Shown here in pieces: positions 1-64,000 of a stretch of 64,000 bases of DNA (the first letter of the stretch is position 1; the number at the start of each line of letters is the position of its first letter). The notes under the pieces are model-generated. The model saw only the letters and a list, made by a program, of their open reading frames with translations, was not told the origin of the DNA and did not search any database. Origin of the DNA: Patescibacteria group bacterium. GTDB lineage: Bacteria; Patescibacteriota; Microgenomatia; UBA1406. The stretch covers positions 69,177 through 133,176 of the forward strand of contig JBAYJK010000003.1 in NCBI GenBank assembly GCA_041665145.1. Reading direction: 5' to 3'. A program made the position numbers and the translations under genes.

Positions 1-249
1 AAAGAACAGTTGGTTGGTGTTTTTAGTTTGCACGAGCTTTTACTTGCTAACCAAGATGAATTGATTTTTAAGTTTATGAACCAGAATTTGGTTGAAGTAC
101 TACTCACTACCCCGGTGCATATTGCCATACATAAAATGCTCAAATACCACGTCAGTGCGGTTCCCGTAATAGATAATGAGCGCCGCATGGTCGGGTTGCT
201 CACCATAGACGACGTAAGTGAATATATTGAAAAAAAAATCTTTAAATGA
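1..249 (+). CDS. CBS-domain protein, C-terminal fragment (5' end outside window)
   Basis: Frame 1 is open from base 1. The segment ...HVSAVPVIDNERRMVGLLTIDDV... is a typical CBS-pair pattern. The stop TGA overlaps the next start (ATGA at 246-249). Confidence 0.7.
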   Translation, partial: KEQLVGVFSLHELLLANQDELIFKFMNQNLVEVLLTTPVHIAIHKMLKYHVSAVPVIDNERRMVGLLTIDDVSEYIEKKIFK

Positions 250-1511
250 AAAAACTGCCTTTTTTCTGGACTCTTTTCCGTAGACGTGTAGTCTTATTTT
301 TCATGGTGTTCGGACCGGCAACCATTGCTGCAATGGCAGACAACGATGCCTCGGGGGTAGCAACGTATGCTATCGCTGGTGCGAAGCTCGGATATCCGGT
401 GCTCTTTATACTAGGAATAGTCACTGTGCTTTTGGGAGTCACACAAGAAATGGGAATGAGACTGACTCTGGTAACGCGCAAAGGTCTCGGGGACCATATC
501 CGCGAGCAAAAAGGTGTTCTGTTGGCAGTTTTGTTTTTCGTAGGCTTATTCATTGCAAATATGGGCACTATAATAGTAAATATTGCAGCTTTCAAAACCA
601 CCGCCAGTCTACTTCACTTACCCGCGATACCTTTGGTTGTAATACTGGTGTTGGTTGTCTTTGTTTTTGTAATAAAGGGAGATTATAAGCTAACCCAAAA
701 CATAATGTTGTTGTCTTGTTTTCTCTACTTTGCTTATATTTTTTCGGCGTTTAAGTCGCAGCCAAACTGGTTTGAAGCCGTCTCAAATCTCTTTTTCCCA
801 CACGGCGCTGTTCTTACCGGTGAATACGTCCGGAACTACGCTGTAATTGGTCTCGGGGTTCTGGGTACTACCATAACACCATGGGGACAGTTTTTTATCA
901 GTTCGTTTGCGTATGACAAAAAGATTGATAAAGCTAAACTGAAATATTCGCAATTTGAAACGTATGTCGGTGCCTTTTTGACGGATTTCTTTTCTTTTTT
1001 CATGATTGTGGCTACCGCTGCAACGTTGTTTGTAAATAAAATCCCGTTGGTTTCCGGGGAGCAGGCGGCTATGGCAATTAAACCGTTTGCAGGCAATCTT
1101 GCTGCAATGCTGTTTGCTATTGGCATTATGAATGCCGGTTTTATGGGAGTTGTAGTTGTTTCGCTATCAACAGCGTACACATTTGCCGAATTTTTTGGTT
1201 TGTCCGGAAGTTTAGATACCAGCTTCAAAGAAAGTAAAGGGTTTTACACAATTTTTATTGTGCAGCTGTTGTTGGCTTCGTGTATCGCATTGTTACCGTT
1301 CATTTCACTTTTCAAACTTGCAATCGCTTCTCAAATATTTAACGCAATGCTCATGCCGTTTGTATTCTACTTCCTCATAAAATTTACCGACAGTAAAGAA
1401 CTTATGGGTGAATTTACAAATCACGCATGGCAACGCACCATAGCTATAATCGGATCTGTAACTATATCCATAGTATCAGTTGTCGTTCTCATCTTTTCCA
1501 TCTTCTTTTAG
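246..1511 (+). CDS. Nramp/SLC11-related cation transporter with a non-canonical metal site
   Basis: 421 aa and polytopic. The TM1 motif is D-A-S-G-V-A-T-..-AGAKLGY where canonical Nramp has DPGN-x-AT-..-GxxFGY. The TM6 motif is GTTITPWGQFF where canonical Nramp has GAxxMPHNLYLHS. Confidence 0.8.
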   Translation: MKKLPFFWTLFRRRVVLFFMVFGPATIAAMADNDASGVATYAIAGAKLGYPVLFILGIVTVLLGVTQEMGMRLTLVTRKGLGDHIREQKGVLLAVLFFVGLFIANMGTIIVNIAAFKTTASLLHLPAIPLVVILVLVVFVFVIKGDYKLTQNIMLLSCFLYFAYIFSAFKSQPNWFEAVSNLFFPHGAVLTGEYVRNYAVIGLGVLGTTITPWGQFFISSFAYDKKIDKAKLKYSQFETYVGAFLTDFFSFFMIVATAATLFVNKIPLVSGEQAAMAIKPFAGNLAAMLFAIGIMNAGFMGVVVVSLSTAYTFAEFFGLSGSLDTSFKESKGFYTIFIVQLLLASCIALLPFISLFKLAIASQIFNAMLMPFVFYFLIKFTDSKELMGEFTNHAWQRTIAIIGSVTISIVSVVVLIFSIFF

Positions 1512-2254
1512 ATGACCTCCGCTTGAAATGGCAATGGAAACGCGTTTATTGCGTTTACCCGTGCACTATGTGCGGCAATTCCCACCTTTCTACAATAATG
1601 TTCAAAAGCTGAAAGCTTTTGCGAAGTTGCATGCATACACCCCAGTGTTGCGGGGATATCATCCGTAAATAAGTCAATGGTAGGAACCGGGAAACCCATG
1701 AATATCGGAACCGGTGCAGAATTGACATAAAACGGATCTGAGACGTCAAAACCGAACCGTAAAGCCAACTCTCGGAGTCCCGGGGAAGTTGACCCTGCGA
1801 TTTTGTGCGTACTTGTATTCTGTTGCGATTGGAGTTCTAATTGAGTCGTCAGGAGCAATGTGTCGGTGAGAAGAAGCAGTTCGGTCTCAAGGAGTCGTGC
1901 TCTGTTTTTTGATGGAGTGTCCTCGAAAAAAGGCACAAGGTGAATTGAGAAATATGGTTCATGTGCGTCTACCACATGAATGCGGTTCTCTACCCGTGAC
2001 CTAAATCTCTGAGCATGCGCATATATGGTGCGGGCGAGCACTATCGATCCGGCCGGAAATAGCTCGACTTTTTCAAGACCGTCCGAGTACAGATCATAGT
2101 GGTGTTTGATGGTCATTGTGGTCAGCGTGGAATGAATGCGCATGAGTTCGTCAATCGGAGTCAATTCAAGTCTCCGGCGTAACTTTGCAAGAGCAGCTTT
2201 TGTGTGCGGAAGATGAACTTCGCCCTCCCACAGCAAATCTATTTTGGGTGCCAT
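1508..2254 (-). CDS. hypothetical protein (248 aa)
   Basis: Long ORF with TATAAT (reverse complement of 2261-2266) 6 nt upstream of the ATG at 2254. I recognise no motif. Confidence 0.6.
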   Translation of the reverse strand: MAPKIDLLWEGEVHLPHTKAALAKLRRRLELTPIDELMRIHSTLTTMTIKHHYDLYSDGLEKVELFPAGSIVLARTIYAHAQRFRSRVENRIHVVDAHEPYFSIHLVPFFEDTPSKNRARLLETELLLLTDTLLLTTQLELQSQQNTSTHKIAGSTSPGLRELALRFGFDVSDPFYVNSAPVPIFMGFPVPTIDLFTDDIPATLGCMHATSQKLSAFEHYCRKVGIAAHSARVNAINAFPLPFQAEVI

Positions 2255-2382
2255 GAGTATATTATACTATAGGATTTAGTATTATTCATCTTCGGTACTG
2301 CTCACAAAATAATATTAAAACTCTTGACATTAATTATAAATATTCTATTATTTATCCTAATTATTAATTAAATTACTATAAT

Positions 2383-3816
2383 ATGTCAGATACTTCTCTT
2401 CGAACGTTTCTCGAGATTCCGTATGATGAGCTGGAAGCACGTAACGTCTCGGCACGGAAAGCTGCAATAACGGAAACTCAAGAAGCTTTGGAAAAGGAGT
2501 ATCGTGCGTATCTTACCAAGGAAAAACGGATAAAAGCGGTAACGTTGTGTTTTACTGACATCGAAGGACGTTTTCATATGCTTGACTACGACAAGAAATT
2601 TTTTTTGAGTCACTCCGACAATCTGACTTTCGACGGTTCATCCATACGCGGATTTTCCGTTCTTAAGGAGTCGGATTTACGTTTGGAAATCGATTGGGCG
2701 AGTATACGCTGGTTACCTTCAGATATTTTCGGGCCGGGTAAAGTAGTCATGTTCGCATATGTCCAGAACAGAGACAGGAGTCCCTATTTGTCAGATTTCA
2801 GAAGCCGGCTGCGACTGTATACGGAAGAGTTGAAAAAAAAGCAGGGAGTAACGGCTTTTGCTTCAACAGAGATAGAAGGATTCGTTGTGCGGGGAGTTAA
2901 TGCCGAGCAAATGTATACCGAGGAAAAAGGTTTTGAGTTAATCTCGGGCAGCGGGTACTATCACTCCCTTCCTCTTGATGAGCTGCGTGTTTTTATTGAC
3001 CGCTCAGCGGAAGCACAACGGGCAATGGGATTTCAGAACGAGAAAGACCATCCCGAAGTTGCGCCGGCACAGTTTGAATTGAATTTCACGTTCACCGACG
3101 TTCTGACGCTCGCCGATACGATTCAGCTTTATAAATTGGTGTGTCGTCAGGTCGCAAACAATCTGGGAATGACCGCAACATTTTTACCGAAACCTGTTGC
3201 GGGGATAAACGGCAGCGGAATGCACATAAACTTGTCGTTGGGAAAAAACGGAAAGAATATTTTTTATAAAAAGAATGGAGCCGATGGTTTATCAAATGCC
3301 GCATGGGATGCGGTGAGCAAACTGTTGAATCATGCTCCGGAACTGTGCCTCCTTCTCAACCCGAGCGTTAATGCATATCGGAGACTTGATCCGCATTTCG
3401 AAGCACCGAATCAGATAAAAGTTTCTGCAATCGACCGGGGTTCCATGATCCGTATTCCCGTTGCCGACGAACGGAGTGCGCGGATAGAGATCCGGTCCGT
3501 TGCACCGGATGTAAACCCCTACGTTGCTTTATACAGCATATTGAAGATTATCAACGAAGGAAGCGCGCTGCAAAAGGACGAAGAAAAACGTGATCGGGTA
3601 CGTTTTCTTCCCGGAAATATCTATGATGCTATCCGGCTTTTTAAGGCAAGTGATTTTATGGGAAAAATTCTCGGTGAAGACAATCAGGCAAAGTACGCTG
3701 CCTATAAACAGTCGGCTGCGGACAGAAGTCCGAAAGATCTCGGAACAATTGTCAAGAAGTCCGAAATAATCTACCACCACGAAGTGACGAACCAGATGTT
3801 GTGGAATAGATTTTAA
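2383..3816 (+). CDS. glnA: glutamine synthetase
   Basis: 477 aa. It has the GS signature NGSGMHINLSL, PKPVAGINGSG, and the C-terminal region SARIEIRSVAPDVNPY. A TTGACA (2324-2329) N16 TATTAT promoter lies upstream. Confidence 0.9.
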   Translation: MSDTSLRTFLEIPYDELEARNVSARKAAITETQEALEKEYRAYLTKEKRIKAVTLCFTDIEGRFHMLDYDKKFFLSHSDNLTFDGSSIRGFSVLKESDLRLEIDWASIRWLPSDIFGPGKVVMFAYVQNRDRSPYLSDFRSRLRLYTEELKKKQGVTAFASTEIEGFVVRGVNAEQMYTEEKGFELISGSGYYHSLPLDELRVFIDRSAEAQRAMGFQNEKDHPEVAPAQFELNFTFTDVLTLADTIQLYKLVCRQVANNLGMTATFLPKPVAGINGSGMHINLSLGKNGKNIFYKKNGADGLSNAAWDAVSKLLNHAPELCLLLNPSVNAYRRLDPHFEAPNQIKVSAIDRGSMIRIPVADERSARIEIRSVAPDVNPYVALYSILKIINEGSALQKDEEKRDRVRFLPGNIYDAIRLFKASDFMGKILGEDNQAKYAAYKQSAADRSPKDLGTIVKKSEIIYHHEVTNQMLWNRF

Positions 3817-3828
3817 TAGACTAGTCAC

Positions 3829-3884
3829 GAGTCTAAGAGTCTCAATGTCTGAATGTCTAAATGTCTGAATGTCTAAATGTCTAA
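3829..3884. repeat. 7 tandem 8-nt units (GAGTCTMA x2, ATGTCTRA x5)
   Basis: Read directly from the sequence. It fills the spacer between the convergent glnA and nuclease genes, and the nuclease stop codon lies in the last unit. Confidence 0.9.
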
Positions 3885-4747
3885 AGTATAATACTGGTGT
3901 CTTCGATGCTGGAAGATTTGTTGAGAATATACACGTCGTTATCCATACTGTTGACACCGATGAACTCGGCCTTGTGTTGGAGGATAGCCTCCATCGGCTT
4001 ACAGAAACTGCAACCCGTTTTGTGCGGACATTTAAATAAATTCAGCTTTCGTGCAAGCTTAATTTTTTTGGCAATTTCCAATACGGACGCAAACGATTCT
4101 TCTGCATCTGGTAACCGTTGTTCGGCAAGATCATCGGACCGCTCGATATACCAATAACTTGCCCTCTCTACCTTCCGTTTTTGGCAGTTGGTGACTAACA
4201 GATAGTAGATGGGAAGTTGTAACGATTCCGAATCTTCATCGTGTTTTCCGGTCTTAAAGTCTATAATGTGCACGCTGTCGGTTTCGGGAAAATATTCCAG
4301 CCAATCAATTTTGCCGCACAAAATAATGTTTTCTTCCGGTGAAAGAAAAAAATACGGCAAATCCATGCTTATTTTCACGGCTTTATTTTTCAAGGGCCCC
4401 GGATGTTTTTGCACGCGGGAAAGCATGGCTTCAGCACGATTTTTATACTCGAGTTCTGTTTCTTTGTTAGTAAAGCCACCTTTTTTTCCACTTATTTTCG
4501 ACCATACAAAATCAAGCTTAACGGTTAACGGTTCGGCAAATCGCCGTTCGGAAGGAAGAATAGACAAAGATTCGAGAACTTCATGTACTGCACTTCCGAG
4601 AGCAAGCGGCGGACTCATCAGTTTTATTTTGTGCCCTGTCACCGGATCGCGGTACATATTCTTCAGGTAATACGAACGGGGGCATTTCAAAAAATCGCTG
4701 ATTGAACTGTGTGAAACCCACGTGGCGGAATAACGGTCGGCGATCAT
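3881..4747 (-). CDS. PD-(D/E)XK nuclease, RecB/Cas4-like, with a 4-Cys cluster
   Basis: N-terminal SISDFLKCPRSYY, core GKIDWLEY...HIIDFKTGK (D..D/ExK), and C-terminal CPHKTGCSFC. The four Cys are arranged as in AddB/Cas4 Fe-S nucleases. Confidence 0.75.
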   Translation of the reverse strand: MIADRYSATWVSHSSISDFLKCPRSYYLKNMYRDPVTGHKIKLMSPPLALGSAVHEVLESLSILPSERRFAEPLTVKLDFVWSKISGKKGGFTNKETELEYKNRAEAMLSRVQKHPGPLKNKAVKISMDLPYFFLSPEENIILCGKIDWLEYFPETDSVHIIDFKTGKHDEDSESLQLPIYYLLVTNCQKRKVERASYWYIERSDDLAEQRLPDAEESFASVLEIAKKIKLARKLNLFKCPHKTGCSFCKPMEAILQHKAEFIGVNSMDNDVYILNKSSSIEDTSIIL

Positions 4748-4770
4748 AGGGATATTATAACGTATTCAAT

Positions 4771-4820
4771 TACACAAATGACAAATTCACAAATACACAA
4801 ATTAAATTCAAAATTCAAAT
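4771..4820. repeat. 8-nt-phased A-rich repeat (CACAAATN / ATTCAAAN units)
   Basis: tacacaaa tgacaaat tcacaaat acacaaat taaattca aaattcaa, immediately upstream of the nuclease promoter. Confidence 0.8.
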
Positions 4821-4828
4821 GCTTAATC

Positions 4829-6595
4829 TCAAAAGAGTTCAAACTGTTCAAGAAGTTTTTTGTTTCCCTCAATCTGGTAACGCAATAAATCGGAATAGAT
4901 TCCTTTTCGCGTTGAGAGTTCTTTCGGCTTACCGTAATCTACCACCTGACCGTTGTCGATCACGATGACTTTATCTACGTTTTGGATGGTCGAAAAACGG
5001 TGGGCAATGATAATCACCAACTTATCTTTCATCAGGTGCCTCATGCCTTCCTGCACTTCGTTTTCCGAACGGGAGTCAAGGCTTGAAGTTGCTTCGTCCA
5101 GAATCAGAATCGGAGCATTCTTGTAAGATGCGCGCGCAATCTGAATCCGCTGTTTTTGACCCCCCGACAGGCGCACTCCCCGTTCTCCCACTTCGCTGTC
5201 TATACCCTTCGGGAGTTTCATGACGAAGTCATAGGCATTTGCCTGTTTCAGTGACGCAAGAACTTTCTGTTCGTCATACTCCATGCCGTATGATACATTT
5301 TCTTTTATGGTCGTAGAAAATAATTCGTTCTCCTGAAACACGAGCGCAATGGATTCACGTACTGTCCGGTAATCCAAAGTCGAATACTTTTTTCCTGAGA
5401 GAAGCAGTGTTCCTTTCGTCGGTTCGTACAGCTTCAGTATGAGGTTAACAATGGTTGACTTCCCCACTCCACTGTGGCCGACAAGCGCAACCGATTCCTG
5501 TTTTCCGATGTCAAACGAAATGTTTTTTAACACCATGTCAGACGATTCGTATTTGAAAGAAACATTTTTAAACGCGAGCGTCGGGCTTTTTGACGGCTTA
5601 CCCCGTTGAACTTTTGTGTAATCTTCCGTTGAGGGAAGTTTCATGATCTCGAAAAATTCGCGGGAACCACTTTCGGCCATTTGCACACGGGATAAAATGA
5701 AAGACATCGCAAATAACGGCCGTCTGGCAAGATTGACCATTTCGAGAATGAGTACCATTTCACTGATTGAAAGGTTACCCGAAAACGTGTTGTAGAAAAC
5801 AAGGATGCTGACAATACTCAGTATGACAACGAGACTACCGTTCCGGAAAAAATCAACGGTATGATATACGGCACTTTGATGCGCATATATTTTATTACTT
5901 TCGTCTAACTTCTGAGAAACTGTCCGGGCTTCAGTACTTTCATTGAGAAAGCTTTTTACGAGTTTGATGTTGCTGATAACTTCCTGAATCCGACCGCGGG
6001 TGTAATCTTCAATAACATTCTTTTTCTTCTCTTCTTCCCCCCACCATTTTGCCGAGTAGTAACTGAGGATGAGGTAAATCGGAAATAAAAGCGACATAAA
6101 AAAAGCGATCCACACGTTAAAGTAGGCAATAATCGATATGGTCAGTATGCTCTGCAGAATTGAGGGAAGAATGAAGTTGGTTGCCGTATTCATAAAGTCA
6201 TAAATGGTGCTGATTCCCCTGCTGAGTTGATTGAGGATCTTACCCGAGATTTCCGAATCAAAATAACTCTGCGGAAGCGTAAGTACTTTCGAATAGAACA
6301 TATCTGTCAAAAATTTCCGCAGCTTACCGGCGAAATGATCTCCAAGCCGTTCATTCGCAATACTTATTGTCATGCCGAGAAAACTGGCGGCAAAAGCGAT
6401 GACGATGAGTAAAGATACGGCACCGAGGTTGCCGCTCGAACTTTTTATCTGAAGCACGATCTGATCGATGACAAGTTTTGATAAAAGCGGTGCAATCATT
6501 TCCACCACGCCGCCGACGACGATGAGTAATGCAAGTGCCGCGATGAGATGATATAAGGGTTCTGATATTTGAATAATTTTCGCGATATTTTTCAC
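4829..6595 (-). CDS. ABC exporter, fused permease/ATPase (MsbA-like type I exporter)
   Basis: N-terminal 6-TM domain, Walker A GHSGVGKST, signature LSGGQKQR, Walker B ILILDEATS. Confidence 0.9.
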   Translation of the reverse strand: MKNIAKIIQISEPLYHLIAALALLIVVGGVVEMIAPLLSKLVIDQIVLQIKSSSGNLGAVSLLIVIAFAASFLGMTISIANERLGDHFAGKLRKFLTDMFYSKVLTLPQSYFDSEISGKILNQLSRGISTIYDFMNTATNFILPSILQSILTISIIAYFNVWIAFFMSLLFPIYLILSYYSAKWWGEEEKKKNVIEDYTRGRIQEVISNIKLVKSFLNESTEARTVSQKLDESNKIYAHQSAVYHTVDFFRNGSLVVILSIVSILVFYNTFSGNLSISEMVLILEMVNLARRPLFAMSFILSRVQMAESGSREFFEIMKLPSTEDYTKVQRGKPSKSPTLAFKNVSFKYESSDMVLKNISFDIGKQESVALVGHSGVGKSTIVNLILKLYEPTKGTLLLSGKKYSTLDYRTVRESIALVFQENELFSTTIKENVSYGMEYDEQKVLASLKQANAYDFVMKLPKGIDSEVGERGVRLSGGQKQRIQIARASYKNAPILILDEATSSLDSRSENEVQEGMRHLMKDKLVIIIAHRFSTIQNVDKVIVIDNGQVVDYGKPKELSTRKGIYSDLLRYQIEGNKKLLEQFELF

Positions 6596-7555
6596 TTAGC
6601 CATTATATCTAATTCCGTCGATTTTAGCCCGCTCATTTGTGTAGACAAGCCGTTCAACAAGCTTTTGGATATTATAACGAGGAGCTGGTGTTTCCCGAGC
6701 GATTGTAGCAGTTGGAGGCTTGTTGAATACCGCCACATCATTGCAAATTTTTCCGGCATCAATTATTTGCAATGGTGCGTGTGTCGCAACAAGTTGTGGT
6801 ACTGTTGTCTCTGCCGTTGCGCGGACAGGCAATGTTACCACGGCAATCATATCGGTCCCTAAACCTTTGGCTAATTGCCAGAATGATGCTATTGCAGACG
6901 CGTCCATAAGTTTACGTGCTGTATGACCCTTGAGCAAATGAGCGGCTATATGGTCAATGCCGGACGTAATAAGCGGAGCTATGGCGTATGCTCCCCAAAC
7001 AAATGACATGACGTAGGCAAGTTGGTGATCAGTCATATTCACTGTTTCTAATCCGTACATGACTGCGATACCTGTGCGGATAGTATCGTATAAAAAAGCC
7101 ATCAGTTTAAGTTCCCGAAGTGATAATTTTTCAGCAAGATTGAGCGATTCGGAAATAGTTCTATCCGGAAGTCTTTCGAAGCACGGAATTCTGACGTGTA
7201 TAATCCGTGAGTTCCGGTGCTCCAACCCACACAGCCCTCCGGGAACAACCAGCGTCAATTGCCGCGTTTCTTCGGAATTTTGTTTTTCCGAGAGGTGTGC
7301 AATCGCCGGGATAGTACCGTACGTAGGGACAAGTAAGCCATTGTCCAGAGGTGAATATCTCACTACTGGAAAAGAGACTAAGGAAGCATGCGTGCTGGAG
7401 AGTGTTTCTGCCACATGATGCTCGTTAATACGGGATGCGCCTCCGATTCCCCCAAGTCCATGTAAGGTTAAAATAAGAGCTATTGTATCGAGTGTATCCT
7501 TAGGATATTGCACTTCATGTCTGTTTATTTTGTTCGGAAATTCGCTGCTGGCCAT
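6596..7555 (-). CDS. hypothetical protein (about 320 aa)
   Basis: Its stop abuts the ABC start (6595/6596). I prefer the ATG at 7555 (MASSEFPN...) because TATACT sits 5 nt upstream, and the longer 7732 start overlaps the next ORF. No motif recognised. Confidence 0.55.
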   Translation of the reverse strand: MASSEFPNKINRHEVQYPKDTLDTIALILTLHGLGGIGGASRINEHHVAETLSSTHASLVSFPVVRYSPLDNGLLVPTYGTIPAIAHLSEKQNSEETRQLTLVVPGGLCGLEHRNSRIIHVRIPCFERLPDRTISESLNLAEKLSLRELKLMAFLYDTIRTGIAVMYGLETVNMTDHQLAYVMSFVWGAYAIAPLITSGIDHIAAHLLKGHTARKLMDASAIASFWQLAKGLGTDMIAVVTLPVRATAETTVPQLVATHAPLQIIDAGKICNDVAVFNKPPTATIARETPAPRYNIQKLVERLVYTNERAKIDGIRYNG

Positions 7556-7583
7556 TCGATAGTATAACAAACTATAGGATATC

Positions 7584-7772
7584 TTACAAGTGTTTTGGCC
7601 AGTGAATTTGGGGGACACCGAGTGTCGCAATTGCCATTGAAAGAAGTGCTTCTTTGTATCTTCCTTGGATTCCCAGTTCAGCAGCCGCCGTGATAAAACC
7701 GACAGACCATGCACCGAGAGCAAACGTCTCAATTTTGTCCCTCAGCGACAGTCTGCGTTGTTCATTTGACAT
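7584..7772 (-). CDS. small hydrophobic protein (62 aa)
   Basis: TATAAT (reverse complement of 7778-7783) lies 5 nt upstream of the ATG. The central segment FALGAWSVGFITAAAELGI is hydrophobic. Confidence 0.45.
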   Translation of the reverse strand: MSNEQRRLSLRDKIETFALGAWSVGFITAAAELGIQGRYKEALLSMAIATLGVPQIHWPKHL

Positions 7773-7826
7773 AAGGTATTATATCAAAAACATCGATTTA
7801 GCTTTCAGGACGCCTCATACCTTCAC

Positions 7827-8102
7827 TTAATTTTTTCCTGTTTTAGCCTGACCTTCTGTCATGACGAGTAATTTTCCCAATTCCTCAATAAACTTCATGG
7901 CATGCTCCCGGCTCATGCCGAGACGAGAAACAATCCGTACTTGGTTTGTTGTCCCAAGTCGTTGACAAACATCCAAAACTACTCCGAACTGATTGGTGGA
8001 CATCAGGATACTGTCCGTGTACATGATGGGTGTCGTATCCAAGTTGACGTTTAAATTTACCTGTTCTTGCTTTGCCAGATCAGAGCTCTGTTTTGTCGTC
8101 AT
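7827..8102 (-). CDS. DUF3467-like small protein
   Basis: 91 aa. The pattern MYTDSILMSTNQFGVVLDV...VRIVSRLGMSREHAMKFIEELGKLL matches my recollection of DUF3467. Confidence 0.5.
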   Translation of the reverse strand: MTTKQSSDLAKQEQVNLNVNLDTTPIMYTDSILMSTNQFGVVLDVCQRLGTTNQVRIVSRLGMSREHAMKFIEELGKLLVMTEGQAKTGKN

Positions 8103-8161
8103 GAAAATAATGTAAACTAGTAACTACTGAGGTAATTCTAGCTTATTTCCCAAAAAAAAGT

Positions 8162-9133
8162 CTATTTGGTCCTCTGCGCAAGGGAGAGCGCATCTTCGAA
8201 TCGGGAAAAAGTTTGGGAACGGAATGTTGACCAACCAATGTGTCGGTACGGTTGTGGACCGCTGGTTGACGGTTCAATCTTCTCCATTCTTCGCTCAACA
8301 TAATACTGTTGCGGCGACTCTTTGCTTTTAAACACCAAAACCATGATGACGCGATTATCTGCAGTAAACGACCAATGATATACCGGGATATCCAGAGGGT
8401 CGGTAATTTTATTTGCACCTCTTTCTGCTGTTGATAATGATGTATACGTGCGCGATAGATGCGGAATCAAACGCGGGTTCTGAAGACGTTGAACAAGCGC
8501 ATCATAGTGTGTAAAGCAGTTATCTTCACCCAATTTTCCGGTGCCAACAAGGTGATACAGAATTTTAACTGCAAGCTGGCGATCTTTTAATACTTTTTCA
8601 CTAAACCACACCAGTTTATCCGCAAACTCGACAGCAAAGTCCAGGGTGTGTTTTGCATGACCGGCAATTTCTTTTGACCAAAAATCAATAAATATCAGCG
8701 CGTCTCCTTTTGCTTTTTGATCGGGACACGCATTCAGAATTTCAACCACCCCCCGAGGATAGCCGTAATTTAGCGGGTGACCGAGACCGCGCATGCACTG
8801 GCGTTCATCAAATGGTACGGAATCTTCCTCAAATTTGCCGATCGGCTCAAAAGGAAACCGTTTCTCCGGCCTTTCCATAAGGTCAACAAGTTGAGCATTC
8901 GCCGGTCTCATGTTTTCGAGCAGCCAGCGGTACCAAAAGTTTACGGTCGCGTACCGATTGCGCATTTCCAGTGCGCCTCTTTTTAAAATGAGCTCAAGCG
9001 GTATCGGGCAATTATTTCTTTTAGCCATTTCAAGTGCCTGCTCCTCCGGGGAAAGTGAGAGAAAAAAGTGGTCATCAAGCTCTCCAAGGTGCCCGCTTCC
9101 GCGAATCTCCGCTTCGGTAATTTCAGTTGGCAT
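8162..9133 (-). CDS. hypothetical protein (323 aa)
   Basis: Long ORF with TATAAT 5 nt upstream of the ATG at 9133. No motif recognised. Confidence 0.6.
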   Translation of the reverse strand: MPTEITEAEIRGSGHLGELDDHFFLSLSPEEQALEMAKRNNCPIPLELILKRGALEMRNRYATVNFWYRWLLENMRPANAQLVDLMERPEKRFPFEPIGKFEEDSVPFDERQCMRGLGHPLNYGYPRGVVEILNACPDQKAKGDALIFIDFWSKEIAGHAKHTLDFAVEFADKLVWFSEKVLKDRQLAVKILYHLVGTGKLGEDNCFTHYDALVQRLQNPRLIPHLSRTYTSLSTAERGANKITDPLDIPVYHWSFTADNRVIMVLVFKSKESPQQYYVERRMEKIEPSTSGPQPYRHIGWSTFRSQTFSRFEDALSLAQRTK

Positions 9134-9228
9134 GCTCTATTATAGCACTCTGATAAGCTGAAATGATTTTTTTAATAACCGCTTGCTATTTATGCGAATA
9201 TGCAGTATTTAATATAGGTAATAAATTT

Positions 9229-10278
9229 ATGGAAAAAACATTGATCAAACGGAAACGAAAATACACCGTTGCCCTCCTCTACCACTTTGTACCGAAGACC
9301 GAGAAAGTACAGGATGAAGAGCACACTCTGACTGACGGAGAAACAGGTACCCTGATTCCCTATTTCAAACGAGTGTTTGAAAGTCATGATTTTAGGGTTC
9401 AGATTATTAAAATCCGAACAGACAACTACATGGCACTCAAAAAAGTCAAAGCGGATTATATTTTCAATTTGGTGGACAGTACAGAAATGTATTTGCGTAT
9501 CGGGAAAATATTGACCAAGATGAGCATCCCGTTCTCCGGTGCCTCGTTGGTCGGAATGCGCATTTCAAGCAACAAACTGCTTATGAAACGGATGTTCGAT
9601 AAATACAATATTTCGACCCCAAAATACACCATTATTCACATGAAAGACAGGATTACCCGTGACCTCGTGCCGTCAAAGTTTCCGGTAATCGTGAAACCGG
9701 CTTTTGAGCACTGCAGTATCGGTATAACCGTTGATTCGATTGCAACAAACTATCGGAACTTTCGGGCGGTCGTGAAAATGTTGCGGAGTAAATTCAACCA
9801 AACGTTACTCGCGGAAGAATTTATTGCGGGCCGCGAATTTCAAGTGACTGTTCTCGATACCCCCCGACGGACAATTGCGTTTCCGATCGCAGAGATTAAA
9901 TTCCGCTACGGCAAGGGAAACAAATGGAATATTTACGGGTATGACGAAAAGTGGAATAAAAACGTCGAAAGTTATAAATACCGGTATTTTGTCGCCCCTG
10001 CTCCCGGAGTCCCGAAAGATATCATGTATAAAATTAAGAAAGAGTGTATTCGTTCGTTTCATGCGTTCAATATGCGCGATTATGCACGTTTTGATCTCCG
10101 CTATTCTCCGGAACGGAAAATGTGGTATTTTCTGGAAGCAAACGCAACGTGTGATCTGGACCCGAGTCCCAAAGAAGCTACTACCACCTCTGTCCGGGCA
10201 CGCGGCATGACGCTTGATGAGTTCATCATCAGCATTGTGAACGATACGCTTGAAAAACGAGAGCAAACGATGCAATAA
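9229..10278 (+). CDS. ATP-grasp enzyme (D-Ala-D-Ala ligase-like fold)
   Basis: Segments SNKLLMKRMFDKYNISTPKY, FPVIVKPAFEHCSIGI and EEFIAGREFQVTVL form the ATP-grasp pattern. The start is taken at MEKTLIK rather than the upstream ATG at 9163. Confidence 0.7.
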   Translation: MEKTLIKRKRKYTVALLYHFVPKTEKVQDEEHTLTDGETGTLIPYFKRVFESHDFRVQIIKIRTDNYMALKKVKADYIFNLVDSTEMYLRIGKILTKMSIPFSGASLVGMRISSNKLLMKRMFDKYNISTPKYTIIHMKDRITRDLVPSKFPVIVKPAFEHCSIGITVDSIATNYRNFRAVVKMLRSKFNQTLLAEEFIAGREFQVTVLDTPRRTIAFPIAEIKFRYGKGNKWNIYGYDEKWNKNVESYKYRYFVAPAPGVPKDIMYKIKKECIRSFHAFNMRDYARFDLRYSPERKMWYFLEANATCDLDPSPKEATTTSVRARGMTLDEFIISIVNDTLEKREQTMQ

Positions 10279-10285
10279 TGATAGT

Positions 10286-10657
10286 ATGAAAAACTTACTC
10301 CAAAACGTTACTCAACAGGCCAGAGACAATGAATATTTTAGAAGAGTTCTTGCAACCGGAAAGCATACACAGGTAGTTATTATGAGCATCGCGGTCGGTG
10401 AAGACATCGGTGAGGAAACACACGCGGAGAATGACCAGGTACTCTATCTACTTGAAGGTGAAGGCGAAGTTGTTCTGGATGGCGAGCGTTCCCCCTACAA
10501 AGCTGGTGATCTCGTACTTGTTTCTGCCGGTATAAAACATAATTTCATTAATACCGGCGAAGTCCCGTTGAAAATACTTACCACCTATTCTCCTTCCCAT
10601 CATCCTGAAGGAACGGTACATAAAACGAAAGAAGAAGCGGAAAAGGCGGAATATTAG
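10286..10657 (+). CDS. cupin-domain protein
   Basis: GEETHAENDQVLYLLEGEG...GDLVLVSAGIKHNFINTG shows cupin motifs 1 and 2. Confidence 0.8.
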   Translation: MKNLLQNVTQQARDNEYFRRVLATGKHTQVVIMSIAVGEDIGEETHAENDQVLYLLEGEGEVVLDGERSPYKAGDLVLVSAGIKHNFINTGEVPLKILTTYSPSHHPEGTVHKTKEEAEKAEY

Positions 10658-10669
10658 AATTACATTCTA

Positions 10670-10689
10670 GGGCCGGGCATGCCCGGCCC
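10670..10689. repeat. REP-like GC-rich perfect palindrome GGGCCGGGCATGCCCGGCCC (intergenic copy)
   Basis: A 20-nt perfect palindrome (16/20 G+C) in an AT-rich spacer between the convergent cupin and RayT-like genes. It may act as a bidirectional terminator hairpin. Confidence 0.85.
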
Positions 10690-10706
10690 GTACGAATTTA
10701 ACATTT

Positions 10707-11162
10707 TCATTTCCTTGGATTGTATTCAATATAGTTTCTGATTGCGGTTAATTCTTTTTCATTCCTGATGATTCGGTCATAAAATGATCGATGCCATTGA
10801 AAATTAATACCCAACAAATGAATTAATTTCGAAGATGTTGATTTGAATGACCCAATGATTGTCGGTAGTAGGGGCCGGGCATGCCCGGCCCGTGGAACAG
10901 AGAAGTTGTTTATTACAATAATTCCATGCACATGGTCCGGCATTACGATATGCCGGTCAATTGAAACGGATTCAAAATGTTCGGGGATTTGAAACCATGT
11001 TTGGTGCATGGTCGTTCCAATTGGGTTGACACATATGCGTCCATGTTTTATCTCACCGAATATATTTCCGCGTTCTTGTGCGCATATGGTAATAAAATAC
11101 CACGCGTTTGAAGAATAATTGAAGTTTCTGTACATATTGGACTTACGAACAACAAAGACCAC
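10707..11162 (-). CDS. REP-associated tyrosine transposase-like protein (RayT / IS200-type Y1 HUH)
   Basis: HUH motif PDHVHGIIVI and C-terminal QWHRSFYDRIIRNEKELTAIRNYIEYNP, typical of COG1943/RayT. The start is uncertain (GTG at 11162 or ATG at 11135). Confidence 0.8.
   Translation of the reverse strand: MVFVVRKSNMYRNFNYSSNAWYFITICAQERGNIFGEIKHGRICVNPIGTTMHQTWFQIPEHFESVSIDRHIVMPDHVHGIIVINNFSVPRAGHARPLLPTIIGSFKSTSSKLIHLLGINFQWHRSFYDRIIRNEKELTAIRNYIEYNPRK
10872..10891. repeat. Second copy of the REP-like palindrome, embedded in-frame in the RayT-like CDS
   Basis: The same 20-mer with the same TA..GT flanks. It encodes ...PRAGHARPLL... Confidence 0.85.
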
Positions 11163-11210
11163 AAAACAAACTTATTCTAAGTCGAGCCTTATTACAACGG
11201 TTTATAAGCA

Positions 11211-11981
11211 TCATTCTAATTCAAATTCTGCAAAAACAGGATAATGGTCGGTAAGAGCGTCTGACAGGATTTCGCTGTTAATATATTCCATGCCGCGATA
11301 CAAAACGTGATCGTATTTTCTTCCCCTGGGTGTAGTCGAAGTAGTAAGGGGAACTTCAAAAATGCCCTGCTTACTCAACAACGGTGCAAATTGTTCCAAC
11401 GAGTCACTATCAATATTGAAATCTCCGGTAAGAAGGAAATGTGGCGCGCTTTCATGAATTTTTTCGTAAAAATCCTCCCGTAATTTTGCAGCATCTTGCC
11501 CGAACGGGTCGATCCCCAGTTTCCTGAATGGTATGAGGTGTACTGTCTCAATCAACACTTTCCTTTTTTTCAATATATCTATAGTGACTTTGGTGACGCC
11601 CTTGTCGTGCGTAATCCAGGTTTTCCCGCTCATTTTAAAAGACAAATGCGGGTTTTTAAACAACGTGAAAGAATGATCTATTATTGGAAACCGGGATATA
11701 ACACCCTGACTGAGCATCATCTGCGGATCAATGTGGGACTCCCCATAGGCATCGTGTCGCACGTAATGCAACTTTGTCATACTTGACAGTATCTGAAGCT
11801 GATCATATCCGCCCATTTTATGAGACTCCTGAAATGTAACAATATCAACGTTATACTTTTTGATCACCGAAGAAATATATGACAAATCAACCGTGGTGTA
11901 GCTTGCGTATACGGAAGAATCGGCGTTTTCCTCACGAATTCTGCCACCACCAATATTCCATTGTAATACTCGGATCTTCAT
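11211..11981 (-). CDS. endonuclease/exonuclease/phosphatase (EEP) family protein
   Basis: N-terminal MKIRVLQWNIGGG, TFQES, LLTGDFN and C-terminal TDHYPV. Confidence 0.85.
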   Translation of the reverse strand: MKIRVLQWNIGGGRIREENADSSVYASYTTVDLSYISSVIKKYNVDIVTFQESHKMGGYDQLQILSSMTKLHYVRHDAYGESHIDPQMMLSQGVISRFPIIDHSFTLFKNPHLSFKMSGKTWITHDKGVTKVTIDILKKRKVLIETVHLIPFRKLGIDPFGQDAAKLREDFYEKIHESAPHFLLTGDFNIDSDSLEQFAPLLSKQGIFEVPLTTSTTPRGRKYDHVLYRGMEYINSEILSDALTDHYPVFAEFELE

Positions 11982-12002
11982 AAAAAGAGTATATCACCTC
12001 TT

Positions 12003-12485
12003 TTATTCCAGCGGCTTTTTGACCAAACGGTAGTTGGGAACAATCTGGATAATGTTTCCGTTATCGTCTTCGATTGTTCTGGCGCCGGTTTTTTGAACAT
12101 ACTGTTCAAGGTAACCCGAAAGCATCTCATTGGCATGCTTCAACTCTTCACGAAGATTCTTCACTTTGTCTGCGACAGCAACTGTTCCCGGCTGTTGAGC
12201 GATTTTTTCTTTTGCGGCTGTTTTTACTTTTTTAACCTCTTTTTCTTTTTCGGTTGCTTCATGAAAATTGGCATCGTTCTCAAACGCGTCATTAAACATT
12301 GAACGTTGCTCCCTCATTTCTACTTTTAAGCGATTGATGTCACCCATATAACGCTTTATAAGCGTATCAAGCTGAAGCGATTGTTCCACTTCTCCATTGA
12401 CTTCCGGAGTCAAATTTTGTGTCTCAGCAGTCTCCGGAACAATGGTTGCTTCTTCTGGGGTAATGGCAGTTTTGTCGTCATTCAT
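12003..12485 (-). CDS. hypothetical coiled-coil protein (160 aa)
   Basis: ORF with a charged, K/E-rich central region. No motif recognised. Confidence 0.55.
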   Translation of the reverse strand: MNDDKTAITPEEATIVPETAETQNLTPEVNGEVEQSLQLDTLIKRYMGDINRLKVEMREQRSMFNDAFENDANFHEATEKEKEVKKVKTAAKEKIAQQPGTVAVADKVKNLREELKHANEMLSGYLEQYVQKTGARTIEDDNGNIIQIVPNYRLVKKPLE

Positions 12486-12571
12486 AATAATATAATAGAA
12501 CTAATAATGAGAATAATAACTATACTCGAAGAGTGCGGAACAAATCAAGGTGATAATTTCCCGGTAGGCGC

Positions 12572-12588
12572 TTTCAGCTTAATTTCAG
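12572..12588 (+). promoter_or_regulatory. Direct repeat TTTCAG-N5-TTTCAG, candidate operator of the adjacent OmpR-family regulator
   Basis: Two identical hexamers with 11-bp spacing, 9 nt upstream of TATAAT (12598-12603). That box is 7 nt from the ATG at 12611. Confidence 0.55.
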
Positions 12589-12610
12589 TCAAATTGGTAT
12601 AATTGACCCA

Positions 12611-13285
12611 ATGAGAATTCTGGTCGTTGAGGATGAACATCGGATTGCAAATTCAATCAAAACCGGCCTTCAGCAGGAAAAGTACGCTGTCGATATCTGT
12701 TATTCGGGTGATGAAGGCTTTGACTTGGCGTCTACTGAAGAATATGATGCGATTATTCTGGATTTGATGCTTCCCGGAATGGACGGTCTGGCAATTTGCA
12801 GGAACCTTCGAAAATCCCGCATACACACTCCAATTCTTATGTTGACGGCTAAAGGTCAAATTCAAGATAAGGTGACCGGACTGGATGCCGGTGCTGATGA
12901 TTATTTAACAAAACCCTTTTCATTTGAAGAGCTGTTGGCAAGACTGCGGGCGCTTGTTCGACGTCCTCGCGTAGCGCTTGAGACGGTACTATCCGTAGGC
13001 ACGCTGAAGCTTGATCCTAAAGCTTATACGGTTACTAGAAGCGGAAACGCTCTCAGCCTCTCAAGTAAAGAGTTTTCGCTCCTGGAGTACCTCGTGCGAA
13101 ACCAAGGCAAAATTCTGACGAAAGATCAGATTATCAGTCATGTCTGGGATTACGATGCGGATGTTCTACCCAACACCGTTGAAGTTTATATTCGTAATCT
13201 CCGAATTAAAATAGACGAACCGTTTAAAAAAGAAAAACCGCTCATTCGTACCGTGCGGGGTTTCGGTTACCAGATAGAAGAATAA
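12611..13285 (+). CDS. OmpR/PhoB-family response regulator
   Basis: Receiver domain (MRILVVEDE, DAIILDLMLPGMDG, LTAK) plus a winged-helix C-terminus (TVRGFGY). Confidence 0.95.
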   Translation: MRILVVEDEHRIANSIKTGLQQEKYAVDICYSGDEGFDLASTEEYDAIILDLMLPGMDGLAICRNLRKSRIHTPILMLTAKGQIQDKVTGLDAGADDYLTKPFSFEELLARLRALVRRPRVALETVLSVGTLKLDPKAYTVTRSGNALSLSSKEFSLLEYLVRNQGKILTKDQIISHVWDYDADVLPNTVEVYIRNLRIKIDEPFKKEKPLIRTVRGFGYQIEE

Positions 13286-13287
13286 TT

Positions 13288-14310
13288 ATGTTTCATGGAG
13301 CTCGATTAAAACTAACTGCCTGGTATCTGCTTATTGTCATGCTGGTAAGCATGGCATTCAGTGCTGTGATTTACCGGGGGCTCATGAGTGAGGTAGAACG
13401 ATTTGCCCACACACAGGAGCTGCGGATCATGCGGGGTTTCCCGAATGATATTCGTGTTCCGTATCTTTTAATTGATAAAGATTTTATCAATGAAACACGC
13501 AGAAGACTTATTCTGACTCTTGTTTTTATTAACGGATCCATTTTTTTTGTATCGGGAGCACTCGGTTACTTATTATCGGGAAAAACGCTTGAGCCGATCA
13601 AAGAAATGGTGGATGAGCAGAACAGGTTTATAACTGATGCCTCACATGAATTGCGTACTCCGCTTACTGCCCTTAAAAGTTCGATGGAAGTTTATCTGAG
13701 AGGAAAAACTCCTACCCTCACTGAAGCAAAAACGCTTGTAGTTGACAGCATAGCTGATGTCAATAAGCTTCAATCCCTCTCCGAGAGTTTACTTCAACTG
13801 ACACAGTACCAAAATAAGCCACAAGGTATAGTTTTTAAGAACGTATCGGTAGCTGAAATTGTTGAAGCCGCAAAAAAACAGATAAAAGCCGTTGCTGCGA
13901 AACGGGGGCTCACTATTAAAGATGATATTGCTGATATTTCGGTGAACGGTAATTCCGATAGCCTGACTGAATTACTGGTGATACTTTTGGACAACGCAGT
14001 GAAATACAGTTTGCCGGATAGTAAAACTATCCATATTGCGGCAAAGCGACTCGATGGAAATGCAGAAATCTCAGTTACGGATTCGGGAATAGGTATAAGT
14101 AAAAAAGATATTCCGCGAATTTTCGACAGGTTCTACCGTGCAGATGCAGCACGCACACGATCGAATTTCGGAGGCTATGGGCTTGGATTGGCAATTGCGC
14201 AAAAGATAGTCGCTCTGCACAACGGAACGATACGTGTACAGAGTGCTGAAGGAAACGGCAGTAAATTTACCATAACGCTTCCCGCTGCCGTCAGACAATA
14301 TAGGAGCTAA
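13288..14310 (+). CDS. sensor histidine kinase
   Basis: Two TM segments, H-box SHELRTPLT, N box LLDNAVKY, G boxes DSGIGI and GYGLGLAI. Confidence 0.95.
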   Translation: MFHGARLKLTAWYLLIVMLVSMAFSAVIYRGLMSEVERFAHTQELRIMRGFPNDIRVPYLLIDKDFINETRRRLILTLVFINGSIFFVSGALGYLLSGKTLEPIKEMVDEQNRFITDASHELRTPLTALKSSMEVYLRGKTPTLTEAKTLVVDSIADVNKLQSLSESLLQLTQYQNKPQGIVFKNVSVAEIVEAAKKQIKAVAAKRGLTIKDDIADISVNGNSDSLTELLVILLDNAVKYSLPDSKTIHIAAKRLDGNAEISVTDSGIGISKKDIPRIFDRFYRADAARTRSNFGGYGLGLAIAQKIVALHNGTIRVQSAEGNGSKFTITLPAAVRQYRS

Positions 14311-15031
14311 ACCCTTTAGTGAAAATTGCCATTCCGTTTTTATCAATCAGGTAACCTTCAAATCCCGGAAGCTTTTCTATAAACGCAATGCCTTTATACC
14401 CCATGGCAACTGCGGCAGTTGAAAAGCGGTCAGCTTCATACGCATTCGGACCGATGACTGAAAGACTGACAATATCCGTAATCTTTGTCTTCGGCTGTAA
14501 CGGGTTATAAATCTGCTGGTCGCGTATATTTGTCCGTGAAGTTGCCAGAGCACAATCACGTAAAGTGATCACTTTTACCACTTGTTCGTGTTTAAACGGG
14601 TGCCGTATACCGACGTGCCACGGTTTTCCTTTATCGTTTTTACCATGTGCCTCTATATCACTGCCTGCTTCTATGTAAAAGTTTTCAAACCCATCCTCCG
14701 TGAGTAGTATTGAAGCATTGTGAATTGCCCAGCCCTTCACCATACCCGAAGGGTCTAGTTTCTTTCCATTTTGAATATTAAAATAACCCCCCGTTTCGTC
14801 TTTGGTATCTTCACATAAGGCAAGAACAGTACGCATGTCGTCGCTGTAAACCTCCTCCTCCAACTCTCCCCTGTTAATCTGTGACAGCTCGCTGTCTTTC
14901 TCATCGGGATCGAATGTATGATGAACGTAGCTGAAATAATCGAAGATTTTGTCGAAAGTTTTCTGAGTTACTTCGGCGTCATTAACTTCGACAGTAACGG
15001 GTATGTCCACTATAATTCGTGTTTCTTTCAT
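14291..15031 (-). CDS. apbE: FAD:protein FMN transferase (ApbE family)
   Basis: LDPSGMVKGWAI and ALATSRTN resemble the ApbE motifs (DxgGiaKGyA, vATSG). Confidence 0.7.
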   Translation of the reverse strand: MKETRIIVDIPVTVEVNDAEVTQKTFDKIFDYFSYVHHTFDPDEKDSELSQINRGELEEEVYSDDMRTVLALCEDTKDETGGYFNIQNGKKLDPSGMVKGWAIHNASILLTEDGFENFYIEAGSDIEAHGKNDKGKPWHVGIRHPFKHEQVVKVITLRDCALATSRTNIRDQQIYNPLQPKTKITDIVSLSVIGPNAYEADRFSTAAVAMGYKGIAFIEKLPGFEGYLIDKNGMAIFTKGFSSYIV

Positions 15032-15034
15032 GGC

Positions 15035-16297
15035 TTATTTATTCAACACGCCCACGTTTGTGCCGGCCGTTTTAAAAGCACTTACCAGCATTTCGACGTC
15101 GGCAACCGTATGAGAAGCCGAAAGCTGAACACGAAGTTCGTCCCGTCCGGCGGTGACTACCGGGTAACTCAAATTGGTTACCAGGAATTGTCGCTCAAAC
15201 AGATTGTCAGCAAGTGCTCTGCATTTTGCGGCGTCACCTATTAAAACAGGTTGTATCGGGTGAACGGACTCTGCGGCAAATGTGAAGCCTGCCTTTTTCA
15301 TCGCTGTTTTAAACAATTGTGTCATTTCCTGTAAGTGCGCAATCATTTTCTTCCCTGCCTTGCTATCTACAAGATTAATAGATGCCAAAGCCGCGCCGGC
15401 AGTGCCCGGAGAAATTGAATTTGAGTAAATATATGTTGCAGCAGATTCCCTCAAGTAATCGATGACTTTTTTTGAAGCAACAACGTATCCTCCATCGGCT
15501 CCGAACCCTTTGCCAAGTGTTCCGACCAACACGTCTGCTTGTGCAGTGCATAATTCTTCCGTGCCGCGACCGGTAGGACCAAATGCCGCAATTCCATGAC
15601 AATCGTCAACAACCAACAGTACACCGTGTTCGTACTGCTCATCATATTTATCAACAACTTCCCGGATTTTCTTCAGGTCCTGATATTCACCGAGCATGCT
15701 GAATACTCCGTCGGTAACCACGAGGGCTCGCTTGACTGTATTCTTTCTGGCTTCCAATATTTCCTCCAAATGCGCGGCGTCCAAATGTCTGAAAACTTCC
15801 CGATGGTCTTTGGGAAGGTTTGCAACACGAATGCCGTCAATGATGCTGCGGTGGTTTAAGGCGTCCGATACAACAAGCACATCCGGGGTAACGGCGGTAT
15901 CTTTCCGTTGTCCCTGAATTAAACAGAATAATACGGCCATATTGGTAGCAAACGCAGACGAAAAAACCATAGCGGCTTCACGGTTGTGAAATTTTGCTAA
16001 AGCGTTTTCGAGATCTACGTGCACTTTTAATGATCCGGAAATAAACCGCACTGCTCCCGGCCCTGAACCGTACGTTTCCGAAGCTTCATGCTCTGCAGCA
16101 ATAAGGTCCGGGTGATGACGAAGTCCGAGGTAGTCATTGGAATTAAAAATTTTTACTTCCTTGCCACCCATGAGTGCATAGGAATGAGGATACTCCGTAA
16201 ATCCATCAATAACTCTTTCATGACGTTTGGATGTTTTCACGCTGTCGATGGTTGCGACTTCCTTGTCAAGAAGTGCAAAAAAGTTAGTTTTACTCAT
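15035..16297 (-). CDS. kbl: 2-amino-3-ketobutyrate CoA ligase (glycine C-acetyltransferase), PLP-dependent
   Basis: AONS/KBL family pattern with DDCHG and GTLGKGFG (PLP lysine). It overlaps the upstream tdh-like gene by 4 nt. Confidence 0.8.
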   Translation of the reverse strand: MSKTNFFALLDKEVATIDSVKTSKRHERVIDGFTEYPHSYALMGGKEVKIFNSNDYLGLRHHPDLIAAEHEASETYGSGPGAVRFISGSLKVHVDLENALAKFHNREAAMVFSSAFATNMAVLFCLIQGQRKDTAVTPDVLVVSDALNHRSIIDGIRVANLPKDHREVFRHLDAAHLEEILEARKNTVKRALVVTDGVFSMLGEYQDLKKIREVVDKYDEQYEHGVLLVVDDCHGIAAFGPTGRGTEELCTAQADVLVGTLGKGFGADGGYVVASKKVIDYLRESAATYIYSNSISPGTAGAALASINLVDSKAGKKMIAHLQEMTQLFKTAMKKAGFTFAAESVHPIQPVLIGDAAKCRALADNLFERQFLVTNLSYPVVTAGRDELRVQLSASHTVADVEMLVSAFKTAGTNVGVLNK

Positions 16298-17238
16298 GCT
16301 TTTTGAATTTTAATTTTTATATTTTTAAACATATCAATTGCCATTTCGTGGAGTCCGTAGGTATGTTTCCACCCCCAGTCTTTACGCGCCTGACTATCAT
16401 CGATTTTTGTCGGCCAACTGTCCGCAATTGCCTGGTGAAAGTCGGGCTTATACTCACAGGTGAAACCCGGTACGAGTTTTTTGATCTCTGCTACAAGCTC
16501 CTCTGGTGCAAAGCTGAACGCGGCAAAATTATAGCTCGTGCGTACGGTCAAATTTCTGCTGTCTGCATTCATGAGATCTATGGTTCCTTTAATGGCATCC
16601 TCCATATACATCATGGGTAGCGAGGTTCCTTCTTTGAGGAAGCACTCAAAATGTTTGGTTTTTATGGCATCATAAAATATCTGAATGGCGTATTCTGTGG
16701 TGCCGGCTCCCGGAGCGGCTTTGTACCCCAATAAGCCAGGGTATCGCACACTTCGCACATCAACACCATATTTGAGATTGTAGTACTGACATAACAATTC
16801 TCCTGAAACCTTATTCACGCCGTACATGGTGGTCGGTTCAAGCACCGTGTGCTGCGGTGTGTTGTGCTTTGGAGTTGTCGTTCCGAACGCGGCAATGGAG
16901 CTTGGCCAAAATATCTTGAATTTACGGTCTATGGCAAGATCAAGTACATGTTTCAAACTTAAATAATTCACTTCCCACGCTAGCTGCGGATTCTTTTCAC
17001 TGCCGCCGGACAATATTCCTGCAAGATGAAAAACGGTGTCAATCTGATGATCATCGATAATTTTTGCGAGACCCTCCTTGTCTGTGACACTTCCTTTTAC
17101 GAGGATTCCGTCAAACCCCTCGTGGACTACCGAGTGACCGAGACAGATCACATTTTCCCGACCGTATTGTTTTTGGAGTGCTTCCACCAAGTCGGTACCG
17201 ACGAGGCCGAATGCTCCGGTGACAAGTATTTTTTTCAT
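16294..17238 (-). CDS. tdh: L-threonine 3-dehydrogenase, extended-SDR (epimerase-like) type
   Basis: Rossmann motif VTGAFGLVGTDL, catalytic YGVNKVSGE (YxxxK), and operon context with kbl. The start is moved to MKKILVTG because TACAAT lies 6 nt upstream. Confidence 0.7.
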   Translation of the reverse strand: MKKILVTGAFGLVGTDLVEALQKQYGRENVICLGHSVVHEGFDGILVKGSVTDKEGLAKIIDDHQIDTVFHLAGILSGGSEKNPQLAWEVNYLSLKHVLDLAIDRKFKIFWPSSIAAFGTTTPKHNTPQHTVLEPTTMYGVNKVSGELLCQYYNLKYGVDVRSVRYPGLLGYKAAPGAGTTEYAIQIFYDAIKTKHFECFLKEGTSLPMMYMEDAIKGTIDLMNADSRNLTVRTSYNFAAFSFAPEELVAEIKKLVPGFTCEYKPDFHQAIADSWPTKIDDSQARKDWGWKHTYGLHEMAIDMFKNIKIKIQKA

Positions 17239-17256
17239 ATTTCTATTGTACAACTT

Positions 17257-18258
17257 TTAACCGTTTGCCAGTTGACCACATGCGGCTTTTATGTCATCGC
17301 CCATGGTCACCCGGACCGTATGTTGCAACCCGTATTTGCTCAAAATGTTTGAGAATTGACGTACAGCTTGAGGAGTTGAGCGTTGATACGAATTTCCTGC
17401 GACCGGGTTATACGGAATTAGATTTACATGTGTCAGATGGGTTCCGAGCAAATTAACCAATTCTTCAGCATGGTGCGGTGTATCATTCACGGAATCGATC
17501 AAAATGTACTCGAAGCTTACCCGTTTGTTTGTCCGCTGGGCATACTCATGGAATACGTCCAGCAGTTCCGGTAAGGGGAATTTTAATGCGACAGGCATAA
17601 TTTTTTCCCGGAGTTTTTGATTCGGCGCATGCAGGCTTAAAGCGAGACGCCCTTTATATTCCGTCTTTAAAAGCTCTTTAAGATTCGGTGTAATTCCCGA
17701 CGTAGAAATTGTTATGCGCCGCATGCTGAGAGCCAATTTTTCCGGGTCGCAGAATACACGGATAGCTTCCATAACGTTTTGTAAATTTATAAGCGGCTCA
17801 CCCATTCCCATAAATACGATGTTGGTTACTTTTTCTTTGTCTTTTTTAAGAAATCGTTCGAAATACAAAACCTGATCAACAATTTCCCGTCCAGTTAGTT
17901 GCGCTTTAAAACCCATTTTTCCGGTAGCACAGAATGTACATCCGATCGGGCATCCGATCATACAACTTACACAAACGGTGTTTCTGCCGTCCCTGTGTCT
18001 CATAAGTACGGCTTCCAAAAATTGACCGTCTGAAACCCGGCTCAATAACACTTTCACCGTTTTTTTATCTGCTGACTCCAGCTCTTTAACCTTGTTTAGT
18101 GTGGAAAACGGAATTGTGTGAATTAATTTTTCACGCAATGCTTTCGGCCAAGTAGTTACTTCATCAATTGACTCGGCAAAATCAACATAAAAGGCCTGGT
18201 GAAATTGAGAGGCACGGTAAGCGGGTAGGTTATTATCCGTGATAAATTTTCCGATCAT
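17257..18258 (-). CDS. rlmN: 23S rRNA/tRNA (adenine-C2)-methyltransferase, radical SAM
   Basis: CVSCMIGCPIGCTFCATG, GMGEPL, and a C-terminal conserved Cys (DIKAACGQL). The start is set at 18258 because TATAAT lies 6 nt upstream. Confidence 0.9.
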   Translation of the reverse strand: MIGKFITDNNLPAYRASQFHQAFYVDFAESIDEVTTWPKALREKLIHTIPFSTLNKVKELESADKKTVKVLLSRVSDGQFLEAVLMRHRDGRNTVCVSCMIGCPIGCTFCATGKMGFKAQLTGREIVDQVLYFERFLKKDKEKVTNIVFMGMGEPLINLQNVMEAIRVFCDPEKLALSMRRITISTSGITPNLKELLKTEYKGRLALSLHAPNQKLREKIMPVALKFPLPELLDVFHEYAQRTNKRVSFEYILIDSVNDTPHHAEELVNLLGTHLTHVNLIPYNPVAGNSYQRSTPQAVRQFSNILSKYGLQHTVRVTMGDDIKAACGQLANG

Positions 18259-18274
18259 AGGTAAATTATACCAA

Positions 18275-19456
18275 TTAGAATATGTACAGCTCATCAGTTG
18301 CACGGGTAACTGCGGTATACAGCCAGCGTTTCCAATCCGATTCAGTCATCTTTTTAAATCGTTCTTCGAAAAGTACGACGCGCTTTGCCTGACTTCCCTG
18401 CGCTTTGTGCACAGTAAGTGCGTACCCGAAATCAAACAAATCCCCGATTGAAGTTTCTTTGCGATTTTCCGTAAAATTAAAAGGTGTGAGTGCGTCAAAT
18501 TGCGGTTTATACAGAAGACCGGAATAATTTTTATCTTCCCCATCCATCCGGATATCCGCCTCGTACCACATGATGTCTTTACTTTCTATCGTCATGATTG
18601 TTCCGAGCATGCCGTTAAAAATCTGATGTTGGTGATTGTTGCGCAAACAGATAACCCTATCCCCCGCTGAAGGTTCCGGATCTTCAAAACCGAGAGCTGT
18701 CCGAATAAATCGATTTAAGCGACGACGGGTATTGTTGTAACCGCACAATACCAATGTCTCGCTTGTATAGTTAGTCAAGAGTTCTGTCAAGAAATCACCC
18801 GCCTCCGTATCTTCCTTGGCATGTTTAATAACATATTGAGAATATCGTCCCACATCAATTACCCCTTTTGTTCGGGCGGCTATTGAAAGATCAATTATTG
18901 GGTCTCCTGCGGACTGGCGGTGAATCTGTTCCAAAAGAAGATTCGGTTTTTGCATCAGATTAAAATTCCCCGCAATCGGCGGGAGTTGTCCGTGGTCTCC
19001 GACGACGATCATCGGAATTTTGTACGAAACCAAATGATTCCAAATGGTGCTGTCTACCATGGATGCCTCATCGATAATAATAAGTTCTCGATCTATTTTT
19101 TCCTTTTTCTTCCACCCGGTAATTTCCTCCCGTTCGTTGATGACCGGTGTGTAAATAAGCGAGTGAATAGTGCCGATAGTATCTTGCGGGTAAAATGACT
19201 CGCTTTCCTTTATTTTAGTTTGCAATACTCGCGCAGCCTTACCGGTGTAGCTCGCAAAGCCCACCTTCAGTTTCGGATTTTTTTCATGAAGTGTATTTCT
19301 TAAAATAGAAATAAGTGTGGTTTTCCCCGTTCCTGCATAACCGCCGAGCGTTATGAATTGGCGGGTTAAACGCTCTTTTTCAAACCACGCGATGAGTGCG
19401 GAAAGTGCGTTCTCCTGGTCTTTCGATACCAGAAGTTTCTGAGCAGGAGTTGTCAT
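18275..19456 (-). CDS. SF1 RecD/Dda-like DNA helicase
   Basis: Walker A GGYAGTGKTT, IIIDEASM, VGDHGQLPPI, ALTVHKAQGSQ and YTAVTRA. Confidence 0.85.
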   Translation of the reverse strand: MTTPAQKLLVSKDQENALSALIAWFEKERLTRQFITLGGYAGTGKTTLISILRNTLHEKNPKLKVGFASYTGKAARVLQTKIKESESFYPQDTIGTIHSLIYTPVINEREEITGWKKKEKIDRELIIIDEASMVDSTIWNHLVSYKIPMIVVGDHGQLPPIAGNFNLMQKPNLLLEQIHRQSAGDPIIDLSIAARTKGVIDVGRYSQYVIKHAKEDTEAGDFLTELLTNYTSETLVLCGYNNTRRRLNRFIRTALGFEDPEPSAGDRVICLRNNHQHQIFNGMLGTIMTIESKDIMWYEADIRMDGEDKNYSGLLYKPQFDALTPFNFTENRKETSIGDLFDFGYALTVHKAQGSQAKRVVLFEERFKKMTESDWKRWLYTAVTRATDELYIF

Positions 19457-19541
19457 GGACGTAGTCTAGCAAATTATCTGACACATTAGTAAATTAATAT
19501 AGGATATTCATCCTAGTAAGTAGAGGAATCAGTCACCTCCT

Positions 19542-19560
19542 GGCAACTGCCGCAGTTGCC
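19542..19560 (-). terminator. hairpin GGCAACTG-CCG-CAGTTGCC abutting the stop of the DUF2079 gene
   Basis: An 8-bp perfect stem directly after the stop codon, but with no clear T-run. Confidence 0.35.
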
Positions 19561-21039
19561 TCAGGGGGTAATGAAATCTTTTCTTTTGAAGAGGTAGAAT
19601 TTGCCGATGTTACTTACCAGCTCATGCTCAGGGGAAATTGACATGGCTGCCACAATGTCCACATCTATCGGCTGATAGTTTCCCACAATTCTTTCCTCGG
19701 TAAGCACGGCCACAAAATCCGCTGAACTTGTCGCGTCAGGCATGGTGTAAGCGGTGAGCCGGTGAGTAAGATGTGGGCGCACATTACTGGACGCTGTAAT
19801 AGACGCCGATTGCGGAATAGTTTGTAAAACTTTTTCGAAAGCAATGTCATCTGCGTCCGGACGGAACACCCGTTGCCAGGTAGATGGAGTTGAAGGTAAG
19901 GGGCTATGGTGATAGTTTACCCGCACGGCTCCTACAACAGTAAGGAATAGAAACAAATAGAATAAAATATTTCGAATTGCAGATTGTTTAACTAACCTAC
20001 TCAGTATCTTTCGGACTATAAAAACTCCGAATATGGCAGCGATAACTAACGCAGGCGTTACGCCGCTGTCGTAGTGAAAAAAGGTACTGCGCATCTGAGC
20101 ATGTGTGCTGATGATATTAATAATAAGCTCCGGTAAAGCCAAAATAAGAAACGGAAAGCCCACAAGCGGAAGGAAGATAAACGGCTTCAGCAAATTCACA
20201 TAGTATGTCCACACATCAGGAGCTTTTAGAAAGCTGTCCAATAACCGATTGGAAGTGCTGGTGAATATGTCTTTCCCTGAATCGGAAAAGTTGTACCAGG
20301 AAAAAGCCCAATGAGCGTTGTTCGGGCTGAAATGAGGAATTACGATGAACACCGTTACATAAAACCACAGCGCGCCGGCGACAACCGTCAATGCTCCTAT
20401 TTTTTTGTATTGCGAAAAAACTGTTAAATACAGCCCGATCATGACAATGAACAGGGATATTTCCTCTTTGGTTATGAGGGCTAAAAAGACGAATACAGTA
20501 AACCATGTCCACCTTCGTGAATACGCAAAGTAGAAAACAGAAATAAGTAACGGAATTGCCAAAGAAACTGCGTGAAAATCATACATATTCGTCCATTGCA
20601 TTCCCGGATTCAATAAATAAAGTATGACAATTACGACCGCCGGAATTTTTTGCTTTAACACTTTTTGTGCCAAAAGATACGTCGGAATCGCTCCCAGCGC
20701 CAGAATCACCGACTGGGTTATGAGCAACATTCGTACGTTATTCCAGATAAGGTATATCGGTGACAGTAGCGCAAGCATTAAGTCCGCATGAATGGCAAAG
20801 CGTGAAATTACTCCGGAGCCACTCGTCAAACTAAAAAATCTACCGTTCAGGGTGCTCCATACTGTTTGATCCATGTTGGCCAGGTCGTAGTTGGAATTGA
20901 AAGATTCGTGCCGCAAAATAGTGTATTTCGAAAGGACAAGGGCATAGGCAACTATGAGTATTCCCACAACGATGATGTCCCAGTTCTTTTTCAGAAGCGT
21001 CAGAAAACCGTGCAAGGTAAGCGAGTTATTTTTTTTCAT
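19561..21039 (-). CDS. DUF2079-family polytopic membrane protein (putative glycosyl/arabinosyl-transferase-like)
   Basis: 492 aa with many TM segments. The N-terminal motif FNSNYDLANMDQTVWSTLNG is typical of DUF2079. Confidence 0.75.
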   Translation of the reverse strand: MKKNNSLTLHGFLTLLKKNWDIIVVGILIVAYALVLSKYTILRHESFNSNYDLANMDQTVWSTLNGRFFSLTSGSGVISRFAIHADLMLALLSPIYLIWNNVRMLLITQSVILALGAIPTYLLAQKVLKQKIPAVVIVILYLLNPGMQWTNMYDFHAVSLAIPLLISVFYFAYSRRWTWFTVFVFLALITKEEISLFIVMIGLYLTVFSQYKKIGALTVVAGALWFYVTVFIVIPHFSPNNAHWAFSWYNFSDSGKDIFTSTSNRLLDSFLKAPDVWTYYVNLLKPFIFLPLVGFPFLILALPELIINIISTHAQMRSTFFHYDSGVTPALVIAAIFGVFIVRKILSRLVKQSAIRNILFYLFLFLTVVGAVRVNYHHSPLPSTPSTWQRVFRPDADDIAFEKVLQTIPQSASITASSNVRPHLTHRLTAYTMPDATSSADFVAVLTEERIVGNYQPIDVDIVAAMSISPEHELVSNIGKFYLFKRKDFITP

Positions 21040-21979
21040 AATCTACCGGAATGTAATCTTTCATTTTATGTTGCCGAACCATAAGCTCGGCAATCAGTCC
21101 TATCGAAAACAACTGTAAACCCGCAAGCAGTAACAGTATTGATAGCATGAGTAATGGACGGTGTCCGATACTGATTCCCTGAAAATGTAATACGGATAAA
21201 TACGAGCCAAAAAGCACGCCGAACATTATGCTGAGTAAACCGATCGAGCCAAAGAGGTGCATCGGCCTCTCGGAAAAACGGCTCAAGAAACCTGTCGTCA
21301 TGTAATCGAAGAAACCTTGAAAAATTCGCGAACCACCATATTTGCTTTTCCCGTATTTACGTTCGTGGTGAATCACAGGTAGTTCTGTTACGGAAAAACC
21401 TTGTTGAAATGCCAAAAAAGGTATAAAACGGTGAAGTTCTCCATATAAAAACAACTCTGCAGTCACCGGAGTTTTGAACGCCTTCAAACCGGAGTTAAAG
21501 TCATGCAACTGTAAGCCGGAAGTTTTTTGCATAACGGCGTTAAACAACTTCGAGGCAAGCAGTTTGGTAAACGGATCTTTCCGGTTTTTCTTCCATCCAA
21601 CCACCAAATCATACCCTTCTTTGAGTTTGCTTAAAAGTAAAGGAATATTTTCCGGTCCGTCCTGCAAATCACCGTCCATGGTGACCACAATGCTACCGCT
21701 GACACGTTTAAATCCTTCGTTAAGCGCTGTTGATTTTCCCAAGTTTTTTCTGAAACTGACAATTTTGAGACGGAAGCTCTGTGATGAAATCTCCTGCAAA
21801 ATTTTAAGTGTGTTATCCGTCGAACCGTCGTTAATAAAGATCAATTCAAAAGTATATGCATGCAGTTTGGCGATACATTTTTCAGTTAAATACCGCAGAA
21901 GCTCCGGAATACTCCGAGATTCATTGTAAAGCGGAATGACTATCGAAATTAATTGTTTTTTTTGCATTATTCGAATCAT
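21026..21979 (-). CDS. family 2 glycosyltransferase (polyprenol-phosphate sugar transferase, GtrB/DPM1-like)
   Basis: SIVIPLYNE, FINDGSTD, MDGDLQD, plus two C-terminal TM helices. Confidence 0.9.
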   Translation of the reverse strand: MIRIMQKKQLISIVIPLYNESRSIPELLRYLTEKCIAKLHAYTFELIFINDGSTDNTLKILQEISSQSFRLKIVSFRKNLGKSTALNEGFKRVSGSIVVTMDGDLQDGPENIPLLLSKLKEGYDLVVGWKKNRKDPFTKLLASKLFNAVMQKTSGLQLHDFNSGLKAFKTPVTAELFLYGELHRFIPFLAFQQGFSVTELPVIHHERKYGKSKYGGSRIFQGFFDYMTTGFLSRFSERPMHLFGSIGLLSIMFGVLFGSYLSVLHFQGISIGHRPLLMLSILLLLAGLQLFSIGLIAELMVRQHKMKDYIPVDYEKK

Positions 21980-22416
21980 CTGTACTTATTAAAGTACTGC
22001 GAATACACTTTTAAAGTGTATTGAAAACCCGTATGAAGATTTTGAGGTAGATCATCTAGACGAAACCATTTCAGTTCATCTGCTTTTTCGGTCTCATTAA
22101 GTCTCACTTCCTTTGCATTAACTAAAACGAAAAATGGCACAGCTACCCAATGAGTTTTCTTTCCGTCATGTACCCGTAAAATAGAATGTGCGGGAAGTTG
22201 TTCCTGTATTTTTCCTTTACACCCGTACTCTTCCTCGACTTCTCTCAGCACACTTTCTTCGAGTGTCTGCCCGAACTCCAGTTGCCCACTTCCCGGGTCC
22301 CATGCACCATGCTCATCACGGCAATTTTTGCTCCGTTTGTGCAGCACGAAGTTTCCGTTTCCATCATTACAGTAGAACGGAGTGCTCACGCCGATGTAAT
22401 CGATGCCTATTTTCAT
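21976..22416 (-). CDS. NUDIX hydrolase
   Basis: Nudix box GSGQLEFGQTLEESVLREVEEEYG. Confidence 0.9.
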   Translation of the reverse strand: MKIGIDYIGVSTPFYCNDGNGNFVLHKRSKNCRDEHGAWDPGSGQLEFGQTLEESVLREVEEEYGCKGKIQEQLPAHSILRVHDGKKTHWVAVPFFVLVNAKEVRLNETEKADELKWFRLDDLPQNLHTGFQYTLKVYSQYFNKYR

Positions 22417-22422
22417 TTGCTG

Positions 22423-22962
22423 CTATTTTAAACCCTTTATATAACTAAACAATTCTTCCTCATAGCCGATTCTGTTCCACTCGGGTTTTTTGTCCCATAG
22501 AATGATTTGTTCGAGCTCTTCCCTGTCAATAAGTCGGAGCTGGTCTATTTCTTCTTTTTCGAAAGCAATGTTTTCTATGTTGCATTCCCACTGCAATACA
22601 AATAAGCCGATAAACTCGTGAGCATGTGGAGCTTTAAAAACTCCGTATTGTTTGAGATCGCTCCTACTTATTCGCAAACCGAGCTCTTCACGCAGTTCTT
22701 GAGTAGCAGTCTCCGCGTAGCCGTCATGAGGTCCGAGATGGCCTCCGAAAAAAGGTTCCCACTTGCCCGGGCTGGAATCCTTTTGCAAGGAACGCTGTTG
22801 GCACAGTATCTCCTGTTTACCATTCACAATCCACACGTGAGCTGTCCGATGCCAATACCCTTTTTTATGGACAATCTCGCGCTTGAGCGGTTCAATGGGA
22901 TGGTTATTTTCATCAACTACAAAAAGTATTTCGTCTTTATTTATCGTCATGGCTTTCTCCAC
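22423..22962 (-). CDS. NUDIX hydrolase (Idi-like)
   Basis: Nudix box GGHLGPHDGYAETATQELREELGL. The upstream HRTAHVWIVN...CQQRS segment resembles IPP isomerase-type Nudix proteins. Confidence 0.8.
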   Translation of the reverse strand: MEKAMTINKDEILFVVDENNHPIEPLKREIVHKKGYWHRTAHVWIVNGKQEILCQQRSLQKDSSPGKWEPFFGGHLGPHDGYAETATQELREELGLRISRSDLKQYGVFKAPHAHEFIGLFVLQWECNIENIAFEKEEIDQLRLIDREELEQIILWDKKPEWNRIGYEEELFSYIKGLK

Positions 22963-23672
22963 GTACCGAACCCGTAATCTGCGGGGTACAAAACAATTTC
23001 GTTCTCCCGTTTTTCTGCTTTCAGTATCTCAATAAGCTTATTACTTACCCACTCCGGGGTGAAATATGCTGACCCTGCCTTGTTACGCTCTTTTTTTTGC
23101 TCAAGCGTCAGCGCTTCCCCGGTACCGAATGGAGTAAGCGTGCTGCCGAGGGTTATGAGGCAAAATGATGGCTCTCTTTCTTTAAATTCCTCAGCTAAAC
23201 TGAGTGATAAACCACGAAGCGCAAACTTTGTTGAGCAATACAAAGATCTGTTTTTCATGGGAATAACACCCGCGCCTGATCCGATGTTTAAAACAATAGT
23301 TCCAGGATTGCTGAGTAATGGTAAAAGATTTTTCATAAGCACAAACGGTGCGGTAACATTTATGGCAAATGATGTTTCCCATTCTTCAACGGTTGCTTCC
23401 TCAATACTTTTGTAAATCCCAATTCCTGCAATATTAACTAGTACGTCAATTTTTGGAAAATCAGTTTTTATCCTACCAATTAGTTTTGAAAGCTCCTCTT
23501 TATTTGAAAGATCGCATGCATAATTCTTACATTTGTCAGGAAGTGTAGTAGCGATTTTTCTATGAGTAATAAGAATGAGTACAGCACCCTCTTCCAGCAA
23601 TTTAGCAATAAGTGTGCTTCCAATTCCTCCATCTGCACCGGTGACAAGAATTGTTTTTCCTGATAATTCCAC
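22947..23672 (-). CDS. short-chain dehydrogenase/reductase
   Basis: TGADGGIGS, NIAG, and YCSTKFAL (YxxxK). Confidence 0.9.
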   Translation of the reverse strand: MELSGKTILVTGADGGIGSTLIAKLLEEGAVLILITHRKIATTLPDKCKNYACDLSNKEELSKLIGRIKTDFPKIDVLVNIAGIGIYKSIEEATVEEWETSFAINVTAPFVLMKNLLPLLSNPGTIVLNIGSGAGVIPMKNRSLYCSTKFALRGLSLSLAEEFKEREPSFCLITLGSTLTPFGTGEALTLEQKKERNKAGSAYFTPEWVSNKLIEILKAEKRENEIVLYPADYGFGTWRKP

Positions 23673-23710
23673 GAGATTAGTTTAGCAGATTTAAACACCC
23701 GAGTATATAT

Positions 23711-23741
23711 TTGACTTATTGCAAATTATTTGCAATAATAT
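23711..23741 (+). promoter_or_regulatory. zur-znu promoter with a palindromic Fur/Zur-box candidate
   Basis: TTGACT (23711-23716), then the 17-bp perfect inverted repeat TTGCAAAT-T-ATTTGCAA (23719-23735), overlapping the -10 region (TAATAT 23736-23741). Confidence 0.6.
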
Positions 23742-23745
23742 TCAC

Positions 23746-24153
23746 ATGGATATTTCAGAAAACTTGAGAAGGCATGGGTGCAGAGTTACGAAACCTCGTT
23801 TGGAACTATTGAAGGTACTTGCTGACTTCCCACTGACTGTGCAGGAAATTTACGTAAGACTAGAAAAACGAAACAAACACATAGATCTTGCATCTGTTTA
23901 CCGTTCTCTTGAGCTTTTTGCCGATATGGGAATAGTTAACACTATAGACCTTGGAGAAGACAAAAAACGGTATGAATTGGTTGGTAATTCACATCACCAC
24001 CACGTGGTTTGCACTGAATGCAAGTCTATTCAAGATGTTGCTATGGATGAGCAACAGTTACTTGCGAGTGTAAAAATAAAGTCGAAGTTTAAGATAACTT
24101 CGCACAGTCTGGAATTTTTTGGTTTGTGTGAAAATTGTCAACACTCCAATTAA
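23746..24153 (+). CDS. zur: Fur-family metalloregulator, probably Zur
   Basis: Winged HTH, HHHHVVC-x2-C...CENC. It sits directly upstream of znuABC. The ATG at 23746 is preferred over the TTG at 23719, which lies inside the operator. Confidence 0.8.
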   Translation: MDISENLRRHGCRVTKPRLELLKVLADFPLTVQEIYVRLEKRNKHIDLASVYRSLELFADMGIVNTIDLGEDKKRYELVGNSHHHHVVCTECKSIQDVAMDEQQLLASVKIKSKFKITSHSLEFFGLCENCQHSN

Positions 24154-24169
24154 TTGTTTAATCGAATAA

Positions 24170-25060
24170 ATGAAAAGAATATATAAATATGCTGTCTTAT
24201 TTGCTTCAGTAGTAGTGGTTGTGTGTTTCTTGGCATTGTTGACTAATAATGCCAAGCCGCGTGGCCCGTCTGACAAACTGCAAGTTTCAACATCATTCTA
24301 TCCGTTGTATTTTTTTGCCTCCGAAATCGGCGGAAGCAATGCAACGGTGTATAACATAACGCCCGTCGGTGTGGAACCGCACGACTATGAACCAACTGCT
24401 CAGGATATTGCACGAATAGAAAACAACGATCTGTTGATTCTCAACGGAAAAGGATTGGAATCATGGGGAAATAGATTTACCAATTCGGGGTCGACGAAAG
24501 CGCATGTGGCTGTTGTGGGAGAGATTGATGCGACTTCAGATCCTCATGTGTGGTTAGATCCCAATCTTGCACGGATTGAAGTTCAAAAGATTGCTGACGC
24601 GTACACCAAGGTTGACCCGGCATATAGCAACGACTATATTTCCCGTACAGAAAAACTATTATTACAGCTTGACGAGCTTGATAAGGAGTTTACAGACGCG
24701 TTCAAGAATTGCTCACAGAAAAACTTTGTTACTTCACACGAAGCATTCGGATATTTAGCCAAGGCATACGGTTTAAAGCAAGTGCCTATAGCAGGCTTGT
24801 CTCCTGATGCTGAACCGTCGTCGCAACAGTTGGCGCGGGTAGCAAAATTCGCGAAAGATAATAACTTGAAGTTCATATTTTTTGAGAGTCTCGTCAGTCC
24901 GAAATTGGCAGAAACAATAGCACAGGAAGTCGCTGTAAAAACGCTGGTTCTTGACCCGCTTGAGGGAATAAGCGACACTGATAGTGCGGCAGGAAAAAAT
25001 TACTTTACGGTAATGCGGCAAAACCTTTTAAATTTGAGAACGGCGTTATCATGCAAATAG
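24170..25060 (+). CDS. znuA: zinc/manganese ABC transporter substrate-binding protein (TroA/ZnuA cluster 9)
   Basis: N-terminal anchor, EPHDYEP, DPHVWLDP, SHEAFGYL. Confidence 0.85.
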   Translation: MKRIYKYAVLFASVVVVVCFLALLTNNAKPRGPSDKLQVSTSFYPLYFFASEIGGSNATVYNITPVGVEPHDYEPTAQDIARIENNDLLILNGKGLESWGNRFTNSGSTKAHVAVVGEIDATSDPHVWLDPNLARIEVQKIADAYTKVDPAYSNDYISRTEKLLLQLDELDKEFTDAFKNCSQKNFVTSHEAFGYLAKAYGLKQVPIAGLSPDAEPSSQQLARVAKFAKDNNLKFIFFESLVSPKLAETIAQEVAVKTLVLDPLEGISDTDSAAGKNYFTVMRQNLLNLRTALSCK

Positions 25061-25812
25061 ACCATACTACAAACGTTATCGAGCTTAGAGACGTAAGTTT
25101 TTCCTATGGATCTGAAACGGTGCTTGATCATGTTAGTCTTAATGTTCACAAAGGTGATTATGTAGGTGTGATTGGCCCGAACGGCGGTGGGAAAACAACG
25201 CTTATCAAAATTCTGCTCGGTCTGTTGAAGCCGGATTCGGGAAGTGTGCGGCTTTTCGGTTCTGACATAGAAATATTTAAGCAACGTTCAAAGATAGGTT
25301 ATGTTCCTCAGAAGGCCACGAGTTTTGATAATGCATTCCCCGCTTCGGTTTTTGAAGTTGTCTCCATGGGTTTGTATGGTAAAAAAGGCCTGTTCCATGG
25401 TCTTGAAGCTACAGACAGAGAAAAGATTGCACGGGCACTTAGGCAGGTCGAAATGCTCGACTACAAAGACAGAATCATGAGTGATCTTTCCGGTGGACAG
25501 CAGCAGCGGGTGTTTATTGCCCGCGCACTTGCTTCCCACCCTGAAGTAATTATTCTTGATGAGCCGACGGTAGGTGTCGATGCGAAGACCCAGGCTTCGT
25601 TTTACAAACTGCTGAAGAATCTGCATCAGAATTTCGGTTTAACCCTGGTTTTAGTATCACACGATGTTGAGGTTGTCGCTCATGAAACAACAGAACTTGC
25701 ATGCGTAAATAAGACGCTTATTTACGACAGAAATCCGAAAGATTTCCTCGCCACGAACGGCCTTAAACGGATGTACAGCAAAGAAGTTAAATTAGTTTTT
25801 CATAATCACTAA
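25051..25812 (+). CDS. znuC: zinc ABC transporter ATPase
   Basis: Walker A GPNGGGKTT, LSGGQQQR, ILDEPT. Confidence 0.9.
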   Translation: MQIDHTTNVIELRDVSFSYGSETVLDHVSLNVHKGDYVGVIGPNGGGKTTLIKILLGLLKPDSGSVRLFGSDIEIFKQRSKIGYVPQKATSFDNAFPASVFEVVSMGLYGKKGLFHGLEATDREKIARALRQVEMLDYKDRIMSDLSGGQQQRVFIARALASHPEVIILDEPTVGVDAKTQASFYKLLKNLHQNFGLTLVLVSHDVEVVAHETTELACVNKTLIYDRNPKDFLATNGLKRMYSKEVKLVFHNH

Positions 25813-26615
25813 TGTTGGATATATTTCAGTACAGCTTTGTACTTCGCGGGTTTGAAGCGGGAATTATTGTTGCCATTATTGCACCGCTTATCGGAATATT
25901 TCTTGTCCTCAGAAGGTACTCTCTGATCGCAGATACGCTTGCGCATGTTTCGCTCGCCGGCATTGCCGTGGGGCTGCTTTTGAAAATTAATCCCGTGGTA
26001 ACCGCACTCGTCTCATCAGTATTCTCATCATTGATTATAGAACGTCTGCGTATCAGCAAACGAGTCTATGGTGAATCCGCGCTTGCCATTTTTCTTTCCG
26101 GAAGTTTAGCTGTTGCGGTTATTCTGATCAGTCTTGCGAATGGATTCAGTAGTAACATTATGAACTACCTCTTTGGCTCAATTGTGACAGTTACGCAATC
26201 CGATATATATATTATCGCGGGGTTCGGAGCGCTCGTAGTTGCTCTGATTTTTGCATTTTACAAGGAACTTGTTTTTGTCAGCTTTGACGAGGAAGCTGCT
26301 CAAGTTGCCGGCATACCGACAAGATTCATCAATTCTCTGCTTATTGTATTGGCCGCGTTGACAGTTTCTTTAGCAATTCCCATTATCGGGGTTTTACTTA
26401 TATCGGCACTGATGGTTATTCCTGTAGTCAGCGCACTGCAGTTTAAGAAAAGTTTTATCGCAACCATTTTTATTGCAGATGCTATTTCAATTTTTTCGGT
26501 GGTAGCCGGAATAATTCTGTCGTTCTATCTTAACTTGTCTACGGGGGGAACAGTAGTTTTGATAGCTATTGCCATTTTCATTCTTTCCCTTCTCAAAAAT
26601 CAGAAGAGAGGGTAA
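25812..26615 (+). CDS. znuB: zinc ABC transporter permease
   Basis: ABC-3 family polytopic permease in operon context. Confidence 0.85.
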   Translation: MLDIFQYSFVLRGFEAGIIVAIIAPLIGIFLVLRRYSLIADTLAHVSLAGIAVGLLLKINPVVTALVSSVFSSLIIERLRISKRVYGESALAIFLSGSLAVAVILISLANGFSSNIMNYLFGSIVTVTQSDIYIIAGFGALVVALIFAFYKELVFVSFDEEAAQVAGIPTRFINSLLIVLAALTVSLAIPIIGVLLISALMVIPVVSALQFKKSFIATIFIADAISIFSVVAGIILSFYLNLSTGGTVVLIAIAIFILSLLKNQKRG

Positions 26616-27129
26616 TCCAATATCGGCCGGTAGCGGGTTTATTGGGGTCTGACTGGATCGCGTTTTCAAGCATGCCGCCGTTTGCTTCGATAACTTTTTT
26701 CGAAGGTGTGTTCTCTACCGAACAAGTAACAAGCACTTTCTGCAACCCGATCTCTTTCGCTTTTTTCAATGCAAGTTCCAAAAGCTTCTTCCCCAACCCT
26801 TTTCCACGCATTGAAGGACGGATATCGTAACCAACATGACCGCCTTCACGCAATAAATAATCCGTGAGCTCATGACGAATGGCCACTCTGCCGATAATCT
26901 TTTCACCATCTACAAGCCAGAATGTTGATTGCGGAACGCGATCCGGCGGGAGATTCTCTCCCCGTGACTCTTTAAGAAGATGAGTTACATATACTTCAAA
27001 ATCTTTTTCAAGATCTGCTACTTTCAGCTCATAGATATCTCTCCGGTAAGGTGATTCAACGGCTTGATATTCCTTTACGGCATCAATAAACGACTGTTTA
27101 TATCGTACGTTTGGTTCTACGAGTTCCAT
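26593..27129 (-). CDS. GNAT N-acetyltransferase
   Basis: Acetyl-CoA motif RGKGLGKKLLELALKKAKEIG. Confidence 0.85.
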   Translation of the reverse strand: MELVEPNVRYKQSFIDAVKEYQAVESPYRRDIYELKVADLEKDFEVYVTHLLKESRGENLPPDRVPQSTFWLVDGEKIIGRVAIRHELTDYLLREGGHVGYDIRPSMRGKGLGKKLLELALKKAKEIGLQKVLVTCSVENTPSKKVIEANGGMLENAIQSDPNKPATGRYWITLSSDF

Positions 27130-27136
27130 GTGAGAA

Positions 27137-27469
27137 TTATACCACTAAGGGATCAAGGTCTTCCTGTGCCGGACCCTTAATTACCTTACCTTCTTTGGAA
27201 AACTTAGATCCGTGGCAGGGACAAACCCAATTTTTGTCTTTACTGCTCCAGTCGACAACACATCCTAAGTGTGGGCATACGGGTGAAAGCATAACATTCT
27301 CTTTCTCACTTTTCTTATACACAGCAACTTTTTTTCCATTCTGTTGAACAACAGCTCCCTCACCTTGCTTAAGGTCAGCAATAGTCTTGTCTGTTTTTCC
27401 GAATCTGCCTTTTATAAAATTGCCGGGAAAGTTCAAACCTTGCTTAAGAATGTTGGAAATATTTGTCAT
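27137..27469 (-). CDS. Rieske [2Fe-2S] domain protein
   Basis: CPHLGC...CPCHGSKF. Confidence 0.9.
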   Translation of the reverse strand: MTNISNILKQGLNFPGNFIKGRFGKTDKTIADLKQGEGAVVQQNGKKVAVYKKSEKENVMLSPVCPHLGCVVDWSSKDKNWVCPCHGSKFSKEGKVIKGPAQEDLDPLVV

Positions 27470-27542
27470 GTTGCAATTATAGTCTCTTTTTATGTTACAA
27501 GTTCACGTTTGATTTATCGACTTCAATATCCTATAATATTGT

Positions 27543-28175
27543 ATGCCAAAAGAGGTTAATTACCGAGAAGTGAAAGCAGAGAAACTGACGCCTTTATTTA
27601 AAGAAATAGAAATTGGGCATGGTCAGATACTTCCTCCACATTGCTGGGTTGAGTCTTCAGATTTCTACTACTGTGCTCTGCTTGTCGGAACAAATGGAGC
27701 CGGAGAAGTCCGTGTGGCGCACTCTAGCCCGAATGTAGAGCTGTATGATATTATGGCTTTCAGACATTTTACGTTCGGTTTCCCTCCAAACGTATTTCGG
27801 GAGCACCTGCCACAAATCTATCGGACTTTTGCACATATTGCCAAGTGCGATGCACAAGTACCGGGAATAGTTTACGCCTATGCGCGCCACGGAAGGGGTT
27901 ATCTGTGGAACGATCTTGAACTGGCCCGGGATTTAGTTTTTGAGTATCCGGAAAACACTGACTTATATACGGAACTAGGGTGGAACTTAGATTTGTTACG
28001 AAGTGCTCGTTTTACTCATGAGCCAATTGATGGTTCGTGTAAAGTCCCTTTTCATGCTGTTGTAGGCCTACAACAGTTTGGCGAAATGAGGAGATTGATT
28101 ACGAGCGTAACACAACCGGGAAAGCAATTGTACAGACATGTGATGGACTTTAGCTCTGTGATTACGAAAAATTAA
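27543..28175 (+). CDS. hypothetical protein (210 aa)
   Basis: ORF with TATAAT 5 nt upstream of the ATG. No motif recognised. Confidence 0.55.
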   Translation: MPKEVNYREVKAEKLTPLFKEIEIGHGQILPPHCWVESSDFYYCALLVGTNGAGEVRVAHSSPNVELYDIMAFRHFTFGFPPNVFREHLPQIYRTFAHIAKCDAQVPGIVYAYARHGRGYLWNDLELARDLVFEYPENTDLYTELGWNLDLLRSARFTHEPIDGSCKVPFHAVVGLQQFGEMRRLITSVTQPGKQLYRHVMDFSSVITKN

Positions 28176-30840
28176 CCAGTCTCATACGCTCGTTTATTGC
28201 TTTGAAAATATCGGACAGCAGTACGTAAATTAAACCTGCTGTCACGGCAATTATGATCTCAATAATTCCAATAGGGGCAGTCTGAAAGGCTTTGTTAAGT
28301 GGCGTGTAGATAACCAGAAGCGTAATTCCCAGAGAAACAGCTGATGCTAGAAACAAGTATTTATTTACGAACAGCGACCGTGTCAAAACAGGAAACCTGA
28401 ATGACCGGTAGATGAAAGCACCAGCAATTTCAAGGACTATTAGTGTAAATAAAAGTGTAGTGCGTGAAACGTCCGCTGAGTTTCCGAATATATTGAAGGA
28501 GATGTAGTATGCCGCAAGACTCATTGCACCCATGGTCATGCCACTTATTACTAATGAGGCATAGAGCGATCTTGTCAGGATATTGGCGTTACGTCGGGGC
28601 CGGTCACTCATGACATCTTTTGAAGAGTGATTCACGGCAAGCGTAATTGCCGGCAAATCGTCGGTTACCAAATTCATGAACAATATGTGGAGAGATAGAA
28701 GAATTGGTGTCTGCCAGCCTAAAAGCGGTGAAAATATAACGCTAAACAACAGTATCATCAGCTCTGCGTAATTACACGACAACTGGTATGTTACAAATTT
28801 GCGCAGATTATTGAAAATAGTCCTTCCTTCCCGGATAGCTTCGACAATTGTGACAAAATTGTCGTCTTTCAAAGTAAGATCCGCAACAGATCGGGAAACA
28901 TCGGTTCCCGACTTCCCCATCGCGACTCCAATGTTGGCTTCTTTAAGTGCCGGTGCGTCGTTTACCCCGTCACCTGTCATCGTAACCACTTCACCGAGCT
29001 GTTTAAGCGTATTGACGATGCGTAATTTATGCTCGGGACGTACGCGCGCAAAAATAACCGCTTCCTGTAATGCAACCGCCAGTTCGCTGTCGCTCATTGC
29101 ATCAAGTTCGTCTCCCTCGTAGGCTTTGCCGATGAGCCCTATTTGAGTGGCTATTGCGACCGCGGTAGTTTTATGATCGCCGGTAATCATTTTCACTCGA
29201 ATTCCGGCGGCAGTACACACCTCGATAGTCTCCTTCACTCCTTCACGGGGGGGATCTTCAATCCCGACGATACCAAGAAACGTGAGCGGTGCTTTTTCGT
29301 GAGTAGGTTTCAATTCACAATAGGCAAGCGCCAAAGTTCTGTAAGAGTTATCAGATAATTCAGTGGTTTGTGCAAGCAGGGACTCCCGCTCTTTACTGTC
29401 GAGAGCAATCCGTTCATTGCCTTTAAATTGGTATCTTGAGAGCTTTACAATTACTTCCGGAGCGCCTTTGGCGTAAAGGTACGTCCGGCCGTGTATCTCG
29501 ACTTTAGTGAACATGATCTTGGTCTCCGGTGTGAACGGTATTTCTTCGAGTATTCTATGTTGCAGGTCTTCCCGATAAATTTTTGCCTTGGCGGCAAGAA
29601 TCAACAGTGCTACTTCTGTATGTGACCCGAGTGCTTTGTATTCAGTCGGGGTCTCTGTTTTCTGTATGCTCGCACTGTTACATACAACGCAACATCTCAG
29701 AAGTTCTGACAATTGTCTGTTACCCTCAATGGACACGGGCTGATTATTTAACGTGAACTCTCCCTGGTTGGAATAGCCGACTCCCGAAACATCAAGGACC
29801 TTTCCGTCCAGAACGATTTTCTTTACCGTCATTTCCCCTTTTGTGAGCGTGCCCGTTTTGTCCGTGCAGATTACGGTTGTCTCACCGAGAGTTTCGATTA
29901 TGGACATGCGGTTGACGATTGCATTCTTCTTTGCCATCCGAGTCGTCCCGGCGGCAAGCGAAGTCATAAGCACTACCGGAAGGCCTTCCGGGAAGGCGGA
30001 AACGGCAAGGGCGATGGCAAGCACTAATATGTGCGTAAGGGTAGCAGAAGAAAAGTCTTTGGCTTGGAAAAGAAGTACGACCGAAATAAAAATCGAAATA
30101 GAGATTGCCACCACAACCATAATACCGGCGATTGCGTTAACTTTTTTCTGTAACGGAAGCTCTTTGACGGTTTCGGTGATGAGCGTTGATATTTGGCCGA
30201 ATTTTGTGTTCATTCCGGTATGGGTCACCACAAACGTACATTTCCCATTCACAACATAACTTCCCATAAACAGTATGCTTTCATTTTTTGATGTACCGGA
30301 TGCGCTTTTTAACGCACGCTTAGTCTGTTCGGCAGACTCCCCGGTGAGTATGGATTCGTCAACGCGCAAAGCGGTTTCATGAACAATCTTACCGTCAGCC
30401 GGTACGCGATCACCGCTTCTGATTACAACAACATCTCCCGGTACAACTGCTCTGGTTTCGATTTGCTGTTCTCTTCCGTCGCGAATCACCGTACAGGTAA
30501 GTACCATCATATTTTTCAAGGCCTCTATAGCAACATCCGCCTTATACTCCTGGACAAAAGAGATGGTTACGATGAGTGACAGCACCAACATGATTACAAT
30601 TCCGGTTACCAGTTCGCCTACAAGAAGCGATACGACGGCTGCAAACAACAAAAGGTACACAATAAAATTGCTCTTGAGTGTTTTAACAAATCTGACAAGC
30701 GGAGAGGTGTGGTGGCTTTCCGCTATTTCGTTATTTCCCCATTTTTCAAGTCGCTCTTGTGCCTCAAACGTAGTAAGACCGGTTATAAGAGTATCCACAG
30801 TATCAGTATAAAGATCTAACAGAACTTTGACAACCTGCAA
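28162..30840 (-). CDS. P2-type cation-transporting ATPase (Ca2+/Mg2+-ATPase-like)
   Basis: TGES, CTDKTGTLT, MITGD, TGDGVNDAPAL, and 10-TM topology. The apparent start codon is TTG. Confidence 0.9.
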   Translation of the reverse strand: MQVVKVLLDLYTDTVDTLITGLTTFEAQERLEKWGNNEIAESHHTSPLVRFVKTLKSNFIVYLLLFAAVVSLLVGELVTGIVIMLVLSLIVTISFVQEYKADVAIEALKNMMVLTCTVIRDGREQQIETRAVVPGDVVVIRSGDRVPADGKIVHETALRVDESILTGESAEQTKRALKSASGTSKNESILFMGSYVVNGKCTFVVTHTGMNTKFGQISTLITETVKELPLQKKVNAIAGIMVVVAISISIFISVVLLFQAKDFSSATLTHILVLAIALAVSAFPEGLPVVLMTSLAAGTTRMAKKNAIVNRMSIIETLGETTVICTDKTGTLTKGEMTVKKIVLDGKVLDVSGVGYSNQGEFTLNNQPVSIEGNRQLSELLRCCVVCNSASIQKTETPTEYKALGSHTEVALLILAAKAKIYREDLQHRILEEIPFTPETKIMFTKVEIHGRTYLYAKGAPEVIVKLSRYQFKGNERIALDSKERESLLAQTTELSDNSYRTLALAYCELKPTHEKAPLTFLGIVGIEDPPREGVKETIEVCTAAGIRVKMITGDHKTTAVAIATQIGLIGKAYEGDELDAMSDSELAVALQEAVIFARVRPEHKLRIVNTLKQLGEVVTMTGDGVNDAPALKEANIGVAMGKSGTDVSRSVADLTLKDDNFVTIVEAIREGRTIFNNLRKFVTYQLSCNYAELMILLFSVIFSPLLGWQTPILLSLHILFMNLVTDDLPAITLAVNHSSKDVMSDRPRRNANILTRSLYASLVISGMTMGAMSLAAYYISFNIFGNSADVSRTTLLFTLIVLEIAGAFIYRSFRFPVLTRSLFVNKYLFLASAVSLGITLLVIYTPLNKAFQTAPIGIIEIIIAVTAGLIYVLLSDIFKAINERMRLVNFS

Positions 30841-30857
30841 ACTGCTATAATTTACTC

Positions 30858-31244
30858 ATGGTGCTAGAAAAAGAAGATGGTGCTGATAGGCTTGGTGTCT
30901 CTCCGATAGACCAGCTTATATCTATGGCAGAACGTTTGGGTGTCGGCGAAACAATGGAGATGAGAACCGTGCGCGTAGAGGCATTGGCTGCTCTGGATTT
31001 GGTTACTCTGAAAACTCTGATTGTGAGATATCATGAATTGGGCGAATTGATTGTGAATGCCAAACCGGATAATCCGAAAGCTCAGATCGGTTTATCTCTT
31101 TTAATCACTGCCATCTATTTTTCCAAAGGAATGCGTGCCGATTACAAGGCAGGAATTGAAGATGCATTACTGTATGCAGAGCATATTGGTGAAACCGAGC
31201 TTGTGGAGTCTCTTACAAAGTTAATGCATCCTGCGCGGCCTTAA
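30858..31244 (+). CDS. hypothetical protein (128 aa)
   Basis: ORF with TATAAT (30846-30851) 6 nt upstream of the ATG. Confidence 0.5.
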   Translation: MVLEKEDGADRLGVSPIDQLISMAERLGVGETMEMRTVRVEALAALDLVTLKTLIVRYHELGELIVNAKPDNPKAQIGLSLLITAIYFSKGMRADYKAGIEDALLYAEHIGETELVESLTKLMHPARP

Positions 31245-32295
31245 GATGTGTATTGTAAAATAAGGCAAGTTCAAACTCTCTTCGTGCTGCTTCGGGATTT
31301 CCCTGTTTTACAAAAACTTTTCCGCGTAACATATAGAGCTCGGAAAAAGCACGGTTACCATTCTTCAAAACCTGTTCAGTCAAATCTAAAACTTTACTAT
31401 AATTACCCGCTACATAGTAGGACTGTATGGGCTCAATTTGATACCATAATGTCCGGAACGGAAGGTAGGCTTGCACGGTTTCAAACTCTTTAATGGAGCG
31501 CTGATAGTCTCCGGTGTGAAAAAGCGCTACGGAGAGATTGAATCTGGCGTTGTTGTCCCTCGGATCTGCAGTGAGTTCCTGCTCTGCGTTTTTGACGGCA
31601 TCCTGCCACGCCTTATTCTTGTCGGTGTGTTCTTTGAGAATTTCTTTGAGAAGTTCTATTTTGTTTTTCGGAATGAGCACGAGATATTCATAATTGAATT
31701 TCTTCCACAGTTCACTAAACTCCTGAAATGTGTAAGTAAGACCGGCGCCTTGCAGTGAATCATCTTGTATGAATACACCCGTTGTTTCGTCAAAACCCTT
31801 TACAACGCGATAATGGCCTATATCGGTGTCCATTGTTAATAAGGTACGAGTAATTACCGGTAGCTCCTGTGCTATAAACTGTTTCAATATCTCCGGATTT
31901 CCCATCGGGCGGTGGTACGGTATGAGCCCATATTCGCGGGCCTTCTCTCCTAGCTCTTCGAGAGTAACCGACTTATCGTCGTTGTCTCCACTCTGGACTT
32001 GGTACGGGCGGAGAGTAGCTGCTAACTCCTCTTGGCTCGCCGAAATAGCATAGAATTTGAGCGCCATGGATAATGCCGCCGGCCCACAGTTATTGAACGA
32101 CTGAAAAATATGGTAATCCGTAGCAAGAACTTTGCGTATCGGACCCGGTGTTGGCGTAGCAGGTTGTGGCGATTCACTTCGGGTGACTGAATCTGCAGGA
32201 TTTTCATAAACACGTTCCCGCATTACCATACGGAAACCAATTACAAGTAACGTGATGAGAATCACAAACATATTTATTTTGATAAAATTTCTCAT
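31213..32295 (-). CDS. membrane-anchored C39-like cysteine peptidase domain + TPR repeats
   Basis: N-terminal TM, FQSFNNCGPAALSMAL (papain-like C39_2 catalytic Cys context), and C-terminal TPR-like repeats. Confidence 0.6.
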   Translation of the reverse strand: MRNFIKINMFVILITLLVIGFRMVMRERVYENPADSVTRSESPQPATPTPGPIRKVLATDYHIFQSFNNCGPAALSMALKFYAISASQEELAATLRPYQVQSGDNDDKSVTLEELGEKAREYGLIPYHRPMGNPEILKQFIAQELPVITRTLLTMDTDIGHYRVVKGFDETTGVFIQDDSLQGAGLTYTFQEFSELWKKFNYEYLVLIPKNKIELLKEILKEHTDKNKAWQDAVKNAEQELTADPRDNNARFNLSVALFHTGDYQRSIKEFETVQAYLPFRTLWYQIEPIQSYYVAGNYSKVLDLTEQVLKNGNRAFSELYMLRGKVFVKQGNPEAARREFELALFYNTHLKAAQDALTL

Positions 32296-32330
32296 AAAAG
32301 TCGGTTAGTAATTTATTACATTATATAGCA

Positions 32331-33401
32331 ATGCCTTCAGTTCAAAACAAAAAGATGAAAATTGCGGCGGGTGCAATACTAGTCTGCGCATCCCTGATTC
32401 TTGCACTTAGTCTTGTCAGGTCAACTGCGTTCAGAAATACCGGCAGTCCAGTGAGTCGGGTGGCAAAAGAATCACAGATTGAGCCTACACCATTTCCTTT
32501 TCAGGAAATGACAATTCCCTATCTCCGTTCGCGGGAGTACGAGAGTTCTCTTGGGGAGTTACGGCGCGTTACCCAGAACACGGATTATACTTCGTACATT
32601 ACCGACTATGACTCGGACGGTTTGCTGATTCAAGCATACATAACAATTCCAACGGGTGAGAAACCACGTAAGGGCTGGCCGGCTGTTGTGTTCGTACATG
32701 GGTATATTCCTCCCCAAAACTACAGCACTTCCGATAGCTATAGTTCGTATGTAGATTATTTGGCCAGGAATAAATACGTGGTTTTTAAAATTGACTTACG
32801 CGGGCACGGAACCTCACACGGCGAACCTATGGGCGCATATTATTCGTCAGATTATATTATAGATACCCTCAATGCCCGCGCTGCTCTGCAGAGATCTGAC
32901 TTAATCGACCCTCAGCGCATCGGGTTATACGGACACTCTATGGCAGGGAATGTCGTTACCCGAGCAATGGCTGCACGACCCGATATTCCCGCTGTCGCCG
33001 TTTGGGCGGGTGCAGTGTATACCTATGCAGATTTTTCAGAGTTCAGTATCAACGACAATTCATATCGCCCACCGTCGGACGATTCTCCCGGACGGAGACG
33101 AAGAAACGAAATGCTTTCGATGTACGGTGAGTTCAACGCTGAGAGTTTCTTTTGGAAGCTCGTGCCGATGACTAATTTTCTGAAGGACATGCAAGGCGCA
33201 ATTCAGCTGAGCCATTGCGTGGATGACACGGTTGTCAGCGTAGATTACAGCAGGAATCTGAGCGCGCTACTTGATAAGGCCTCGATAGTGCACGAGAGTA
33301 TCGAATACCCGAACGGTGGACACAACTTCACCGGAAAAACTTTTAACGTTGCAATGGACAGAACTATTGCTTTTTTTGATACATACCTTAAGTCTCGCTA
33401 A
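32331..33401 (+). CDS. membrane-anchored alpha/beta hydrolase (S9 prolyl-oligopeptidase/DLH-like), paralog 1
   Basis: N-terminal TM, VFVHGY, nucleophile elbow GHSMAG, and C-terminal GGHNF. Confidence 0.7.
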   Translation: MPSVQNKKMKIAAGAILVCASLILALSLVRSTAFRNTGSPVSRVAKESQIEPTPFPFQEMTIPYLRSREYESSLGELRRVTQNTDYTSYITDYDSDGLLIQAYITIPTGEKPRKGWPAVVFVHGYIPPQNYSTSDSYSSYVDYLARNKYVVFKIDLRGHGTSHGEPMGAYYSSDYIIDTLNARAALQRSDLIDPQRIGLYGHSMAGNVVTRAMAARPDIPAVAVWAGAVYTYADFSEFSINDNSYRPPSDDSPGRRRRNEMLSMYGEFNAESFFWKLVPMTNFLKDMQGAIQLSHCVDDTVVSVDYSRNLSALLDKASIVHESIEYPNGGHNFTGKTFNVAMDRTIAFFDTYLKSR

Positions 33402-33447
33402 TACTCGCTGTGCCATAACAATGTTTCAGTTGTGATATGCGTCACGA

Positions 33448-33464
33448 TTTCAGGAGATTTTCAG
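33448..33464 (+). promoter_or_regulatory. Second TTTCAG-N5-TTTCAG direct repeat (same box as at 12572)
   Basis: TTTCAGgagatTTTCAG lies 10 nt upstream of TATATA (33475-33480), which is 6 nt from the ATG at 33487. A third TTTCAG is at 33424-33429. Confidence 0.5.
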
Positions 33465-33486
33465 GTATGATTGTTATATATATTAT

Positions 33487-34554
33487 ATGAACACACATAT
33501 ATTAAAGTTTGTAACTTTAGTTGCCTTTCTGTCAATCATTGGTTACGGCGCGTACTCGTATTCTACGAGGAATACTACATCTGGAAAATCGTCACTGCTT
33601 AATATAGAAAACCGCAAAAGGCAAAATGATGGTGGACCAGAAAAATTGGAACCCCACCCGCTTTCCATCGAAGCATTAAGAAATGGAGAGTACCCGGGCA
33701 GTGATGTAACCATTGAGCAGGAGTTATCCGACGGGAGTAACTATAAGCGGTATATTGCTTCATATAAATCCGAGGGTCTTAAAATTTATGCACTCCTCAC
33801 CGTGCCGAACGGCCAAAAACCTAAGTCCGGATGGCCGGTTGTTATTTTTAACCACGGCTACATCCCTCCGAGTCAGTATGTTACTACGGAGCGGTACATA
33901 GCATACACTGATGCATTTTCAAGTAAAGGATATATAGTCTTCAGATCCGATTATCGTGGGCATGGAAATTCTGAGGGAGAAGGTAACAGTTACGGGTCAA
34001 ACGGCTATACGATTGATATTCTGAACGCAGTGGCGACTATGAAAAAGTACTCGGAAGCTGACCCGAAAAGAATCGGAATGTGGGGTCATTCGATGGGCGG
34101 ATATATTACGCTGCGGGCAATGGTTGCCAGCAAGGACATTAAGGCCGGCGTTATTTGGGCCGGTGTTGTCGCATCTTATCCGGATCTTCTTGCAAAGTGG
34201 CGCAGAGGAACAGGAAACCCTACTCCGTTCCCCACGACTTCTTCCCGAGGCGGTTGGCGCACGGGGTTGATTAGTGAGTTCGGTACGCCGGAAGAAAACC
34301 CTGAATTCTGGAATTCAATTTCTGCAAATTCATATCTTGCCGATATTTCCGGTCCGCTGCAATTGCATCATGGTACCGCCGACCATTCCGTGCCACACGC
34401 GTTTTCGGAAACTCTGGAGGACCAGATGAAAAAGGCGGGTAAAACAGTTGATTTACATATTTATCCGGGTGACGAGCATGACATCCCGAATAATTTTACT
34501 GTTGCCATGGAAAGATCGGTCGCTTTTTTTGACAAATATGTGAAGTCAAAATAA
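33487..34554 (+). CDS. membrane-anchored alpha/beta hydrolase (S9/DLH-like), paralog 2
   Basis: Same architecture as 32331-33401, with IFNHGY, GHSMGG and GDEHD. Confidence 0.7.
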   Translation: MNTHILKFVTLVAFLSIIGYGAYSYSTRNTTSGKSSLLNIENRKRQNDGGPEKLEPHPLSIEALRNGEYPGSDVTIEQELSDGSNYKRYIASYKSEGLKIYALLTVPNGQKPKSGWPVVIFNHGYIPPSQYVTTERYIAYTDAFSSKGYIVFRSDYRGHGNSEGEGNSYGSNGYTIDILNAVATMKKYSEADPKRIGMWGHSMGGYITLRAMVASKDIKAGVIWAGVVASYPDLLAKWRRGTGNPTPFPTTSSRGGWRTGLISEFGTPEENPEFWNSISANSYLADISGPLQLHHGTADHSVPHAFSETLEDQMKKAGKTVDLHIYPGDEHDIPNNFTVAMERSVAFFDKYVKSK

Positions 34555-34566
34555 GATTGTTAGTAC

Positions 34567-36264
34567 TTATCCGAAAGTAAACGCAAACAGTTCCGCATTG
34601 CTGTCTTCGAACTCGAGTCGGAGAACATGGCGTCCGGGAACCGTAAGATTAATCAGTTTGTAGAGGCGATCTTTATTTACAGTGACCGTACCTTTAACAA
34701 CATCTTCCCCTGAATCTTGTATTTTGTCATCCAGATACACCCGGACTTTTGCCGGATCTCCTGTGGCCCGCATAACCAAAAACACTTCCTGAGAATCAAA
34801 ATTTATCGTCAGAGATGCTCCCTTTTGAGGATTGGCATACTCTTCCATTACGGTCCACTTACCGGCGTAGGCAACCTGATCATACCCCAAGTTTTGAGGA
34901 GCCGTATATGTTTCAAGAGTGTTTTTCTTAATAGTTTCAGGTGAAGCAAAGTTCCGGATTCGCCCGTGTCCCAAGTAAGTTTCGGGAGTTTCTGCGTTAA
35001 CCGTATACGTAGGATTATCTATTTTTTGCGTCACGTCGGAGAGGCCTGTCTCCTTCAGTAATTCCTGAATAATCTTTTCACTATCGTCGTATGCTCCTTC
35101 ACCGAAATGCGTATATCTGATAGTGCCGTCTTTGTCGATAAAATATTTTGCCGGCCAATAACGGTTCTCATACGCATGCCACGTGGAAAAATCGTTATCT
35201 TGGACAATGGGATACGTAAGTTTAAAGTCTTTAATTGCTTGGGCAACATTCTCTTTGTTTTTCTCAAACTCAAACTCCGGAGTATGCACACCGATGATGA
35301 CCAATCCTTTATCCTTATATTTCTCATTCCACTCTCGAAGATACGGGAGGGTTCTTTGACAATTTATGCATGTATATGTCCAGAAATCTATCAGTACAAC
35401 TTTTCCCCTTAGTTCTGCGAGTGTCAAAGGGACGGTGTTAAACCACGCTCCACCCGGAATTATTTCCGGGGCTCGTGGACCTGTCGGTACTTCTTCTTTC
35501 AAATCAGTCCCTGAATTTTTGTCTAATTGATTGCGAATTAACTCGTTATCCTCAAATTTTGTAAGGCCGACGCCGTATTGCGGAAAAGCGTTTAATACAA
35601 ATGTCTGGAATTTTCGATCTATATTAAACATAATGCCGATCGCAGTCATAATCATTAAGATCCCAAACAACTTTTGAAGTGTGCCCAGGTTTGATACCAG
35701 CCACGGTACCCGTCGTAAGGCGTTTTGTCCTCCCAGTATGATTAAAAACATCGGTATGGCAGTTCCAAGTGAATATGCAAGGGTGATGAGGAAGCTGTCA
35801 AAGGTAACGGTTCCCGTTATGGCGAGAGAAATAACCGACGCCAATATCGGGCCGACACAAGGAGTCCAGAGTAGGCCGACGGAAAGACCTATAAGTAACC
35901 CTCCACTAAAACCGGTTCGGTTCTGGTTGTGGGGCATAAAGCCGGCAAACTTGGAAAATATTCGTTCAATCTGCTCCTGAAATTGCGGAATGAGCAACGA
36001 TGTTCCGAAGCCTGCAATCACCAGCACAGACAGTAATCGGAGAGACTCGGACGGAATGCCGCTGAGTCTGACTATCGTTGAAAGAAAAAGTGTAAAAAAA
36101 GTAAAGCTGAGCACGAACCCGATAACTACTCCCACCGGACGGGATTTTCCGGTGTTTACTCCCCCAACACTTGAAGAAAGAATGATCGGAAGTATAGGAA
36201 GAATACACGGTGAGAGTACGGTTATCAGCCCGGCTAAAAATGCAAACGCTATGAGTAAAATCAT
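34567..36264 (-). CDS. DipZ-like protein: CcdA/DsbD membrane domain + TlpA-like thioredoxin + C-terminal beta domain
   Basis: N-terminal LSPCILPILP and WTPCVGPIL (CcdA motifs), then FWTYTCINCQ (thioredoxin CxxC). Confidence 0.75.
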   Translation of the reverse strand: MILLIAFAFLAGLITVLSPCILPILPIILSSSVGGVNTGKSRPVGVVIGFVLSFTFFTLFLSTIVRLSGIPSESLRLLSVLVIAGFGTSLLIPQFQEQIERIFSKFAGFMPHNQNRTGFSGGLLIGLSVGLLWTPCVGPILASVISLAITGTVTFDSFLITLAYSLGTAIPMFLIILGGQNALRRVPWLVSNLGTLQKLFGILMIMTAIGIMFNIDRKFQTFVLNAFPQYGVGLTKFEDNELIRNQLDKNSGTDLKEEVPTGPRAPEIIPGGAWFNTVPLTLAELRGKVVLIDFWTYTCINCQRTLPYLREWNEKYKDKGLVIIGVHTPEFEFEKNKENVAQAIKDFKLTYPIVQDNDFSTWHAYENRYWPAKYFIDKDGTIRYTHFGEGAYDDSEKIIQELLKETGLSDVTQKIDNPTYTVNAETPETYLGHGRIRNFASPETIKKNTLETYTAPQNLGYDQVAYAGKWTVMEEYANPQKGASLTINFDSQEVFLVMRATGDPAKVRVYLDDKIQDSGEDVVKGTVTVNKDRLYKLINLTVPGRHVLRLEFEDSNAELFAFTFG

Positions 36265-36265
36265 G

Positions 36266-36745
36266 TTACTTAAGATTAGAAAGCAATTCGTTTATTTGTC
36301 CGCCGTTCCACTTTGTCACTTCGTTACCGGTACTGTCTATCTGAATAAATGTGTGTTGGTACGTTATGCCATACTTTTGGGCCAAGTCTTTCTCTTCCTG
36401 GTCAGTATCTGGATCGTTATAATTAACTCGGAGAAGCGTTACATCTTCGGGAATCTTCGCGCTGTTTTGTGTAAAGCTCTCATCGGCCGGTCTGCATGTC
36501 GGACACCACGAAGCATAGAAAAACAAGACTCTCCGACCTGTTACAGCTTTCTCGAGGGCGGCGGCTGAATACTCAACATACCGTGAGGTTGCCATCATAT
36601 TGTCCTCCGTTTTTTTCATCATCACCTCCCCTTCTTTTTTCATCATCGAGTCTGGTTCCGAAGGACTCTGAACAAGGGCAAAAGCACCGATTCCGAACAC
36701 TAAAACAGCTGCGGTTATACCGAAAACGATTATTTGTTTTTTCAT
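36266..36745 (-). CDS. membrane-anchored thioredoxin-like protein
   Basis: FFYASWCPTCRP. The start is taken at MKKQIIVFG. Confidence 0.8.
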   Translation of the reverse strand: MKKQIIVFGITAAVLVFGIGAFALVQSPSEPDSMMKKEGEVMMKKTEDNMMATSRYVEYSAAALEKAVTGRRVLFFYASWCPTCRPADESFTQNSAKIPEDVTLLRVNYNDPDTDQEEKDLAQKYGITYQHTFIQIDSTGNEVTKWNGGQINELLSNLK

Positions 36746-36787
36746 ACAAACATCGTAGTAAATCAAAATAAAAATGTCAAGTCGACT

Positions 36788-37141
36788 TTACATTCTGAAG
36801 TGAGAATAGATTCGGGAGAGCAGCTTGGAGAACACCATTGCACACAGCGCGATAACGAGCCACGGATCAATTTCATGTTTGAGTGCTTGCATAATAATTC
36901 CGATAATTAATGTGCCGACCCCCACAAGATATGAGATTCTTCCTGCTGTTAGAATGTGCATCGACTCCCGTTCATCGGAAGATTTTTCTCTGAAAAGATA
37001 TGCCGCGAATGTAAGAAAAGAAACTATGAATCCGACAATGAGCATGGACTGCAGACTATCTGGCATAGTCAAGTTTCCCGGGTTCAAAAACAGTAATGCA
37101 ATTGCGAGTATTGCGATAGCGCTGACGGTTTCGATTATCAT
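36788..37141 (-). CDS. small 4-TM membrane protein (DUF2178-like partner of an HTH regulator)
   Basis: Hydrophobic 117 aa protein directly downstream of the XRE-type HTH gene. Confidence 0.5.
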   Translation of the reverse strand: MIIETVSAIAILAIALLFLNPGNLTMPDSLQSMLIVGFIVSFLTFAAYLFREKSSDERESMHILTAGRISYLVGVGTLIIGIIMQALKHEIDPWLVIALCAMVFSKLLSRIYSHFRM

Positions 37142-37143
37142 AA

Positions 37144-37350
37144 TTACTCCACTATTGTAAACAATTTTTCGACGCTCGTGTCGAAATACTTGGCAATTTT
37201 TAATGCCAATAGAACTGAAGGTGTGTAGTTGCCTTTCTCGATTGCAATAATGGTCTGCCGAGTTACCCCAACGGCCATACCCAGCCCTTCTTGGGTAACT
37301 TTATTCTTGTTACGATAGTCCTGAACAAAATTACCGACGTATTGATTCAT
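37144..37350 (-). CDS. XRE/Cro-family HTH transcriptional regulator
   Basis: [29 protein letters not shown]. Confidence 0.9.
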
Positions 37351-37394
37351 ATGATGATTATATCACCGGACCGGGTATTGACTATCATGATTGT

Positions 37395-38024
37395 TCAATC
37401 CAAGTCGGAGAAATCCCTCAGTTCTTTCCAGTCCGTACGAAAATGTTTCAGGTCCTGTTTGTCGACGAATTTGTCATATTGGGAGTGAGCATTCTTGATT
37501 CTCCGATAATATTTTATCGGACACCAGTACCGTTCTGTTCGCCCTCCGATTTCAGCACTGTAGCGAATGAGATTGTTGACATAACTGCAATAGATGCAGT
37601 TAAATTTTTCCCAGAAATTCAAAAGCGAAAGCAGTTGACGGTCATAAGTGAAATATTGTTTGCGATCAACCAAGGGAATGCCGTAAAGGCGAAAACATAC
37701 ATTATGATAAACCTCAAGACAGACATGCCAGAAAATAGCCGGAAAAATCATAGAATAAATAAACGGAGCGCTCAGAAGATATCGCCAATTTACTGGAATT
37801 TCTAGAGTTTTGCTTTTTATCTTACAGATTTTCAAAGGCTCCTTCGGAACACTGACTTTTTGAGCTAACCCATGCTCCTTAATAAACTCATCGACTTTCT
37901 CGTCTATAGTTCTTTTTACTTCAGTCTGGAGCGATAAGAGCTTCTCCAAAATAGGGTTATTCTTAAACTTTCGCTGTTCCTCCTCGATCCACCTAAGAAT
38001 GTCTGAGTTTTGCATAAGTCCCAT
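37395..38024 (-). CDS. hypothetical membrane-associated protein with a conserved Cys pattern
   Basis: 209 aa with one hydrophobic stretch and the motif CIYCSYVNNLIRYSAEIGGRTERYWCPIKY. Confidence 0.5.
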   Translation of the reverse strand: MGLMQNSDILRWIEEEQRKFKNNPILEKLLSLQTEVKRTIDEKVDEFIKEHGLAQKVSVPKEPLKICKIKSKTLEIPVNWRYLLSAPFIYSMIFPAIFWHVCLEVYHNVCFRLYGIPLVDRKQYFTYDRQLLSLLNFWEKFNCIYCSYVNNLIRYSAEIGGRTERYWCPIKYYRRIKNAHSQYDKFVDKQDLKHFRTDWKELRDFSDLD

Positions 38025-38047
38025 TAAATCAGAAACTGAGGAAATAT

Positions 38048-38082
38048 ACTACTCAAATTAGATCCTTCGGCTAATGAGTAGT
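38048..38082 (-). terminator. hairpin ACTACTCA...TGAGTAGT with an inner TTAG..CTAA stem, downstream of the 38124 gene
   Basis: An 8-bp outer stem plus an inner stem around a CTTCG-type loop. The T-run is weak. Confidence 0.45.
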
Positions 38083-38123
38083 CTGTACTTGGTAGTATTA
38101 ATAGTTTTACTACTCGGGAGGCA

Positions 38124-38576
38124 TCAATTTTCCAGAGCTCTTGCCTTTTTTACCTGTTTTGCGTGAGTGCTTATGTGTCGGGCAATCATACTTAAGAAGT
38201 CAGCTGTTTCATAAGTTCTTCCCCCTTTGCTGTATGTCATTCTTGGGACTTTCTTAATAAGAATGCTCTTACGCAATGATTCGTGAGCTTTGTGCAATCT
38301 CTGTATCAGTTCTTTAATTGAGTATTTTTTCAAAGACATGACTCCGGCTGTGTTTATAGTGGACATTCCTTCAGGGAGCTGCGGATCTTTATGTTGAGCT
38401 AGAGCTTCGTAGTTTGCGGCGTAATTCTCATGCCAAAAGACTATATGGCACAACTCTTCTTTGACGGACCACTCACTTGTCGCCATTAATGTTGACTTTC
38501 TGCTACTTACTTCACTAATAAACGACTCGATGCTGTCGGTTAGTAAAGAAAATAATTTGCTATAACTGTTACTCAT
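38124..38576 (-). CDS. DinB/four-helix-bundle-like protein
   Basis: 150 aa with WSVKEELCHIVFWHENY and a C-terminal H-rich helix. The assignment is weak. Confidence 0.4.
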   Translation of the reverse strand: MSNSYSKLFSLLTDSIESFISEVSSRKSTLMATSEWSVKEELCHIVFWHENYAANYEALAQHKDPQLPEGMSTINTAGVMSLKKYSIKELIQRLHKAHESLRKSILIKKVPRMTYSKGGRTYETADFLSMIARHISTHAKQVKKARALEN

Positions 38577-38644
38577 AGAGTTATTGTATCATTCGCAACT
38601 TAAACTGTGTCGCTTGCAAATAAGTAATCAACGATATAAACTAT

Positions 38645-38953
38645 ATGAATATGAGTTCATATAGTTGCTGTTCGTCATCCACACCTCAATCGAAACAAGT
38701 AGCTTCCCTAACCGGTCTTTTGAAAATGGTTTCCGAAGAAAGCCGCTTGAAACTGATGTGTATTCTCCGTCAAAGAGAACATTGTGTGTGTGAAATCATG
38801 AAACATGTAGATTTGTCTCAGAGTTTGATTTCCCATCACCTCAAAGACCTCAAAGATGCGGGCATAGTATCCGCTGAAAAGAAAGGTCTTCGCGTATATT
38901 ACGCGTTGACAGAAAAAGGTAAACACATTATTAATTCACTATTCAAACTATGA
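38645..38953 (+). CDS. ArsR/SmtB-family metalloregulator
   Basis: RLKLMCIL...EHCVCEI and LSHHLKDLKDAGIV. Confidence 0.9.
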   Translation: MNMSSYSCCSSSTPQSKQVASLTGLLKMVSEESRLKLMCILRQREHCVCEIMKHVDLSQSLISHHLKDLKDAGIVSAEKKGLRVYYALTEKGKHIINSLFKL

Positions 38954-39195
38954 AAATTCAAGTACTTGGAAGCGGTTGTCCTACATGTAAGAAGTTATAT
39001 GAAATTACCCAAAAAGCAGTTACAGAGATCGGGCTGAATGAAAAGGTTGAGTATATAAGCGGAGCTGAAGGAACACGGGCTTTGATTGAAATTGGCTCTA
39101 TGAGTAGCCCAGTTTTGGCGATTGATGGGAAAATAGCAATGACCGGATTCACTCCCGATATCAACAAAATAAAAAGTTTAATAACAGCAAAGTAA
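38950..39195 (+). CDS. thioredoxin-fold redox-active disulfide protein 2 (MTH895/TM0996-like)
   Basis: MKIQVLGSGCPTCKKLYE. Confidence 0.8.
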   Translation: MKIQVLGSGCPTCKKLYEITQKAVTEIGLNEKVEYISGAEGTRALIEIGSMSSPVLAIDGKIAMTGFTPDINKIKSLITAK

Positions 39196-39200
39196 GTACT

Positions 39201-40181
39201 ATGGATGTATTCAAGCCGATTCAGCTATTTGCAGATCTTATTACGTATCAGTGGCTACGGATTACTCCCCTTTCCTATTTGGGAAACGGAGTAAATTTCT
39301 TTGTGTATGATGTCATGAAAATCGGATTGTTACTTATCGTAATCAATTACATGATGGCAATTACGCGTTACTACTTCCCCATGGAAAGAGTACGGGATAT
39401 TTTGACCAAAAGAAGGTGGTTCGGCCTCGATTATCTCTTCGCCGCTCTTCTTGGTGTAGTAACACCGTTCTGTTCCTGCTCTTCTATTCCCTTATTTATC
39501 GGTTTTGTCGGAGCGGGTATTCCGTTGGGTGTTACGTCCGCCTTTCTGATCGCCTCACCGCTGGTGAATGAGTCATCGCTATATCTGTTTCCCGCCATGT
39601 TTGGTTGGAAAGTAACCATAATTTATAACATTCTTGGTATGGCAGTAGCCATACTGGGAGGTATGATTATTCAAAAACTTGGTTTGGAAAAGTACATCAA
39701 ACAAGACCTTTTGAAGTTTAAATCGCGACGTCAGGTTGAAACGGAAAATGGAGGCAATTCCTTGTCTGTAAAAGAGCAATTGAAATATTTTTGGACTGAC
39801 GGTATGAATATTACGAAAACGGTTTTCCCATATGTGGTTCTGGGAGTTGGTGCTGGCGCACTTATTCACGGTTTTGTACCGGCGTCATTTGTCGAAAAAT
39901 ATTTGTCGAGTAAGGCATGGTGGGCAGTTCCGGTTGCAACATTGTTGGGCGCTCCACTTTACGCTAACTCTGTGAGTGTGATTCCCGTTATGGAGGCAAT
40001 GGTCGGCAAGGGTGTTCCGTTGGGAACCGCTCTTTCATTTATGACTGCTATTGTTACCGTCTCTATTCCCGAATCCATGATTTTGAGAAAAGTAATGAAA
40101 TGGCAACTCTTGGCTCTGTTTTTTGGCATCACAATAGCCGGCATCATGCTCATGGGCTACATATTTAATGCAATTTTATAA
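39201..40181 (+). CDS. COG0701-type permease (ArsP-like)
   Basis: Polytopic, with TPFCSCSSIPLF, in the common ArsR/thioredoxin-like/permease arrangement. Confidence 0.75.
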   Translation: MDVFKPIQLFADLITYQWLRITPLSYLGNGVNFFVYDVMKIGLLLIVINYMMAITRYYFPMERVRDILTKRRWFGLDYLFAALLGVVTPFCSCSSIPLFIGFVGAGIPLGVTSAFLIASPLVNESSLYLFPAMFGWKVTIIYNILGMAVAILGGMIIQKLGLEKYIKQDLLKFKSRRQVETENGGNSLSVKEQLKYFWTDGMNITKTVFPYVVLGVGAGALIHGFVPASFVEKYLSSKAWWAVPVATLLGAPLYANSVSVIPVMEAMVGKGVPLGTALSFMTAIVTVSIPESMILRKVMKWQLLALFFGITIAGIMLMGYIFNAIL

Positions 40182-40182
40182 A

Positions 40183-40674
40183 CTAAGATGTGCCCTTCAA
40201 TTTGCCTTCCGTCGTTTCTATTTGCTCAGATAGGGATTTAGAATCAGTAAATAGCAGCGTTGACATCCCTACAGATTGAGCGGCCTTAATATTTTCCTCC
40301 TGGTCATCTATAAACAAAATTTCGTGTGGTCTTTTTCCTAATTTTGTTGCTACAGTATGGTAGGCTTGCGGATCTCTTTTAGCTATATTTAATTCTTCAG
40401 CTGAAAGTATGGTATCGAAAATACCGCTTAGTTCTTTTTGTACCTCAGGCGCATTTTGAATACTTCCGGAAGTAAACATATTCACAGAGAATTTACTTTT
40501 CAATGAATGATACAGTGATAATATTTCTTTATCTAATCTGTAATAGTCCCAGAAATTAAACGGTTTGCCGCTTGATAGTAAATCTTTATACAATCCGTTT
40601 AACGTTCCGCTATAGTGCGGGTCTTTAGGAAAGAGAATTACAAACGAAAAGTCGGAAAGGATAGTAGTGACCAT
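40183..40674 (-). CDS. HAD-superfamily hydrolase
   Basis: The C-terminal ILFIDDQEENIKAAQSVGM is a HAD motif IV context. N-terminal motif I is degenerate (SDFSFVI). Confidence 0.6.
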   Translation of the reverse strand: MVTTILSDFSFVILFPKDPHYSGTLNGLYKDLLSSGKPFNFWDYYRLDKEILSLYHSLKSKFSVNMFTSGSIQNAPEVQKELSGIFDTILSAEELNIAKRDPQAYHTVATKLGKRPHEILFIDDQEENIKAAQSVGMSTLLFTDSKSLSEQIETTEGKLKGTS

Positions 40675-40694
40675 ACGGTGATTATATCACTAGT

Positions 40695-41177
40695 TTATAA
40701 TTGCTTCCTATACCATACGACTTCAAAAGAGTTGCCTCCGCCCTCAGTGTAATATTCTTTTTCTTTCTCCATTTTCACGTATCCATTTTTCTCGTAAAAA
40801 CTTTGTGCCATTTTTTGCTGTGTAGATGTTTTAAGTTGTATTTCGCTAAACTTGCTTTTTCTTGCCGCTTCCTCCAGTTTCTGAATTATCTGTTGTGCGT
40901 AACCTTTTCTTCTATGATCTGGATGAACCCTCATCCTCCGTATTTGCGCTATGTTATGAAGCATTTTTCTATACCCTCCCATAGCCACAATCTTATTATC
41001 AACTAAACCTACTAGGAATTCTCCGCCATTAAAATAATGTCCTTCCATATCGTTAAAATCTGCTTCCCAGGGTCCACTCCTATAGCCGATTTCAGAATGA
41101 ATAGAACTAAGTTTATAAAGATTCCTTACGTTCTCATTGTCTGTATGTCGGTATCTTCTAATAATTAAGCTAGGCAT
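40695..41177 (-). CDS. GNAT N-acetyltransferase
   Basis: HPDHRRKGYAQQIIQKLEEAA. Confidence 0.85.
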   Translation of the reverse strand: MPSLIIRRYRHTDNENVRNLYKLSSIHSEIGYRSGPWEADFNDMEGHYFNGGEFLVGLVDNKIVAMGGYRKMLHNIAQIRRMRVHPDHRRKGYAQQIIQKLEEAARKSKFSEIQLKTSTQQKMAQSFYEKNGYVKMEKEKEYYTEGGGNSFEVVWYRKQL

Positions 41178-41251
41178 ACCTGAAGTATACCAAGTGCAAA
41201 AGAGAACTACCCAGGAAGTTGGGAAATTCTACTTGGTGCTATAATCACTGA

Positions 41252-42127
41252 ATGGAATTGCCTAAAGTGATCAAAAACGTTGGTTTTGAGTTTAGTTGGA
41301 GCGAACCCAAGGTTTGGGCTCTGAATATTTCTACGGAGAAAATGGCCATTAACGAGCTTGTCTGGCATCTTGAAGTTCCATTTTGGTCTTCTGGTAAGGA
41401 GTCCTACAACCTAACTCCCAAGGAAGTGCTTCAAAACCCGAAGTTACATGATGCCGAATTTAAAAGAATATCTGACTCAAATACTTCATATCCTCTGGAT
41501 ATTATGTTTTGGAAGAATAGATGGTTATTGCTTGATGGACTACATCGTTTGGCTAAGCTGTTTAATGAAAACAAAACTGAAGTAAATGTCAGGATTGTCC
41601 CTCATAATAAAATCCCCGAGATTTTAACGAGTCCCGGACAAGCCAACCAGTCTTGGATAAATCCGAAGGCAAAAATACGGGAGTCCCCTATTGCAGGAAA
41701 GGGCTTGTTTGCAAAAGAAGATTTCATGGTTGGTGAGGTGGTAGTCGTGTGGAGCGGTCTTTATACCAATGCTACTGAGGCAGAGAAAGCACGAAAAGCA
41801 GGAAAATTAGTTACGCAATGGGATGAAGATTTATACAGTGTTGAGGATCGGGGCGATGATAGTGGTTACTTTGTGAACCACTCGTGCGATTCCCATTTAT
41901 GGATGGAAGACGCATATACGCTTATTACCAGAAAACCTATTATGGCTGGCGAGGAAATAACAGCTGATTATGCGCTATGGGAAGCTGAAGATTATGTTTC
42001 AACGTGGAAATGCAAATGCGGTTTGCCAGATTGCAGAAAGACAATTACAGGAAAAGATTGGTTGCTCAAGTCTGTTCACAGTAGGTACCTGCACCACTTC
42101 TCTCCACTGATTAATAAAAGAATATAA
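41252..42127 (+). CDS. ParB/Srx-like N-terminal domain fused to a SET-domain methyltransferase
   Basis: The N-terminal LLLDGLHRLAKL is a DGxHR-type ParB-like motif. The C-terminus has GKGLFA, FVNHSCDSHLW, ITADY and a post-SET Cys cluster CKCGLPDC. Confidence 0.7.
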   Translation: MELPKVIKNVGFEFSWSEPKVWALNISTEKMAINELVWHLEVPFWSSGKESYNLTPKEVLQNPKLHDAEFKRISDSNTSYPLDIMFWKNRWLLLDGLHRLAKLFNENKTEVNVRIVPHNKIPEILTSPGQANQSWINPKAKIRESPIAGKGLFAKEDFMVGEVVVVWSGLYTNATEAEKARKAGKLVTQWDEDLYSVEDRGDDSGYFVNHSCDSHLWMEDAYTLITRKPIMAGEEITADYALWEAEDYVSTWKCKCGLPDCRKTITGKDWLLKSVHSRYLHHFSPLINKRI

Positions 42128-42139
42128 CGTCGGTCACTG

Positions 42140-42616
42140 TCACTTTAAGAATTTCCTCATTTCATGTTCGAACACCCTGCAAAACTCTTCCTCATATTTA
42201 TTCAGATGAATTAACATAATTTTACTTGAAAATTGTGATGCAAGGGCAGCTTTGTCAACCGTTGTCGTGTCCGTTATCCATGGCATTTTGGTAACATATC
42301 GACTTGCAGGGATAATATAAGCAATTTCCGAGTACCCTGCCTGAGAGCAGGCGCTCATACACATAAGACAAGGCTCGACAACCGTAACCATTGCAAGTCC
42401 TGGTGTGTAGTTGCTACCCTTCAATTGACCAACCTTTGTTACGAGCATTCTTTCGGAGTGAGCAGACGCATCATGATTAGTAACAACCAGGCTCTCCGCA
42501 GAATCAATCAAAACTCCGTTTTCTAACACTAAACCAGAATTTGCGAGGTTACCTTTTTGAGCAGAGTTCTCCATTAACTCTTTAAGTAGCTCTATTTGGT
42601 CTGAAGTTAACTCCAT
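42140..42616 (-). CDS. cytidine/deoxycytidylate-type zinc deaminase
   Basis: H(S)E...PCLMCMSAC (the HxE / PCxxC deaminase signature). Confidence 0.75.
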   Translation of the reverse strand: MELTSDQIELLKELMENSAQKGNLANSGLVLENGVLIDSAESLVVTNHDASAHSERMLVTKVGQLKGSNYTPGLAMVTVVEPCLMCMSACSQAGYSEIAYIIPASRYVTKMPWITDTTTVDKAALASQFSSKIMLIHLNKYEEEFCRVFEHEMRKFLK

Positions 42617-42655
42617 ACTGAAATTATATCACTAGTCCGAATCCAGGTTGGTGGA
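42617..42655 (-). repeat. Family-2 repeat with promoter cassette, copy D
   Basis: The minus strand reads ccaccaaCCtGGATTCGGACTAGTGATATAATttcagtATG (deaminase start). Confidence 0.8.
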
Positions 42656-42668
42656 ACCTCATATAAAG

Positions 42669-43343
42669 CTATATGGTTTCAGAAGCTAAGAAGTTCTCTA
42701 TTTCTTTCATTACCATATCACAATCTTTTTGTGAAAATCTAAAATTATGCTCCATATTTTCTCCCCTAACCACGAAAGGATTATTCGCACTTGCAACAAT
42801 TTTTTCTGTTTCTTCCTGCGAAATCTGTTTATCTGCCAATGCAATTAAGATCATAATCGGCTTATGCAATTCTTTAACTTCTTTTAAAGCAGAATACTGA
42901 AGTCCGTCCTCTACAAAAGTATAGGGTATTTCAAAATCTCTTATTTCTTGGGTATTTTCAGGTAAATCGCGTTTGGAATGTTTTGGAGCTTTCCCATTCC
43001 ATTTCTTTGCTAAATTCGAGATATCAACCGGAGAGCACAGCGAAACTACTTTTGTTACAGATGCAATTCTATTTCCTGCAATAATTGAAACGAGTCCTCC
43101 CAAGCTATGACCGATGAGTATTACTTCATTTGGTTGCGGAGGCTGATAAAATAAGACTCTCTCCTCAACTTGTTTAAGATAGTTGGTCGTAGAGTAATCC
43201 TTTGTGTTTCCTGTAGCCCAAAGGTTGCACGGATCAATTCTTTCCACAGTGTATCCAAGTTCAATAAGTCTTTTTTCAAACGTTTTGAAGTGAAGATAAT
43301 CTGGCGAGTCCAAGAAGCCAGGAAGCAATAAAGCAAGTTTCAT
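42669..43343 (-). CDS. alpha/beta hydrolase
   Basis: LLPGFLDS and nucleophile elbow GHSLGG. Confidence 0.75.
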   Translation of the reverse strand: MKLALLLPGFLDSPDYLHFKTFEKRLIELGYTVERIDPCNLWATGNTKDYSTTNYLKQVEERVLFYQPPQPNEVILIGHSLGGLVSIIAGNRIASVTKVVSLCSPVDISNLAKKWNGKAPKHSKRDLPENTQEIRDFEIPYTFVEDGLQYSALKEVKELHKPIMILIALADKQISQEETEKIVASANNPFVVRGENMEHNFRFSQKDCDMVMKEIENFLASETI

Positions 43344-43369
43344 ATCTGAAAATTATATCACGAAGAATA

Positions 43370-43421
43370 GTGCTGTGGAAGTAACGGACGTGGACCAGGA
43401 GGGCCTTATAGTGGTGTCTCA
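43370..43421 (+). repeat. Family-1 junction repeat, copy E
   Basis: GTGCTGtGGaAGTAACGGAcGTGGACCaGgAgGGCCTTATAgtGGTGTCTCA. Confidence 0.85.
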
Positions 43422-43439
43422 TATTTTAAGCTCAATTGA

Positions 43440-44417
43440 TTACTTCGTACGAAGTAGCATCAATATTAGTCCAATTGTTCTATCTCTATCTTTAGGAGTA
43501 CTTTCGGAGACAAGTATTGTTAACGCTGTTAGGGCTTCTGGAGTCAATTTTTGAGTATTTAATATATTGGTCTTTTTTAGAAACCAAACAAATACAAAAG
43601 CACCGCTTCTTTTATTTCCGTCCACAAATGGGTGACCTTTAACAATAAGATATAGAAGATTAGCTGCTTTTTCCTCTGCTGTAGGGTACAACTCTTTTCC
43701 ATTGAATGTTTGAAACACAGTTCTAACAATCCCAGTTAGTCTTCCTTCTTCTTTCTCGCGACCGAAAAGGAGACCTGCTTCTTTATCTCCAATTAACTCT
43801 TCCTTTAGATTTACAATTAACTTACTGACTTGGCTGGCTGTAAGCTCAAAAACACTTTTAATCTTACCGGATTTAGGAAGAGAGTCTTTATCGTAGGTAT
43901 CAAGAGAAAGCCATGTTGATGCAAAAGTTTTTATTAACTCAAGTGTGTTTTGTGTAGAAATCTGACTCTCTGGCAGTAACTCCTGCACTTCGTTAAGCAC
44001 CTTAAGGAAAGTGTTATAATTTTTTTCTAAAATTCTTCTGTTGAGAGTGTAACCCTTTATAATATGTTGCTTGAGTGTCTTTGTTGCCCATTGACGGAAT
44101 CTTGTAGCATTTATTGAGTTTACTCGATAACCAATAGAAAGAACAAGGTCCAAGTTATAATACTCAACTTTCCTCAAGATTTTTCTTGTTCCTTCAGTCT
44201 GAACTGTTTCCAAAACGGAAACAGTTGACTCTCTCTCAAGCTCACGAGTTGTAAAAATATTCTTAACATGTTTTGAGATAGCTCCTTTTTGTACGTTAAA
44301 AAGTTGAGCTACTTGCATCTGAGTAAGCAAAATCGTTTCATTAACAGCATCAAGCTGTACCTCTACTGCGCCGTTTTGAGCCTGATAGACCATAATTTGT
44401 TTACTTTCTTTTTCCAT
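43440..44417 (-). CDS. RhuM-like N-terminal domain fused to a Fic/Doc domain
   Basis: YYNLDLVLSIGYRVNS..RFRQWAT (RhuM pattern) and the C-terminal Fic/Doc motif GHPFVDGNKRSGAF. Confidence 0.8.
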   Translation of the reverse strand: MEKESKQIMVYQAQNGAVEVQLDAVNETILLTQMQVAQLFNVQKGAISKHVKNIFTTRELERESTVSVLETVQTEGTRKILRKVEYYNLDLVLSIGYRVNSINATRFRQWATKTLKQHIIKGYTLNRRILEKNYNTFLKVLNEVQELLPESQISTQNTLELIKTFASTWLSLDTYDKDSLPKSGKIKSVFELTASQVSKLIVNLKEELIGDKEAGLLFGREKEEGRLTGIVRTVFQTFNGKELYPTAEEKAANLLYLIVKGHPFVDGNKRSGAFVFVWFLKKTNILNTQKLTPEALTALTILVSESTPKDRDRTIGLILMLLRTK

Positions 44418-44502
44418 GTTTCAAAGTATAACAAAAAAGTGCTCAATCTAGATTAAGCAGTGTAGTTACAGGGATATAATCTGAGCTTACTTCTGAGTTT
44501 GT

Positions 44503-44545
44503 TGTGAGTAACGGATGCGAACCCGGAAGTTCTTATAGTGTTATA
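44503..44545 (+). repeat. Family-1 junction repeat, copy F (most diverged)
   Basis: tgtGAGTAACGGATGcGaACCcGgAaGttCTTATAGtGttata. Confidence 0.7.
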
Positions 44546-44607
44546 GATACAAGCATAACTAAGTAGATTTTTTAAATCCCCGATGAAGTCTTTAGTATAA
44601 TGTGACT

Positions 44608-45258
44608 ATGAAATTGCTATTAACTTCAGCAGGATTAACAAATCCATCAATTAGCCACGCAGCAGAAGAGCTGTTAGGCCAACCGGCTGAAGGAGTAAAG
44701 CTTGCTTTTATCCCGACTGCCGCCAACGTTGAGCCCGGTGACAAAAGTTGGATGATTCAAGACCTGAATAATTTTCAAAACGCAGGTTTTGAAGTAGATA
44801 TTGTTGATATCTCAGCGGTTTCAAAGGATACATGGTTGCCAAGACTGCTGGAATCTAAAATCTTGTTTTTGGGAGGTGGAAATACATTTCATCTGATGCA
44901 CTGGGTTCAAAAGTCAGGTTTACAGGAAGAACTTCCCTCTTTACTGAAAACGAGAGTATATGCCGGTATTAGTGCCGGAAGTTGCATTACGGGGCCTACC
45001 GTTTACAATTCAGTGCAAAACCTATTTGGTGAGAAATATGATCTTCAAATAAAAGCTGGTTTGGGTTTGGTTGGATTCCAATTTATTCCCCATCTGAACT
45101 CGGCATATTTTGACAAGATTCGGGAAGTAAACTTGCGAGAGGCATCTAAGAATCTTAAAGAGCCAGTATATGCTTTAGATGATAACTCTGCACTCAAGAT
45201 TACCGATGATAAGGTGGAAATAATTAGTGAGGGAGAGTATTTGTTATTCAATGCCTGA
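44608..45258 (+). CDS. S51 peptidase (dipeptidase E-like)
   Basis: FIPTAA, GGGNTFHL, GISAGS. The ATG at 44608 is preferred over the GTG at 44602 because TATAAT 44596-44601 lies 6 nt upstream. Confidence 0.75.
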   Translation: MKLLLTSAGLTNPSISHAAEELLGQPAEGVKLAFIPTAANVEPGDKSWMIQDLNNFQNAGFEVDIVDISAVSKDTWLPRLLESKILFLGGGNTFHLMHWVQKSGLQEELPSLLKTRVYAGISAGSCITGPTVYNSVQNLFGEKYDLQIKAGLGLVGFQFIPHLNSAYFDKIREVNLREASKNLKEPVYALDDNSALKITDDKVEIISEGEYLLFNA

Positions 45259-45275
45259 GTCAGTTGCAGTTTGAA

Positions 45276-45328
45276 ATTGTTGTGTCGTTATAACTCTTTC
45301 TACAAGACCAGTGCTGGGTTTTGCTGAT
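45276..45328 (+). repeat. Family-4 repeat, copy G
   Basis: GTCGTTATAActctttcTACAaGACcAGTGCTGGGTTTTGcTGAT. Confidence 0.8.
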
Positions 45329-45330
45329 AA

Positions 45331-45351
45331 AGTTGGAAAATTTTACCAACT
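45331..45351. terminator. hairpin AGTTGG-aaaatttta-CCAACT between convergent genes
   Basis: A 6-bp stem with an A/T loop, abutting the stop of the 45353 gene. Confidence 0.45.
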
Positions 45352-45352
45352 A

Positions 45353-46117
45353 TTATACTAAGCAAGTTCCGATCAACTCTACTATCCTGACAATATTTTT
45401 ATCTATGTCACCATCTCTCATAAAGGCGTGTGGAATTTGCTCATCTTCGATGTATGAACCTTTATTTTTGTCTGGAGTAAAATCAAAAAAAGATTTAACC
45501 ATTAACGTACTCAACCTCGGAAAATAACCAAATTTATCTGAACCCCTGTCAGCAACTGGTAGATACCCGTTCGGTCCATGGTTTCTCAGAAAAGAGTGAA
45601 TCACATCAATTATTACTGAAGAAGAAATTTTTGCTAACTTTTGGCTTATAGTCTCCTTGTTTGGATTATAACTTTCAAATCCGCTCCATGTTTTGGGATT
45701 TAAGCTTTGAGCTTCAGTAATATAATAATCTGCAGGATCTATAAAAACCACTTTCGAGATAAAAGGATCAAATTGTTTATCTAACAGCGCCTCAGTTGTG
45801 CTATACGCACCCATGCTTGTACATAAAATAGCTATTGATGAAAACTTAAGCATAGATTTAGAATACTGCAATATCTCTAGGAGATCCGAAGTTTGTTGGT
45901 TTAGTGTCGGTTGTTTGTTTTCTTCGACGCCGCTGAAGGAAAAAGTGACAACTGGTCTGTTTGTTCGTTTTTGCAGTTCAAGTACTAAAGCGTTAAAAGT
46001 ATTTCTCGTATCTCCACTTCCTCCGACGAATATAACTGCCTCGTTGCTACCACTTAATGGGAAGTAGTTCAGCGAAATAGGTCGCCCTGTAATTCTAGAA
46101 AGTGTCAGTTCTTGCAT
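45353..46117 (-). CDS. alpha/beta-hydrolase-fold protein
   Basis: VIFVGGSGD, elbow-like CTSMGA, and C-terminal PHAF. Confidence 0.55.
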   Translation of the reverse strand: MQELTLSRITGRPISLNYFPLSGSNEAVIFVGGSGDTRNTFNALVLELQKRTNRPVVTFSFSGVEENKQPTLNQQTSDLLEILQYSKSMLKFSSIAILCTSMGAYSTTEALLDKQFDPFISKVVFIDPADYYITEAQSLNPKTWSGFESYNPNKETISQKLAKISSSVIIDVIHSFLRNHGPNGYLPVADRGSDKFGYFPRLSTLMVKSFFDFTPDKNKGSYIEDEQIPHAFMRDGDIDKNIVRIVELIGTCLV

Positions 46118-46181
46118 AGCTAAATTATACTAAAGTCCGAATCCTAGTTGGGTACTGTTGTTACAGGGATATACTGTAAGG
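46118..46181 (-). repeat. Family-2/3 repeat with promoter, copy H
   Basis: The plus strand reads AGTCCGAATCCtaGTTGggtactgTTGTTACAgGGaTAtactGTAAG preceded by the -10 box of the 46117 gene. Confidence 0.8.
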
Positions 46182-46212
46182 CTAAATTTCTTGACAGGGA
46201 TTAGTTGAAAAT

Positions 46213-46282
46213 GGTAGCTAGTCTCGTGTTCAAGTACTGCACAAAACAGTTCTTTTCCTACTTGCTCTCCCCATAAGCTACC
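46213..46282 (-). terminator. 70-nt nested-helix element directly after the stop of the 46289 gene
   Basis: Outer 7-bp stem GGTAGCT/AGCTACC and inner 6-bp stem CAAGTA/TACTTG. On the minus strand it is followed by ATTTT. Confidence 0.4.
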
Positions 46283-46288
46283 GAAATA

Positions 46289-46930
46289 CTATTTAAGATA
46301 TCCTATTTTGTAAGCAAATATTGTTCCTAATACACCTAACGCAGCACTTACTGTAGCTGTTACTAAATTAACGATAATCTGGTCTCCATTTCTCTTAAGA
46401 AAACCCTTCACGTCGTGCCTTTTTGACAAAACTATTTCACTGTGTTTAAACAATCTAATATAAAACACCCAAACCGTCCAGGCTAAGAACAGACAATAGA
46501 AATATAAAACAATCTGAGATATTACTCCATGTAATAATAGCCTGAAGACGAAAAAGCCAATATATCCGACCCATAAAGTGTAATCAGAGTATAGAAAACT
46601 TGGCTTTCGAGTGGTTGTCAAAATTATTCTGTCTAATTTGTAGAACAATCCTGCCCCAAGGTTATTATTTGATCCTACGTATAATCTGGTCCATAATTTA
46701 TGCAGCTCTAAAGTCACGTACGGAGAACTTGAAGAAATTTTAAGATCAGTAATTGACTCATTTTCGTACTTCTTACATAGCTCTTTTACATTTGAGAATT
46801 CCAAACTCTTAGACACAATCTTATATCCGCTTTTTTCGACCAACAATAATTCCTCTATGGCCTCAAGTTGATCTACAAAGACTCTTATTGGTGAATATTT
46901 TCTTAGAAGTGGCTCATTAATTCTTTTCAT
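46289..46930 (-). CDS. hypothetical membrane protein (soluble N-domain + 3-4 TM)
   Basis: 213 aa. It overlaps the upstream gene by ATGA (46927-46930). Confidence 0.6.
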   Translation of the reverse strand: MKRINEPLLRKYSPIRVFVDQLEAIEELLLVEKSGYKIVSKSLEFSNVKELCKKYENESITDLKISSSSPYVTLELHKLWTRLYVGSNNNLGAGLFYKLDRIILTTTRKPSFLYSDYTLWVGYIGFFVFRLLLHGVISQIVLYFYCLFLAWTVWVFYIRLFKHSEIVLSKRHDVKGFLKRNGDQIIVNLVTATVSAALGVLGTIFAYKIGYLK

Positions 46931-47460
46931 TTTTCTTGGCTTACTTTCGTGCCATCAGAAAAAATTGCCTCTAACTTAGTAAAAACATCTGTTGGGTGCT
47001 GATCTTTTTGATCAAAAGAAAGCCTTTTTATTTCTGGTTCAACAAAAATTTGCGTTTTCTCTTTTTTCCCTTTTTCACCAGCATAGACGACAAGACGCAA
47101 ACCAGTTTTTGATTCCATGAGTCTTGAAACAACAAAAAACCTATTGTCTTTCGAAGATACTTTGCTTTCAGCAATAGGAGTTGCTTCGTTATCAATATTA
47201 ATAAAATGCATTGTTTTATAGGTCCTAGAGTTTATCTCCTTTAAGATAAATTGTTTCTCATAGTATACAAATCTAGGAATGGAATATATTTTATTACATT
47301 TCTCACATTGCAACTTCTTACTTGTATATTCGTTATCCGTATAATCGTCTAAATGTAGGTCTAATTCAATATAGTCCCTTGGACACAAGGGAACAGCTCT
47401 CGCGGGGCGCTGCCCTATGATCCACCTTACCCCATCGACAATAAAACCTACTTTTAACAT
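46927..47460 (-). CDS. hypothetical protein with a Zn-ribbon-like CPxx...CxxC
   Basis: 177 aa with LCPRDY...CEKCNK. It is translationally coupled to 46289-46930. Confidence 0.6.
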   Translation of the reverse strand: MLKVGFIVDGVRWIIGQRPARAVPLCPRDYIELDLHLDDYTDNEYTSKKLQCEKCNKIYSIPRFVYYEKQFILKEINSRTYKTMHFINIDNEATPIAESKVSSKDNRFFVVSRLMESKTGLRLVVYAGEKGKKEKTQIFVEPEIKRLSFDQKDQHPTDVFTKLEAIFSDGTKVSQEK

Positions 47461-47461
47461 T

Positions 47462-47513
47462 GTGCTGGGAGTAACGGATGTGGACCTGAAAGGCCTTATA
47501 ACGGTGTCTCACC
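47462..47513 (+). repeat. Family-1 junction repeat, copy I (island boundary)
   Basis: GTGCTGGGAGTAACGGATGTGGACCtGaAaGGCCTTATAacGGTGTCTCAcc. Confidence 0.85.
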
Positions 47514-47561
47514 TTTGAGGCTAAATGGGACATTTGGTACAGTATAAAAAGAAACAACTCA

Positions 47562-47578
47562 TCTTCATAAAATCTTAA
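47562..47578 (+). promoter_or_regulatory. Direct repeat TCTTCA-N5-TCTTAA (island RR box 1)
   Basis: 11-bp phasing, 12 nt upstream of TAGTAT (47591-47596), which is 6 nt from the ATG at 47603. Confidence 0.55.
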
Positions 47579-47602
47579 TTCATGTGGTTGTAGTATTTGA
47601 CT

Positions 47603-47863
47603 ATGTTTTATAAGAAAGAGATAGTTAAACAGCTAAACCTTTCTCAGCATACTGTTACAGATGTTATCAATGAACTTCCATCCGATTACGACTGGAAATT
47701 TCTCTGTCAGAAGATTGAGCTTGCGATAGTTAAACTTAACCGAGCTTCAGAACTGCTACGAATATACCATCTCGAGGTTTGTACCCTGAATAAACAAGAT
47801 AGAACAAAAACCACTTTAGGTTCTCAGACTATCAGTGAAGTTATGAAAGCATATAAATTTTAG
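47603..47863 (+). CDS. small protein with a possible HTH (86 aa)
   Basis: KQLNLSQHTVTDVI looks HTH-like. The ATG at 47603 is preferred over the TTG at 47597. Confidence 0.45.
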   Translation: MFYKKEIVKQLNLSQHTVTDVINELPSDYDWKFLCQKIELAIVKLNRASELLRIYHLEVCTLNKQDRTKTTLGSQTISEVMKAYKF

Positions 47864-47876
47864 CAAGAAGATAAAT

Positions 47877-48371
47877 ATGAGCTCAAAAGTTATAATTACT
47901 CTTTGCGTTTTCTTCGGCGTAATGCTCGGACTTGTTTTCTTTATAACAACTGGTCAAAAGCCGGATCTGGCGTCTATTGTATATTCCGCTCAAGATACTA
48001 ATCGGCCCAAAGTTGAGGCAAATAGCGTATTCAAAAACCTTGGGGAAATCAGCGTGTCCGATGTGAAAAAGCAGGACTTTTCTTTCAAAAATACAGGCAC
48101 CAAGCCTCTTCAGATTCTCGGAATTAGTTCGAGCTGCGGCTGTACAACAGGTCAGCTAATTTACAAAGGTACAACTACAAAACCATACAGTATGCATGCC
48201 CAAAGCGGATTCATTACTAACATAGCGCCAGGTGAAAGTGCCATAGTTCGCCTCGTATACCGCCCCGCGACTATGCCTGTGTACGGTCTCGTTGAGCGCG
48301 AAGTGTATGTAACGACAAACGATCCTCTTAATCAGAAATTGGTGTTTAGCATTAAAGCAAAGGTGAGGTAA
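47877..48371 (+). CDS. DUF1573-domain protein, membrane-anchored
   Basis: N-terminal TM, FKNTGTKPLQI and SSSCGCTTG. Confidence 0.75.
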   Translation: MSSKVIITLCVFFGVMLGLVFFITTGQKPDLASIVYSAQDTNRPKVEANSVFKNLGEISVSDVKKQDFSFKNTGTKPLQILGISSSCGCTTGQLIYKGTTTKPYSMHAQSGFITNIAPGESAIVRLVYRPATMPVYGLVEREVYVTTNDPLNQKLVFSIKAKVR

Positions 48372-48373
48372 AA

Positions 48374-49201
48374 ATGGATTCAAACTTTTTATTTGGCGTC
48401 TCATTGACAGCATCATTTCTCGCGGGAGTACTGGCACTATTTGCCCCGTGTTGTATAACATTTCTGTTCCCTTCATATCTTGGAACAATCTTCAAGGACG
48501 GCAAAAAGGTTATGTATTATACGTTTATCTTTGCGTTCGGCCTGGCCTTCGTCCTAGTTCCGATAGCACTTGGAATTAGGGCTGCTATATTCTTTCTCGA
48601 CACATACCATACACAAGTTTACTATCTCGGTGCGTTGGTTATGATTCTGATGGGTTTTTTAACACTTAAACCCGTACTCCATCTACCTCAGATATTTCAT
48701 GTCTCTAGCCCCCATGGAAAAAAAATTAACACAGGAACGGTTTTTGGATTAGGTCTTATGTCTGGACTAACTTCTGCCTGTTGCGCTCCAGTACTCTTTG
48801 CCGCTGTTACACTTACATCGCTGTCCCCCTCACTTTTACAGGCTTTTATCGTCTCAGCAGCATATATTGTCGGTATCGTCATGCCTTTGTTTATCATGTC
48901 AATGTTTTACGAAAAGGCAACTTCTCGGGTAACAGGAGCAAACAGACAGAAAATTTATCGGATTTTGAAGTTTGCGGGAGCCGCTTTATTTTTTCTTGCA
49001 GGTATACTGATAGCTTTATTCAATTTTTTTGGAAAAATACAGATGAACCAGATGGAACCATACAGCCAAAAAATTAGACTTATTTTTTTTGAAATTTCGA
49101 AATACTTCCAGAATCCGATAATCGACCTGGTAGTTTTTGGGATAGTTCTGCTTGCTTTTTACAAGTTACTACGTTATAAAGGCCATGAAAAAGAAGAATA
49201 A
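48374..49201 (+). CDS. DsbD/CcdA-family (DsbD_2) membrane thiol-disulfide transporter-like protein
   Basis: 6 TM, with LFAPCC in TM1 and TSACCAPV in TM4. Confidence 0.7.
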   Translation: MDSNFLFGVSLTASFLAGVLALFAPCCITFLFPSYLGTIFKDGKKVMYYTFIFAFGLAFVLVPIALGIRAAIFFLDTYHTQVYYLGALVMILMGFLTLKPVLHLPQIFHVSSPHGKKINTGTVFGLGLMSGLTSACCAPVLFAAVTLTSLSPSLLQAFIVSAAYIVGIVMPLFIMSMFYEKATSRVTGANRQKIYRILKFAGAALFFLAGILIALFNFFGKIQMNQMEPYSQKIRLIFFEISKYFQNPIIDLVVFGIVLLAFYKLLRYKGHEKEE

Positions 49202-50123
49202 TCTTTTGCCGGTAGTTATGGTTAGTGTTACTTTTAACGCGATTTTGGCTGCCATACTCATTACTCCCCGCGTCATAAGTTTAAAATCGACCCTTTTTAA
49301 ACCACAGGTATCTCCATCGACAAAAACTGTGGTAACCACCAAAAACAACTTGTTTGATCAAATTAACCCGGTTGCGGGGTATGAAATAAATGCATTGTAT
49401 AGAGATCTTGGCCCGAAACTTATAGCTTCGGGGGCAATAGATCGAGAGAAATTTCAAAGCACATATGAAAGATCTAGCCAACCGATGACAACAGAACAGA
49501 AACAAATTTTATTTAAAGGATCGAGCAAAAGAATAAAAGTAACCAGGGAAAACTCGTACTTTCTTCTTAATTTTTTCTGGGCTGTAGGGCTTGCCAATAA
49601 ATCTAAAATTCTCGACGAAGGAGATATGGTGAAATATGGCGGTAAAAGTGGTGCGGGCAATTTTGCCTCTACCGGAGGGTGGAGTTTGGCAAAAAGTGAG
49701 GCAATGAATTACTATTCAAAGTCGGAACTTATTTCGTTGACTGCAGAACAAGAAGCTCTCGTCGCTCTGGTAGCATCAAATATTTTCAGGCCTTGTTGTG
49801 ACAACTCAACGGCATTCCCGGACTGCAACCATGGGATGGCTTTATTGGGAGTCCTGCAACTTATGGCAGCAAACGGTGCAACTGAAAAAGACATGTATGA
49901 AGCGTCGAAATACTTCAACGCTTTTTGGTTCCCGGGAAACTATTATGATCTTGCATTATATTTTCAAAACAAGGAGGGAAAATCATTTAAAGATGTAGAT
50001 GCAAAGATCTTATTAAGTAAAGATTTCTCATCTGCAACTGCATCTCAAAATATTAAGCAATGGCTTGCTAATAAAGGATTAGTCCAGCAACCACCGAAAC
50101 AAGGTGGCGGATGCGGAGTATAA
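49185..50123 (+). CDS. membrane-anchored hypothetical protein with a PCCDNSTAFPDCNHG motif and a C-terminal GGGCGV
   Basis: 313 aa with an N-terminal TM. The start is at MKKKNN (49185), overlapping the previous gene by 17 nt. Confidence 0.6.
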   Translation: MKKKNNLLPVVMVSVTFNAILAAILITPRVISLKSTLFKPQVSPSTKTVVTTKNNLFDQINPVAGYEINALYRDLGPKLIASGAIDREKFQSTYERSSQPMTTEQKQILFKGSSKRIKVTRENSYFLLNFFWAVGLANKSKILDEGDMVKYGGKSGAGNFASTGGWSLAKSEAMNYYSKSELISLTAEQEALVALVASNIFRPCCDNSTAFPDCNHGMALLGVLQLMAANGATEKDMYEASKYFNAFWFPGNYYDLALYFQNKEGKSFKDVDAKILLSKDFSSATASQNIKQWLANKGLVQQPPKQGGGCGV

Positions 50124-50130
50124 TGCTCTT

Positions 50131-50799
50131 ATGAGGATTCTGATCGTCGAGGATGAACAAAGACTTTCTAATATTGTTCGAAAAGGATTCATTGAGGATG
50201 GTTTTGCTGTAGACCAAGCATTCGACGGTGAAGAGGGACAATACCTTGCTGAAAGTGAAGAGTATGATCTTATTGTGTTGGATATTGCATTACCTAAAGT
50301 CGATGGACTAACTCTCTGTAAAGAACTTCGTAATAAACAAATAAGAACCCCCGTTCTAATTTTAACCGCAAAGTCGAAAACGGAAGATAAAATAGCAGGG
50401 CTTGACTCAGGAGCTGACGACTATATGACAAAACCATTTTCTTTTGCTGAATTTCGCTCCCGTGTACACGCTCTTATCAGAAGAAGCCATCAAAATTCAT
50501 CCCCTGTTTTGGAAATTGAAGGTCTGGAGGTTGATCCATTGAAGCATATTGTGAAGAGAGACAGCAGGACAATAAGTTTGACTCCAAAGGAGTTTGCAAT
50601 TTTAGAGCTATTGATGAGGCATAAGGGTGAAGTGGTAAGCAGAACTATGATTACAGAGCATGTCTGGGATTATAATTTCGAGGGAATGAGTAACGTTGTT
50701 GATGTTTTCGTTACCACATTACGAAAGAAAATTAATCGGGGGTCAAAACACAAGCTCATACAAACGATTCATGGAGTCGGTTATAAGGTTGGAAGCTAA
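50131..50799 (+). CDS. OmpR-family response regulator (CopR/CusR-like by context)
   Basis: MRILIVEDE, LDIALPKVDG, TAK, HGVGYK. TATAAT 50119-50124 lies 6 nt upstream of the ATG. Confidence 0.9.
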   Translation: MRILIVEDEQRLSNIVRKGFIEDGFAVDQAFDGEEGQYLAESEEYDLIVLDIALPKVDGLTLCKELRNKQIRTPVLILTAKSKTEDKIAGLDSGADDYMTKPFSFAEFRSRVHALIRRSHQNSSPVLEIEGLEVDPLKHIVKRDSRTISLTPKEFAILELLMRHKGEVVSRTMITEHVWDYNFEGMSNVVDVFVTTLRKKINRGSKHKLIQTIHGVGYKVGS

Positions 50800-50800
50800 T

Positions 50801-52204
50801 ATGAATACCAAAAGCATACGATTCCGCATAATCTTCTGGTTCAGTCTGGCAATGTTTCTTGCGGCTGCATTTATTTTTTCCAGTTTTTATCTGGTAACAA
50901 CAAGGATACTTTTCAAACAAGTAGATAGCGAACTTTTGACACACGCGACTAAGTTATCACAGATCGTGACACGACAGGGTGTTAGTCTGCATGAGGTATT
51001 ATTGCAACAACAATTATTCACCGAATTCAGCAATATTCCGGGTATGGTTGTAGCCTTACTGGATGAAAATGGTATTGCTGTTAGCAGCTCGCTAAGTATG
51101 GATAGGCCATACGTTTCATATAACTATCTTTTCCAGCTAGCTCGGGGTTCCGCAAAACCAGTCTACTTAAACCAGGAAATTAGCAATGTACCTATGAGAT
51201 TCATTGCCCAGCCAATCAGAAGCGGATCGGATCTTGTAGGTATTGTACTCGTTGCACACCCTATTGATGCTATCCAGAAGTCTCTCAATACTCTTCTTAC
51301 GACCCTCGCGATACTGCTGGGGCTGCTCGTAATTCCAACGGTTCTCGGCGGATTAGTCCTCGCCGGAAAAATCATGCAACCCATATCTCATATAACCAAT
51401 AAAATTGACAAGATAAGTTCCGAACATCTTGAAGAGAGGGTGGATACATCCCGAACAGGGGATGAAATGGAAAAGCTTGGGGTTACCTTTAACAGTCTTC
51501 TAGATCGTCTTCAGGATTCGTTTCAACGGGAACGACAGTTCATCGGTGATGTTGCACATGAATTGAAGACCCCGGTTGCAACTCTTAAGAGCGGAATTGA
51601 ACTCGCGCTTTTAAAAAACAGGACAAACGATGAATACAGACAATTCTTCAAGGAAACTCTTATTGATGTCAATAGATTATCTACAACAATCAAAAATATT
51701 CTTGATCTTGCTTGGCTCGGGGCGGAGAGCTCACAAATTTCTGAGAACAGTTTTAATTTGTCGGTAACGCTTACCGAATTAAGCGAGATTGCAACAAAAC
51801 TAGCAGCTCAAAAACGTATAAGCATAAGAAACAATATTAGGCAAAATATATTTGTTATTGGAGTAGAAGACAAAATAACCAGAGCAATACTCAACATTAT
51901 TGATAACGCGATCAAATACACTCCAGTGGATAAAACTGTCAGTATTACTTTGCACAAAAGAGGCGGTAGCGCTATCCTTGAAATAACTGATACCGGTATC
52001 GGTATTTCGGAAAAAGAGATAGATCATATCTTCGAACGTTTTTATCGTGGCGCAAAAACTGCAAAAACATTAGGCTCAGGTCTCGGACTTGCCATTGCGC
52101 AGGGTATTATAAAAGCCCATCGCGGTGAAATTGATGTGACTAGTAAAGTCGGCAAAGGAACCACAGTTTCTATTACCTTGCCTATCAAAGGCATTCTATC
52201 ATAA
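50801..52204 (+). CDS. sensor histidine kinase (CopS/CusS-like by context)
   Basis: Two TM segments flanking a periplasmic-type domain, HAMP, H-box AHELKTPV, DNAIKYT, DTGIGI and GSGLGLAI. Confidence 0.9.
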   Translation: MNTKSIRFRIIFWFSLAMFLAAAFIFSSFYLVTTRILFKQVDSELLTHATKLSQIVTRQGVSLHEVLLQQQLFTEFSNIPGMVVALLDENGIAVSSSLSMDRPYVSYNYLFQLARGSAKPVYLNQEISNVPMRFIAQPIRSGSDLVGIVLVAHPIDAIQKSLNTLLTTLAILLGLLVIPTVLGGLVLAGKIMQPISHITNKIDKISSEHLEERVDTSRTGDEMEKLGVTFNSLLDRLQDSFQRERQFIGDVAHELKTPVATLKSGIELALLKNRTNDEYRQFFKETLIDVNRLSTTIKNILDLAWLGAESSQISENSFNLSVTLTELSEIATKLAAQKRISIRNNIRQNIFVIGVEDKITRAILNIIDNAIKYTPVDKTVSITLHKRGGSAILEITDTGIGISEKEIDHIFERFYRGAKTAKTLGSGLGLAIAQGIIKAHRGEIDVTSKVGKGTTVSITLPIKGILS

Positions 52205-52207
52205 CCA

Positions 52208-52224
52208 TCTTCACACTTTCCTAA
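52208..52224 (+). promoter_or_regulatory. Direct repeat TCTTCA-N5-TCCTAA (island RR box 3)
   Basis: Same phasing as box 1, 12 nt upstream of TATAGT (52237-52242). Confidence 0.5.
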
Positions 52225-52274
52225 TGCTACTCATTATATAGTTCAAATATATATAGCAATTTAATATAATCAAT

Positions 52275-52481
52275 ATGGAGTACCATGAAGCACCAACGTA
52301 CAACAGCAAAACGAGTGCAGTAATAACGTGGTTCCTTGTTTGTCTGTGTGCAGTTGTTGTTGTGGTTGTGGCGGTTACGGTGTTTAAGGTTAAGCTAAAT
52401 AGCTTGTTGTATGTAGGAATTCTTTTACTATGTCCGCTCATACATTTTGTGATGATGAAAAGCGGCAGCCATAAGCATTAA
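52275..52481 (+). CDS. DUF2933-like small membrane protein
   Basis: 68 aa with the C-terminal LLLCPLIHFVMMKSGSHKH pattern seen next to copper ATPases. Confidence 0.5.
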   Translation: MEYHEAPTYNSKTSAVITWFLVCLCAVVVVVVAVTVFKVKLNSLLYVGILLLCPLIHFVMMKSGSHKH

Positions 52482-52521
52482 CTACGACAAAAAATAAACA
52501 CAAAAGTGTTACGATAAAAGC

Positions 52522-54663
52522 ATGAAAATGAATCATGAAACGATGACTCACGATATGCATGATATGCACAGTCAACATGATATGCATTCAATGAAACCTA
52601 TGTCTGAATTGTCCTTCTGGGAAAAGCTAAAGATGAGTATGGCGATGAGTATGGGTATGGAACACACAGGTCTAGCCGGACGTGAGATGGCCAAACTTAT
52701 GGAACTAGACATAAGAAATAAGTTTTTCTTTTCTTTGTTTCTAACACTACCCATTCTTCTCTACTCCATGGGAAATATGATTTTCAAGTTGAATTTACCG
52801 TCCCCTCTTCCCATTCCCTGGCTTCTGTTTGTACTAACAACCCCCGTCTTTTTTTACGGAGGTTGGTTGTTTCTGTATTCCTCATTTCTTGAATTGCGTA
52901 AACGGCAACTTGGTATGTCCGTTCTGATAGCAATTGGTATTACGGCTGCATATGGGTTCAGCGTTGTGTTGACACTAACCGGAAGCGCTGATTCGTACTA
53001 TGAAGCAGCGGCAATGTTGATTACATTTGTACTTTTTGGGCATTGGATGGAAATGAAATCCAGGCGTGGAACCACTGACGCGCTTCAGGCTTTGTTTAAC
53101 CTCGTTCCTCCTCAGGCACGACTCTGGAAAAACAACGTGGAAACGATAGTATCTACTTCTGAAATCAAACTTGGGGATATCCTTGTACTTAAACCTGGAG
53201 ATAAGGTACCTGTTGATGGTGAAATTATTGAGGGAGAAACGGCAATTGATGAGTCGCTTGTTACGGGTGAATCAATCCCAGTTTTAAAGAAAATGGCCGA
53301 TACCGTGATTGGTGGTTCTATCAACACGTCCGGTTCAGTAAAATTTAAGGCTACTAAAGTCGGAAATGATACGGCGCTTGCGCAAATTGTTAAAATGGTC
53401 GAGACCGCCCAAAACTCTAAGGCTCCCGGACAGAAATTGGCTGATACATTTGCAAAATATCTGGTTATTATTGCCGTAGGAGGTGGGTTATTGACATTCT
53501 TTACCTGGTTTTTTGTTTTAGGTCAACCGCTGGTTGTCGCATTGACATTTGCTATTTCCACCATCGTCATCGCGTGCCCAGATGCACTTGGTTTGGCAAC
53601 ACCTACCGCTGTAGCGGTTGGGACTGGTCTTGGTGCAAAGCACAATATCCTTATAAAGGATGCTCCCACACTTGAACAGGTGTCCAAGATTCAGACAGTT
53701 GTTCTCGATAAGACGGGAACGCTTACCGAGGGAAAGCCAAAAGTTACTGATACAGTAGCTGCCTCAGGTTTTTCTCAAAGCGAAGTTCTCAGACTGACCG
53801 CAGCTGCCGAAACGAAGTCTGGTCACCCTCTCAGCAAGGCTATTCTTGAAGAAGTACATAGACTTACATTAAGCATACCTTCGAATATCGACAAATTTAA
53901 TTCCTTATCAGGTCTTGGGGTTGAGGCGTTTGTCGAAAATAGACATGTACTCGTCGGGACTATAAAACTTATGACCGATCGTAAGGTTGATATTTCTCCG
54001 CTTCAGAAAGATATCGACCGATTATTAGTAGAAGGCAAGACACTCATGATTCTAGCAATAGATAGTAAAATTGCGGGTGTGGTAGCTGCTGCTGACACGG
54101 TTAAACCTACTGCAAAAGACGCCATTACCGCAATGAGGCAATTAGGATTGGAGGTGGCTATGATTACTGGAGACAACAGACAAACAGCTGAGGCTGTTGG
54201 TACATTATTGGGCATTGACAGAATATTTTCCGAGGTACTACCGGCAGATAAAGAAACATACGTTAAAAAGCTTCAGGATGAGGGCAGATTCGTAGCAATG
54301 GTTGGTGATGGTGTCAATGATGCTCCGGCGCTTGCACGGGCAGATATAGGCATTGCCATAGGGGCAGGCACAGATGTTGCTATCGAGACAGCCAAGGTTG
54401 TTCTCATGAAATCGGATCCCGGAGATATTCTTCGTGCTATAAAATTATCAAAAGCAACAGTACGTAAAATGAAGGAAAATCTGGTGTGGGCAAGCATTTA
54501 CAACGTTTTAGCGATTCCTATAGCTGCTGGAGTTCTCTATCCGACTTTTGGTATTACGTTACGACCGGAGTTTTCAGCCCTTCTCATGTCAGCCTCTTCA
54601 ATTATTGTAGCAGTTAATGCTGTGTTGCTCAGAAGATCAGAAAAGGATCTAGTAACACTATAA
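52522..54663 (+). CDS. P1B-type heavy-metal ATPase with a His/Met-rich N-terminus and a CPD TM4 motif
   Basis: N-terminal MNHETMTHDMHDMHSQHDMHSM, TGES, IACPDALGLATP, DKTGTLT, GDGVNDAPAL, and TM6 MSASS. Confidence 0.9.
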   Translation: MKMNHETMTHDMHDMHSQHDMHSMKPMSELSFWEKLKMSMAMSMGMEHTGLAGREMAKLMELDIRNKFFFSLFLTLPILLYSMGNMIFKLNLPSPLPIPWLLFVLTTPVFFYGGWLFLYSSFLELRKRQLGMSVLIAIGITAAYGFSVVLTLTGSADSYYEAAAMLITFVLFGHWMEMKSRRGTTDALQALFNLVPPQARLWKNNVETIVSTSEIKLGDILVLKPGDKVPVDGEIIEGETAIDESLVTGESIPVLKKMADTVIGGSINTSGSVKFKATKVGNDTALAQIVKMVETAQNSKAPGQKLADTFAKYLVIIAVGGGLLTFFTWFFVLGQPLVVALTFAISTIVIACPDALGLATPTAVAVGTGLGAKHNILIKDAPTLEQVSKIQTVVLDKTGTLTEGKPKVTDTVAASGFSQSEVLRLTAAAETKSGHPLSKAILEEVHRLTLSIPSNIDKFNSLSGLGVEAFVENRHVLVGTIKLMTDRKVDISPLQKDIDRLLVEGKTLMILAIDSKIAGVVAAADTVKPTAKDAITAMRQLGLEVAMITGDNRQTAEAVGTLLGIDRIFSEVLPADKETYVKKLQDEGRFVAMVGDGVNDAPALARADIGIAIGAGTDVAIETAKVVLMKSDPGDILRAIKLSKATVRKMKENLVWASIYNVLAIPIAAGVLYPTFGITLRPEFSALLMSASSIIVAVNAVLLRRSEKDLVTL

Positions 54664-54689
54664 TTGCTGTCTTCAACGAAACTCTGAAA

Positions 54690-54706
54690 TCTTCATAAAA
54701 TCTTAA
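54690..54706 (+). promoter_or_regulatory. Direct repeat TCTTCA-N5-TCTTAA (island RR box 2)
   Basis: The 17-mer is identical to box 1. It lies 12 nt upstream of TATGCT (54719-54724), which is 7 nt from the ATG at 54732. An extra TCTTCA at 54669-54674 is 21 nt upstream. Confidence 0.55.
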
Positions 54707-54731
54707 CTGCCTGTCTTGTATGCTGTATTTT

Positions 54732-56579
54732 ATGAAAAAATGTAACATCAATATCAAAGGCATGCACTGCCGATCATGTGAATTGTTAATAGAAGACGAA
54801 TTACAAAAGGTACCCGGTATTGAACGGGTTTCAGTAAGCCACCAAACTGGGGTTGCCGAGTTATTCTACCGACACGGATTTAATGAACAGGCAGTTGCAC
54901 ATGCGATACAGAATGCCGGATACAGTATTGGGGTGAATGAAAAACCTCATATTTTTTCTCGGAACCACTGGGATTATGTTGATGTAGGAATTGCTTTCTT
55001 CATGGTAATGACCGTGTTTCTCCTTGCAAAAACATTCGGATTATTCAATTTGGGAAGTTCAATTTCGGGAAGCTACTCAAGCTTACCCATTGTGTTCATT
55101 GTCGGTCTCACCGCGGGAGTATCAACATGTATGGCAATGGTGGGCGGGTTGGTGCTCGGCGCTGCTGCTCGGTTTTCCGCGCAAAATCCAAATGCCAGCG
55201 CTCTCGAGAAATTCAAACCACATCTATTTTTTAATCTTGGAAGAATCACGTCATACACAGTTTTGGGAGGTGTGGTAGGTTTTGCTGGATCTCTGTTTCA
55301 GCTTTCTACTTCAGTTCTGGGAATTTTGACTGTTACAGTGGGGCTTGTCATGTTGCTTCTCGGAGGCCAACTTATCGAGATATTCCCTGTTTTAAAGCGA
55401 ATATCGTTTACTTTACCCAAAGGGATTTCTCGTATACTTGGTATTAAGGAGCAGACTCAGTCTGAATACAGTGACAAAGGTGCTGCAATTATGGGGGCTT
55501 CGACTTTTTTTCTACCCTGTGGTTTCACTCAGGCAATGCAACTATTTGCCATGAGTACCGGCAGTCCCGTAACAGGCGCGTTAACCATGGGTGTTTTCGC
55601 ACTTGGTACGGCGCCTGGATTGCTCAGTGTTGGTGGTCTTACATCCGTAATTAAAGGTGAGGCTGCGAAGATGTTTTTCAAGGTTGCTGGTGTTGTAGTT
55701 GTTCTGCTCGCCCTATTTAATATTTCAAATGGCCTTAACTTACTCGGGATTGGCCCGAACGTTCTTGGAGCTTTCAATACAAAGGCTGCAACGAATACAA
55801 CAGCTACTGATTCAAATGTCACCATCGCTAATGGGGTTCAGGAAGTTCGGATGACGCAAGATTCTTCCGGTTACACGCCTAATAGCTTTACTATCAAAAA
55901 AGGTACTCCAGTGAAATGGATTGTTACTTCAACTGATGTTAATACCTGTGCAAGTAGCATTGTGTCACAGCAGTTAGGTGTGCGCCAAGCACTGCAGTTA
56001 GGTGAGAACATCATAAATTTTACTCCAACAGAAACCGGTACAATCCGCTTTTCATGCATGATGGGAATGTATAATGGATCGTTTAATGTAGTTGATGAGA
56101 CTGAGACGTCGGCTGTTCCTTCTGTACTTGCCGCAGATGCAACGCCAGCGGGGGTGAGTGCGTTACCACTGCCAAGCACTACGACCACCAATGCAAAGTC
56201 ATCATGTGGCGGTTCTGGTGGAGGTGGTTGTGGATGCGGCTCAAAGCGTGCAGTGCCTACTCCAAACCCTAGCCAACCTATCGCAGAAGCCGTTGTTGAG
56301 AATAATGTACAGGTAATTAAGGCCACGTACACAAGTCTCGGCGATATCTCGCCCAACTTTTTTATCGTTAAAGCAAATCAACCGGTACGTTTCGAAGTTG
56401 ACGCGCAGGATAACGGCGAAGGTTGTATGGGCAGCATCACAGTTCCCAACCTGACAAATAAGGTGGATATTCTCACCAAAGGACAAAAGACGATTTTTGA
56501 ATTTACACCCAGTACTCCGGGTAACTACAATATCACTTGCGGGATGGGAATTCCGAGAGGCCAAATACAAGTTATTTAG
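54732..56579 (+). CDS. HMA domain + TauE/SafE-like membrane domain + two cupredoxin-like domains
   Basis: N-terminal GMHCRSCE, 6-8 TM (FFLPCGFTQAMQLFA), a Cys/Gly linker SSCGGSGGGGCGCGS, and two beta domains ending FSCMMGMYNG and ITCGMGIPRG. Confidence 0.75.
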   Translation: MKKCNINIKGMHCRSCELLIEDELQKVPGIERVSVSHQTGVAELFYRHGFNEQAVAHAIQNAGYSIGVNEKPHIFSRNHWDYVDVGIAFFMVMTVFLLAKTFGLFNLGSSISGSYSSLPIVFIVGLTAGVSTCMAMVGGLVLGAAARFSAQNPNASALEKFKPHLFFNLGRITSYTVLGGVVGFAGSLFQLSTSVLGILTVTVGLVMLLLGGQLIEIFPVLKRISFTLPKGISRILGIKEQTQSEYSDKGAAIMGASTFFLPCGFTQAMQLFAMSTGSPVTGALTMGVFALGTAPGLLSVGGLTSVIKGEAAKMFFKVAGVVVVLLALFNISNGLNLLGIGPNVLGAFNTKAATNTTATDSNVTIANGVQEVRMTQDSSGYTPNSFTIKKGTPVKWIVTSTDVNTCASSIVSQQLGVRQALQLGENIINFTPTETGTIRFSCMMGMYNGSFNVVDETETSAVPSVLAADATPAGVSALPLPSTTTTNAKSSCGGSGGGGCGCGSKRAVPTPNPSQPIAEAVVENNVQVIKATYTSLGDISPNFFIVKANQPVRFEVDAQDNGEGCMGSITVPNLTNKVDILTKGQKTIFEFTPSTPGNYNITCGMGIPRGQIQVI

Positions 56580-56593
56580 TTATTAACAAAACT

Positions 56594-56797
56594 ATGCAAT
56601 CAATGAAACTAACCGGACTTACTTGCAACGCTTGCAAGAAAGTCTCAGAAAAAAGGATCGGAGCAATAAGCGGAGTTCAAAAAGTTGATGTTTCCGTTGA
56701 ATTGGGTGTAGCAGTCATAGATTCCGATAGGCTACTATCAGTATTAGAAGTTAACAAAGTGCTTCAAGACACACCTTATAAAGCACTCGAGAAATAG
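56594..56797 (+). CDS. small HMA-like metallochaperone (CopZ-like)
   Basis: 67 aa with [12 protein letters not shown]. The start is taken at MQSMKL. Confidence 0.65.
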
Positions 56798-56798
56798 T

Positions 56799-59700
56799 AT
56801 GAATAGAATAATTGATCTTAAAATTGAAGGAATGCATTGTCAGTCGTGCGAAATGTTAATCAAAGATGAGCTGTCTTCCCTTTCGGGTGTCAAAGACGTT
56901 AGTACTGACTATAAAACTGGCCGCGGAACAGTCACTTTAACCAATCGGGTTACTTCAGACGCGGCAATTCTTGACTCTGTAAAAAATGCAGGGTATGTGG
57001 CTTCTGTAATTACTTCCAATCATCTGAGTAACAACGTATCACAATTGCCACAAGAAAAGGGAACATTTGCTTTTTTGAATTTCCCAAAGGAAATAGGTCT
57101 TGAAGGAACAATCGGCAAGAATGCAGAAGGACAGGTGACCATTAAAGGTAAGTTACGATTTAATTCTAACGAAAGCGATGAACCTCACCAACTCGCTCAG
57201 CCGAATAACGTTGTCGAAAATAATACTTTTGCTGGTAAAACGGAACGAACTAGTTTGGTCATTATAGGAATGCATTGTTCCTCTTGTGCCGCAATTATTG
57301 AGAGACAGTTAAAAAAGGTGACTGGTGTATCAGAAGCAAAAGTTAATTTCGCTTCTGAAAAAGCATCTGTAGTTTACAATTCGGGCGTAACAAAGACAGA
57401 AGATTTAATAAAAGCAGTTGAAAAATCTGGATACAAAGCTGCTCCCGCTCATACTGAAGACTCACAAGCTCAAGCAAAACGCCAAACATCAGAAATAAAG
57501 CATCAATGGAACAGATTCATTATCAGCATGGTGTTGTCGTCCCCAATGATTTATTTCATGTTTCTTGATTTCTTTAATTTTCTACCGGGAACCAAGCTCA
57601 TACTTCCCTACATTGGAATCATATCGTTTGTATTAGCAACACCCGTACAATTCATCATTGGCTCCAACTTTTACAAAGGAATGATTTCCGCCTTAAAGAT
57701 GCGTACGTTTAACATGGATAGTTTAATAGCTATAGGGACATCCGTTGCCTATTTCTATAGCGCTGCTAACTTTATCCAATACTTTATAACCAACAATTCC
57801 TTAATTGGCCTTGCAGGAGCCAAAATTCCAGATTTGTACTTTGAAACTGCAGCATTCCTTATTACGTTTGTTATTCTAGGAAAATTCCTTGAAGCAAAAG
57901 CCAAAGGAAGGACATCTGAAGCGATTAAGAAACTCATGGGTTTGCAGGCAAAAACAGCACGAGTTATACGAAACGGAGAGACAGTTGATATTCCTGTTGA
58001 CCAGGTTATCAAAAACGATATTATCATGGTTCGACCCGGAGAAAAAGTCCCCGTAGATGGAACGATTACGAAAGGCTCCTCTTCTATCGACGAATCAATG
58101 ATAACCGGTGAGAGTCTTCCTGTTGAAAAACATGTTGAGGACACAGTTATCGGCGGCACAATAAATAAAGTCGGTAGCTTTGAGTTTATGGCAACACGAG
58201 TGGGGTCTGAAACTACGCTCGCCCAAATTATCCGCCTCGTTGAAGACGCACAGGGTTCTAAGGCACCCATTCAAGCTGTTGCCGATAAGATTTCTGCATA
58301 CTTTGTTCCGGGTGTAATAGCACTTGCCGTTTTGACATTTGTTGTCTGGTTTTTCTTTTTAGGGTCAACGCTTTCTTTCGCTCTAATGGCATTTACGGCA
58401 GTTATTGTTATTGCCTGTCCTTGTGCTCTGGGCCTTGCCACCCCGACAGCCATAATGGTTGGAACGGGAGTTGGGGCTGAACATGGCATCTTAATCAAAG
58501 GTGGCGAACCATTGGAAAGTGCAAGTAAAATAAATACGATTGTTTTCGACAAAACAGGAACTATCACAAAAGGAAAGCCCGAAGTAACTGATGTTGAAGA
58601 TGTTGGTTCGCTTGACGATAAAGAAGTGCTTGCTATTTCTGCAAGTCTTGAAAAGCAATCCGAACACCCCCTTGCTGAAGCAATATATTCTTACTCTCAA
58701 GAGGAAGGTGTGACTCTTAAAGAAGTTGAGAAGTTTAGTGCAATTCCAGGCCATGGCGTCAAAGGGACTATTGGAAACAAAGATTACTTTTTCGGAAATC
58801 GCAAGCTTATTACCGAAACGCTTGGTTTGGATATCGGTAAGTTTGAACGGAAGCTCGTACGACTCGAAGAACAGGGAAAAACAGCAATGATCCTATCTTC
58901 AAAAGACGAAGTGCTTGGACTGATTGCTGTTGCTGATACGATAAAAACCACTTCGAGAGAAGCTATTGAAAAACTCAAGAAGATGAAGATTGAAGTATGG
59001 ATGATCACAGGGGACAATACCCGTACGGCTAAGGCAATTGCTGCACAAGTCGGTATTGACAATGTCCTCGCCGAAGTCTTGCCTCAAGATAAGGCCAACG
59101 AAGTAAAAAAACTTCAGGAACAAGGTAAAAAAGTAGCGATGGTAGGAGACGGTATTAATGACGCACCGGCACTTGCACAAGCTGAACTTGGAATTGCAAT
59201 GGGTTCGGGAACTGATGTTGCCATGGAAGCCGGAGGAATCGTCATCATTAAGAATGATCTCAGAGATGTAGTTAATGCACTCGATCTTTCCAAGAGCGCC
59301 GTGCAAAAAATACAACAAAACATGTTCTTTGCTTTGTTCTATAACGTTATCGGCATTCCAATCGCTGCGCGTGTATTTATGTTCGCGGGCCTTGTGTTAA
59401 AGCCGGAACTTGCTGGTCTTGCGATGGCACTTAGTTCAGTTTCTGTAGTAAGCAACTCACTGCTTCTTCGGCGCTACCGTCCGGGAAAAAAGAACTATAT
59501 ATCTATGTTTGCACCGATTGTTATGATGATCGCTTTTACGTTACTGTTTATCGAATTTGCACGGTTTAGTTCCACTATGGCTGCACCAAAGAAGATGGAT
59601 TCGAAAGTAACCAATTCTCGTGCAGTTAGTAATGTGGTAGAAATAAGCGCTCCCACTGGAGTTAAAAAACAGTTCTATATGGTAGGAAACAGTATTCCTA

Positions 59701-59948
59701 CAGAGTTATCAGGTCAGATACAAATGGAGGCATTCAATCCGGTATATATTGCAGGAAAGAAGTATAGTCCGATTTTTATAGGGTATGACGAGGCTCAGGT
59801 TATGATTGAGGAAAAACTATTTTCTAAACCGGGTGATACTATTAAGAACTTTTTTGGTAATGACATTATTGTCTCAGGCGTCTTAGTAAAGACTAATTCA
59901 GTTTTTGATACGTATCATTTTGTCAAGGAAGGGTTCCAATTAAGGTGA
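56799..59948 (+). CDS. copA: Cu+-type P1B ATPase with two N-terminal HMA domains and a ~150 aa C-terminal extension
   Basis: GMHCQSCE and [57 protein letters not shown], then an extra TM plus a soluble domain (59499-59945). Confidence 0.9.
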
Positions 59949-59978
59949 ATGAAATAAGTCTGCTATGAGGCCGATGTG

Positions 59979-60049
59979 CTGGGGGACGTGGATTCGGACC
60001 ACGATAAACAGCTCCAAAGGCTGCTGTCCTACCATTAGACGATCCCCCA
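59979..60049 (-). tRNA. tRNA-Gln (anticodon UUG), no encoded CCA
   Basis: The manual cloverleaf is TGGGGGA/TCCCCCA acceptor stem, GTCT/GGAC D stem, GCAGC-CTTTGGA-GCTGT anticodon arm, and CGTGG-TCCGAAT-CCACG T arm, with discriminator G. The 5' TGGGG.ATCG start resembles the bacterial tRNA-Gln I remember. Confidence 0.85.
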
Positions 60050-60126
60050 ATTGAACAGCAATATTCTAACATACAAATATTATCTTATAAAGGTAAATAA
60101 GATTAGACTAGTGATATACTTTAGTT

Positions 60127-60669
60127 ATGGCAAAGTACGATTTTAAGCCTTACTATTGTGAGTTTCCCAAGTTGTTTAAGGACGAACAACGTCGTCTTCG
60201 AAGTTTCCTTGGAAACAGCCCAGTAATTGAGCACTTCGGGAGCTCTGCTGTCCCTGGTCTTGGAGGAAAGGGGATCATCGATATTTTTGTTGCTGTTCCC
60301 AGAGATCAAATGAAATCGACGTCTGAGCTACTTCTAAAAGCAGGATACGGATATCGAGAAACTGGAGGTGACTCAGAACGATTGTTCCACCAACGTACTG
60401 TTTTGCATAGTGAGAATATCACTCAAATATACCATGTTCACGTTACTTTTCTTGAAAATGAGAATTTCAAGCAAGCAATTCTTTTTAGGAATTACTTACG
60501 AACACATGAGACTGATCGTCTTGAATATGCCCGAGTCAAAGAGATCGGTGCCAAGCTTGTAGAAGGTGTTGAAGACAAGAAATCGAAGAAAGAGCTCTAC
60601 ATGAAGGCTAAAGAGACTACGGTTGCAGCAATTCTTAAAAAAGCAATTGAAAGCAGTAAAAAATCCTGA
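60127..60669 (+). CDS. GrpB-family (UPF0157) nucleotidyltransferase-fold protein
   Basis: IEHFGSSAVPGLGGKGIIDI, HVHV, and FRNYLRTH. Confidence 0.8.
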   Translation: MAKYDFKPYYCEFPKLFKDEQRRLRSFLGNSPVIEHFGSSAVPGLGGKGIIDIFVAVPRDQMKSTSELLLKAGYGYRETGGDSERLFHQRTVLHSENITQIYHVHVTFLENENFKQAILFRNYLRTHETDRLEYARVKEIGAKLVEGVEDKKSKKELYMKAKETTVAAILKKAIESSKKS

Positions 60670-60672
60670 TTT

Positions 60673-61251
60673 TCACTTAAGTAAATTTAACTGCTTTCTT
60701 CTAATAATTAATAAAGTACTTTCAATAATATTGATTAATAAATTTGTTACCGGGTAAAGCCATGTGAGTAGGGAGTAATTTGCCAAAGCCAAAAGCCCCA
60801 AAAAGTTACGTACCGCACCCATCTTCCACGTAAAGAGTGTCTCGGAATGTGGATCTTTCCATGACTTTCGGATGGTGGGCAAGTTCGCAAGGGTGTTTAT
60901 GGTAACGATCAAAACGGTTGAGATAACCGGTTCTTTCGCGAAAATCCACACGCATGTTGCTATGAGTGCGATAATGAAAGTTATCGTATCAAACTTAGTT
61001 ATGTCTTTTTCTCCATTCTTGAGGCCTAAAATGTAAATGGTCAAGCAAAGAATAGCTGTGGCGAGGGTTGTATAGGCACCTGCACCACCTTTTCCTAAAA
61101 TCTGAAGCGCAAAAATGATAAAAGTTACAAATGCCCAGATAAACCAACTGTATATATGGGGTTTAGTTTTGCCTTTTACAGTATCCCAGATGTACGGAGC
61201 ATACCCAATGAAGGTTAAGATTACTGCTAGAGCCCCTAATACGTCTTTCAT
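60673..61251 (-). CDS. hypothetical 6-TM membrane protein
   Basis: 192 aa and hydrophobic. TATAAT lies 6 nt upstream of the ATG at 61251. Confidence 0.6.
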   Translation of the reverse strand: MKDVLGALAVILTFIGYAPYIWDTVKGKTKPHIYSWFIWAFVTFIIFALQILGKGGAGAYTTLATAILCLTIYILGLKNGEKDITKFDTITFIIALIATCVWIFAKEPVISTVLIVTINTLANLPTIRKSWKDPHSETLFTWKMGAVRNFLGLLALANYSLLTWLYPVTNLLINIIESTLLIIRRKQLNLLK

Positions 61252-61300
61252 GCGCTTATTATACTAAAAGCTATTCTCAGGAAGTACGAACGTTATTAGT

Positions 61301-61362
61301 CTTACTCGATACCCATGTAACAAGAACACAACCAGGATTCGGACTAGTGATATAATTTTATA
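61301..61362 (+). repeat. Family-2/3 repeat with promoter cassette, copy L (inverted relative to D and H)
   Basis: CTTACtcgaTAcCCaTGTAACAAgaacacaaCCaGGATTCGGACTAGTGATATAATtttataATG. 29 of 30 nt are identical to copy D across aaattatatcactagtccgaatccNggttg. Confidence 0.85.
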
Positions 61363-61668
61363 ATGACGAAACTATTATCCTTGCTTCTGGCAATTTCCTT
61401 TGTGACTACTCCTAATGTATTTTTTCGTATTGCTAGTTACCTTGATCCACATGGGGGATTTGAAGACTTGGGCTTAGCTGTTTTTGTTTTCGGCTTGTCG
61501 ATTATATTCATAACATTTTATGTATTCGTATTTGCCTATATCTACGTCAGAATATTTAAAAGAAAAGACTTTCAGAATATTTTTAAAGGCTCTGTGCTCT
61601 GGCTACTAGGACTTGCGCTTCTCGGCAATTTGTTTATTTTTCTTAAAAGCCTCTTACTTAAACACTAA
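61363..61668 (+). CDS. small 3-TM membrane protein
   Basis: 101 aa. TATAAT 61351-61356 lies 6 nt upstream of the ATG. Confidence 0.5.
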   Translation: MTKLLSLLLAISFVTTPNVFFRIASYLDPHGGFEDLGLAVFVFGLSIIFITFYVFVFAYIYVRIFKRKDFQNIFKGSVLWLLGLALLGNLFIFLKSLLLKH

Positions 61669-61763
61669 TTGTTTATTGCGAAGCGTAAAATTTCCCGACT
61701 TATTTTCTCGAATAACGATAATAGTATATTGAAAAACGATAAATCGTGGAATATACTGTCAAT

Positions 61764-62240
61764 ATGAAACGAGGTTCCACTTTATTTCTAAAGGTCGTAA
61801 TTTTACTCACTGCCATTAGTGTGCTTACCGCCATGCTTTGGTTCCCTCAAACTGAGGGAAGAGCTGCTAACTTAGATCTAATCAGTATTTATACAGATCC
61901 CGTTATTATTTATATGTATATAGCATCAATTTCTTTCTTCATTGGGCTATATCAGGCATTTAAACTACTAAATCTTATTGACGCTAACAAAGCATTCTCC
62001 CAAGGTGCTGTTAATACACTCAAAAATATGAAGTTTTCCTCACTTACCCTTATCGGATTAATTGCAGTAGCTGAAGGCTATATCCGTTTCTTTGCACACG
62101 GCGACGATCCAGCTGGTCCGACAATGCTTGGTTTTTGTTTAGTAATAGCATTTGCCGTTATTGCCACAGCAGCCAGTGTCTTTCAAAAACTTCTCCAAAA
62201 TGCTGTAGATATAAAATCAGAAATTGATTTAACTGTATAA
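61764..62240 (+). CDS. DUF2975-like membrane protein
   Basis: 4 TM, followed by a YozG-like HTH gene (a known pairing). The ATG at 61764 is preferred because TATACT 61752-61757 lies 6 nt upstream. Confidence 0.6.
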   Translation: MKRGSTLFLKVVILLTAISVLTAMLWFPQTEGRAANLDLISIYTDPVIIYMYIASISFFIGLYQAFKLLNLIDANKAFSQGAVNTLKNMKFSSLTLIGLIAVAEGYIRFFAHGDDPAGPTMLGFCLVIAFAVIATAASVFQKLLQNAVDIKSEIDLTV

Positions 62241-62249
62241 GTCACAAAT

Positions 62250-62474
62250 ATGGCAATAATAATCAACATAGATGTAATGTTAGCTAAGCGAAAGATGAGT
62301 GTTACCGAACTTACTACTGAGGTGGGTATTACAATGGCTAATCTTTCAATTTTGAAGAATGGAAAAGCAAAAGCTATACGCTTCTCAACACTCGAAGCTA
62401 TCTGCAAAGCCTTAGATTGCCAACCTGGAGATATTTTGGAATATAAAGAAACTTATGCGAGCCAAATTACTTAA
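62250..62474 (+). CDS. XRE-family HTH regulator (YozG-like)
   Basis: MLAKRKMSVTELTTEVGITMANLSILKNGKAKAIRFSTLEAICKALDCQPGDIL. Confidence 0.9.
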   Translation: MAIIINIDVMLAKRKMSVTELTTEVGITMANLSILKNGKAKAIRFSTLEAICKALDCQPGDILEYKETYASQIT

Positions 62475-62527
62475 ATAATGAGAATTTCTTTTCATGGTAT
62501 TTGCCCAGAGTAAAATTTCACAGCTTC

Positions 62528-62574
62528 ATCAACAAAACCCAGCACTAGTCCTGTAAAACGAATTATAACGACTC
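62528..62574 (-). repeat. Family-4 repeat, copy M (inverted)
   Basis: The reverse complement reads GTCGTTATAAttcgtttTACAgGACtAGTGCTGGGTTTTGtTGAT. Confidence 0.8.
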
Positions 62575-62600
62575 TGAATAATGTTGTGATATAATAGTTT

Positions 62601-63242
62601 ATGTTTTTAGAGCACTGGAAAAGGCTTTTTGCTGGCGACAGAGATAAGACTCATTTAACGAACGGAGGACTTGACTTGCGTGACGCTGAGCTTTTGGATG
62701 TTGCTGAATCGCGCGTTTTTAGAAAAGGTGGGTCTGTTTTAAAAATTTATGACACTCCTCTTTCAAGGGGAATAATTACTCGCTCCACGCTACAACTATA
62801 CAAAAGGCTCACCGGACAAGTCTCACAAGAACTAACCCAAAGATCTGATGAGTGGTCGTTTTCAGGGCAATGTATTTCTATACACTGGAACGTGGTGGAA
62901 ATAGACAATTTAGGAGAATTGCCTGGAACCGGAGATGCATGGTCTATGAGTAAATACGTGCCGGGAATTAATCTGAGAGATATGTATTACCCGCAGTGGG
63001 CTCGACGACAAGTTATACAACAAGCTGTCCTGAAAGGTCGCGAGGAGCAGATGAGAGGTTTATTGGACCGGGTATCGCTCGAAGTAAATGCACGGCTGAA
63101 TACAGATTTAACAGACATAGATCTTACCAATGTCATCGTAGATGCTTCAAATACAGGCTTATTATTCAATGTAACCGATGTCTGTGGAATAGTTTCAAAG
63201 GTTGATGGTGGTTATGCAAGAGTTCCATTGATGTTTGAGTAA
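62601..63242 (+). CDS. hypothetical protein, possibly an atypical kinase-like fold
   Basis: 213 aa. The pair DIDLTNVIVD ... FNVTDVCG weakly resembles a kinase catalytic loop and DFG. Confidence 0.4.
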   Translation: MFLEHWKRLFAGDRDKTHLTNGGLDLRDAELLDVAESRVFRKGGSVLKIYDTPLSRGIITRSTLQLYKRLTGQVSQELTQRSDEWSFSGQCISIHWNVVEIDNLGELPGTGDAWSMSKYVPGINLRDMYYPQWARRQVIQQAVLKGREEQMRGLLDRVSLEVNARLNTDLTDIDLTNVIVDASNTGLLFNVTDVCGIVSKVDGGYARVPLMFE

Positions 63243-63244
63243 TG

Positions 63245-63282
63245 CTATAAGGCCTTCTTGGTCCACATTCGTTACTCCCAGC
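63245..63282 (-). repeat. Family-1 junction repeat, copy K (inverted)
   Basis: The plus strand reads CTATAAGGCCttcttGGTCCACAttCGTTACTCCCAGCc, the reverse complement of the family consensus. Confidence 0.85.
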
Positions 63283-63332
63283 CAATTCTTCGCTAAAGCT
63301 TCGAAGTCATTTTAATTTGATAAAATATTTTT

Positions 63333-64000
63333 ATGAGAGTTGCATCCTACAATATATTAAGCGGTGGTTTTAATTCTTACAGTTATGATTCACCATTACC
63401 CGAGCGAATAGATATACTCAAAAAAGTAATTAAAAGTATTAATGCTGATTTTATTGGTCTTATAGATACTTTCAGGTGGGATAGTCTATATACCAACAAA
63501 CAACTAGCCGAGCTTTTTTCGTATAAAAGTGCCTATTGTATAAATTTGAATGACCAACGCTTGATAAAGAAAGGTCACAATAACGGAATAACCGTATTAA
63601 CTAATGTACCGGTTGATCATTTTGAAACAGTGAGGATCGAAACACGTAATGCAATTAAATCCACTCTTAAGATAAATAAAAACACTTTAGATATATTTAC
63701 GGTTTATTTGGATGATTTAAGCGAAGATACGAGAATATTGCAATCAAAAAAGTTGTTACAAAATGTCAGTCAGGACAATCCAACTATAGTCATGGGAGAT
63801 CTTAATACGCTCAGTGAACATGATATACCGAAAATTATTCCATTTATTGATCAATTAGCTACTGAAAGTCCTCAAATATATGAAGGCCTCCACTCAGTTT
63901 TAAGTGAAATGAAACGAGGGGAAGTAATAAAAATGTTTGAAGCTTATGGATTAAAAGATGCTGGAAAGAATGAAGGGCCCACTGCGCCTACAAGGTTAGT
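63333..64000 (+). CDS. endonuclease/exonuclease/phosphatase family protein (3' end outside window)
   Basis: This ORF is absent from the ORF track because it has no stop in the window. My own translation is MRVASYNILSGGF...TIVMGDLNTL... The frame stays open to base 64000. TAAAAT lies 6 nt upstream of the ATG. Confidence 0.75.
   Translation, partial: MRVASYNILSGGFNSYSYDSPLPERIDILKKVIKSINADFIGLIDTFRWDSLYTNKQLAELFSYKSAYCINLNDQRLIKKGHNNGITVLTNVPVDHFETVRIETRNAIKSTLKINKNTLDIFTVYLDDLSEDTRILQSKKLLQNVSQDNPTIVMGDLNTLSEHDIPKIIPFIDQLATESPQIYEGLHSVLSEMKRGEVIKMFEAYGLKDAGKNEGPTAPTRL

Follow-up and report, generated by a model that had tools for sequence, protein, structure and literature searches.

Short repeats lie between small, unrelated genes on both sides of a tRNA-Gln gene in this Patescibacteria contig, and the question that the locus raises is whether they belong to a system that moves genes one at a time or are traces of a better-known process. 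The initial annotation of the window (the whole 64,000-nt stretch of DNA that was analyzed) had leaned towards the former: a field of single-gene cassettes, each bounded by repeats and carrying its own promoter. We find that the zone beside tRNA-Gln has been pieced together from horizontally acquired genes in a CPR (Microgenomates-type) bacterium that is uncultivated and has a small genome. Most likely, the repeats are eroded traces of successive site-specific insertions and the locus is a genomic island of a familiar type rather than a new cassette mechanism. The specific reading that we favor, to which we give about an even chance, is a genomic-island zone anchored at tRNA-Gln and shaped by serial integration and decay, together with copied promoter modules.

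Gene families were assigned by Pfam, and the coordinates of all features are collected in Table 1. The base composition of both small-gene stretches departs from that of the flanks, as expected for a genomic island: GC content is 37.5% in 40183-47602 versus 43.5% in the flank (1-37350), and it is 36.8% in 60050-64169 and 44.2% again past 64.2 kb. Genes in the field point both ways, and almost all of them have a -10 box of their own. The families named initially as HAD, GNAT, SET, deaminase, RhuM-Fic, peptidase E, GrpB, EEP and, in the right stretch, DUF2975 plus HTH (HTH_26 in Pfam) were recovered; the “ParB-like” and “kinase-like” calls found no support in Pfam or PDB sequence searches, and two field genes, not three, match alpha/beta-hydrolase models. 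The conflict- or defence-island character that had been read into this content comes down to one gene, RhuM-Fic, the only match to a defence-candidate family (PADLOC PDC-S23). A TATAAT box 5-8 nt before the ATG, initially taken as a hallmark of the field, occurs throughout the window (e.g., at 2254, 4747, 9133, 12611, 27129, 27469, 27543 and 30858) and so is not special to the field; it is the general leaderless promoter of the genome.

Table 1. Features of the window around tRNA-Gln, in order of position.
Feature	Position	Strand	Basis
HTH, 117-aa, thioredoxin, DipZ module (conserved anchor)	34567..37350	-	relatives' loci compared
Left stretch, ten small accessory genes	40183..47460	.	Pfam, GC content
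HAD gene	40183-40674		Pfam
GNAT gene	40695-41177		Pfam
SET gene	41252-42127		Pfam
Deaminase gene	42140-42616		Pfam
Family 2/3 copy, deaminase promoter module, ends ACTAGTGATATAAT-N6-ATG	42617..42668	-	
Alpha/beta hydrolase genes (two)	42669-43343 and 45353-46117		Pfam
Family 1 copy a, between RhuM-Fic and alpha/beta hydrolase	43372..43432	-	
RhuM-Fic gene	43440-44417		Pfam
Family 3 fragment, adjoins family 1 copy b	44461..44485	-	
Family 1 copy b, upstream of RhuM-Fic	44497..44546	-	
Peptidase_S51 gene	44608-45258		Pfam
Family 4 copy a, has CCCAGCAC in tRNA orientation, 6 nt after hydrolase stop codon	45284..45346	-	
Family 2/3 copy, promoter module of alpha/beta hydrolase 45353-46117	46118..46190	-	
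Family 1 copy c, far edge of copper module, ends in CCCAGCAC	47462..47527	-	
Copper/heavy-metal resistance module	47603..59948	+	Pfam; similar contigs in other CPR genomes
tRNA-Gln(ttg)	59978..60049	-	ARAGORN; Rfam tRNA 58.6 bits
Right stretch, small accessory genes GrpB through EEP, 5' side of tRNA	60127..64000	.	Pfam, GC content, contig extension L003
GrpB gene	60127-60669		Pfam
Family 2/3 copy, promoter module of 101-aa membrane ORF	61298..61362	+	
Family 4 copy c, partial, 8 nt past 101-aa ORF stop codon	61676..61701	+	
Family 4 copy b, after DUF2975-HTH, before 213-aa ORF, inverted vs copy a	62510..62572	+	
Family 1 copy d, tRNA 5' side, upstream of EEP gene, inverted vs a-c	63243..63284	+	
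EEP gene	start 63333, end 64169 (just outside window)		Pfam, contig extension L003

The span is not one field of single-gene cassettes, as first described. Its center, 12.4 kb or about half of it, is a multi-gene metal-resistance cluster (47.6-59.9 kb) in which gene sizes reach 3.1 kb and Pfam identifies two P-type ATPases. The first four genes encode an 86-aa HTH-like ORF, DUF1573 and two unknown proteins; the rest encode a response regulator, a histidine kinase, a P-type ATPase, an HMA-DsbD_2-cupredoxin protein, an HMA protein and a 1038-aa CopA-like ATPase. The part from response regulator to CopA (50.1-59.9 kb) is conserved in other CPR contigs (CopA, 77% aa) with differing neighbors, which include type IV secretion genes and Thoeris; the 47.6-50.1 kb part has no match in those contigs. 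As judged by this comparison, the module is shown to be mobile cargo. The island abuts the 3' end of tRNA-Gln (59978), with 29 nt between it and the CopA stop codon (59948).

Four repeat families were distinguished, with 2-4 copies each of 25-75 nt that are 70-97% identical. The initial counts held (family 1, four copies; family 2/3, three copies and the family 3 fragment; family 4, two copies), and a partial third copy of family 4 was added to them. Repeats do occur at nearly every junction: they were found in 11 of the 12 field spacers (40.7-47.6 and 60.1-63.3 kb) of at least 40 nt, versus 0 of 21 spacers of 40-213 nt in the remainder of the 80.4-kb contig sample (Fisher p = 6e-8). Within these 80 kb of contig, the repeats and their restriction to the low-GC zone are real. 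The family 1 pattern was hit 5 times versus 0.18 expected, the four copies being placed at 43372, 44500, 47462 and 63245, and the two full copies of family 4 (63 nt) share 84% identity.

Resemblance between the repeats and tRNA-Gln centers on the 3' boundary of the gene. Here CCCAGCAC (tRNA strand, window 59976-59983) spans the final 5 nt of the tRNA and 3 nt of flank, and is the proposed recombination core. The octamer GTGCTGGG, which had been said to recur in family 1, in family 4 and at the tRNA boundary, does so with 4 occurrences versus 0.86 expected, a count attained in 1 of 100 shuffles, and its presence at that boundary is probably meaningful. The copies of family 1 resemble one another over ~45-75 nt towards the 5' side of the tRNA, but the likeness ceases right after CCCAGCAC, at the tRNA-end boundary; the tRNA octamer is also carried by family 4, which is unrelated to family 1. 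The tRNA and the four copies on its 3' side (family 1 a-c, family 4 a) all run in the same orientation. Family 1 copy c matches the last 25 nt of the tRNA at 18 of 25 positions (72%), in direct orientation and with the terminal 8-mer in common, a level reached by <0.05 windows per shuffled 70 kb; it is a candidate for what remains of a distal att site (arm plus core). Derived bases that the tRNA lacks are common to the family 1 copies, which must therefore come from an element arm and not from displaced tRNA ends. No exact duplicate of the window's own tRNA 3' end was found, nor any site with ≤5 mismatches out of 23. A second 18/25 match to the tRNA 3' end falls within an ORF (46323-46347) and is probably due to chance. 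Family 2/3 has 10-14 nt in common with the tRNA-Gln T-arm (p about 0.001-0.014), the copy at 42617..42668 containing GTCCGAATCC, which is identical to the T-arm.

We compared the locus with tRNA-Gln loci of relatives. In a Levybacteria MAG (L011; GCA_035329765.1), tRNA-Gln(ctg) is followed by a 6.2-kb copper island homologous to the module of the window, by a copy of the tRNA 3' end and by HTH-117aa-Trx-DipZ. The distal repeat GAATCCAGGTCCGGCAGC reproduces 18 nt of the L011 tRNA 3' end exactly, and an inverted T-arm 13-mer lies 45 nt past its tRNA. The site is empty in L023 (JGI Ga0209514_10000010) and L024, where the tRNA is 255 nt from the HTH-thioredoxin-DipZ module and the flank beyond it (AACCCTAAAGC) matches the flank beyond the L011 repeat. 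Order and orientation in the window are as in L011 (tRNA-Gln, then HMA, DsbD_2-cupredoxin and P-ATPase genes antisense to the tRNA, then HTH-DipZ), with HTH-DipZ 22.6 kb downstream of the tRNA. Occupancy of the site varies from empty (L023/L024) through a 6.2-kb copper island (L011-L013) or a different mobile-looking segment (L014) to 22.6 kb in the window, among relatives that are distant (DipZ 75-77% identical) and carry the ctg isoacceptor versus ttg in the window. No integrase was seen in the relatives' islands. These occupied and empty states show tRNA-Gln to be a real integration site in the sister lineage.

For the window, we suggest that integrative elements would have recombined with the tRNA-Gln 3' end, with the crossover in or beside CCCAGCAC. 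Every arrival would regenerate the tRNA and deposit the element's arm plus core at the far end, so that older insertions would be pushed outward in tandem accretion; integration and transfer genes would later have been lost, and the insertions would have shrunk to one-to-three-gene remnants and one intact copper-resistance module. Family 1 would then represent decayed arm-plus-core junctions, and family 4 probably likewise, while family 2/3 would be a leaderless-promoter module (an extended -10 box with the ATG 6 nt further on) that was copied and now serves unrelated genes. We infer that the family 1 and family 4 copies are insertion scars, and likewise the crossover position and the serial order of arrivals. 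As initially stated, no recombinase is in sight: a scan of ORFs in the window and its extensions (80 kb; Pfam, PHROGs) gave no recombinase hit (including Phage_integrase), nor did the precomputed Pfam gene tables contain one, and with integrase absent from 80 kb only decayed or trans-mobilized elements are compatible. Against integration, likeness is absent across the other side of the core, though it is expected for internal junctions between related elements, no self-sufficient element is as small as the remnants (0.8-3 kb), and the ttg isoacceptor of the window is not the one (ctg) at which integration was demonstrated in relatives. On the tRNA 5' side, moreover, inverted copies of family 1 (one), family 2/3 (one) and family 4 (one full, one partial) occur, and 3'-end integration cannot place these without extra rearrangement.

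That last difficulty does not arise if intergenic modules (promoter-bearing and gene-end segments) were propagated locally by homologous or illegitimate recombination and the tRNA resemblance is coincidental, a reading that we consider possible but rather unlikely. Every family 1 copy points at a downstream gene and every family 4 copy follows a co-directional gene, a placement that explains the orientation flip across the tRNA without rearrangement. In leaderless genes the -10 box must stand exactly 5-8 nt ahead of the ATG, and family 2/3 provides such a box: TGATATAAT lies within it, its end coincides with the transcription start, and the same segment stands ahead of the non-homologous deaminase, alpha/beta hydrolase and 101-aa membrane ORF genes, with 29 of 30 positions matching between the copy at 61298..61362 and that at 42621-42650; partial copies also precede GrpB and HAD. 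TATAAG is retained invariant in family 1. Statistics of tRNA similarity are modest: gapped alignments of family 1 and family 4 to the tRNA gave weak scores (p = 0.03 to 0.9). Propagation nevertheless leaves unexplained why family 1 likeness ends exactly at the tRNA-end octamer and why unrelated family 4 has the same octamer. Between family 1 and the next ATG lie anywhere from 1 to 85 nt, which means that family 1 is not a fixed promoter part, and one would have to dismiss as irrelevant the tRNA-Gln integration of a homologous copper island in the sister lineage.

A new type of working cassette system, in which promoter-plus-gene units with CCCAGCAC-containing repeats are moved singly by a recombinase encoded elsewhere, appears improbable. 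Such a system would fit the repeats at nearly every junction, the lack of a recombinase within 80 kb, and the bracketing of RhuM-Fic by family 1 copies a and b as a direct repeat with a spacing of 1127 nt. Its repeats, however, are only 70-89% alike and fall into several unrelated families, several zone junctions have no repeat, and half of the span is the multi-gene module. Folding, suggested in the initial annotation, revealed no conserved structure: relative to shuffled sequence, family 1 gains no folding stability (z = -1.5 to +1.9), and its alignment yields only a 4-bp consensus stem with no covariation, no attC-like fold and no symmetric core. The searches proposed there in other genomes and strains returned no family 1 copy elsewhere in 185,579 species genomes or JGI metagenomes, and the locus is 100% identical in three independent assemblies, among which strain variation is not visible. 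Of the cassette-accretion hotspot first envisaged, what stands is that the zone is variable, was assembled horizontally and is tied to tRNA-Gln; we saw no evidence of single genes moving as units. It is more doubtful still that the CCCAGCAC-bearing repeats are live sites of a non-integron CPR cassette system whose distant recombinase inserts small units at or near tRNA-Gln; if true, the repeat-linked promoter modules would give incoming ORFs an exactly spaced -10 box for leaderless translation. Ordinary genome-wide dispersed repeats (REP- or MITE-like), visible here through the zone's longest spacers, are a very improbable explanation, since the comparison spacers outside the zone carry none and terminal inverted repeats, hairpins, terminator-like structure and Rfam matches are all absent, although the copies are short and degenerate and the inspected sample is 80 kb of a roughly 0.9-Mb genome.

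Serial integration and decay at tRNA-Gln can be set against known systems. Integron cassette arrays likewise hold many small unrelated genes between short repeats, with toxin or defence-type cargo, but their cassettes are promoterless and in a single orientation, whereas the window has mixed orientation, genes with their own promoters and several unrelated repeat families; it has no attC-like folded sites and no intI with attI and Pc promoter at the array head, and the initial judgment that this is not a classical integron is borne out. Family 2/3 resembles the promoter propagation, or putative mobile promoters, that Matus-Garcia, Nijveen and van Passel reportedly described in Nucleic Acids Res in 2012, in that near-identical promoter segments lie upstream of non-homologous genes; that concept is a pattern, not a mechanism, and the copies in the window are clustered in one island zone. 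The L011 copper island has the same macro-layout, with homologous ATPase and DsbD_2-cupredoxin genes and, like the window, no integrase, but it is a single 6.2-kb island with an exact 18-nt repeat, unlike the 22.6 kb, other isoacceptor and degenerate repeats of the window.

The nearest known model is one in which integrative elements accumulate in tandem at a tRNA or tmRNA gene and decay to remnants that lack an integrase. In published tandem islands, 3'-end repeats mark the borders and have a conserved motif upstream, and some members are integrase-less (PMC3146451; PMC5704250). ICEs and IMEs insert into the 3' end of genes, tRNA genes among them, and CIMEs, which have lost integration and transfer genes and kept their att sites, form tandem composites when a newcomer integrates alongside (PMC5704250). 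This accretion model, from the ICESt1-related elements of Streptococcus thermophilus (PMC5704250), would fit the window, although CIMEs have recognizable attL/attR and were shown to be mobilized, whereas no intact att pairs were seen in the window. The ssrA-GIs of Dehalococcoides (PMC3146451) differ in their clear 20-bp repeats (the copies in the window are degenerate, 72% to the tRNA) and in that many keep a serine-recombinase integration module, whereas the window has no integrase, its remnants hold one to three genes and some copies are inverted on the tRNA 5' side. They resemble it in forming a low-GC, high-plasticity zone downstream of a small RNA gene, in islands that are, or in the window may be, delimited by partial 3'-end copies with a conserved motif just upstream of the repeat that is unlike the RNA gene, and in members without integration genes that are read as cis-mobilizable remnants.

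The accessory-gene field, which extends from 40183 to about 64.2 kb, was surveyed for repeats and genes across the window and its identical contig extensions (to position 70,669 in the fetched locus L003, and 9.7 kb more on the left); L003 and a further fetched locus, L001, match the window at 100% identity. Most of the initial gene calls were upheld by Pfam (HAD, GNAT, SET, deaminase, RhuM-Fic, Peptidase_S51, GrpB, DUF2975 plus HTH_26, EEP and two alpha/beta hydrolases), and the SET domain call was solid, but a “ParB-like” N-terminus and a “kinase-like” ORF were unsupported by Pfam and PDB sequence searches. A multi-gene metal-resistance cluster that the initial annotation had not mentioned was found by Pfam within the same span. 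Defence-type cargo had been proposed for several genes; the RhuM-Fic protein does match PADLOC family PDC-S23 (E = 1e-105), but it is the sole field gene matching any defence-candidate family. The reported absence of a recombinase held for Pfam and PHROGs across all scanned ORFs and the precomputed gene tables of the extensions. A recombinase hidden among the uncharacterised ORFs was rejected, these having zero PHROG or PDB sequence matches. GC content is approximately 37% in both small-gene stretches versus 44% in the flanks. Palindromes of 19-20 nt lie in two spacers of the window's core-like part (see table).

A TATAAT-like box lies 5-8 nt ahead of the start codon of most first genes in the entire window, within and outside the field alike, and alignment of 35 promoter sites gave an extended -10 box (TGnTATAAT) but no conserved -35 motif. 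The spacing between box and ATG leaves a Shine-Dalgarno sequence no room. Leaderless starts are the normal, genome-wide design here, and the description of the field genes as individually promoted is therefore uninformative about cassettes: the boxes are present, but they are shared by the whole window and hence are no cassette mark. In scans of leaderless lineages, a promoter at the ATG of each gene should be taken as background, not as a cassette signature. Extra bases peculiar to the field promoters were found (ACTAGTGA in four and TTTAG in three) and are missing from the other promoters. Full-text literature search found no report of leaderless gene starts in Patescibacteria; both terms occur in two papers, one of which uses them for YchF only.

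That the repeat families are real and sharply confined was borne out when the spacers were compared all against all and 80.4 kb of contig was scanned: all copies lie within 40.7-47.6 or 60.1-63.3 kb, and repeats were present in 11 of 12 spacers of at least 40 nt inside the zone versus 0 of 21 outside (p = 6e-8). Repeats scattered without relation to gene junctions were not seen in the 80.4 kb. Family 1 has four copies (chance expectation: 0.18 pattern hits), family 2/3 has three long copies and partial ones at the GrpB promoter, at the HAD promoter and at 44461, and family 4 is represented by two 63-nt copies (84% identity) and an incomplete third one. The family 2/3 repeats are promoter modules, which contain the -10 box, terminate at the transcription start and stand ahead of unrelated genes with identity of up to 29/30. 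Each family 1 copy is found ahead of a gene, always in one orientation (1, 27, 50 and 85 nt from the ATG), and the four copies are similar over about 45-75 nt, with the likeness ceasing directly after the octamer CCCAGCAC. As first noticed, this octamer is common to the family 1 boundary, both full family 4 copies and the 3' boundary of tRNA-Gln(ttg), where it spans the final 5 nt of the tRNA and 3 nt of the adjoining sequence.

Similarities between the repeats and the tRNA are modest and only moderately significant. Read from the shared end, the family 1 copy at 47462 matches the last 25 nt of the tRNA at 18/25 positions (<0.05 windows per shuffled 70 kb), and family 2/3 has 10-14 nt in common with tRNA-Gln T-arms, including those of relatives; by gapped alignment to the tRNA, family 1 scores were weak and those of family 4 were not significant. 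The tRNA-Gln 3' end is matched at 18/25 positions once more, in the same zone as the repeats but inverted within the 3' part of a 213-aa membrane ORF; this match is probably due to chance. Rfam yielded tRNA only (gathering thresholds for the whole window, permissive thresholds for both repeat zones). Structured RNA or attC-like DNA was rejected: in the fold check proposed by the initial annotation, family 1 folded no better than shuffled sequence and had nil covariation. No terminator-like hairpin overlaps any repeat, and a small conserved ORF in family 1 was discarded on inspection, since one frame is open in 4/4 copies but the copy differences are mostly non-synonymous.

The family 1 pattern (21 positions invariant in the four copies) had no match in 185,579 GTDB species genomes or in JGI metagenomes, and relatives were therefore reached via proteins and the tRNA. 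The nearest GrpB homologue was merely 47% identical, and synteny via GrpB gave no lead. Contigs from two further sequencing runs were identical to the window (100%), so that they gave no pan-genome signal. The two Logan contigs with GrpB both begin within the tRNA, for which shared tRNA k-mers are the most likely reason.

Relatives obtained through tRNA-Gln and DipZ were Roizman-, Gottesman-, Levy- and Woesebacteria, which places the organism among the Microgenomates within the CPR. DipZ has many Microgenomates homologues (72-79% identity), accompanied by a small HTH gene, a 117-121-aa gene and a thioredoxin gene. In the JGI contig Ga0209514_10000010 (L023; also L024), only 255 nt separate a tRNA-Gln(ctg) from this HTH-DipZ module downstream of it, and in Levybacteria GCA_035329765.1 (L011; also L012, L013) the tRNA-Gln(ctg) is followed by a 6.2-kb copper island, then an exact 18-nt copy of the tRNA 3' end and the HTH-DipZ module. 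The bases following the 18-nt repeat in L011 are those following the intact tRNA in L023, and the two loci are a textbook occupied/empty pair. No integrase was found in the 6.2-kb island. An inverted 13-nt T-arm copy (CCTGGATTCGAAC) lies within it, 45 nt past the tRNA. The window has the order and orientation of L011 (tRNA-Gln, antisense HMA, DsbD_2-cupredoxin and ATPase genes, and HTH-DipZ downstream), and differs from it in the distance between the anchors (22.6 kb) and in its ttg isoacceptor.

In GCA_964419005.1 (L014), a different, mobile-looking segment with methylase, DUF87 and FtsK_gamma lies upstream of HTH-DipZ, and in other relatives the module stands in unrelated contexts. Its proteins are 72-79% identical across MAGs labelled Levy-, Gottesman-, Woese-, Shapiro- and Daviesbacteria (L011-L027); these many differing neighbourhoods, in MAGs of several candidate phyla, suggest that the module itself is exchanged horizontally. 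The distance from an MgtE-Nramp pair to tRNA-Gln is 2-4 kb in L023, where the pair lies upstream, and 58 kb here, and the HTH-DipZ module is inverted relative to this pair compared with L023; the wider neighbourhood may therefore be expanded and rearranged. A JGI scan for tRNA-Gln 3' ends gave 121 matches, 24 of them fragments outside an intact tRNA, so that such fragments are frequent; none of the 24 was of CPR type. The JGI contig Ga0209202_1000746 (L030) has an intact tRNA-Gln, a gap of about 124 nt and an exact 18-nt 3'-end copy, which may be a nearly empty integration remnant. The T-loop of the window tRNA-Gln(ttg) reads TCCGAAT instead of the near-universal TTCGAAT, with C at position 55, which is usually U and converted to pseudouridine. 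The same T-loop occurs in five Microgenomates/CPR genomes (L006-L010), whereas the tRNA-Gln(ctg) genes of L011 and L023 retain TTCGAAT.

Other CPR contigs also carry the copper module from its response regulator gene through CopA, with other genes around it (CopA: 77% amino acid identity). An exact 18-21-nt repeat ahead of two transcription units of the copper module is kept base for base in other CPR contigs, although the modules overall are only about 70% DNA-identical; it is probably a binding site of the module's response regulator. In GCA_034680565.1 (L019), type IV secretion-like genes, M23 and S24 peptidases and a Thoeris set come after the copper module, an arrangement hinting that CPR bacteria have conjugative-type elements which ferry genes for metal resistance and defence.

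Coordinates of features in the window and in comparison loci
Feature	Sequence	Position (strand)	Details
Example leaderless ATG sites	window	2254(-), 4747(-), 9133(-), 12611(+), 27129(-), 27469(-), 27543(+), 30858(+)	
Palindrome	window	10670-10689	perfect
Palindrome	window	19542-19560	one mismatch
HTH/117-aa/thioredoxin/DipZ module	window	34567-37350	DipZ at 34567-36264
Second match to tRNA-Gln 3' end	window	46323-46347 (+)	
Metal-resistance (copper) cluster	window	47.6-59.9 kb	DUF1573, response regulator, histidine kinase, 713-aa P-type ATPase, HMA-DsbD_2-cupredoxin protein, small HMA protein, 1038-aa CopA-like ATPase (Pfam)
Copper-module repeat	window	47561-47579, 54686-54706	
Copper-module repeat	L017/L018	7930-7950, 3141-3159	
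Copper-module repeat	L020	7920-7941	
tRNA-Gln(ttg)	window	59978-60049 (-)	
MgtE-Nramp pair	L148 (this genome)	8778-11266	window -1.2 to 1.5 kb
MgtE-Nramp pair	L023	3922-6358	
Occupied site	L011	2343-8596	Peptidase_C39, HMA, DsbD_2-cupredoxin, P-type ATPase, cupredoxin, DUF305, CsoR
Empty site	L023	8567-8900	
tRNA-Gln and 18-nt copy	L030	9300-9458	
Copper module and following genes	L019	4944-13194	TrbC/T4SS pilin, TraC-like, DUF87/AAA_10/TraG ATPase; ThsB_TIR, ThsA_Macro

The zone may have arisen through repeated site-specific insertions at the 3' end of tRNA-Gln and have decayed later, a reading to which we give about an even chance. The copper module would be the island adjoining the tRNA, with the family 1 copy at 47462 at its distal edge, and family 1, and probably family 4, would represent arm-plus-core junctions. 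The part common to the family 1 copies would be an element arm, which would account for the likeness being greater among the copies than between them and the tRNA; the crossover region would be their common right-hand boundary, CCCAGCAC, and family 2/3 would be a promoter module copied among accessory genes. The attP of an integrase-bearing source element would then read ...GTTACTCCCAGCAC. Several observations weaken the integration reading: the window holds no exact duplicate of the tRNA 3' end, the family 1 copies share no sequence past the core, the remnants are very small, and the integration site demonstrated in relatives is the other tRNA-Gln isoacceptor (ctg). In addition, inverted copies lie on the 5' side of the tRNA: one from family 1, two from family 4 (one full, the other partial) and one from family 2/3. 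A single inversion was dropped as the cause, because the tRNA and the HTH-DipZ module are still oriented to each other as in L011 and L023.

A rival account, in which promoter and gene-end modules were copied locally and no site-specific integration took place, would fit the gene-linked orientation of all copies but leaves the octamer boundary unexplained, and we consider it possible but doubtful. The initial reading as a single cassette array was only partly right: the repeats and their concentration are real, but the zone includes a multi-gene module and its promoter design is genome-wide. A working cassette system of a new type with a distant recombinase is improbable, as no sign of mobility was found and the locus reads identically in three independent assemblies. 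Genome-wide repeat clutter, against which the 80 kb of contig sampled speaks, is the least probable account.

The most fitting description of the locus is a decayed genomic island zone, linked to tRNA-Gln, in a CPR bacterium. To our knowledge, mobile elements and gene flow have been poorly documented in CPR/Patescibacteria. Together with its relatives, the locus provides a concrete case of tRNA-Gln-targeted islands with copper resistance in Microgenomates, including a clean occupied/empty pair, and suggests how tiny-genome bacteria gather accessory genes at one place. The mechanism is standard, and the finding is therefore an added example rather than a principle. The accretion-and-decay route has been reviewed (PMC5704250). 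In Dehalococcoides, ssrA islands are arranged in tandem and bounded by 3'-end repeats, a conserved motif unlike the RNA gene lies just upstream of the repeat, and integrase-less members were interpreted as cis-mobilizable remnants (PMC3146451); on the integration reading, the window zone would resemble these islands in its tandem layout, its upstream motif and its integrase-less members.

Follow-up and report, generated by a model that had tools for sequence, protein, structure and literature searches.

Leaderless gene starts of the kind assigned to 'group C' by GeneMarkS-2 carry a Pribnow box 6–8 nt from the start codon (PMC6028130), and this architecture has also been described in Deinococcus-Thermus (PMC12340547). 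Within the searchable literature we found no paper describing a leaderless architecture in the CPR. The reuse of promoters in prokaryotes was documented by Matus-Garcia, Nijveen and van Passel in 2012, who described 'putative mobile promoters' (PMC3575422). Their criterion was an identity of at least 80% over at least 50 nt, within positions −150 to −50 (PMC3575422).

We analyzed a stretch of 64,000 nucleotides (the window) from the metagenome-assembled genome of an uncultivated bacterium of the Patescibacteria (candidate phyla radiation, CPR); among named organisms, Candidatus Roizmanbacteria (Microgenomates) are closest to it. Over 21 kb, six accessory genes that are unrelated to one another are preceded by homologous segments, which form a small promoter-proximal family. 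Copies A and B are nearly identical, and copies C, F, D and E are partial or mosaic. Because the gene-proximal part of the segments is an ordinary promoter, we regard the family as modest promoter reuse rather than a new mobile element.

Copies of the promoter segment

The copies and their parts are as follows.

42617–42650, minus strand: copy A, the deaminase promoter (ATG 42614–42616), with TATAAT at 42623–42628, TG at −15/−14, ACTAG, GGATTCGGACT at 42634–42644 and CAACC at 42646–42650
61293–61362, plus strand: copy B, promoter unit of a gene for a 101-aa membrane protein (ATG 61363), with TTAGTCTT at 61296–61303, family-3-like ATACCCATGTAAC at 61309–61321, CAACC-A-GGATTCGGACTAGTGATATAAT at 61329–61356 and a 6-nt spacer
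46118–46188, minus strand: copy C, promoter unit of a gene for a 254-aa alpha/beta hydrolase (ATG 46115–46117), with TATAAT at 46124–46129, AGGATTCGGACT at 46134–46145, family-3 ATATCCCTGTAAC at 46160–46172 and TTAGCC at 46181–46186
44418–44478, minus strand: copy F, promoter unit of a Fic/RhuM gene (ATG 44415–44417), with TATACT at 44425–44430, a degenerate GGATTCGGACT that reads AGATTGAGCAC, and a perfect family-3 ATATCCCTGTAAC at 44466–44478
40675–40694, minus strand: copy D, limited to the proximal module, ACTAGTGATATAAT, which is followed after 6 nt by the ATG of a HAD gene
60101–60126, plus strand: copy E, promoter of a GrpB gene, GATTAG-ACTAGTGATATACT plus 6 nt and then the ATG at 60127

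The preliminary description had reported a 30-nt inverted pair upstream of the deaminase and membrane-protein genes, and this pair was recovered. Positions 42621–42650 and 61358–61329 are identical at 29 of 30 nt (96.7%; E ~1e-6 when the 82 kb were compared with themselves by BLAST), and the pair was also recovered, ATG included, as an inverted repeat of 37 nt. The 22-mer GGATTCGGACTAGTGATATAAT has exactly two exact copies, at 42623–42644 (minus) and 61335–61356 (plus), and had 0 matches across 100 shuffles. TATAAT lies 6 nt from the ATG in each of the two copies.

The shorter versions reported before the HAD and GrpB genes are present as ACTAGTGATATAAT at 40681–40694 (minus) and ACTAGTGATATACT at 60107–60120 (plus); a search with the short motif, allowing at most two mismatches, returned four matches (0.41 expected). 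The variant said to precede the hydrolase starting at 46117 is a third distal copy, AGGATTCGGACT, at 46134–46145 (minus). The further extension of some copies, called family 3 and written GTTACAGGGATAT (ATATCCCTGTAAC), was found at 46160–46172 and 44466–44478, with the diverged copy ATACCCATGTAAC at 61309–61321. ACTAG precedes TGATATA(A/C)T in four promoters. Copy D begins immediately 3' of the stop codon of a GNAT gene, and copy E stands back to back with the promoter of a tRNA-Gln gene.

A census over 82 kb (the contig is at least 480 kb long) gave two full and four partial copies. Assemblies made independently from two further sequencing runs matched copies A and B at 100%, so these are no assembly artefact; all other assemblies were likewise 100% identical.

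Further repeats occur in the same region. One intergenic family, R2 (TATAAGGCC..GTCCACATCCGTTACTCCCAGCAC), always points toward the downstream gene; it is context and lies outside the cassette.

47463–47500, minus strand: family R2
43373–43411 (minus), 44500–44537 (minus) and 63245–63282 (plus): further copies of family R2
45284–45346, no strand assigned: 63-nt repeat between genes of the accessory region; its inverted counterpart at 62510–62572, which includes ACTAGT, matches it at 84% identity

A generic leaderless promoter

At the level of sequence, the window has a generic leaderless architecture. A TAnnnT hexamer lies 5–8 nt 5' of the start codon in 37 of 44 operon-first genes of the window, core-type genes among them, and a Shine-Dalgarno motif alone was found in none of the 44. 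We counted 15 instances of TATAAT-N6-ATG in the window, or 23 if spacers of 5–7 nt are admitted, and the spacer histogram peaks at 6 nt. A position matrix of the 44 promoters contains information only in T(−3) G(−2) n TAtAaT; every position upstream of the extended −10 is below 0.25 bit, and a −35 consensus is absent. Scanning for canonical −35/−10 sites (TTGACA, 16–18 nt, TATAAT) gave sites no commoner than chance and missed copies A, B and C. Copies A and B do carry the canonical sigma-70 TATAAT with the extended TGn. Operon-first genes thus appear to be expressed as leaderless mRNAs, with TGnTATAAT 6 ± 1 nt before the ATG, and promoter geometry suggests that transcription would begin at or next to the ATG.

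Since TAnnnT at 5–8 nt is widespread and TGnTATAAT is the sole generic signal, the proximal 9 nt of the cassette and its spacing are those of a normal leaderless promoter. This qualifies two earlier claims. At both sites the −10 box does lie 6 nt from the ATG, but this is no property of the cassette, since 37 of the 44 operon-first genes are similar. The motif is restricted to the accessory part only as regards its distal half; the −10 box, spaced in this way, is found all along the window. Because the −10/ATG spacing is genome-wide, the suspicion that the motif is simply the organism's promoter consensus proved half right: the proximal 9 nt and the geometry are generic and the distal part is not.

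Similarity beyond the generic core

The distal CAACC-N-GGATTCGGACTAG is non-generic, and so is a further stretch of ~40 nt common to copies B, C and F (block ATATCCCTGTAAC and box TTAGYCTT). With the −10 region excluded, upstream similarity scores were 16 for A/B, 15 for F/C, 14 for C/B and 12 for A/C, against a null distribution with a 99.9th percentile of 11 and a maximum of 13. Copies B and C are also homologous 5' of the GGATTCGGAC block (p = 0.001); their homology spans ~70 nt, at an identity well below 80%. The copies differ in extent, from 20 to 75 nt, and the block shared by A and B ends 2 nt beyond the −10 box.

The downstream genes (deaminase, membrane protein, hydrolase, Fic/RhuM or a second alpha/beta hydrolase, HAD and GrpB) are non-paralogous and belong to different Pfam families or to none. 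Deaminase orthologues in three other CPR genomes (68–69% identity) have unrelated upstream regions, as do the hydrolase homologues in two other CPR genomes, so the segment was not inherited with the gene. The proposal that unrelated genes had acquired the same promoter-bearing module therefore stands in that they share homologous DNA beyond the consensus (scores of 12–16 versus 11), and it survives as a 'mobile promoter' in a loose sense.

Probable promoter reuse and a possible regulon

The best reading, to which we give a probability of roughly 0.55, is promoter reuse through copying or gene conversion, in the manner of 'putative mobile promoters' and possibly with co-regulation. Recombination or short-patch gene conversion would have copied or homogenised segments among gene starts, and the nearly invariant −10/ATG edge would mark one boundary of copying. 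The segments probably function as promoters at the DNA level. A single factor may in addition recognise two of the conserved blocks, GGATTCGGACT (about −28 to −18) and ACTAGT, and the genes would then be co-regulated. The sequence family, its generic leaderless setting and the lack of mobile-element hallmarks are direct observations, whereas the copying mechanism and any co-regulation are inferred. The identity to a tRNA T-loop and the recurrence of tRNA-Gln beside related loci, both described below, are unexplained by simple promoter copying.

Shared upstream DNA was also seen elsewhere. The ruvA gene and a PDDEXK nuclease gene have a common upstream segment of 54 nt that is 94% identical, and the genes with starts at 47603 and 54732 have an upstream 18-mer in common (47561–47578 and 54689–54706). 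Together these indicate that sharing of this kind is more general in the genome and not peculiar to the cassette family.

The mosaic of perfect 11-nt and 13-nt blocks with diverged flanks fits purifying selection on binding sites equally well. Under a shared operator, the blocks would bind one or two transcription factors that co-regulate small detoxification-type or accessory enzymes. Selection rather than copying would then maintain GGATTCGGACT in the spacer, ATATCCCTGTAAC at about −43 to −55, and ACTAGT beside the extended −10. We consider this possible, with a minor share of the probability. It is consistent with block-wise conservation between variable flanks and with positions fixed relative to the −10 (the distance of ATATCCCTGTAAC from the ATG, on the 5' side, is 42–55 nt for B and C and 49–61 nt for F). 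CTAG is five-fold depleted in this genome (64 observed versus 304 expected) yet present in every copy, and the shared 18-mer, which flanks a two-component system, resembles a true operator.

Also in favour, the 11-mer GGATTCGGACT stands at an unchanged offset in front of accessory genes with leaderless starts in other CPR contigs (L003, L059/L077, L070 and L071). However, these matches were chosen by the exact block and number about two per scan, near a rough, uncomputed estimate of how many would arise by chance among leaderless promoters of the CPR. Additional upstream similarity was found only between copy A and L070, with p = 0.0015 uncorrected for 28 tests. The dyad symmetry is limited to the 6-bp ACTAGT, and the site is absent from the deaminase orthologues. 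The 29/30 identity of A and B includes positions that vary in C, which recent copying fits better than a shared operator.

The tRNA-Gln gene and the weaker alternatives

One further feature of the region bears on the distal block.

59978–60049, minus strand: tRNA-Gln(UUG), a genuine tRNA (58.6 bits), with the T-loop segment GTCCGAATCC at 59991–60000 (plus-strand reading GGATTCGGAC)

As the preliminary description had noted, the T-loop segment is identical to the distal cassette block; the identity covers 10–11 nt and is in antisense orientation. A 10-mer in common with the 30-nt cassette occurred in 305 of 200,000 shuffled tRNAs (p ~0.0015), so the 10-nt identity is statistically unusual, yet it stands alone. 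At E ≤ 1, Rfam returned the real tRNA as the only tRNA match and returned no match of any kind for a promoter copy. No partial copy of tRNA-Gln was found in 82 kb when 3–5 mismatches were allowed.

The identity could be explained if GTCCGAATCC, the 7-nt T-loop plus stem edges, were the crossover core of a tyrosine recombinase. Accessory genes would then have been inserted or swapped at secondary sites with this core, leaving it in their promoters. We consider such footprints doubtful. They would account for a match to an unusual T-loop of this genome (TCCGAAT, with C at position 55) and for a tRNA-Gln gene 57 nt from copy E and 1.3 kb from copy B. They would also fit observations in other genomes: in Roizmanbacteria contigs L059/L077 a near-identical tRNA-Gln is followed, 49 nt downstream, by a promoter with GGATTCGGACT, a homologous unit of ~95 nt that starts at the last 4 nt of the tRNA recurs 5' of a different gene in L070, and a deaminase orthologue in L082 is the first gene downstream of tRNA-Gln. 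On the other hand, A and C have the opposite orientation to the tRNA and B is found on its 5' side, neither of which fits integration at the 3' end, and the flanks of the core are not inverted-repeat arms. No longer partial repeat of tRNA-Gln is present in the 82 kb, and none of the copies has a tRNA match at E ≤ 1. Pfam/NCBIfam scans of window genes detected no integrase, transposase or recombinase, and the Pfam lists for the ±10 kb flanks contain none either.

The earlier suggestion of recombination at a tRNA-derived site was not sustained. Such a site, or an att remnant, is not indicated, given the 10–11-nt length, the antisense orientation, the lack of a covariance-model match (no Rfam tRNA match), the lack of any repeat of the tRNA 3' end that reaches 15 nt, and the lack of an integrase or transposase among the genes scanned.

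A broader version, to which we give little credence, is that the GGATTCGGACT unit may be a Microgenomates-wide portable promoter module tied to tRNA-Gln, with genes swapped behind it and GTCCGAATCC as the recombination core. If true, the CPR would exchange cassettes without recognisable integron or transposon machinery. The hints in this direction are the tRNA-Gln-linked promoter of L059/L077, the related unit in L070, the uncorrected upstream similarity of copy A to that unit, and the position of the deaminase orthologue in L082.

A generic consensus combined with chance is very unlikely to account for the family. The proximal TGATATAAT-N6-ATG is indeed generic and the T-loop match is just 10 nt, but A and B agree at 20 of their 21 distal nt, a part in which the promoter matrix shows no constraint, the 22-mer never occurred in shuffles, and several pairs exceed the null maximum. 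Chance is refuted for A/B, B/C and C/F and possible for the T-loop match and the matches in other genomes.

A MITE, REP or Correia-like miniature element with an outward-facing promoter, the other origin first proposed, is largely refuted and extremely improbable: short repeats do stand 5' of unrelated genes, and the region contains several further families of short intergenic repeats, but the copies have no terminal inverted repeats, no significant single-strand fold (z −1.2 to +1.5; no internal inverted repeats reported) and no target-site duplications in directly read flanks (the 7-nt ATTTAGC around copy C is absent at A and B), while they vary in extent and are always locked 6 nt from an ATG, only two full copies occur in 82 kb, no transposase was found among the genes scanned, and viral contigs gave no relevant matches.

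Comparison with known systems

Correia, ERIC and REPIN elements resemble the segments in being short intergenic repeats able to give neighbouring genes promoters. They differ in being numerous, in carrying hairpins or terminal inverted repeats, and in having target-site duplications; within the 82 kb the segments show none of these features. Nor do the segments match integron gene cassettes, which form co-oriented arrays with an imperfectly palindromic attC downstream of each ORF and an intI gene: here genes of either strand are involved, the repeats stand 5' rather than 3' of them and do not fold, and no integrase was found among the genes scanned. With att sites in tRNA genes the locus shares a short T-loop identity with a neighbouring tRNA and an accessory-rich region; here, however, the identity is 10–11 nt long and on the wrong side or in the wrong orientation, with no 3'-end repeat and no integrase gene among those scanned.

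The generic architecture matches group C in its Pribnow box near the start of operon-first genes and in the absence of a Shine-Dalgarno motif. The fraction quoted for group C is 25–50%, and that of this window (37 of 44) is very high. The lineage here is Patescibacteria, and unlike in group C the −35 signal is undetectable.

Putative mobile promoters likewise consist of similar upstream DNA before non-paralogous genes of one genome; in both cases no known mobile element is associated. The family falls outside the limits set for them: the A/B pair covers 30 nt at 97% identity and lies at −36 to −5, and the longer B/C homology is below the identity limit. This best pair sits there, and not at −150 to −50, because the mRNAs would be leaderless. 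The 54-nt pair upstream of the ruvA and PDDEXK nuclease genes would pass both the identity and the length thresholds for putative mobile promoters.

A repeated promoter segment upstream of unrelated genes

We compared the window together with its flanks (82 kb in total) with itself. A 30-nt segment at 42621-42650, upstream of a deaminase gene (copy A), matched 61358-61329, upstream of the gene for a 101-aa membrane protein (copy B), at 96.7% identity (E about 1e-6). A repeat finder gave 37 nt for the same pair (I3), with the ATG counted in. The 22-mer GGATTCGGACTAGTGATATAAT is present at exactly two sites, 42623-42644 (-) and 61335-61356 (+), and was found in 0 of 100 shuffles. Direct reading of both sites agreed with the sequence given for them in the preliminary description, and that observation is confirmed. 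Contigs of two other sequencing runs match copies A and B at 100% identity, so the sequence is no assembly artefact. All other assemblies of the locus are identical at 100%, and no strain variants were seen among them. The contig that holds the locus measures 480 kb in one assembly and as much as 919 kb in another.

The motifs named for this region are CAACC-N-GGATTCGGACT, ACTAGTGATATAAT and ATATCCCTGTAAC, to which we add R2, a separate intergenic repeat outside the cassette. There are four matches to ACTAGTGATATAAT against 0.41 expected.

Further copies and the tRNA-Gln gene (coordinates, strand, feature)
40681-40694, minus strand: ACTAGTGATATAAT, before the HAD gene (copy D)
46134-46145, minus strand: AGGATTCGGACT, before the hydrolase gene at 46117 (copy C)
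59978-60049, minus strand: tRNA-Gln, with GTCCGAATCC in its T-loop
60107-60120, plus strand: ACTAGTGATATAAT with one mismatch, before the GrpB gene (copy E)

With a copy at the Fic/RhuM promoter (copy F), the family comprises two near-identical and four partial copies, within 40.7-46.2 kb and 60.1-61.4 kb, and the 10-kb flanks to the left and right yielded no extra copy. The segments precede unrelated genes (cytidine/dCMP-type deaminase, 101-aa membrane protein, alpha/beta hydrolase, Fic/RhuM, HAD and GrpB).

Predicted leaderless promoters as the genomic background

The -10 box positioned 6 nt from the ATG had been presented as part of the cassette. The geometry is real, but it belongs to the ordinary promoter and is not a cassette trait. 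A TAnnnT hexamer lies 5-8 nt 5' of the start codon in 37 of the 44 operon-first genes in the window, and a Shine-Dalgarno motif is the sole signal in none of the 44. Shine-Dalgarno-like motifs are also scarce at operon-internal genes (2 of 29). TATAAT-N6-ATG occurs 15 times in the window, and a spacer of 5-7 nt plus ATG follows 23 of the 67 TATAAT in total. The pattern extends beyond the low-GC accessory part (starts 2254, 4747, 9133, 12611, 27129, 27469, 27543 and 30858) and to ruvA in the left flank; the gene start at 41252 is another example.

In a position matrix of the 44 promoters, only T(-3), G(-2) and the TAtAaT hexamer are informative. All positions farther upstream hold <0.25 bit, and a -35 consensus is therefore absent. 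A canonical -35/-10 scan returned a number of sites not above chance and left copies A, B and C uncalled. An ECF-type promoter (AAC motif at -35) was rejected in view of the perfect TGnTATAAT at the -10 box. We infer from the sequence that the segment is a putative leaderless extended -10 promoter. A scan for intrinsic-terminator-like hairpins across 40000-47700 gave none, where shuffles predict 5.5. Gaps in co-oriented pairs, GNAT/HAD and hydrolase/deaminase among them, are only 20-52 nt long and are occupied by the promoter of the next gene.

In strongly leaderless genomes, any pair of gene starts will match at ~12 of 18 positions (TGnTATAAT-N6-ATG), and this background should be subtracted before any scan for shared cassettes.

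Cassette parts beyond the generic promoter

We considered whether the motif is simply the organism's generic promoter. This holds for the TGATATAAT core and the 6-nt spacing, which are the ordinary promoter, but not for the distal part. Copies A and B are identical at 20 of the 21 positions 5' of the TG (CAACC-N-GGATTCGGACTAG), though the matrix is unconstrained there. All 44 promoters were compared pairwise from -75 to -16 with the -10 region removed. Scores were 16 for A/B, 15 for F/C, 14 for C/B and 12 for A/C, against a null with a 99.9th percentile of 11 and a maximum of 13. Copies B and C align over a common unit of ~70 nt that comprises a TTAGYCTT box, the distal conserved block termed family-3, CAAC, GGATTCGGACT and the -10 box; their similarity 5' of the GGATTCGGAC block has p=0.001. 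In copy F the family-3 block is perfect and GGATTCGGACT has decayed. Copies D and E are reduced to the proximal ACTAG-TGATATA(A/C)T; E additionally shows GATTAG instead of GATTCGG. Given this uneven block content, the family is a mosaic. A small family of reused promoter segments is real, and its gene-proximal half and geometry are generic.

The deaminase is identical to WC775_00640 (Patescibacteria group bacterium), and homologues of the deaminase and the hydrolase occur in Roizmanbacteria, Amesbacteria, Woesebacteria, WWE3 and similar groups, the closest relatives being 72% and 49% identical, respectively. These matches mark the source as a CPR genome. The upstream DNA is unrelated both for deaminase orthologues in three other CPR genomes (68-69% identity) and for hydrolase homologues in two genomes (45-49% identity). 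One of these five loci has a generic TGATATACT-N6-ATG promoter. As the five loci are without the cassette, it is no trait of the genes themselves.

The tetranucleotide CTAG is five-fold depleted in the 82 kb (64 observed versus 304 expected) and is present in every family member. Its presence in all copies despite the depletion would fit either a protein-binding role or a foreign origin. CCTAGG is absent from the 82 kb, and of the 12 ACTAGT sites five fall inside intergenic repeats of the accessory region.

Other shared upstream DNA and repeats

Sharing of upstream DNA in this genome extends beyond the cassette family. A 54-nt AT-rich segment is 94% identical between 4768-4821 (PDDEXK nuclease gene) and a site ~6.4 kb left of the window (ruvA, on contig L089). 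It consists of ATTTGTG-like units directly 5' of the -10 boxes of these two unrelated genes. The 18-mer ATCTTCATAAAATCTTAA lies directly 5' of the -10 box in each of two operons (47561-47578 and 54689-54706), placed on either side of an OmpR-type two-component system (50131-52204) and of copper/P-type ATPase genes; it is likely a response-regulator operator. The R2 repeat (TATAAGGCC..GTCCACATCCGTTACTCCCAGCAC) has four copies (43373-43411, 44500-44537, 47463-47500 and 63245-63282), all directed at the downstream gene. No significant fold was found for R2, and a small ORF was rejected since an indel between copies breaks the frame.

Other repeats in the window (coordinates, feature)
3831-3886: tandem array GTCT(A/G/C)A(A/G)(T/A), 8-nt unit, ~7 copies, between the convergent glnA-like and PDDEXK genes
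10670-10693 and 10868-10891: GC-rich palindrome GGGCCGGGCATGCCCGGCCC, two copies ~200 nt apart
45284-45346 and 62510-62572: 63-nt inverted repeat pair, 84% identical, intergenic, in two accessory stretches

One copy of GGGCCGGGCATGCCCGGCCC lies just outside ORF 10707-11162 and the other within it; with the genome at 42% GC, such a palindrome is unusual.

Origin of the shared segments

The 29/30 identity of copies A and B ends sharply at -36 and at 2 nt past the -10 box, and spans positions that differ in copy C. This pattern and its sharp ends point to a transfer between already related promoters, whether by recent copying or by short-patch gene conversion. Site conservation by itself would not yield such a pattern. 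The invariant -10/ATG edge would serve as a natural homology boundary for copying, and the conserved blocks may additionally bind some factor. Of the portable promoter module first proposed, the reuse of promoter segments stands, but a MITE-like nature does not and a tRNA origin is unsupported.

Another explanation ties the promoter unit to tRNA-Gln, with the T-loop-like core as a recombination site; we regard it as quite unlikely. For this particular tRNA the T-loop identity is improbable as a chance event, arising in 305 of 200,000 shuffles. Two Roizmanbacteria contigs (L059/L077) carry GGATTCGGACT-TTTGA-TATAAT-N6-ATG 49 nt downstream of a tRNA-Gln that is nearly identical to that of the window and shares its unusual C at T-loop position 55. 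On a contig from the same sample (L070), a homologous unit of ~95 nt starts from the last four bases of the tRNA and precedes a different gene. Among the three loci with a deaminase orthologue, one (L082, GCA_964476545.1, 5615-6477) carries it as first gene after tRNA-Gln. Behind it come several uncharacterised genes in a row, a possible insertion hotspot.

Against this link, the matches in other genomes were preselected for the exact block, and their number is close to a rough, uncomputed chance estimate for CPR leaderless promoters. Only copy A versus L070 shows added similarity (p=0.0015, uncorrected, 28 tests), and the orientations are unfit for integration at the tRNA 3' end. Nor did the idea of a tRNA-derived site hold up in the window: the match is just 10-11 nt, antisense to the promoter direction, with no recognisable remnant, and the 82 kb contain no partial tRNA-Gln copy.

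Position 55 of the T-loop is a near-universal U (pseudouridine). The T-loop is TCCGAAT in the window tRNA-Gln(UUG) at 59978-60049 (-) and TCCGACT in the Roizmanbacteria contigs L059/L077 (in L059 at 583-654 (-)), both with C55, and the canonical TTCGAAT in L082 at 5615-5687 (+).

A search for GGATTCGGACT-N4-5-TATAAT in a genome collection without the source genome gave 64 single matches, mostly in coding regions (GFGL-YN motif); only those in L003 and L059 have a CPR leaderless context. With the pattern extended by ATG, a metagenome scan gave 14 matches, four of them CPR-like. The search pattern demands the block, so its conservation among these matches is no evidence. Viral contigs gave chance matches only. 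In four contigs of higher GC (L069, L072, L073 and L079), CCATCGCCGG..GGTTTTAT-GGATTCGGAC-AAAGTTATAAT recurs as a different conserved element, apparently unrelated to the CPR family; two of the four carry a tRNA gene ~0.8 kb off.

A MITE-like element was rejected: no unit folds better than shuffles (z -1.2 to +1.5), terminal inverted repeats are absent, the copies vary in extent yet always lie 6 nt from an ATG, and target-site duplications were looked for at the copies and none found. No integrase, transposase or invertase was found among the scanned window genes or flank annotations. An inverted segmental duplication was rejected, as it would reverse the left-to-right order that the three inverted-repeat pairs (A/B, 63-nt and R2) keep. 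An A/B inversion switch is dismissed, as recombination in the 30-nt repeat leaves the target of each promoter unchanged and the genes scanned include no invertase. The real tRNA-Gln was the sole Rfam match at E<=1, which leaves out a known RNA.

Comparison with described systems

The gene starts of the window have the same architecture, here in strong form, as leaderless "group C" gene starts, in which 6-8 nt separate the Pribnow box and the start codon (PMC6028130). In the searchable library we found no paper describing leaderless CPR genomes. A near-universal leaderless architecture without a -35 element in Patescibacteria is worth recording and bears on the calling of gene starts in CPR MAGs. 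If promoter-proximal copying were routine, ~30 nt would suffice to wire incoming accessory genes for expression, which would be relevant to the uptake and expression of foreign genes in small CPR genomes. The nearest described phenomenon is the promoter reuse termed "putative mobile promoters", defined by a minimum length of 50 nt inside the -150 to -50 interval (PMC3575422). The A/B pair falls short of these thresholds, since in this genome the promoter lies directly against the ATG.

What the first reader, a model, noticed from the sequence alone, without database searches (positions are those of the whole stretch)
43370..63282. Family-1 junction repeat (about 50 nt, 4 copies, one inverted)
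The copies at 43370-43421, 44503-44545, 47462-47513 (plus orientation) and 63245-63282 (inverted) share the consensus GCTGGGAGTAACGGATGTGGACCnGnAnGGCCTTATAnnGGTGTCTCA. Copies E and K begin 19 and 3 nt after a stop codon on the strand of the upstream gene. Copies F and I sit between divergent genes. The element contains an internal near-direct repeat (TAACGG ... TAACGG/TAGTGG) and the palindrome AAGGCCTT. This conservation exceeds what a terminator or promoter would need. I cannot assign it to any known repeat or RNA class.
Basis: seen in the sequence. Interest (0 to 1): 0.55.

Follow-up and report, generated by a model that had tools for sequence, protein, structure and literature searches.

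The report
tRNA-Gln-like junction repeats between gene cassettes
The four repeats are decayed copies of the tail end of a glutamine tRNA gene that sit at the seams between small, horizontally shuffled gene cassettes in an uncultured Patescibacteria genome, most likely as recombination-site scars.

Summary
There are four copies (43370-43421, 44503-44545, 47462-47513, 63245-63282) against 0 expected by chance, and no others in 84 kb of this genome.

The element is not a structured RNA, a terminator, an attC site or an IS end. Read on the opposite strand, each copy has the layout of a tRNA 3' end: GG, a 7-nt T-loop, CC+3, a 7-nt acceptor strand, G, then CAC or CCA. The copies resemble the window's own tRNA-Gln (59978-60049) best among 25 tRNAs (p about 2e-4).

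Three copies are direct repeats downstream of that tRNA. Copy I occupies the exact position, 4 nt before the ATG of a conserved 177-aa gene, where a relative (L135) has an intact tRNA-Gln.

Related Microgenomates contigs (L131, L135, L015) carry arrays of such elements. All lie downstream of tRNA-Gln and co-oriented with it, one after each small cassette. The same cassettes have different neighbours in different genomes, and homology breaks 20-30 nt from the elements.

Best reading: these are partial-tRNA attachment-site repeats left by serial site-specific insertion at tRNA-Gln. No recombinase lies within 84 kb, although large serine recombinases occur in related arrays. This is a new variant of a known kind, of moderate interest.

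The parts
43370..43421 (-). Copy E. The tRNA-like core is 43375-43410 on the minus strand: CTATAAGGCCCTCCTGG TCCACGT CCGTT ACTTCCA(C)AG CAC. It lies between the stop of the RhuM/Fic gene and the leaderless promoter of the 224-aa hydrolase gene.
   Evidence: Its 3' end supplies a -35-like TCCACA 16 nt upstream of TGATATAAT.
44498..44545 (-). Copy F, the most diverged copy: CTATAAGAACTTCCGGG TTCGCAT CCGTT ACTCACA A CAA. It lies about 85 nt upstream of the RhuM/Fic ATG, between divergent genes.
   Evidence: DNA homology with the 91%-identical RhuM/Fic locus L046 stops at 44480, 23 nt short of F.
47462..47513 (-). Copy I: ...GTTATAAGGCCTTTCAGG TCCACAT CCGTT ACTCCCA G CAC, followed by A and then the ATG of the 177-aa gene (46927-47460). 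It takes the place of an intact tRNA-Gln(CTG) seen in relative L135.
   Evidence: and alignment A5.
63245..63284 (+). Copy K: CTATAAGGCCTTCTTGG TCCACAT TCGTT ACTCCCA G CCA. It starts 3 nt after the stop of the 213-aa gene and lies upstream of the Exo_endo_phos gene (63333-). It is inverted relative to the other copies and to tRNA-Gln.
   Evidence: Homologues of the 213-aa gene in L044 and L045 carry the same TATAAGR-N7-GGTYC right after their stop codons.
59978..60049 (-). Intact tRNA-Gln(UUG), the likely anchor or primary attachment site. Its 3' end, GG TCCGAAT CCACG TCCCCCA G CAC, faces the metal-resistance cluster and copies I, F and E.
47504..47557 (-). A 54-nt flank of copy I on the metal-cluster side. 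It contains a TATACT -10 box 8 nt before TGTCCCATTTAGCC. It is 83% conserved next to an I-like element in L044, and is recognisable in L131 beside ArsR.
47597..59948 (+). Metal (copper-type) resistance cluster lying between copy I and tRNA-Gln. It is conserved as a unit in relatives. There it abuts other tRNAs and, in L031, a large serine recombinase next to tRNA-Lys.
43440..44480 (-). RhuM/Fic cassette (gene plus a 63-nt promoter region) bracketed by F and E. This is the only stretch shared with the 91%-identical locus L046.

Best explanation
The Family-1 elements are partial, decayed copies of the 3' end of a tRNA-Gln gene: the T-arm, the acceptor 3' strand, the discriminator G and 3 nt of trailer, preceded by a non-tRNA part, YTATAAGR-N7. 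They mark the seams of small laterally acquired gene cassettes and islets in an integration hotspot anchored at tRNA-Gln.

Proposed mechanism (inferred). A circular cassette or island carries an attachment site that mimics the tRNA-Gln 3' end. It recombines site-specifically with the tRNA-Gln gene, or with an element copy already present. The insert ends up bracketed by two tRNA-like sites. Later insertions push older ones away from the tRNA, which builds an array of cassettes separated by co-oriented partial-tRNA repeats. The recombinase acts in trans and is not encoded near the window's copies; large serine recombinases sit in related arrays.

The copies may still serve as recombination substrates for cassette gain, loss and reshuffling. 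There is no evidence that they act as RNAs, promoters or terminators.

Shown: the sequence layout, the positions, the orientation, the comparative arrays and the homology breakpoints. Inferred: the recombination reaction, its enzyme and whether it is still active.
For: 1. tRNA layout. On the reverse strand all copies read GG-N7-CC+3-N7-G-CAC/CCA and align without gaps to the 3' halves of tRNA-Gln genes. E, I and K share the unusual GGTCC (C55) of the window's tRNA-Gln.
2. Specificity. A weight matrix of the four copies, scored only on the 20 columns after the T-loop anchor, ranks the window's tRNA-Gln first of 25 tRNAs. p = 0.0002 against 10,356 anchored random sites.
3. tRNA cross-hits. In 10 kb of flanking core genome, the element profile's best (weak) hits are the two real tRNA genes.
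4. Placement. E, F and I are direct repeats downstream of the 3' end of tRNA-Gln(UUG).
5. Positional equivalence. Copy I ends 4 nt before the ATG of the 177-aa gene. In L135 an intact tRNA-Gln(CTG) ends 4 nt before the ATG of the 66%-identical homologue, and in L131 a homologous element ends 5 nt before it.
6. Arrays in relatives. L131 has tRNA-Gln(CTG) followed by at least 6 elements, and L135 has tRNA-Gln(CTG) followed by 5. All are on the tRNA's strand, at gene junctions, with none in the 12 kb upstream of the tRNAs. L015 has tRNA-Gln, an exact 20-nt copy of its 3' end, a hydrolase cassette and then an element with E = 4e-6.
7. Cassette shuffling with breakpoints near the elements. The RhuM/Fic locus shares only 43452-44480 with L046. 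L046 is bracketed by its own 39-nt direct repeat at the same positions and is followed by a homologue of the gene that follows K in the window. The 213-aa gene has different neighbours in three genomes but always the element after its stop codon.
8. Recombinases nearby in relatives. Large serine recombinases lie inside the L131 array, and between the metal cluster and tRNA-Lys in L031.
9. Known precedent. Partial tRNAs scattered through tRNA-anchored islands are described as remnants of serial integration (bioRxiv 10.1101/2020.12.28.424599).
Against: - No integrase, resolvase or transposase lies in the window or in 10 kb on either side (Pfam; gene tables; tblastn with the L131 recombinase).
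- Similarity of single copies to the tRNA is only marginal by shuffling: p = 0.01-0.06 for I, and not significant for K and F.
- Neither ARAGORN nor the Rfam tRNA model detects the copies, even on 100-nt queries.
- The T-stem is not self-complementary in the window's copies.
- The 5' part (TATAAGR-N7) is 5 nt too short to match the anticodon-to-T-arm spacing of a tRNA.
- K is inverted and lies on the 5' side of the tRNA.
- The copies are more like each other (79-89%) than like the tRNA (72%). They therefore derive from a common element-borne site or have been homogenised, and are not independent scars of this tRNA.
- Every public contig carrying these genes is 100% identical, so no empty site or presence/absence polymorphism could be shown for this genome.
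- Serine recombinases do not normally leave long direct repeats.
Confidence: 0.6

Rival explanations
1. A lineage-specific intergenic repeat (REP-, MITE- or 'portable homology'-like) unrelated to tRNA. It spreads or is homogenised by homologous recombination or gene conversion, and cassettes swap by recombination between copies. On this view the T-loop-like motif is coincidental.
For: High identity within a genome contrasts with strong divergence between genomes, which looks like concerted evolution: window copies are 79-89% alike, and L046, L045 and L044 each have their own variant. No recombinase is nearby. Individual tRNA similarity is marginal.
Against: There is no palindrome, no terminal inverted repeat and no target duplication. 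There are only 4 copies in 84 kb, all in the accessory region. In three relatives every copy lies downstream of tRNA-Gln and is co-oriented with it. The tRNA layout, including G-CCA, is kept across genomes. Copy I replaces a tRNA-Gln positionally.
Confidence: 0.15
2. A cis-regulatory DNA element, such as an operator, an insulator or an upstream promoter element bound by a common regulator. It would coordinate or insulate transcription of accessory genes.
For: Read on its tRNA-like strand, the element always points the same way as the gene downstream of it and lies upstream of that gene's leaderless promoter. In E its 3' end provides a -35-like hexamer at the right spacing. The motif TATAAGR-N7-GGTYC is conserved after orthologous stop codons.
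Against: The distance to the start codon varies from 1 to about 85 nt. There is no dyad symmetry. 40-50 nt is long for an operator. Promoter-like sites are not enriched (13 found against 15 expected). This reading does not explain the tRNA layout or the arrays downstream of tRNA-Gln.
Confidence: 0.08
3. An RNA-level processing signal ('tRNA punctuation'). The tRNA-like 3' end in a polycistronic transcript is cut by tRNA-processing enzymes, which releases downstream mRNAs with near-leaderless 5' ends.
For: Most genes here look leaderless (TGnTATAAT-N6-8-ATG). The ATG of the 177-aa gene lies 4-5 nt after the discriminator-like G of a true tRNA-Gln in L135, of an element in L131 and of copy I.
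Against: The copies do not fold into an acceptor/T-arm minihelix (z-scores about 0 to +1.8). There is no consensus structure. Most downstream genes have their own promoter between the element and the ATG. F and I have no upstream co-transcribed gene.
Confidence: 0.07
4. Remnant of a coding sequence or a small ORF. The element would encode (R)HxYKAF(L/Q)VHIRYSQ on the gene-sense strand, or VTDVDxxGLI on the other strand.
For: Both of these frames are free of stop codons in all four copies. K is in frame with the upstream gene, directly after its stop codon. Several differences between copies are synonymous (by inspection of the sequences).
Against: Variable columns split 4:4:5 over the three codon positions, so there is no third-position bias. 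F has no start codon and is bounded by stops 16 codons apart. E has ACG where the others have ATG on the opposite strand. The homologous elements in other genomes do not keep the frame.
Confidence: 0.03
5. Integron-type attC sites in a cluster of attC sites that lacks an integrase (a CALIN).
For: The elements follow the stop codons of small cassettes with miscellaneous functions. They are homogeneous within a genome and differ between genomes.
Against: There are no RYYYAAC/GTTRRRY core sites and no imperfect palindrome. The single-strand folds are no better than shuffled sequence. Cassettes carry their own promoters and face both ways. No integron integrase is present.
Confidence: 0.02

Closest known systems
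Partial-tRNA attachment-site repeats in tRNA-anchored genomic islands (for example Prochlorococcus islands and tycheposons; Hackl et al., bioRxiv 10.1101/2020.12.28.424599, read)
   Same: Elements integrate at tRNA genes and leave partial tRNA copies on both sides of the insert. Successive integrations push older elements further into the island, separated only by a partial tRNA. Extra partial tRNAs scattered in the islands are read as remnants of older events. A minority of those elements use a large serine recombinase.
   Different: Here the units between repeats are mostly single genes of 0.5-3 kb, each with its own leaderless promoter. None carries an integrase. The repeats have diverged far from the resident tRNA (about 72% identity, not detectable as tRNA) yet are homogeneous among themselves. 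The host is a roughly 0.9-Mb Patescibacteria genome. Mobility has not been demonstrated.
Tandem genomic islands at the tmRNA gene (ssrA) in Dehalococcoides (PMC3146451; only the abstract was seen; the rest is from my own knowledge)
   Same: A small-genome bacterium with a single small-RNA gene as integration hotspot. Islands lie in tandem, separated by short direct repeats of the gene's 3' end.
   Different: Those islands are several kb long, usually carry an integrase, and their repeats are near-exact 20-nt copies of ssrA. The target here is tRNA-Gln and the repeats are degenerate.
Integron cassette arrays (attC sites) - from my own knowledge
   Same: Arrays of mostly single-gene cassettes with one recombination-site-like element after each ORF. 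The sites are homogeneous within a genome and diverged between genomes. The cargo includes acetyltransferases, hydrolases and toxin-type genes.
   Different: The attC sequence and structure features were tested and are absent. No IntI integrase is present. Cassettes have their own promoters and face both ways. The anchor is a tRNA gene, not attI.
Cis-mobilisable elements and accretion at att sites of integrative elements (CIMEs and IMEs; the review PMC5704250 was listed but not read; from my own knowledge)
   Same: Integrase-less DNA segments bracketed by att sites, thought to be mobilised in trans by a related element's recombinase.
   Different: Those were described in Firmicutes with larger elements and intact att sites. 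Here there is no evidence yet for a helper element.

Membership tests
Functional tRNA gene or recent tRNA pseudogene | Cloverleaf detectable by tRNA finders or the covariance model | tested here: not met
   ARAGORN finds only tRNA-Gln at 59978-60049, even with its score threshold relaxed to 90% of default. At an 80% threshold it reports 29 mostly spurious hits, none on a Family-1 copy. The Rfam tRNA model does not hit copy I or its L044 homologue at E <= 10 on roughly 100-nt queries.
Partial-tRNA att repeat of a tRNA-targeting integrative element | Collinear similarity to the 3' end of a tRNA gene (T-arm, acceptor strand, discriminator) | tested here: met
   Ungapped alignment to tRNA-Gln 3' halves. 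Weight-matrix test p = 0.0002, with the window's tRNA-Gln ranked first of 25 tRNAs. The support is moderate, however: shuffling tests on single copies give p = 0.01-0.06 at best.
Partial-tRNA att repeat of a tRNA-targeting integrative element | Direct orientation relative to, and downstream of, an intact copy of that tRNA | tested here: met
   E, F and I meet this (3 of 4 copies); K does not. In relatives L131, L135 and L015, 12 of 12 elements meet it.
Partial-tRNA att repeat of a tRNA-targeting integrative element | The repeats bracket laterally acquired or variable DNA | tested here: met
   Homology with L046 ends 23-31 nt from F and E. The same cassettes have different neighbours in L044, L045, L046 and L131. 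GC content drops to 36-40% in this region.
Partial-tRNA att repeat of a tRNA-targeting integrative element | A site-specific recombinase encoded in or next to the element | tested here: not met
   None in 84 kb. Large serine recombinases are present in the related array L131 and beside the metal cluster and tRNA-Lys in L031.
Partial-tRNA att repeat of a tRNA-targeting integrative element | Evidence of excision or integration (empty sites, circular junctions) | not testable with these tools
   All retrievable contigs of this genome are 100% identical.
Integron attC site | R''/R' core sites (RYYYAAC...GTTRRRY) and an imperfect palindrome that folds as single-stranded DNA | tested here: not met
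   No such core sites in the sequences. The folds are no more stable than shuffles, with z-scores up to +1.8.
Intrinsic terminator | GC-rich hairpin followed by a T-run | tested here: not met
   0 terminator-like sites in 42.5-47.7 kb against 3.3 expected, and none at K.
REP, MITE or IS end | Palindrome or terminal inverted repeats, target duplication, many dispersed copies, and an associated transposase | tested here: inconclusive
   No inverted repeats or transposase were found, and there are only 4 clustered copies in 84 kb. The remaining roughly 835 kb of the genome could not be searched.
Any Rfam RNA family | A covariance-model match | tested here: not met

The most novel reading that the evidence does not exclude
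Microgenomates (Patescibacteria) may possess a dedicated, integron-like gene-capture platform. Single-gene cassettes (a leaderless promoter, an ORF and a roughly 40-nt site that mimics the tRNA-Gln 3' end) would be inserted one after another at a tRNA-Gln gene by a trans-encoded recombinase, possibly the large serine recombinase seen in related arrays. This would give ultra-small genomes a compact, exchangeable accessory-gene array. A further twist is possible: the tRNA-like sites might also act as processing points that free near-leaderless mRNAs.
Probability: 0.3. Interest if true: 0.75.

Novelty: new variant of a known kind. Interest (0 to 1): 0.5.

Why it matters
Patescibacteria (CPR bacteria) have tiny genomes, and almost nothing is known about how they gain and exchange accessory genes. 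If these tRNA-Gln-like junction elements are working recombination sites, they define a compact cassette array that supplies hydrolases, acetyltransferases, toxin-type genes and metal resistance. That array could be searched for across thousands of metagenome-assembled genomes.

Even if the copies are only scars, they have practical uses. They give a marker for delimiting laterally acquired cassettes in these genomes. They also explain why unrelated genes share near-identical flanks, which helps with annotation and with spotting assembly artefacts.

Tried and rejected
- **Collection scans.** A degenerate 30-mer that matches all four copies found nothing in genome contigs, metagenome contigs or viral contigs. 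A control showed that the JGI contig holding the pattern is not in the scanned metagenome collection. These negatives therefore say little about this species.
- **Rfam.** Gathering and relaxed thresholds on the window, on copy I, and on L044 and L131 gave only noise.
- **RNA folding.** Folding each copy on both strands and a consensus fold of I-type units from three genomes showed no structure.
- **Small ORF or coding remnant.** Rejected because there is no codon-position bias and the start and stop codons are broken.
- **attC, dif/Xer-type site, terminator, sigma-70 promoter.** The defining features are absent (and by inspection of the sequences).
- **Strain variation.** The other contigs are all 100% identical to the window, so there are no indels to examine.
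- **Loci around the copper ATPase.** No Family-1 copy in 37 related loci, about 650 kb. These loci were still useful for taxonomy and synteny.
- **Viral relatives of RhuM/Fic.** None found.
- **Metal island in relatives.** No direct repeats of tRNA-Gly, tRNA-Asp or tRNA-Lys flank it in L011, L030 or L031.
- **Copy I plus its 54-nt flank as a whole decayed tRNA gene.** It has a -10 box, an 8-nt gap, a 71-nt unit and a D-arm-like stretch. This is suggestive, but no tRNA model supports it.
- **Long module.** The roughly 200-nt module that follows tRNA-Gln in L131 and L044 is absent from the window.

Full report
**Observation.** The four copies exist at the stated coordinates. A 19-nt core with up to 3 mismatches finds exactly these four sites, with none in 100 shuffles. 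The repeat finder recovers them as families D1 and I3. An nhmmer profile of the four scores them at E = 4e-17 to 4e-14. The next hit in the window plus 9 kb on the right has E = 5, and the 10 kb to the left has none. So there are four copies in 84 kb, all between 43.3 and 63.3 kb. The internal TAACGG repeat and the AAGGCCTT palindrome are not shared by all copies, nor by homologues elsewhere.

**Source.** The window is part of a 480-kb ENA metagenome contig. It is identical to part of a 919-kb JGI/NCBI contig labelled Patescibacteria group bacterium. Relatives of its copper ATPase are Gottesmanbacteria, Woesebacteria and other Microgenomates.

- The stretches at 37-47.6 kb and from 60 kb rightward (to at least 67 kb, beyond the window's end) have lower GC. 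They hold small genes of mixed function: GNAT, HAD, deaminase, alpha/beta hydrolases, RhuM/Fic, peptidase S51, GrpB and HTH proteins.
- Most of these genes have TGnTATAAT followed 6-8 nt later by ATG, so they look leaderless.
- A conserved metal-resistance cluster (47.6-59.9 kb) and a single tRNA-Gln(UUG) (59978-60049, minus strand) lie between the two stretches.

**What it is not.**

- It matches no Rfam family at gathering or relaxed thresholds.
- It has no stable or shared fold on either strand, with z-scores from +1.8 to -2.0.
- There is no terminator-like site in the region: 0 found against 3.3 expected.
- Promoter-like sites are not enriched there.
- It has no attC core sites and no palindrome.
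- No transposase or integrase lies in 84 kb.
- Two reading frames through the element are open, but the variable columns split 4:4:5 over codon positions, and the start and stop context is broken in F and E. A coding reading is therefore rejected.

**What it looks like.** Read on the opposite strand, the element points the same way as the gene downstream of it. In that orientation it reads YTATAAGR-N7-GG-TCCACAT-CCGTT-ACTCCCA-G-CAC (CCA in K). From GG onward this is the exact layout of a tRNA 3' end: G52 G53, a 7-nt T-loop, a 5-nt T-stem strand, a 7-nt acceptor strand and the discriminator. The window's tRNA-Gln reads GG-TCCGAAT-CCACG-TCCCCCA-G-CAC, which includes the unusual C55 and the same 3-nt trailer.

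The statistical support is mixed:

- Shuffling tests on single copies are only marginal: p = 0.01-0.06 for I, and not significant for K and F.
- tRNA finders do not call the copies.
- A weight matrix of the four copies, scored only on the 20 columns after the T-loop anchor, ranks the window's own tRNA-Gln first of 25 tRNAs. p = 0.0002 against 10,356 anchored random sites.
- In the left flank, the element profile's top weak hits are the two true tRNA genes.

**Comparative evidence.**

1. *The 213-aa gene before K.* It has only four homologues, at 55-63% identity. In L044 and L045 its neighbours differ on both sides, yet its stop codon is again followed by TATAAGR-N7-GGTYC. L045 has a second copy of its own variant after the preceding gene.
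2. *The RhuM/Fic gene between F and E.* It has a 91%-identical homologue, L046. DNA homology covers only the gene plus a 63-nt promoter region (window 43452-44480). Outside that stretch L046 has its own 39-nt direct repeat, 70 nt upstream of the ATG and 20 nt after the stop, where the window has F and E. The next gene in L046 is a homologue of the gene that follows K in the window. RhuM/Fic genes are flanked by significant direct repeats in 5 of 40 loci and lie next to tRNAs in several others.
3. *The 177-aa gene that starts 1 nt after copy I.* It belongs to a conserved family of 187 homologues of the same length. In L135 an intact tRNA-Gln(CTG) ends 4 nt before the homologue's ATG. In L131 a homologous element ends 5 nt before it. 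Copy I aligns collinearly with that tRNA's 3' half.
4. *Arrays.* L131 has tRNA-Gln(CTG) followed over 11 kb by at least 6 elements, with consensus RRGG-TYCTAGA-CCGGC-CYGCTCA-G-CCA. L135 has tRNA-Gln(CTG) followed by 5. All are on the tRNA's strand, at gene junctions, with none in the 12 kb upstream. L015 has tRNA-Gln(CTG), an exact 20-nt duplicate of its 3' end, a hydrolase cassette and then an element with E = 4e-6.
5. *Recombinases.* A large serine recombinase lies inside the L131 array. Another lies between the metal cluster and a tRNA-Lys in L031. The metal cluster abuts different tRNAs in different genomes.

**Interpretation.** The best-supported reading is that Family 1 is this genome's version of a partial-tRNA-Gln attachment-site repeat. 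Cassettes and islets would enter by site-specific recombination at the tRNA-Gln 3' end, or at an existing copy. Each insert ends up bracketed by tRNA-like sites, and older inserts are pushed away from the tRNA. This explains several observations:

- the direct orientation of E, F and I downstream of tRNA-Gln;
- the metal cluster sitting between the tRNA and I;
- the RhuM/Fic cassette sitting between F and E;
- homology breakpoints that fall 20-30 nt from the elements.

The same logic is described for tRNA-anchored islands in Prochlorococcus (bioRxiv 10.1101/2020.12.28.424599).

**Weak points.**

- No recombinase is encoded nearby.
- K is inverted and lies on the other side of the tRNA. It may have travelled with the 213-aa cassette.
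- The copies are closer to each other than to the tRNA.
- The 5' TATAAGR part is not tRNA-like.
- No empty site or circular form could be shown.

I put this reading at about 0.6.

**Rivals.**

- An unrelated homogenised junction repeat (0.15).
- A regulatory or insulator element (0.08).
- A tRNA-like RNA processing signal that frees near-leaderless mRNAs (0.07). The constant 4-5-nt spacing to the ATG of the 177-aa gene is intriguing, but the copies do not fold.
- A coding remnant (0.03).
- An attC site (0.02).

**Novelty.** Partial-tRNA repeats in islands are well known. What differs here is the scale and the host. The units are mostly single genes, each with its own promoter and one element, in arrays of up to six or more in relatives. 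They carry no per-unit integrase, and the host is an ultra-small Patescibacteria genome. The resulting arrangement resembles an integron array. The most novel reading not excluded is a dedicated tRNA-Gln-anchored cassette-capture platform, to which I give a probability of about 0.3.

Noticed in passing
window 37000-47600 and 60050-64000: Nearly every gene has an extended -10 box (TGnTATAAT or a close variant) 6-8 nt before its ATG and no Shine-Dalgarno sequence. The accessory genes therefore appear to be transcribed as leaderless mRNAs from individual promoters.
   Followed up: partly
window 42621-42650 (+), 46125-46156 (+), 61329-61358 (-); shorter versions at 40671-40694, 60106-60134, 37347-37370: A second repeat family, ATTATATCACTAGTCCGAATCCWGGTTG, is fused to the promoter GACTAGTGATATAAT of unrelated genes. 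Its GTCCGAATCC equals the T-loop of the window's tRNA-Gln (p about 0.001-0.005 by shuffling). With its score threshold relaxed to 80% of default, ARAGORN calls pseudo-tRNAs ending at two of the copies.
   Followed up: partly
window 45284-45346 and 62510-62572: A 63-nt inverted repeat pair (84% identical) that contains CCCAGCAC, the 3' end of Family 1, followed by TAGTCC. One copy lies just upstream of the promoter of the 213-aa gene. This may be a chimeric or degenerate junction element.
   Followed up: no
window 44461-44485 and 46156-46180: A direct repeat, TGTWGTTACAGGGATATAMT, containing a -10-like box with no start codon after it. One copy lies 17 nt from copy F and the other directly after a Family-2 copy.
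   Followed up: no
window 47561-47579 and 54689-54706: A 19-nt motif is repeated within the metal cluster. It is conserved upstream of the HMA/DsbD-cupredoxin gene in more than ten related genomes, and is probably the operator or promoter of the copper-responsive regulon.
   Followed up: partly
window 47504-47557; L044 915-968; L131 about 14430-14480: The stretch beside copy I (a TATACT -10 box, then 8 nt later TGTCYCATTTAGCYTC...GTGAKACAC) is more conserved across three genomes (83%) than the element itself. It contains a D-arm-like stretch. Together with the element it is tRNA-sized, at 71 nt. It is either an old tRNA-like unit or the conserved end of a mobile island.
   Followed up: partly
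L131 4488-4761, 5673-5941, 12336-12529; L044 996-1199: A roughly 200-270-nt non-coding module begins with the tRNA-Gln 3' end (or an element) and continues with conserved blocks (AGTGACCCGACTCCCTCGAATAGCCCGTGTTTTCC ... GAGGATTATAACGGT ... ACCCTCAAA ... GTYCGAATCCC). Two copies bracket a 1.2-kb racemase segment right after the tRNA-Gln in L131. The module is absent from the window.
   Followed up: partly
L135 7926-8003: An intact tRNA-Gln(CTG) ends 4 nt before the ATG of a protein-coding gene, and the only promoter in that 110-nt gap sits in front of the tRNA. The mRNA may be made by tRNA 3' processing of a tRNA-mRNA co-transcript.
   Followed up: no
L031 13302-14306 and tRNA-Lys 14777-14849; L011 and L030 tRNA-Gly; L021 tRNA-Asn: The conserved metal-resistance cluster abuts a different tRNA gene in each of several genomes. 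In L031 a large serine recombinase lies between the cluster and the tRNA, so the whole cluster behaves like an integrative island.
   Followed up: partly
window 10670-10691 and 10872-10893: A perfect 22-nt GC-rich palindrome, GGGCCGGGCATGCCCGGCCCGT, occurs twice 202 nt apart in an otherwise 42% GC region. The two copies overlap the end of the ORF at 10707-11162.
   Followed up: no
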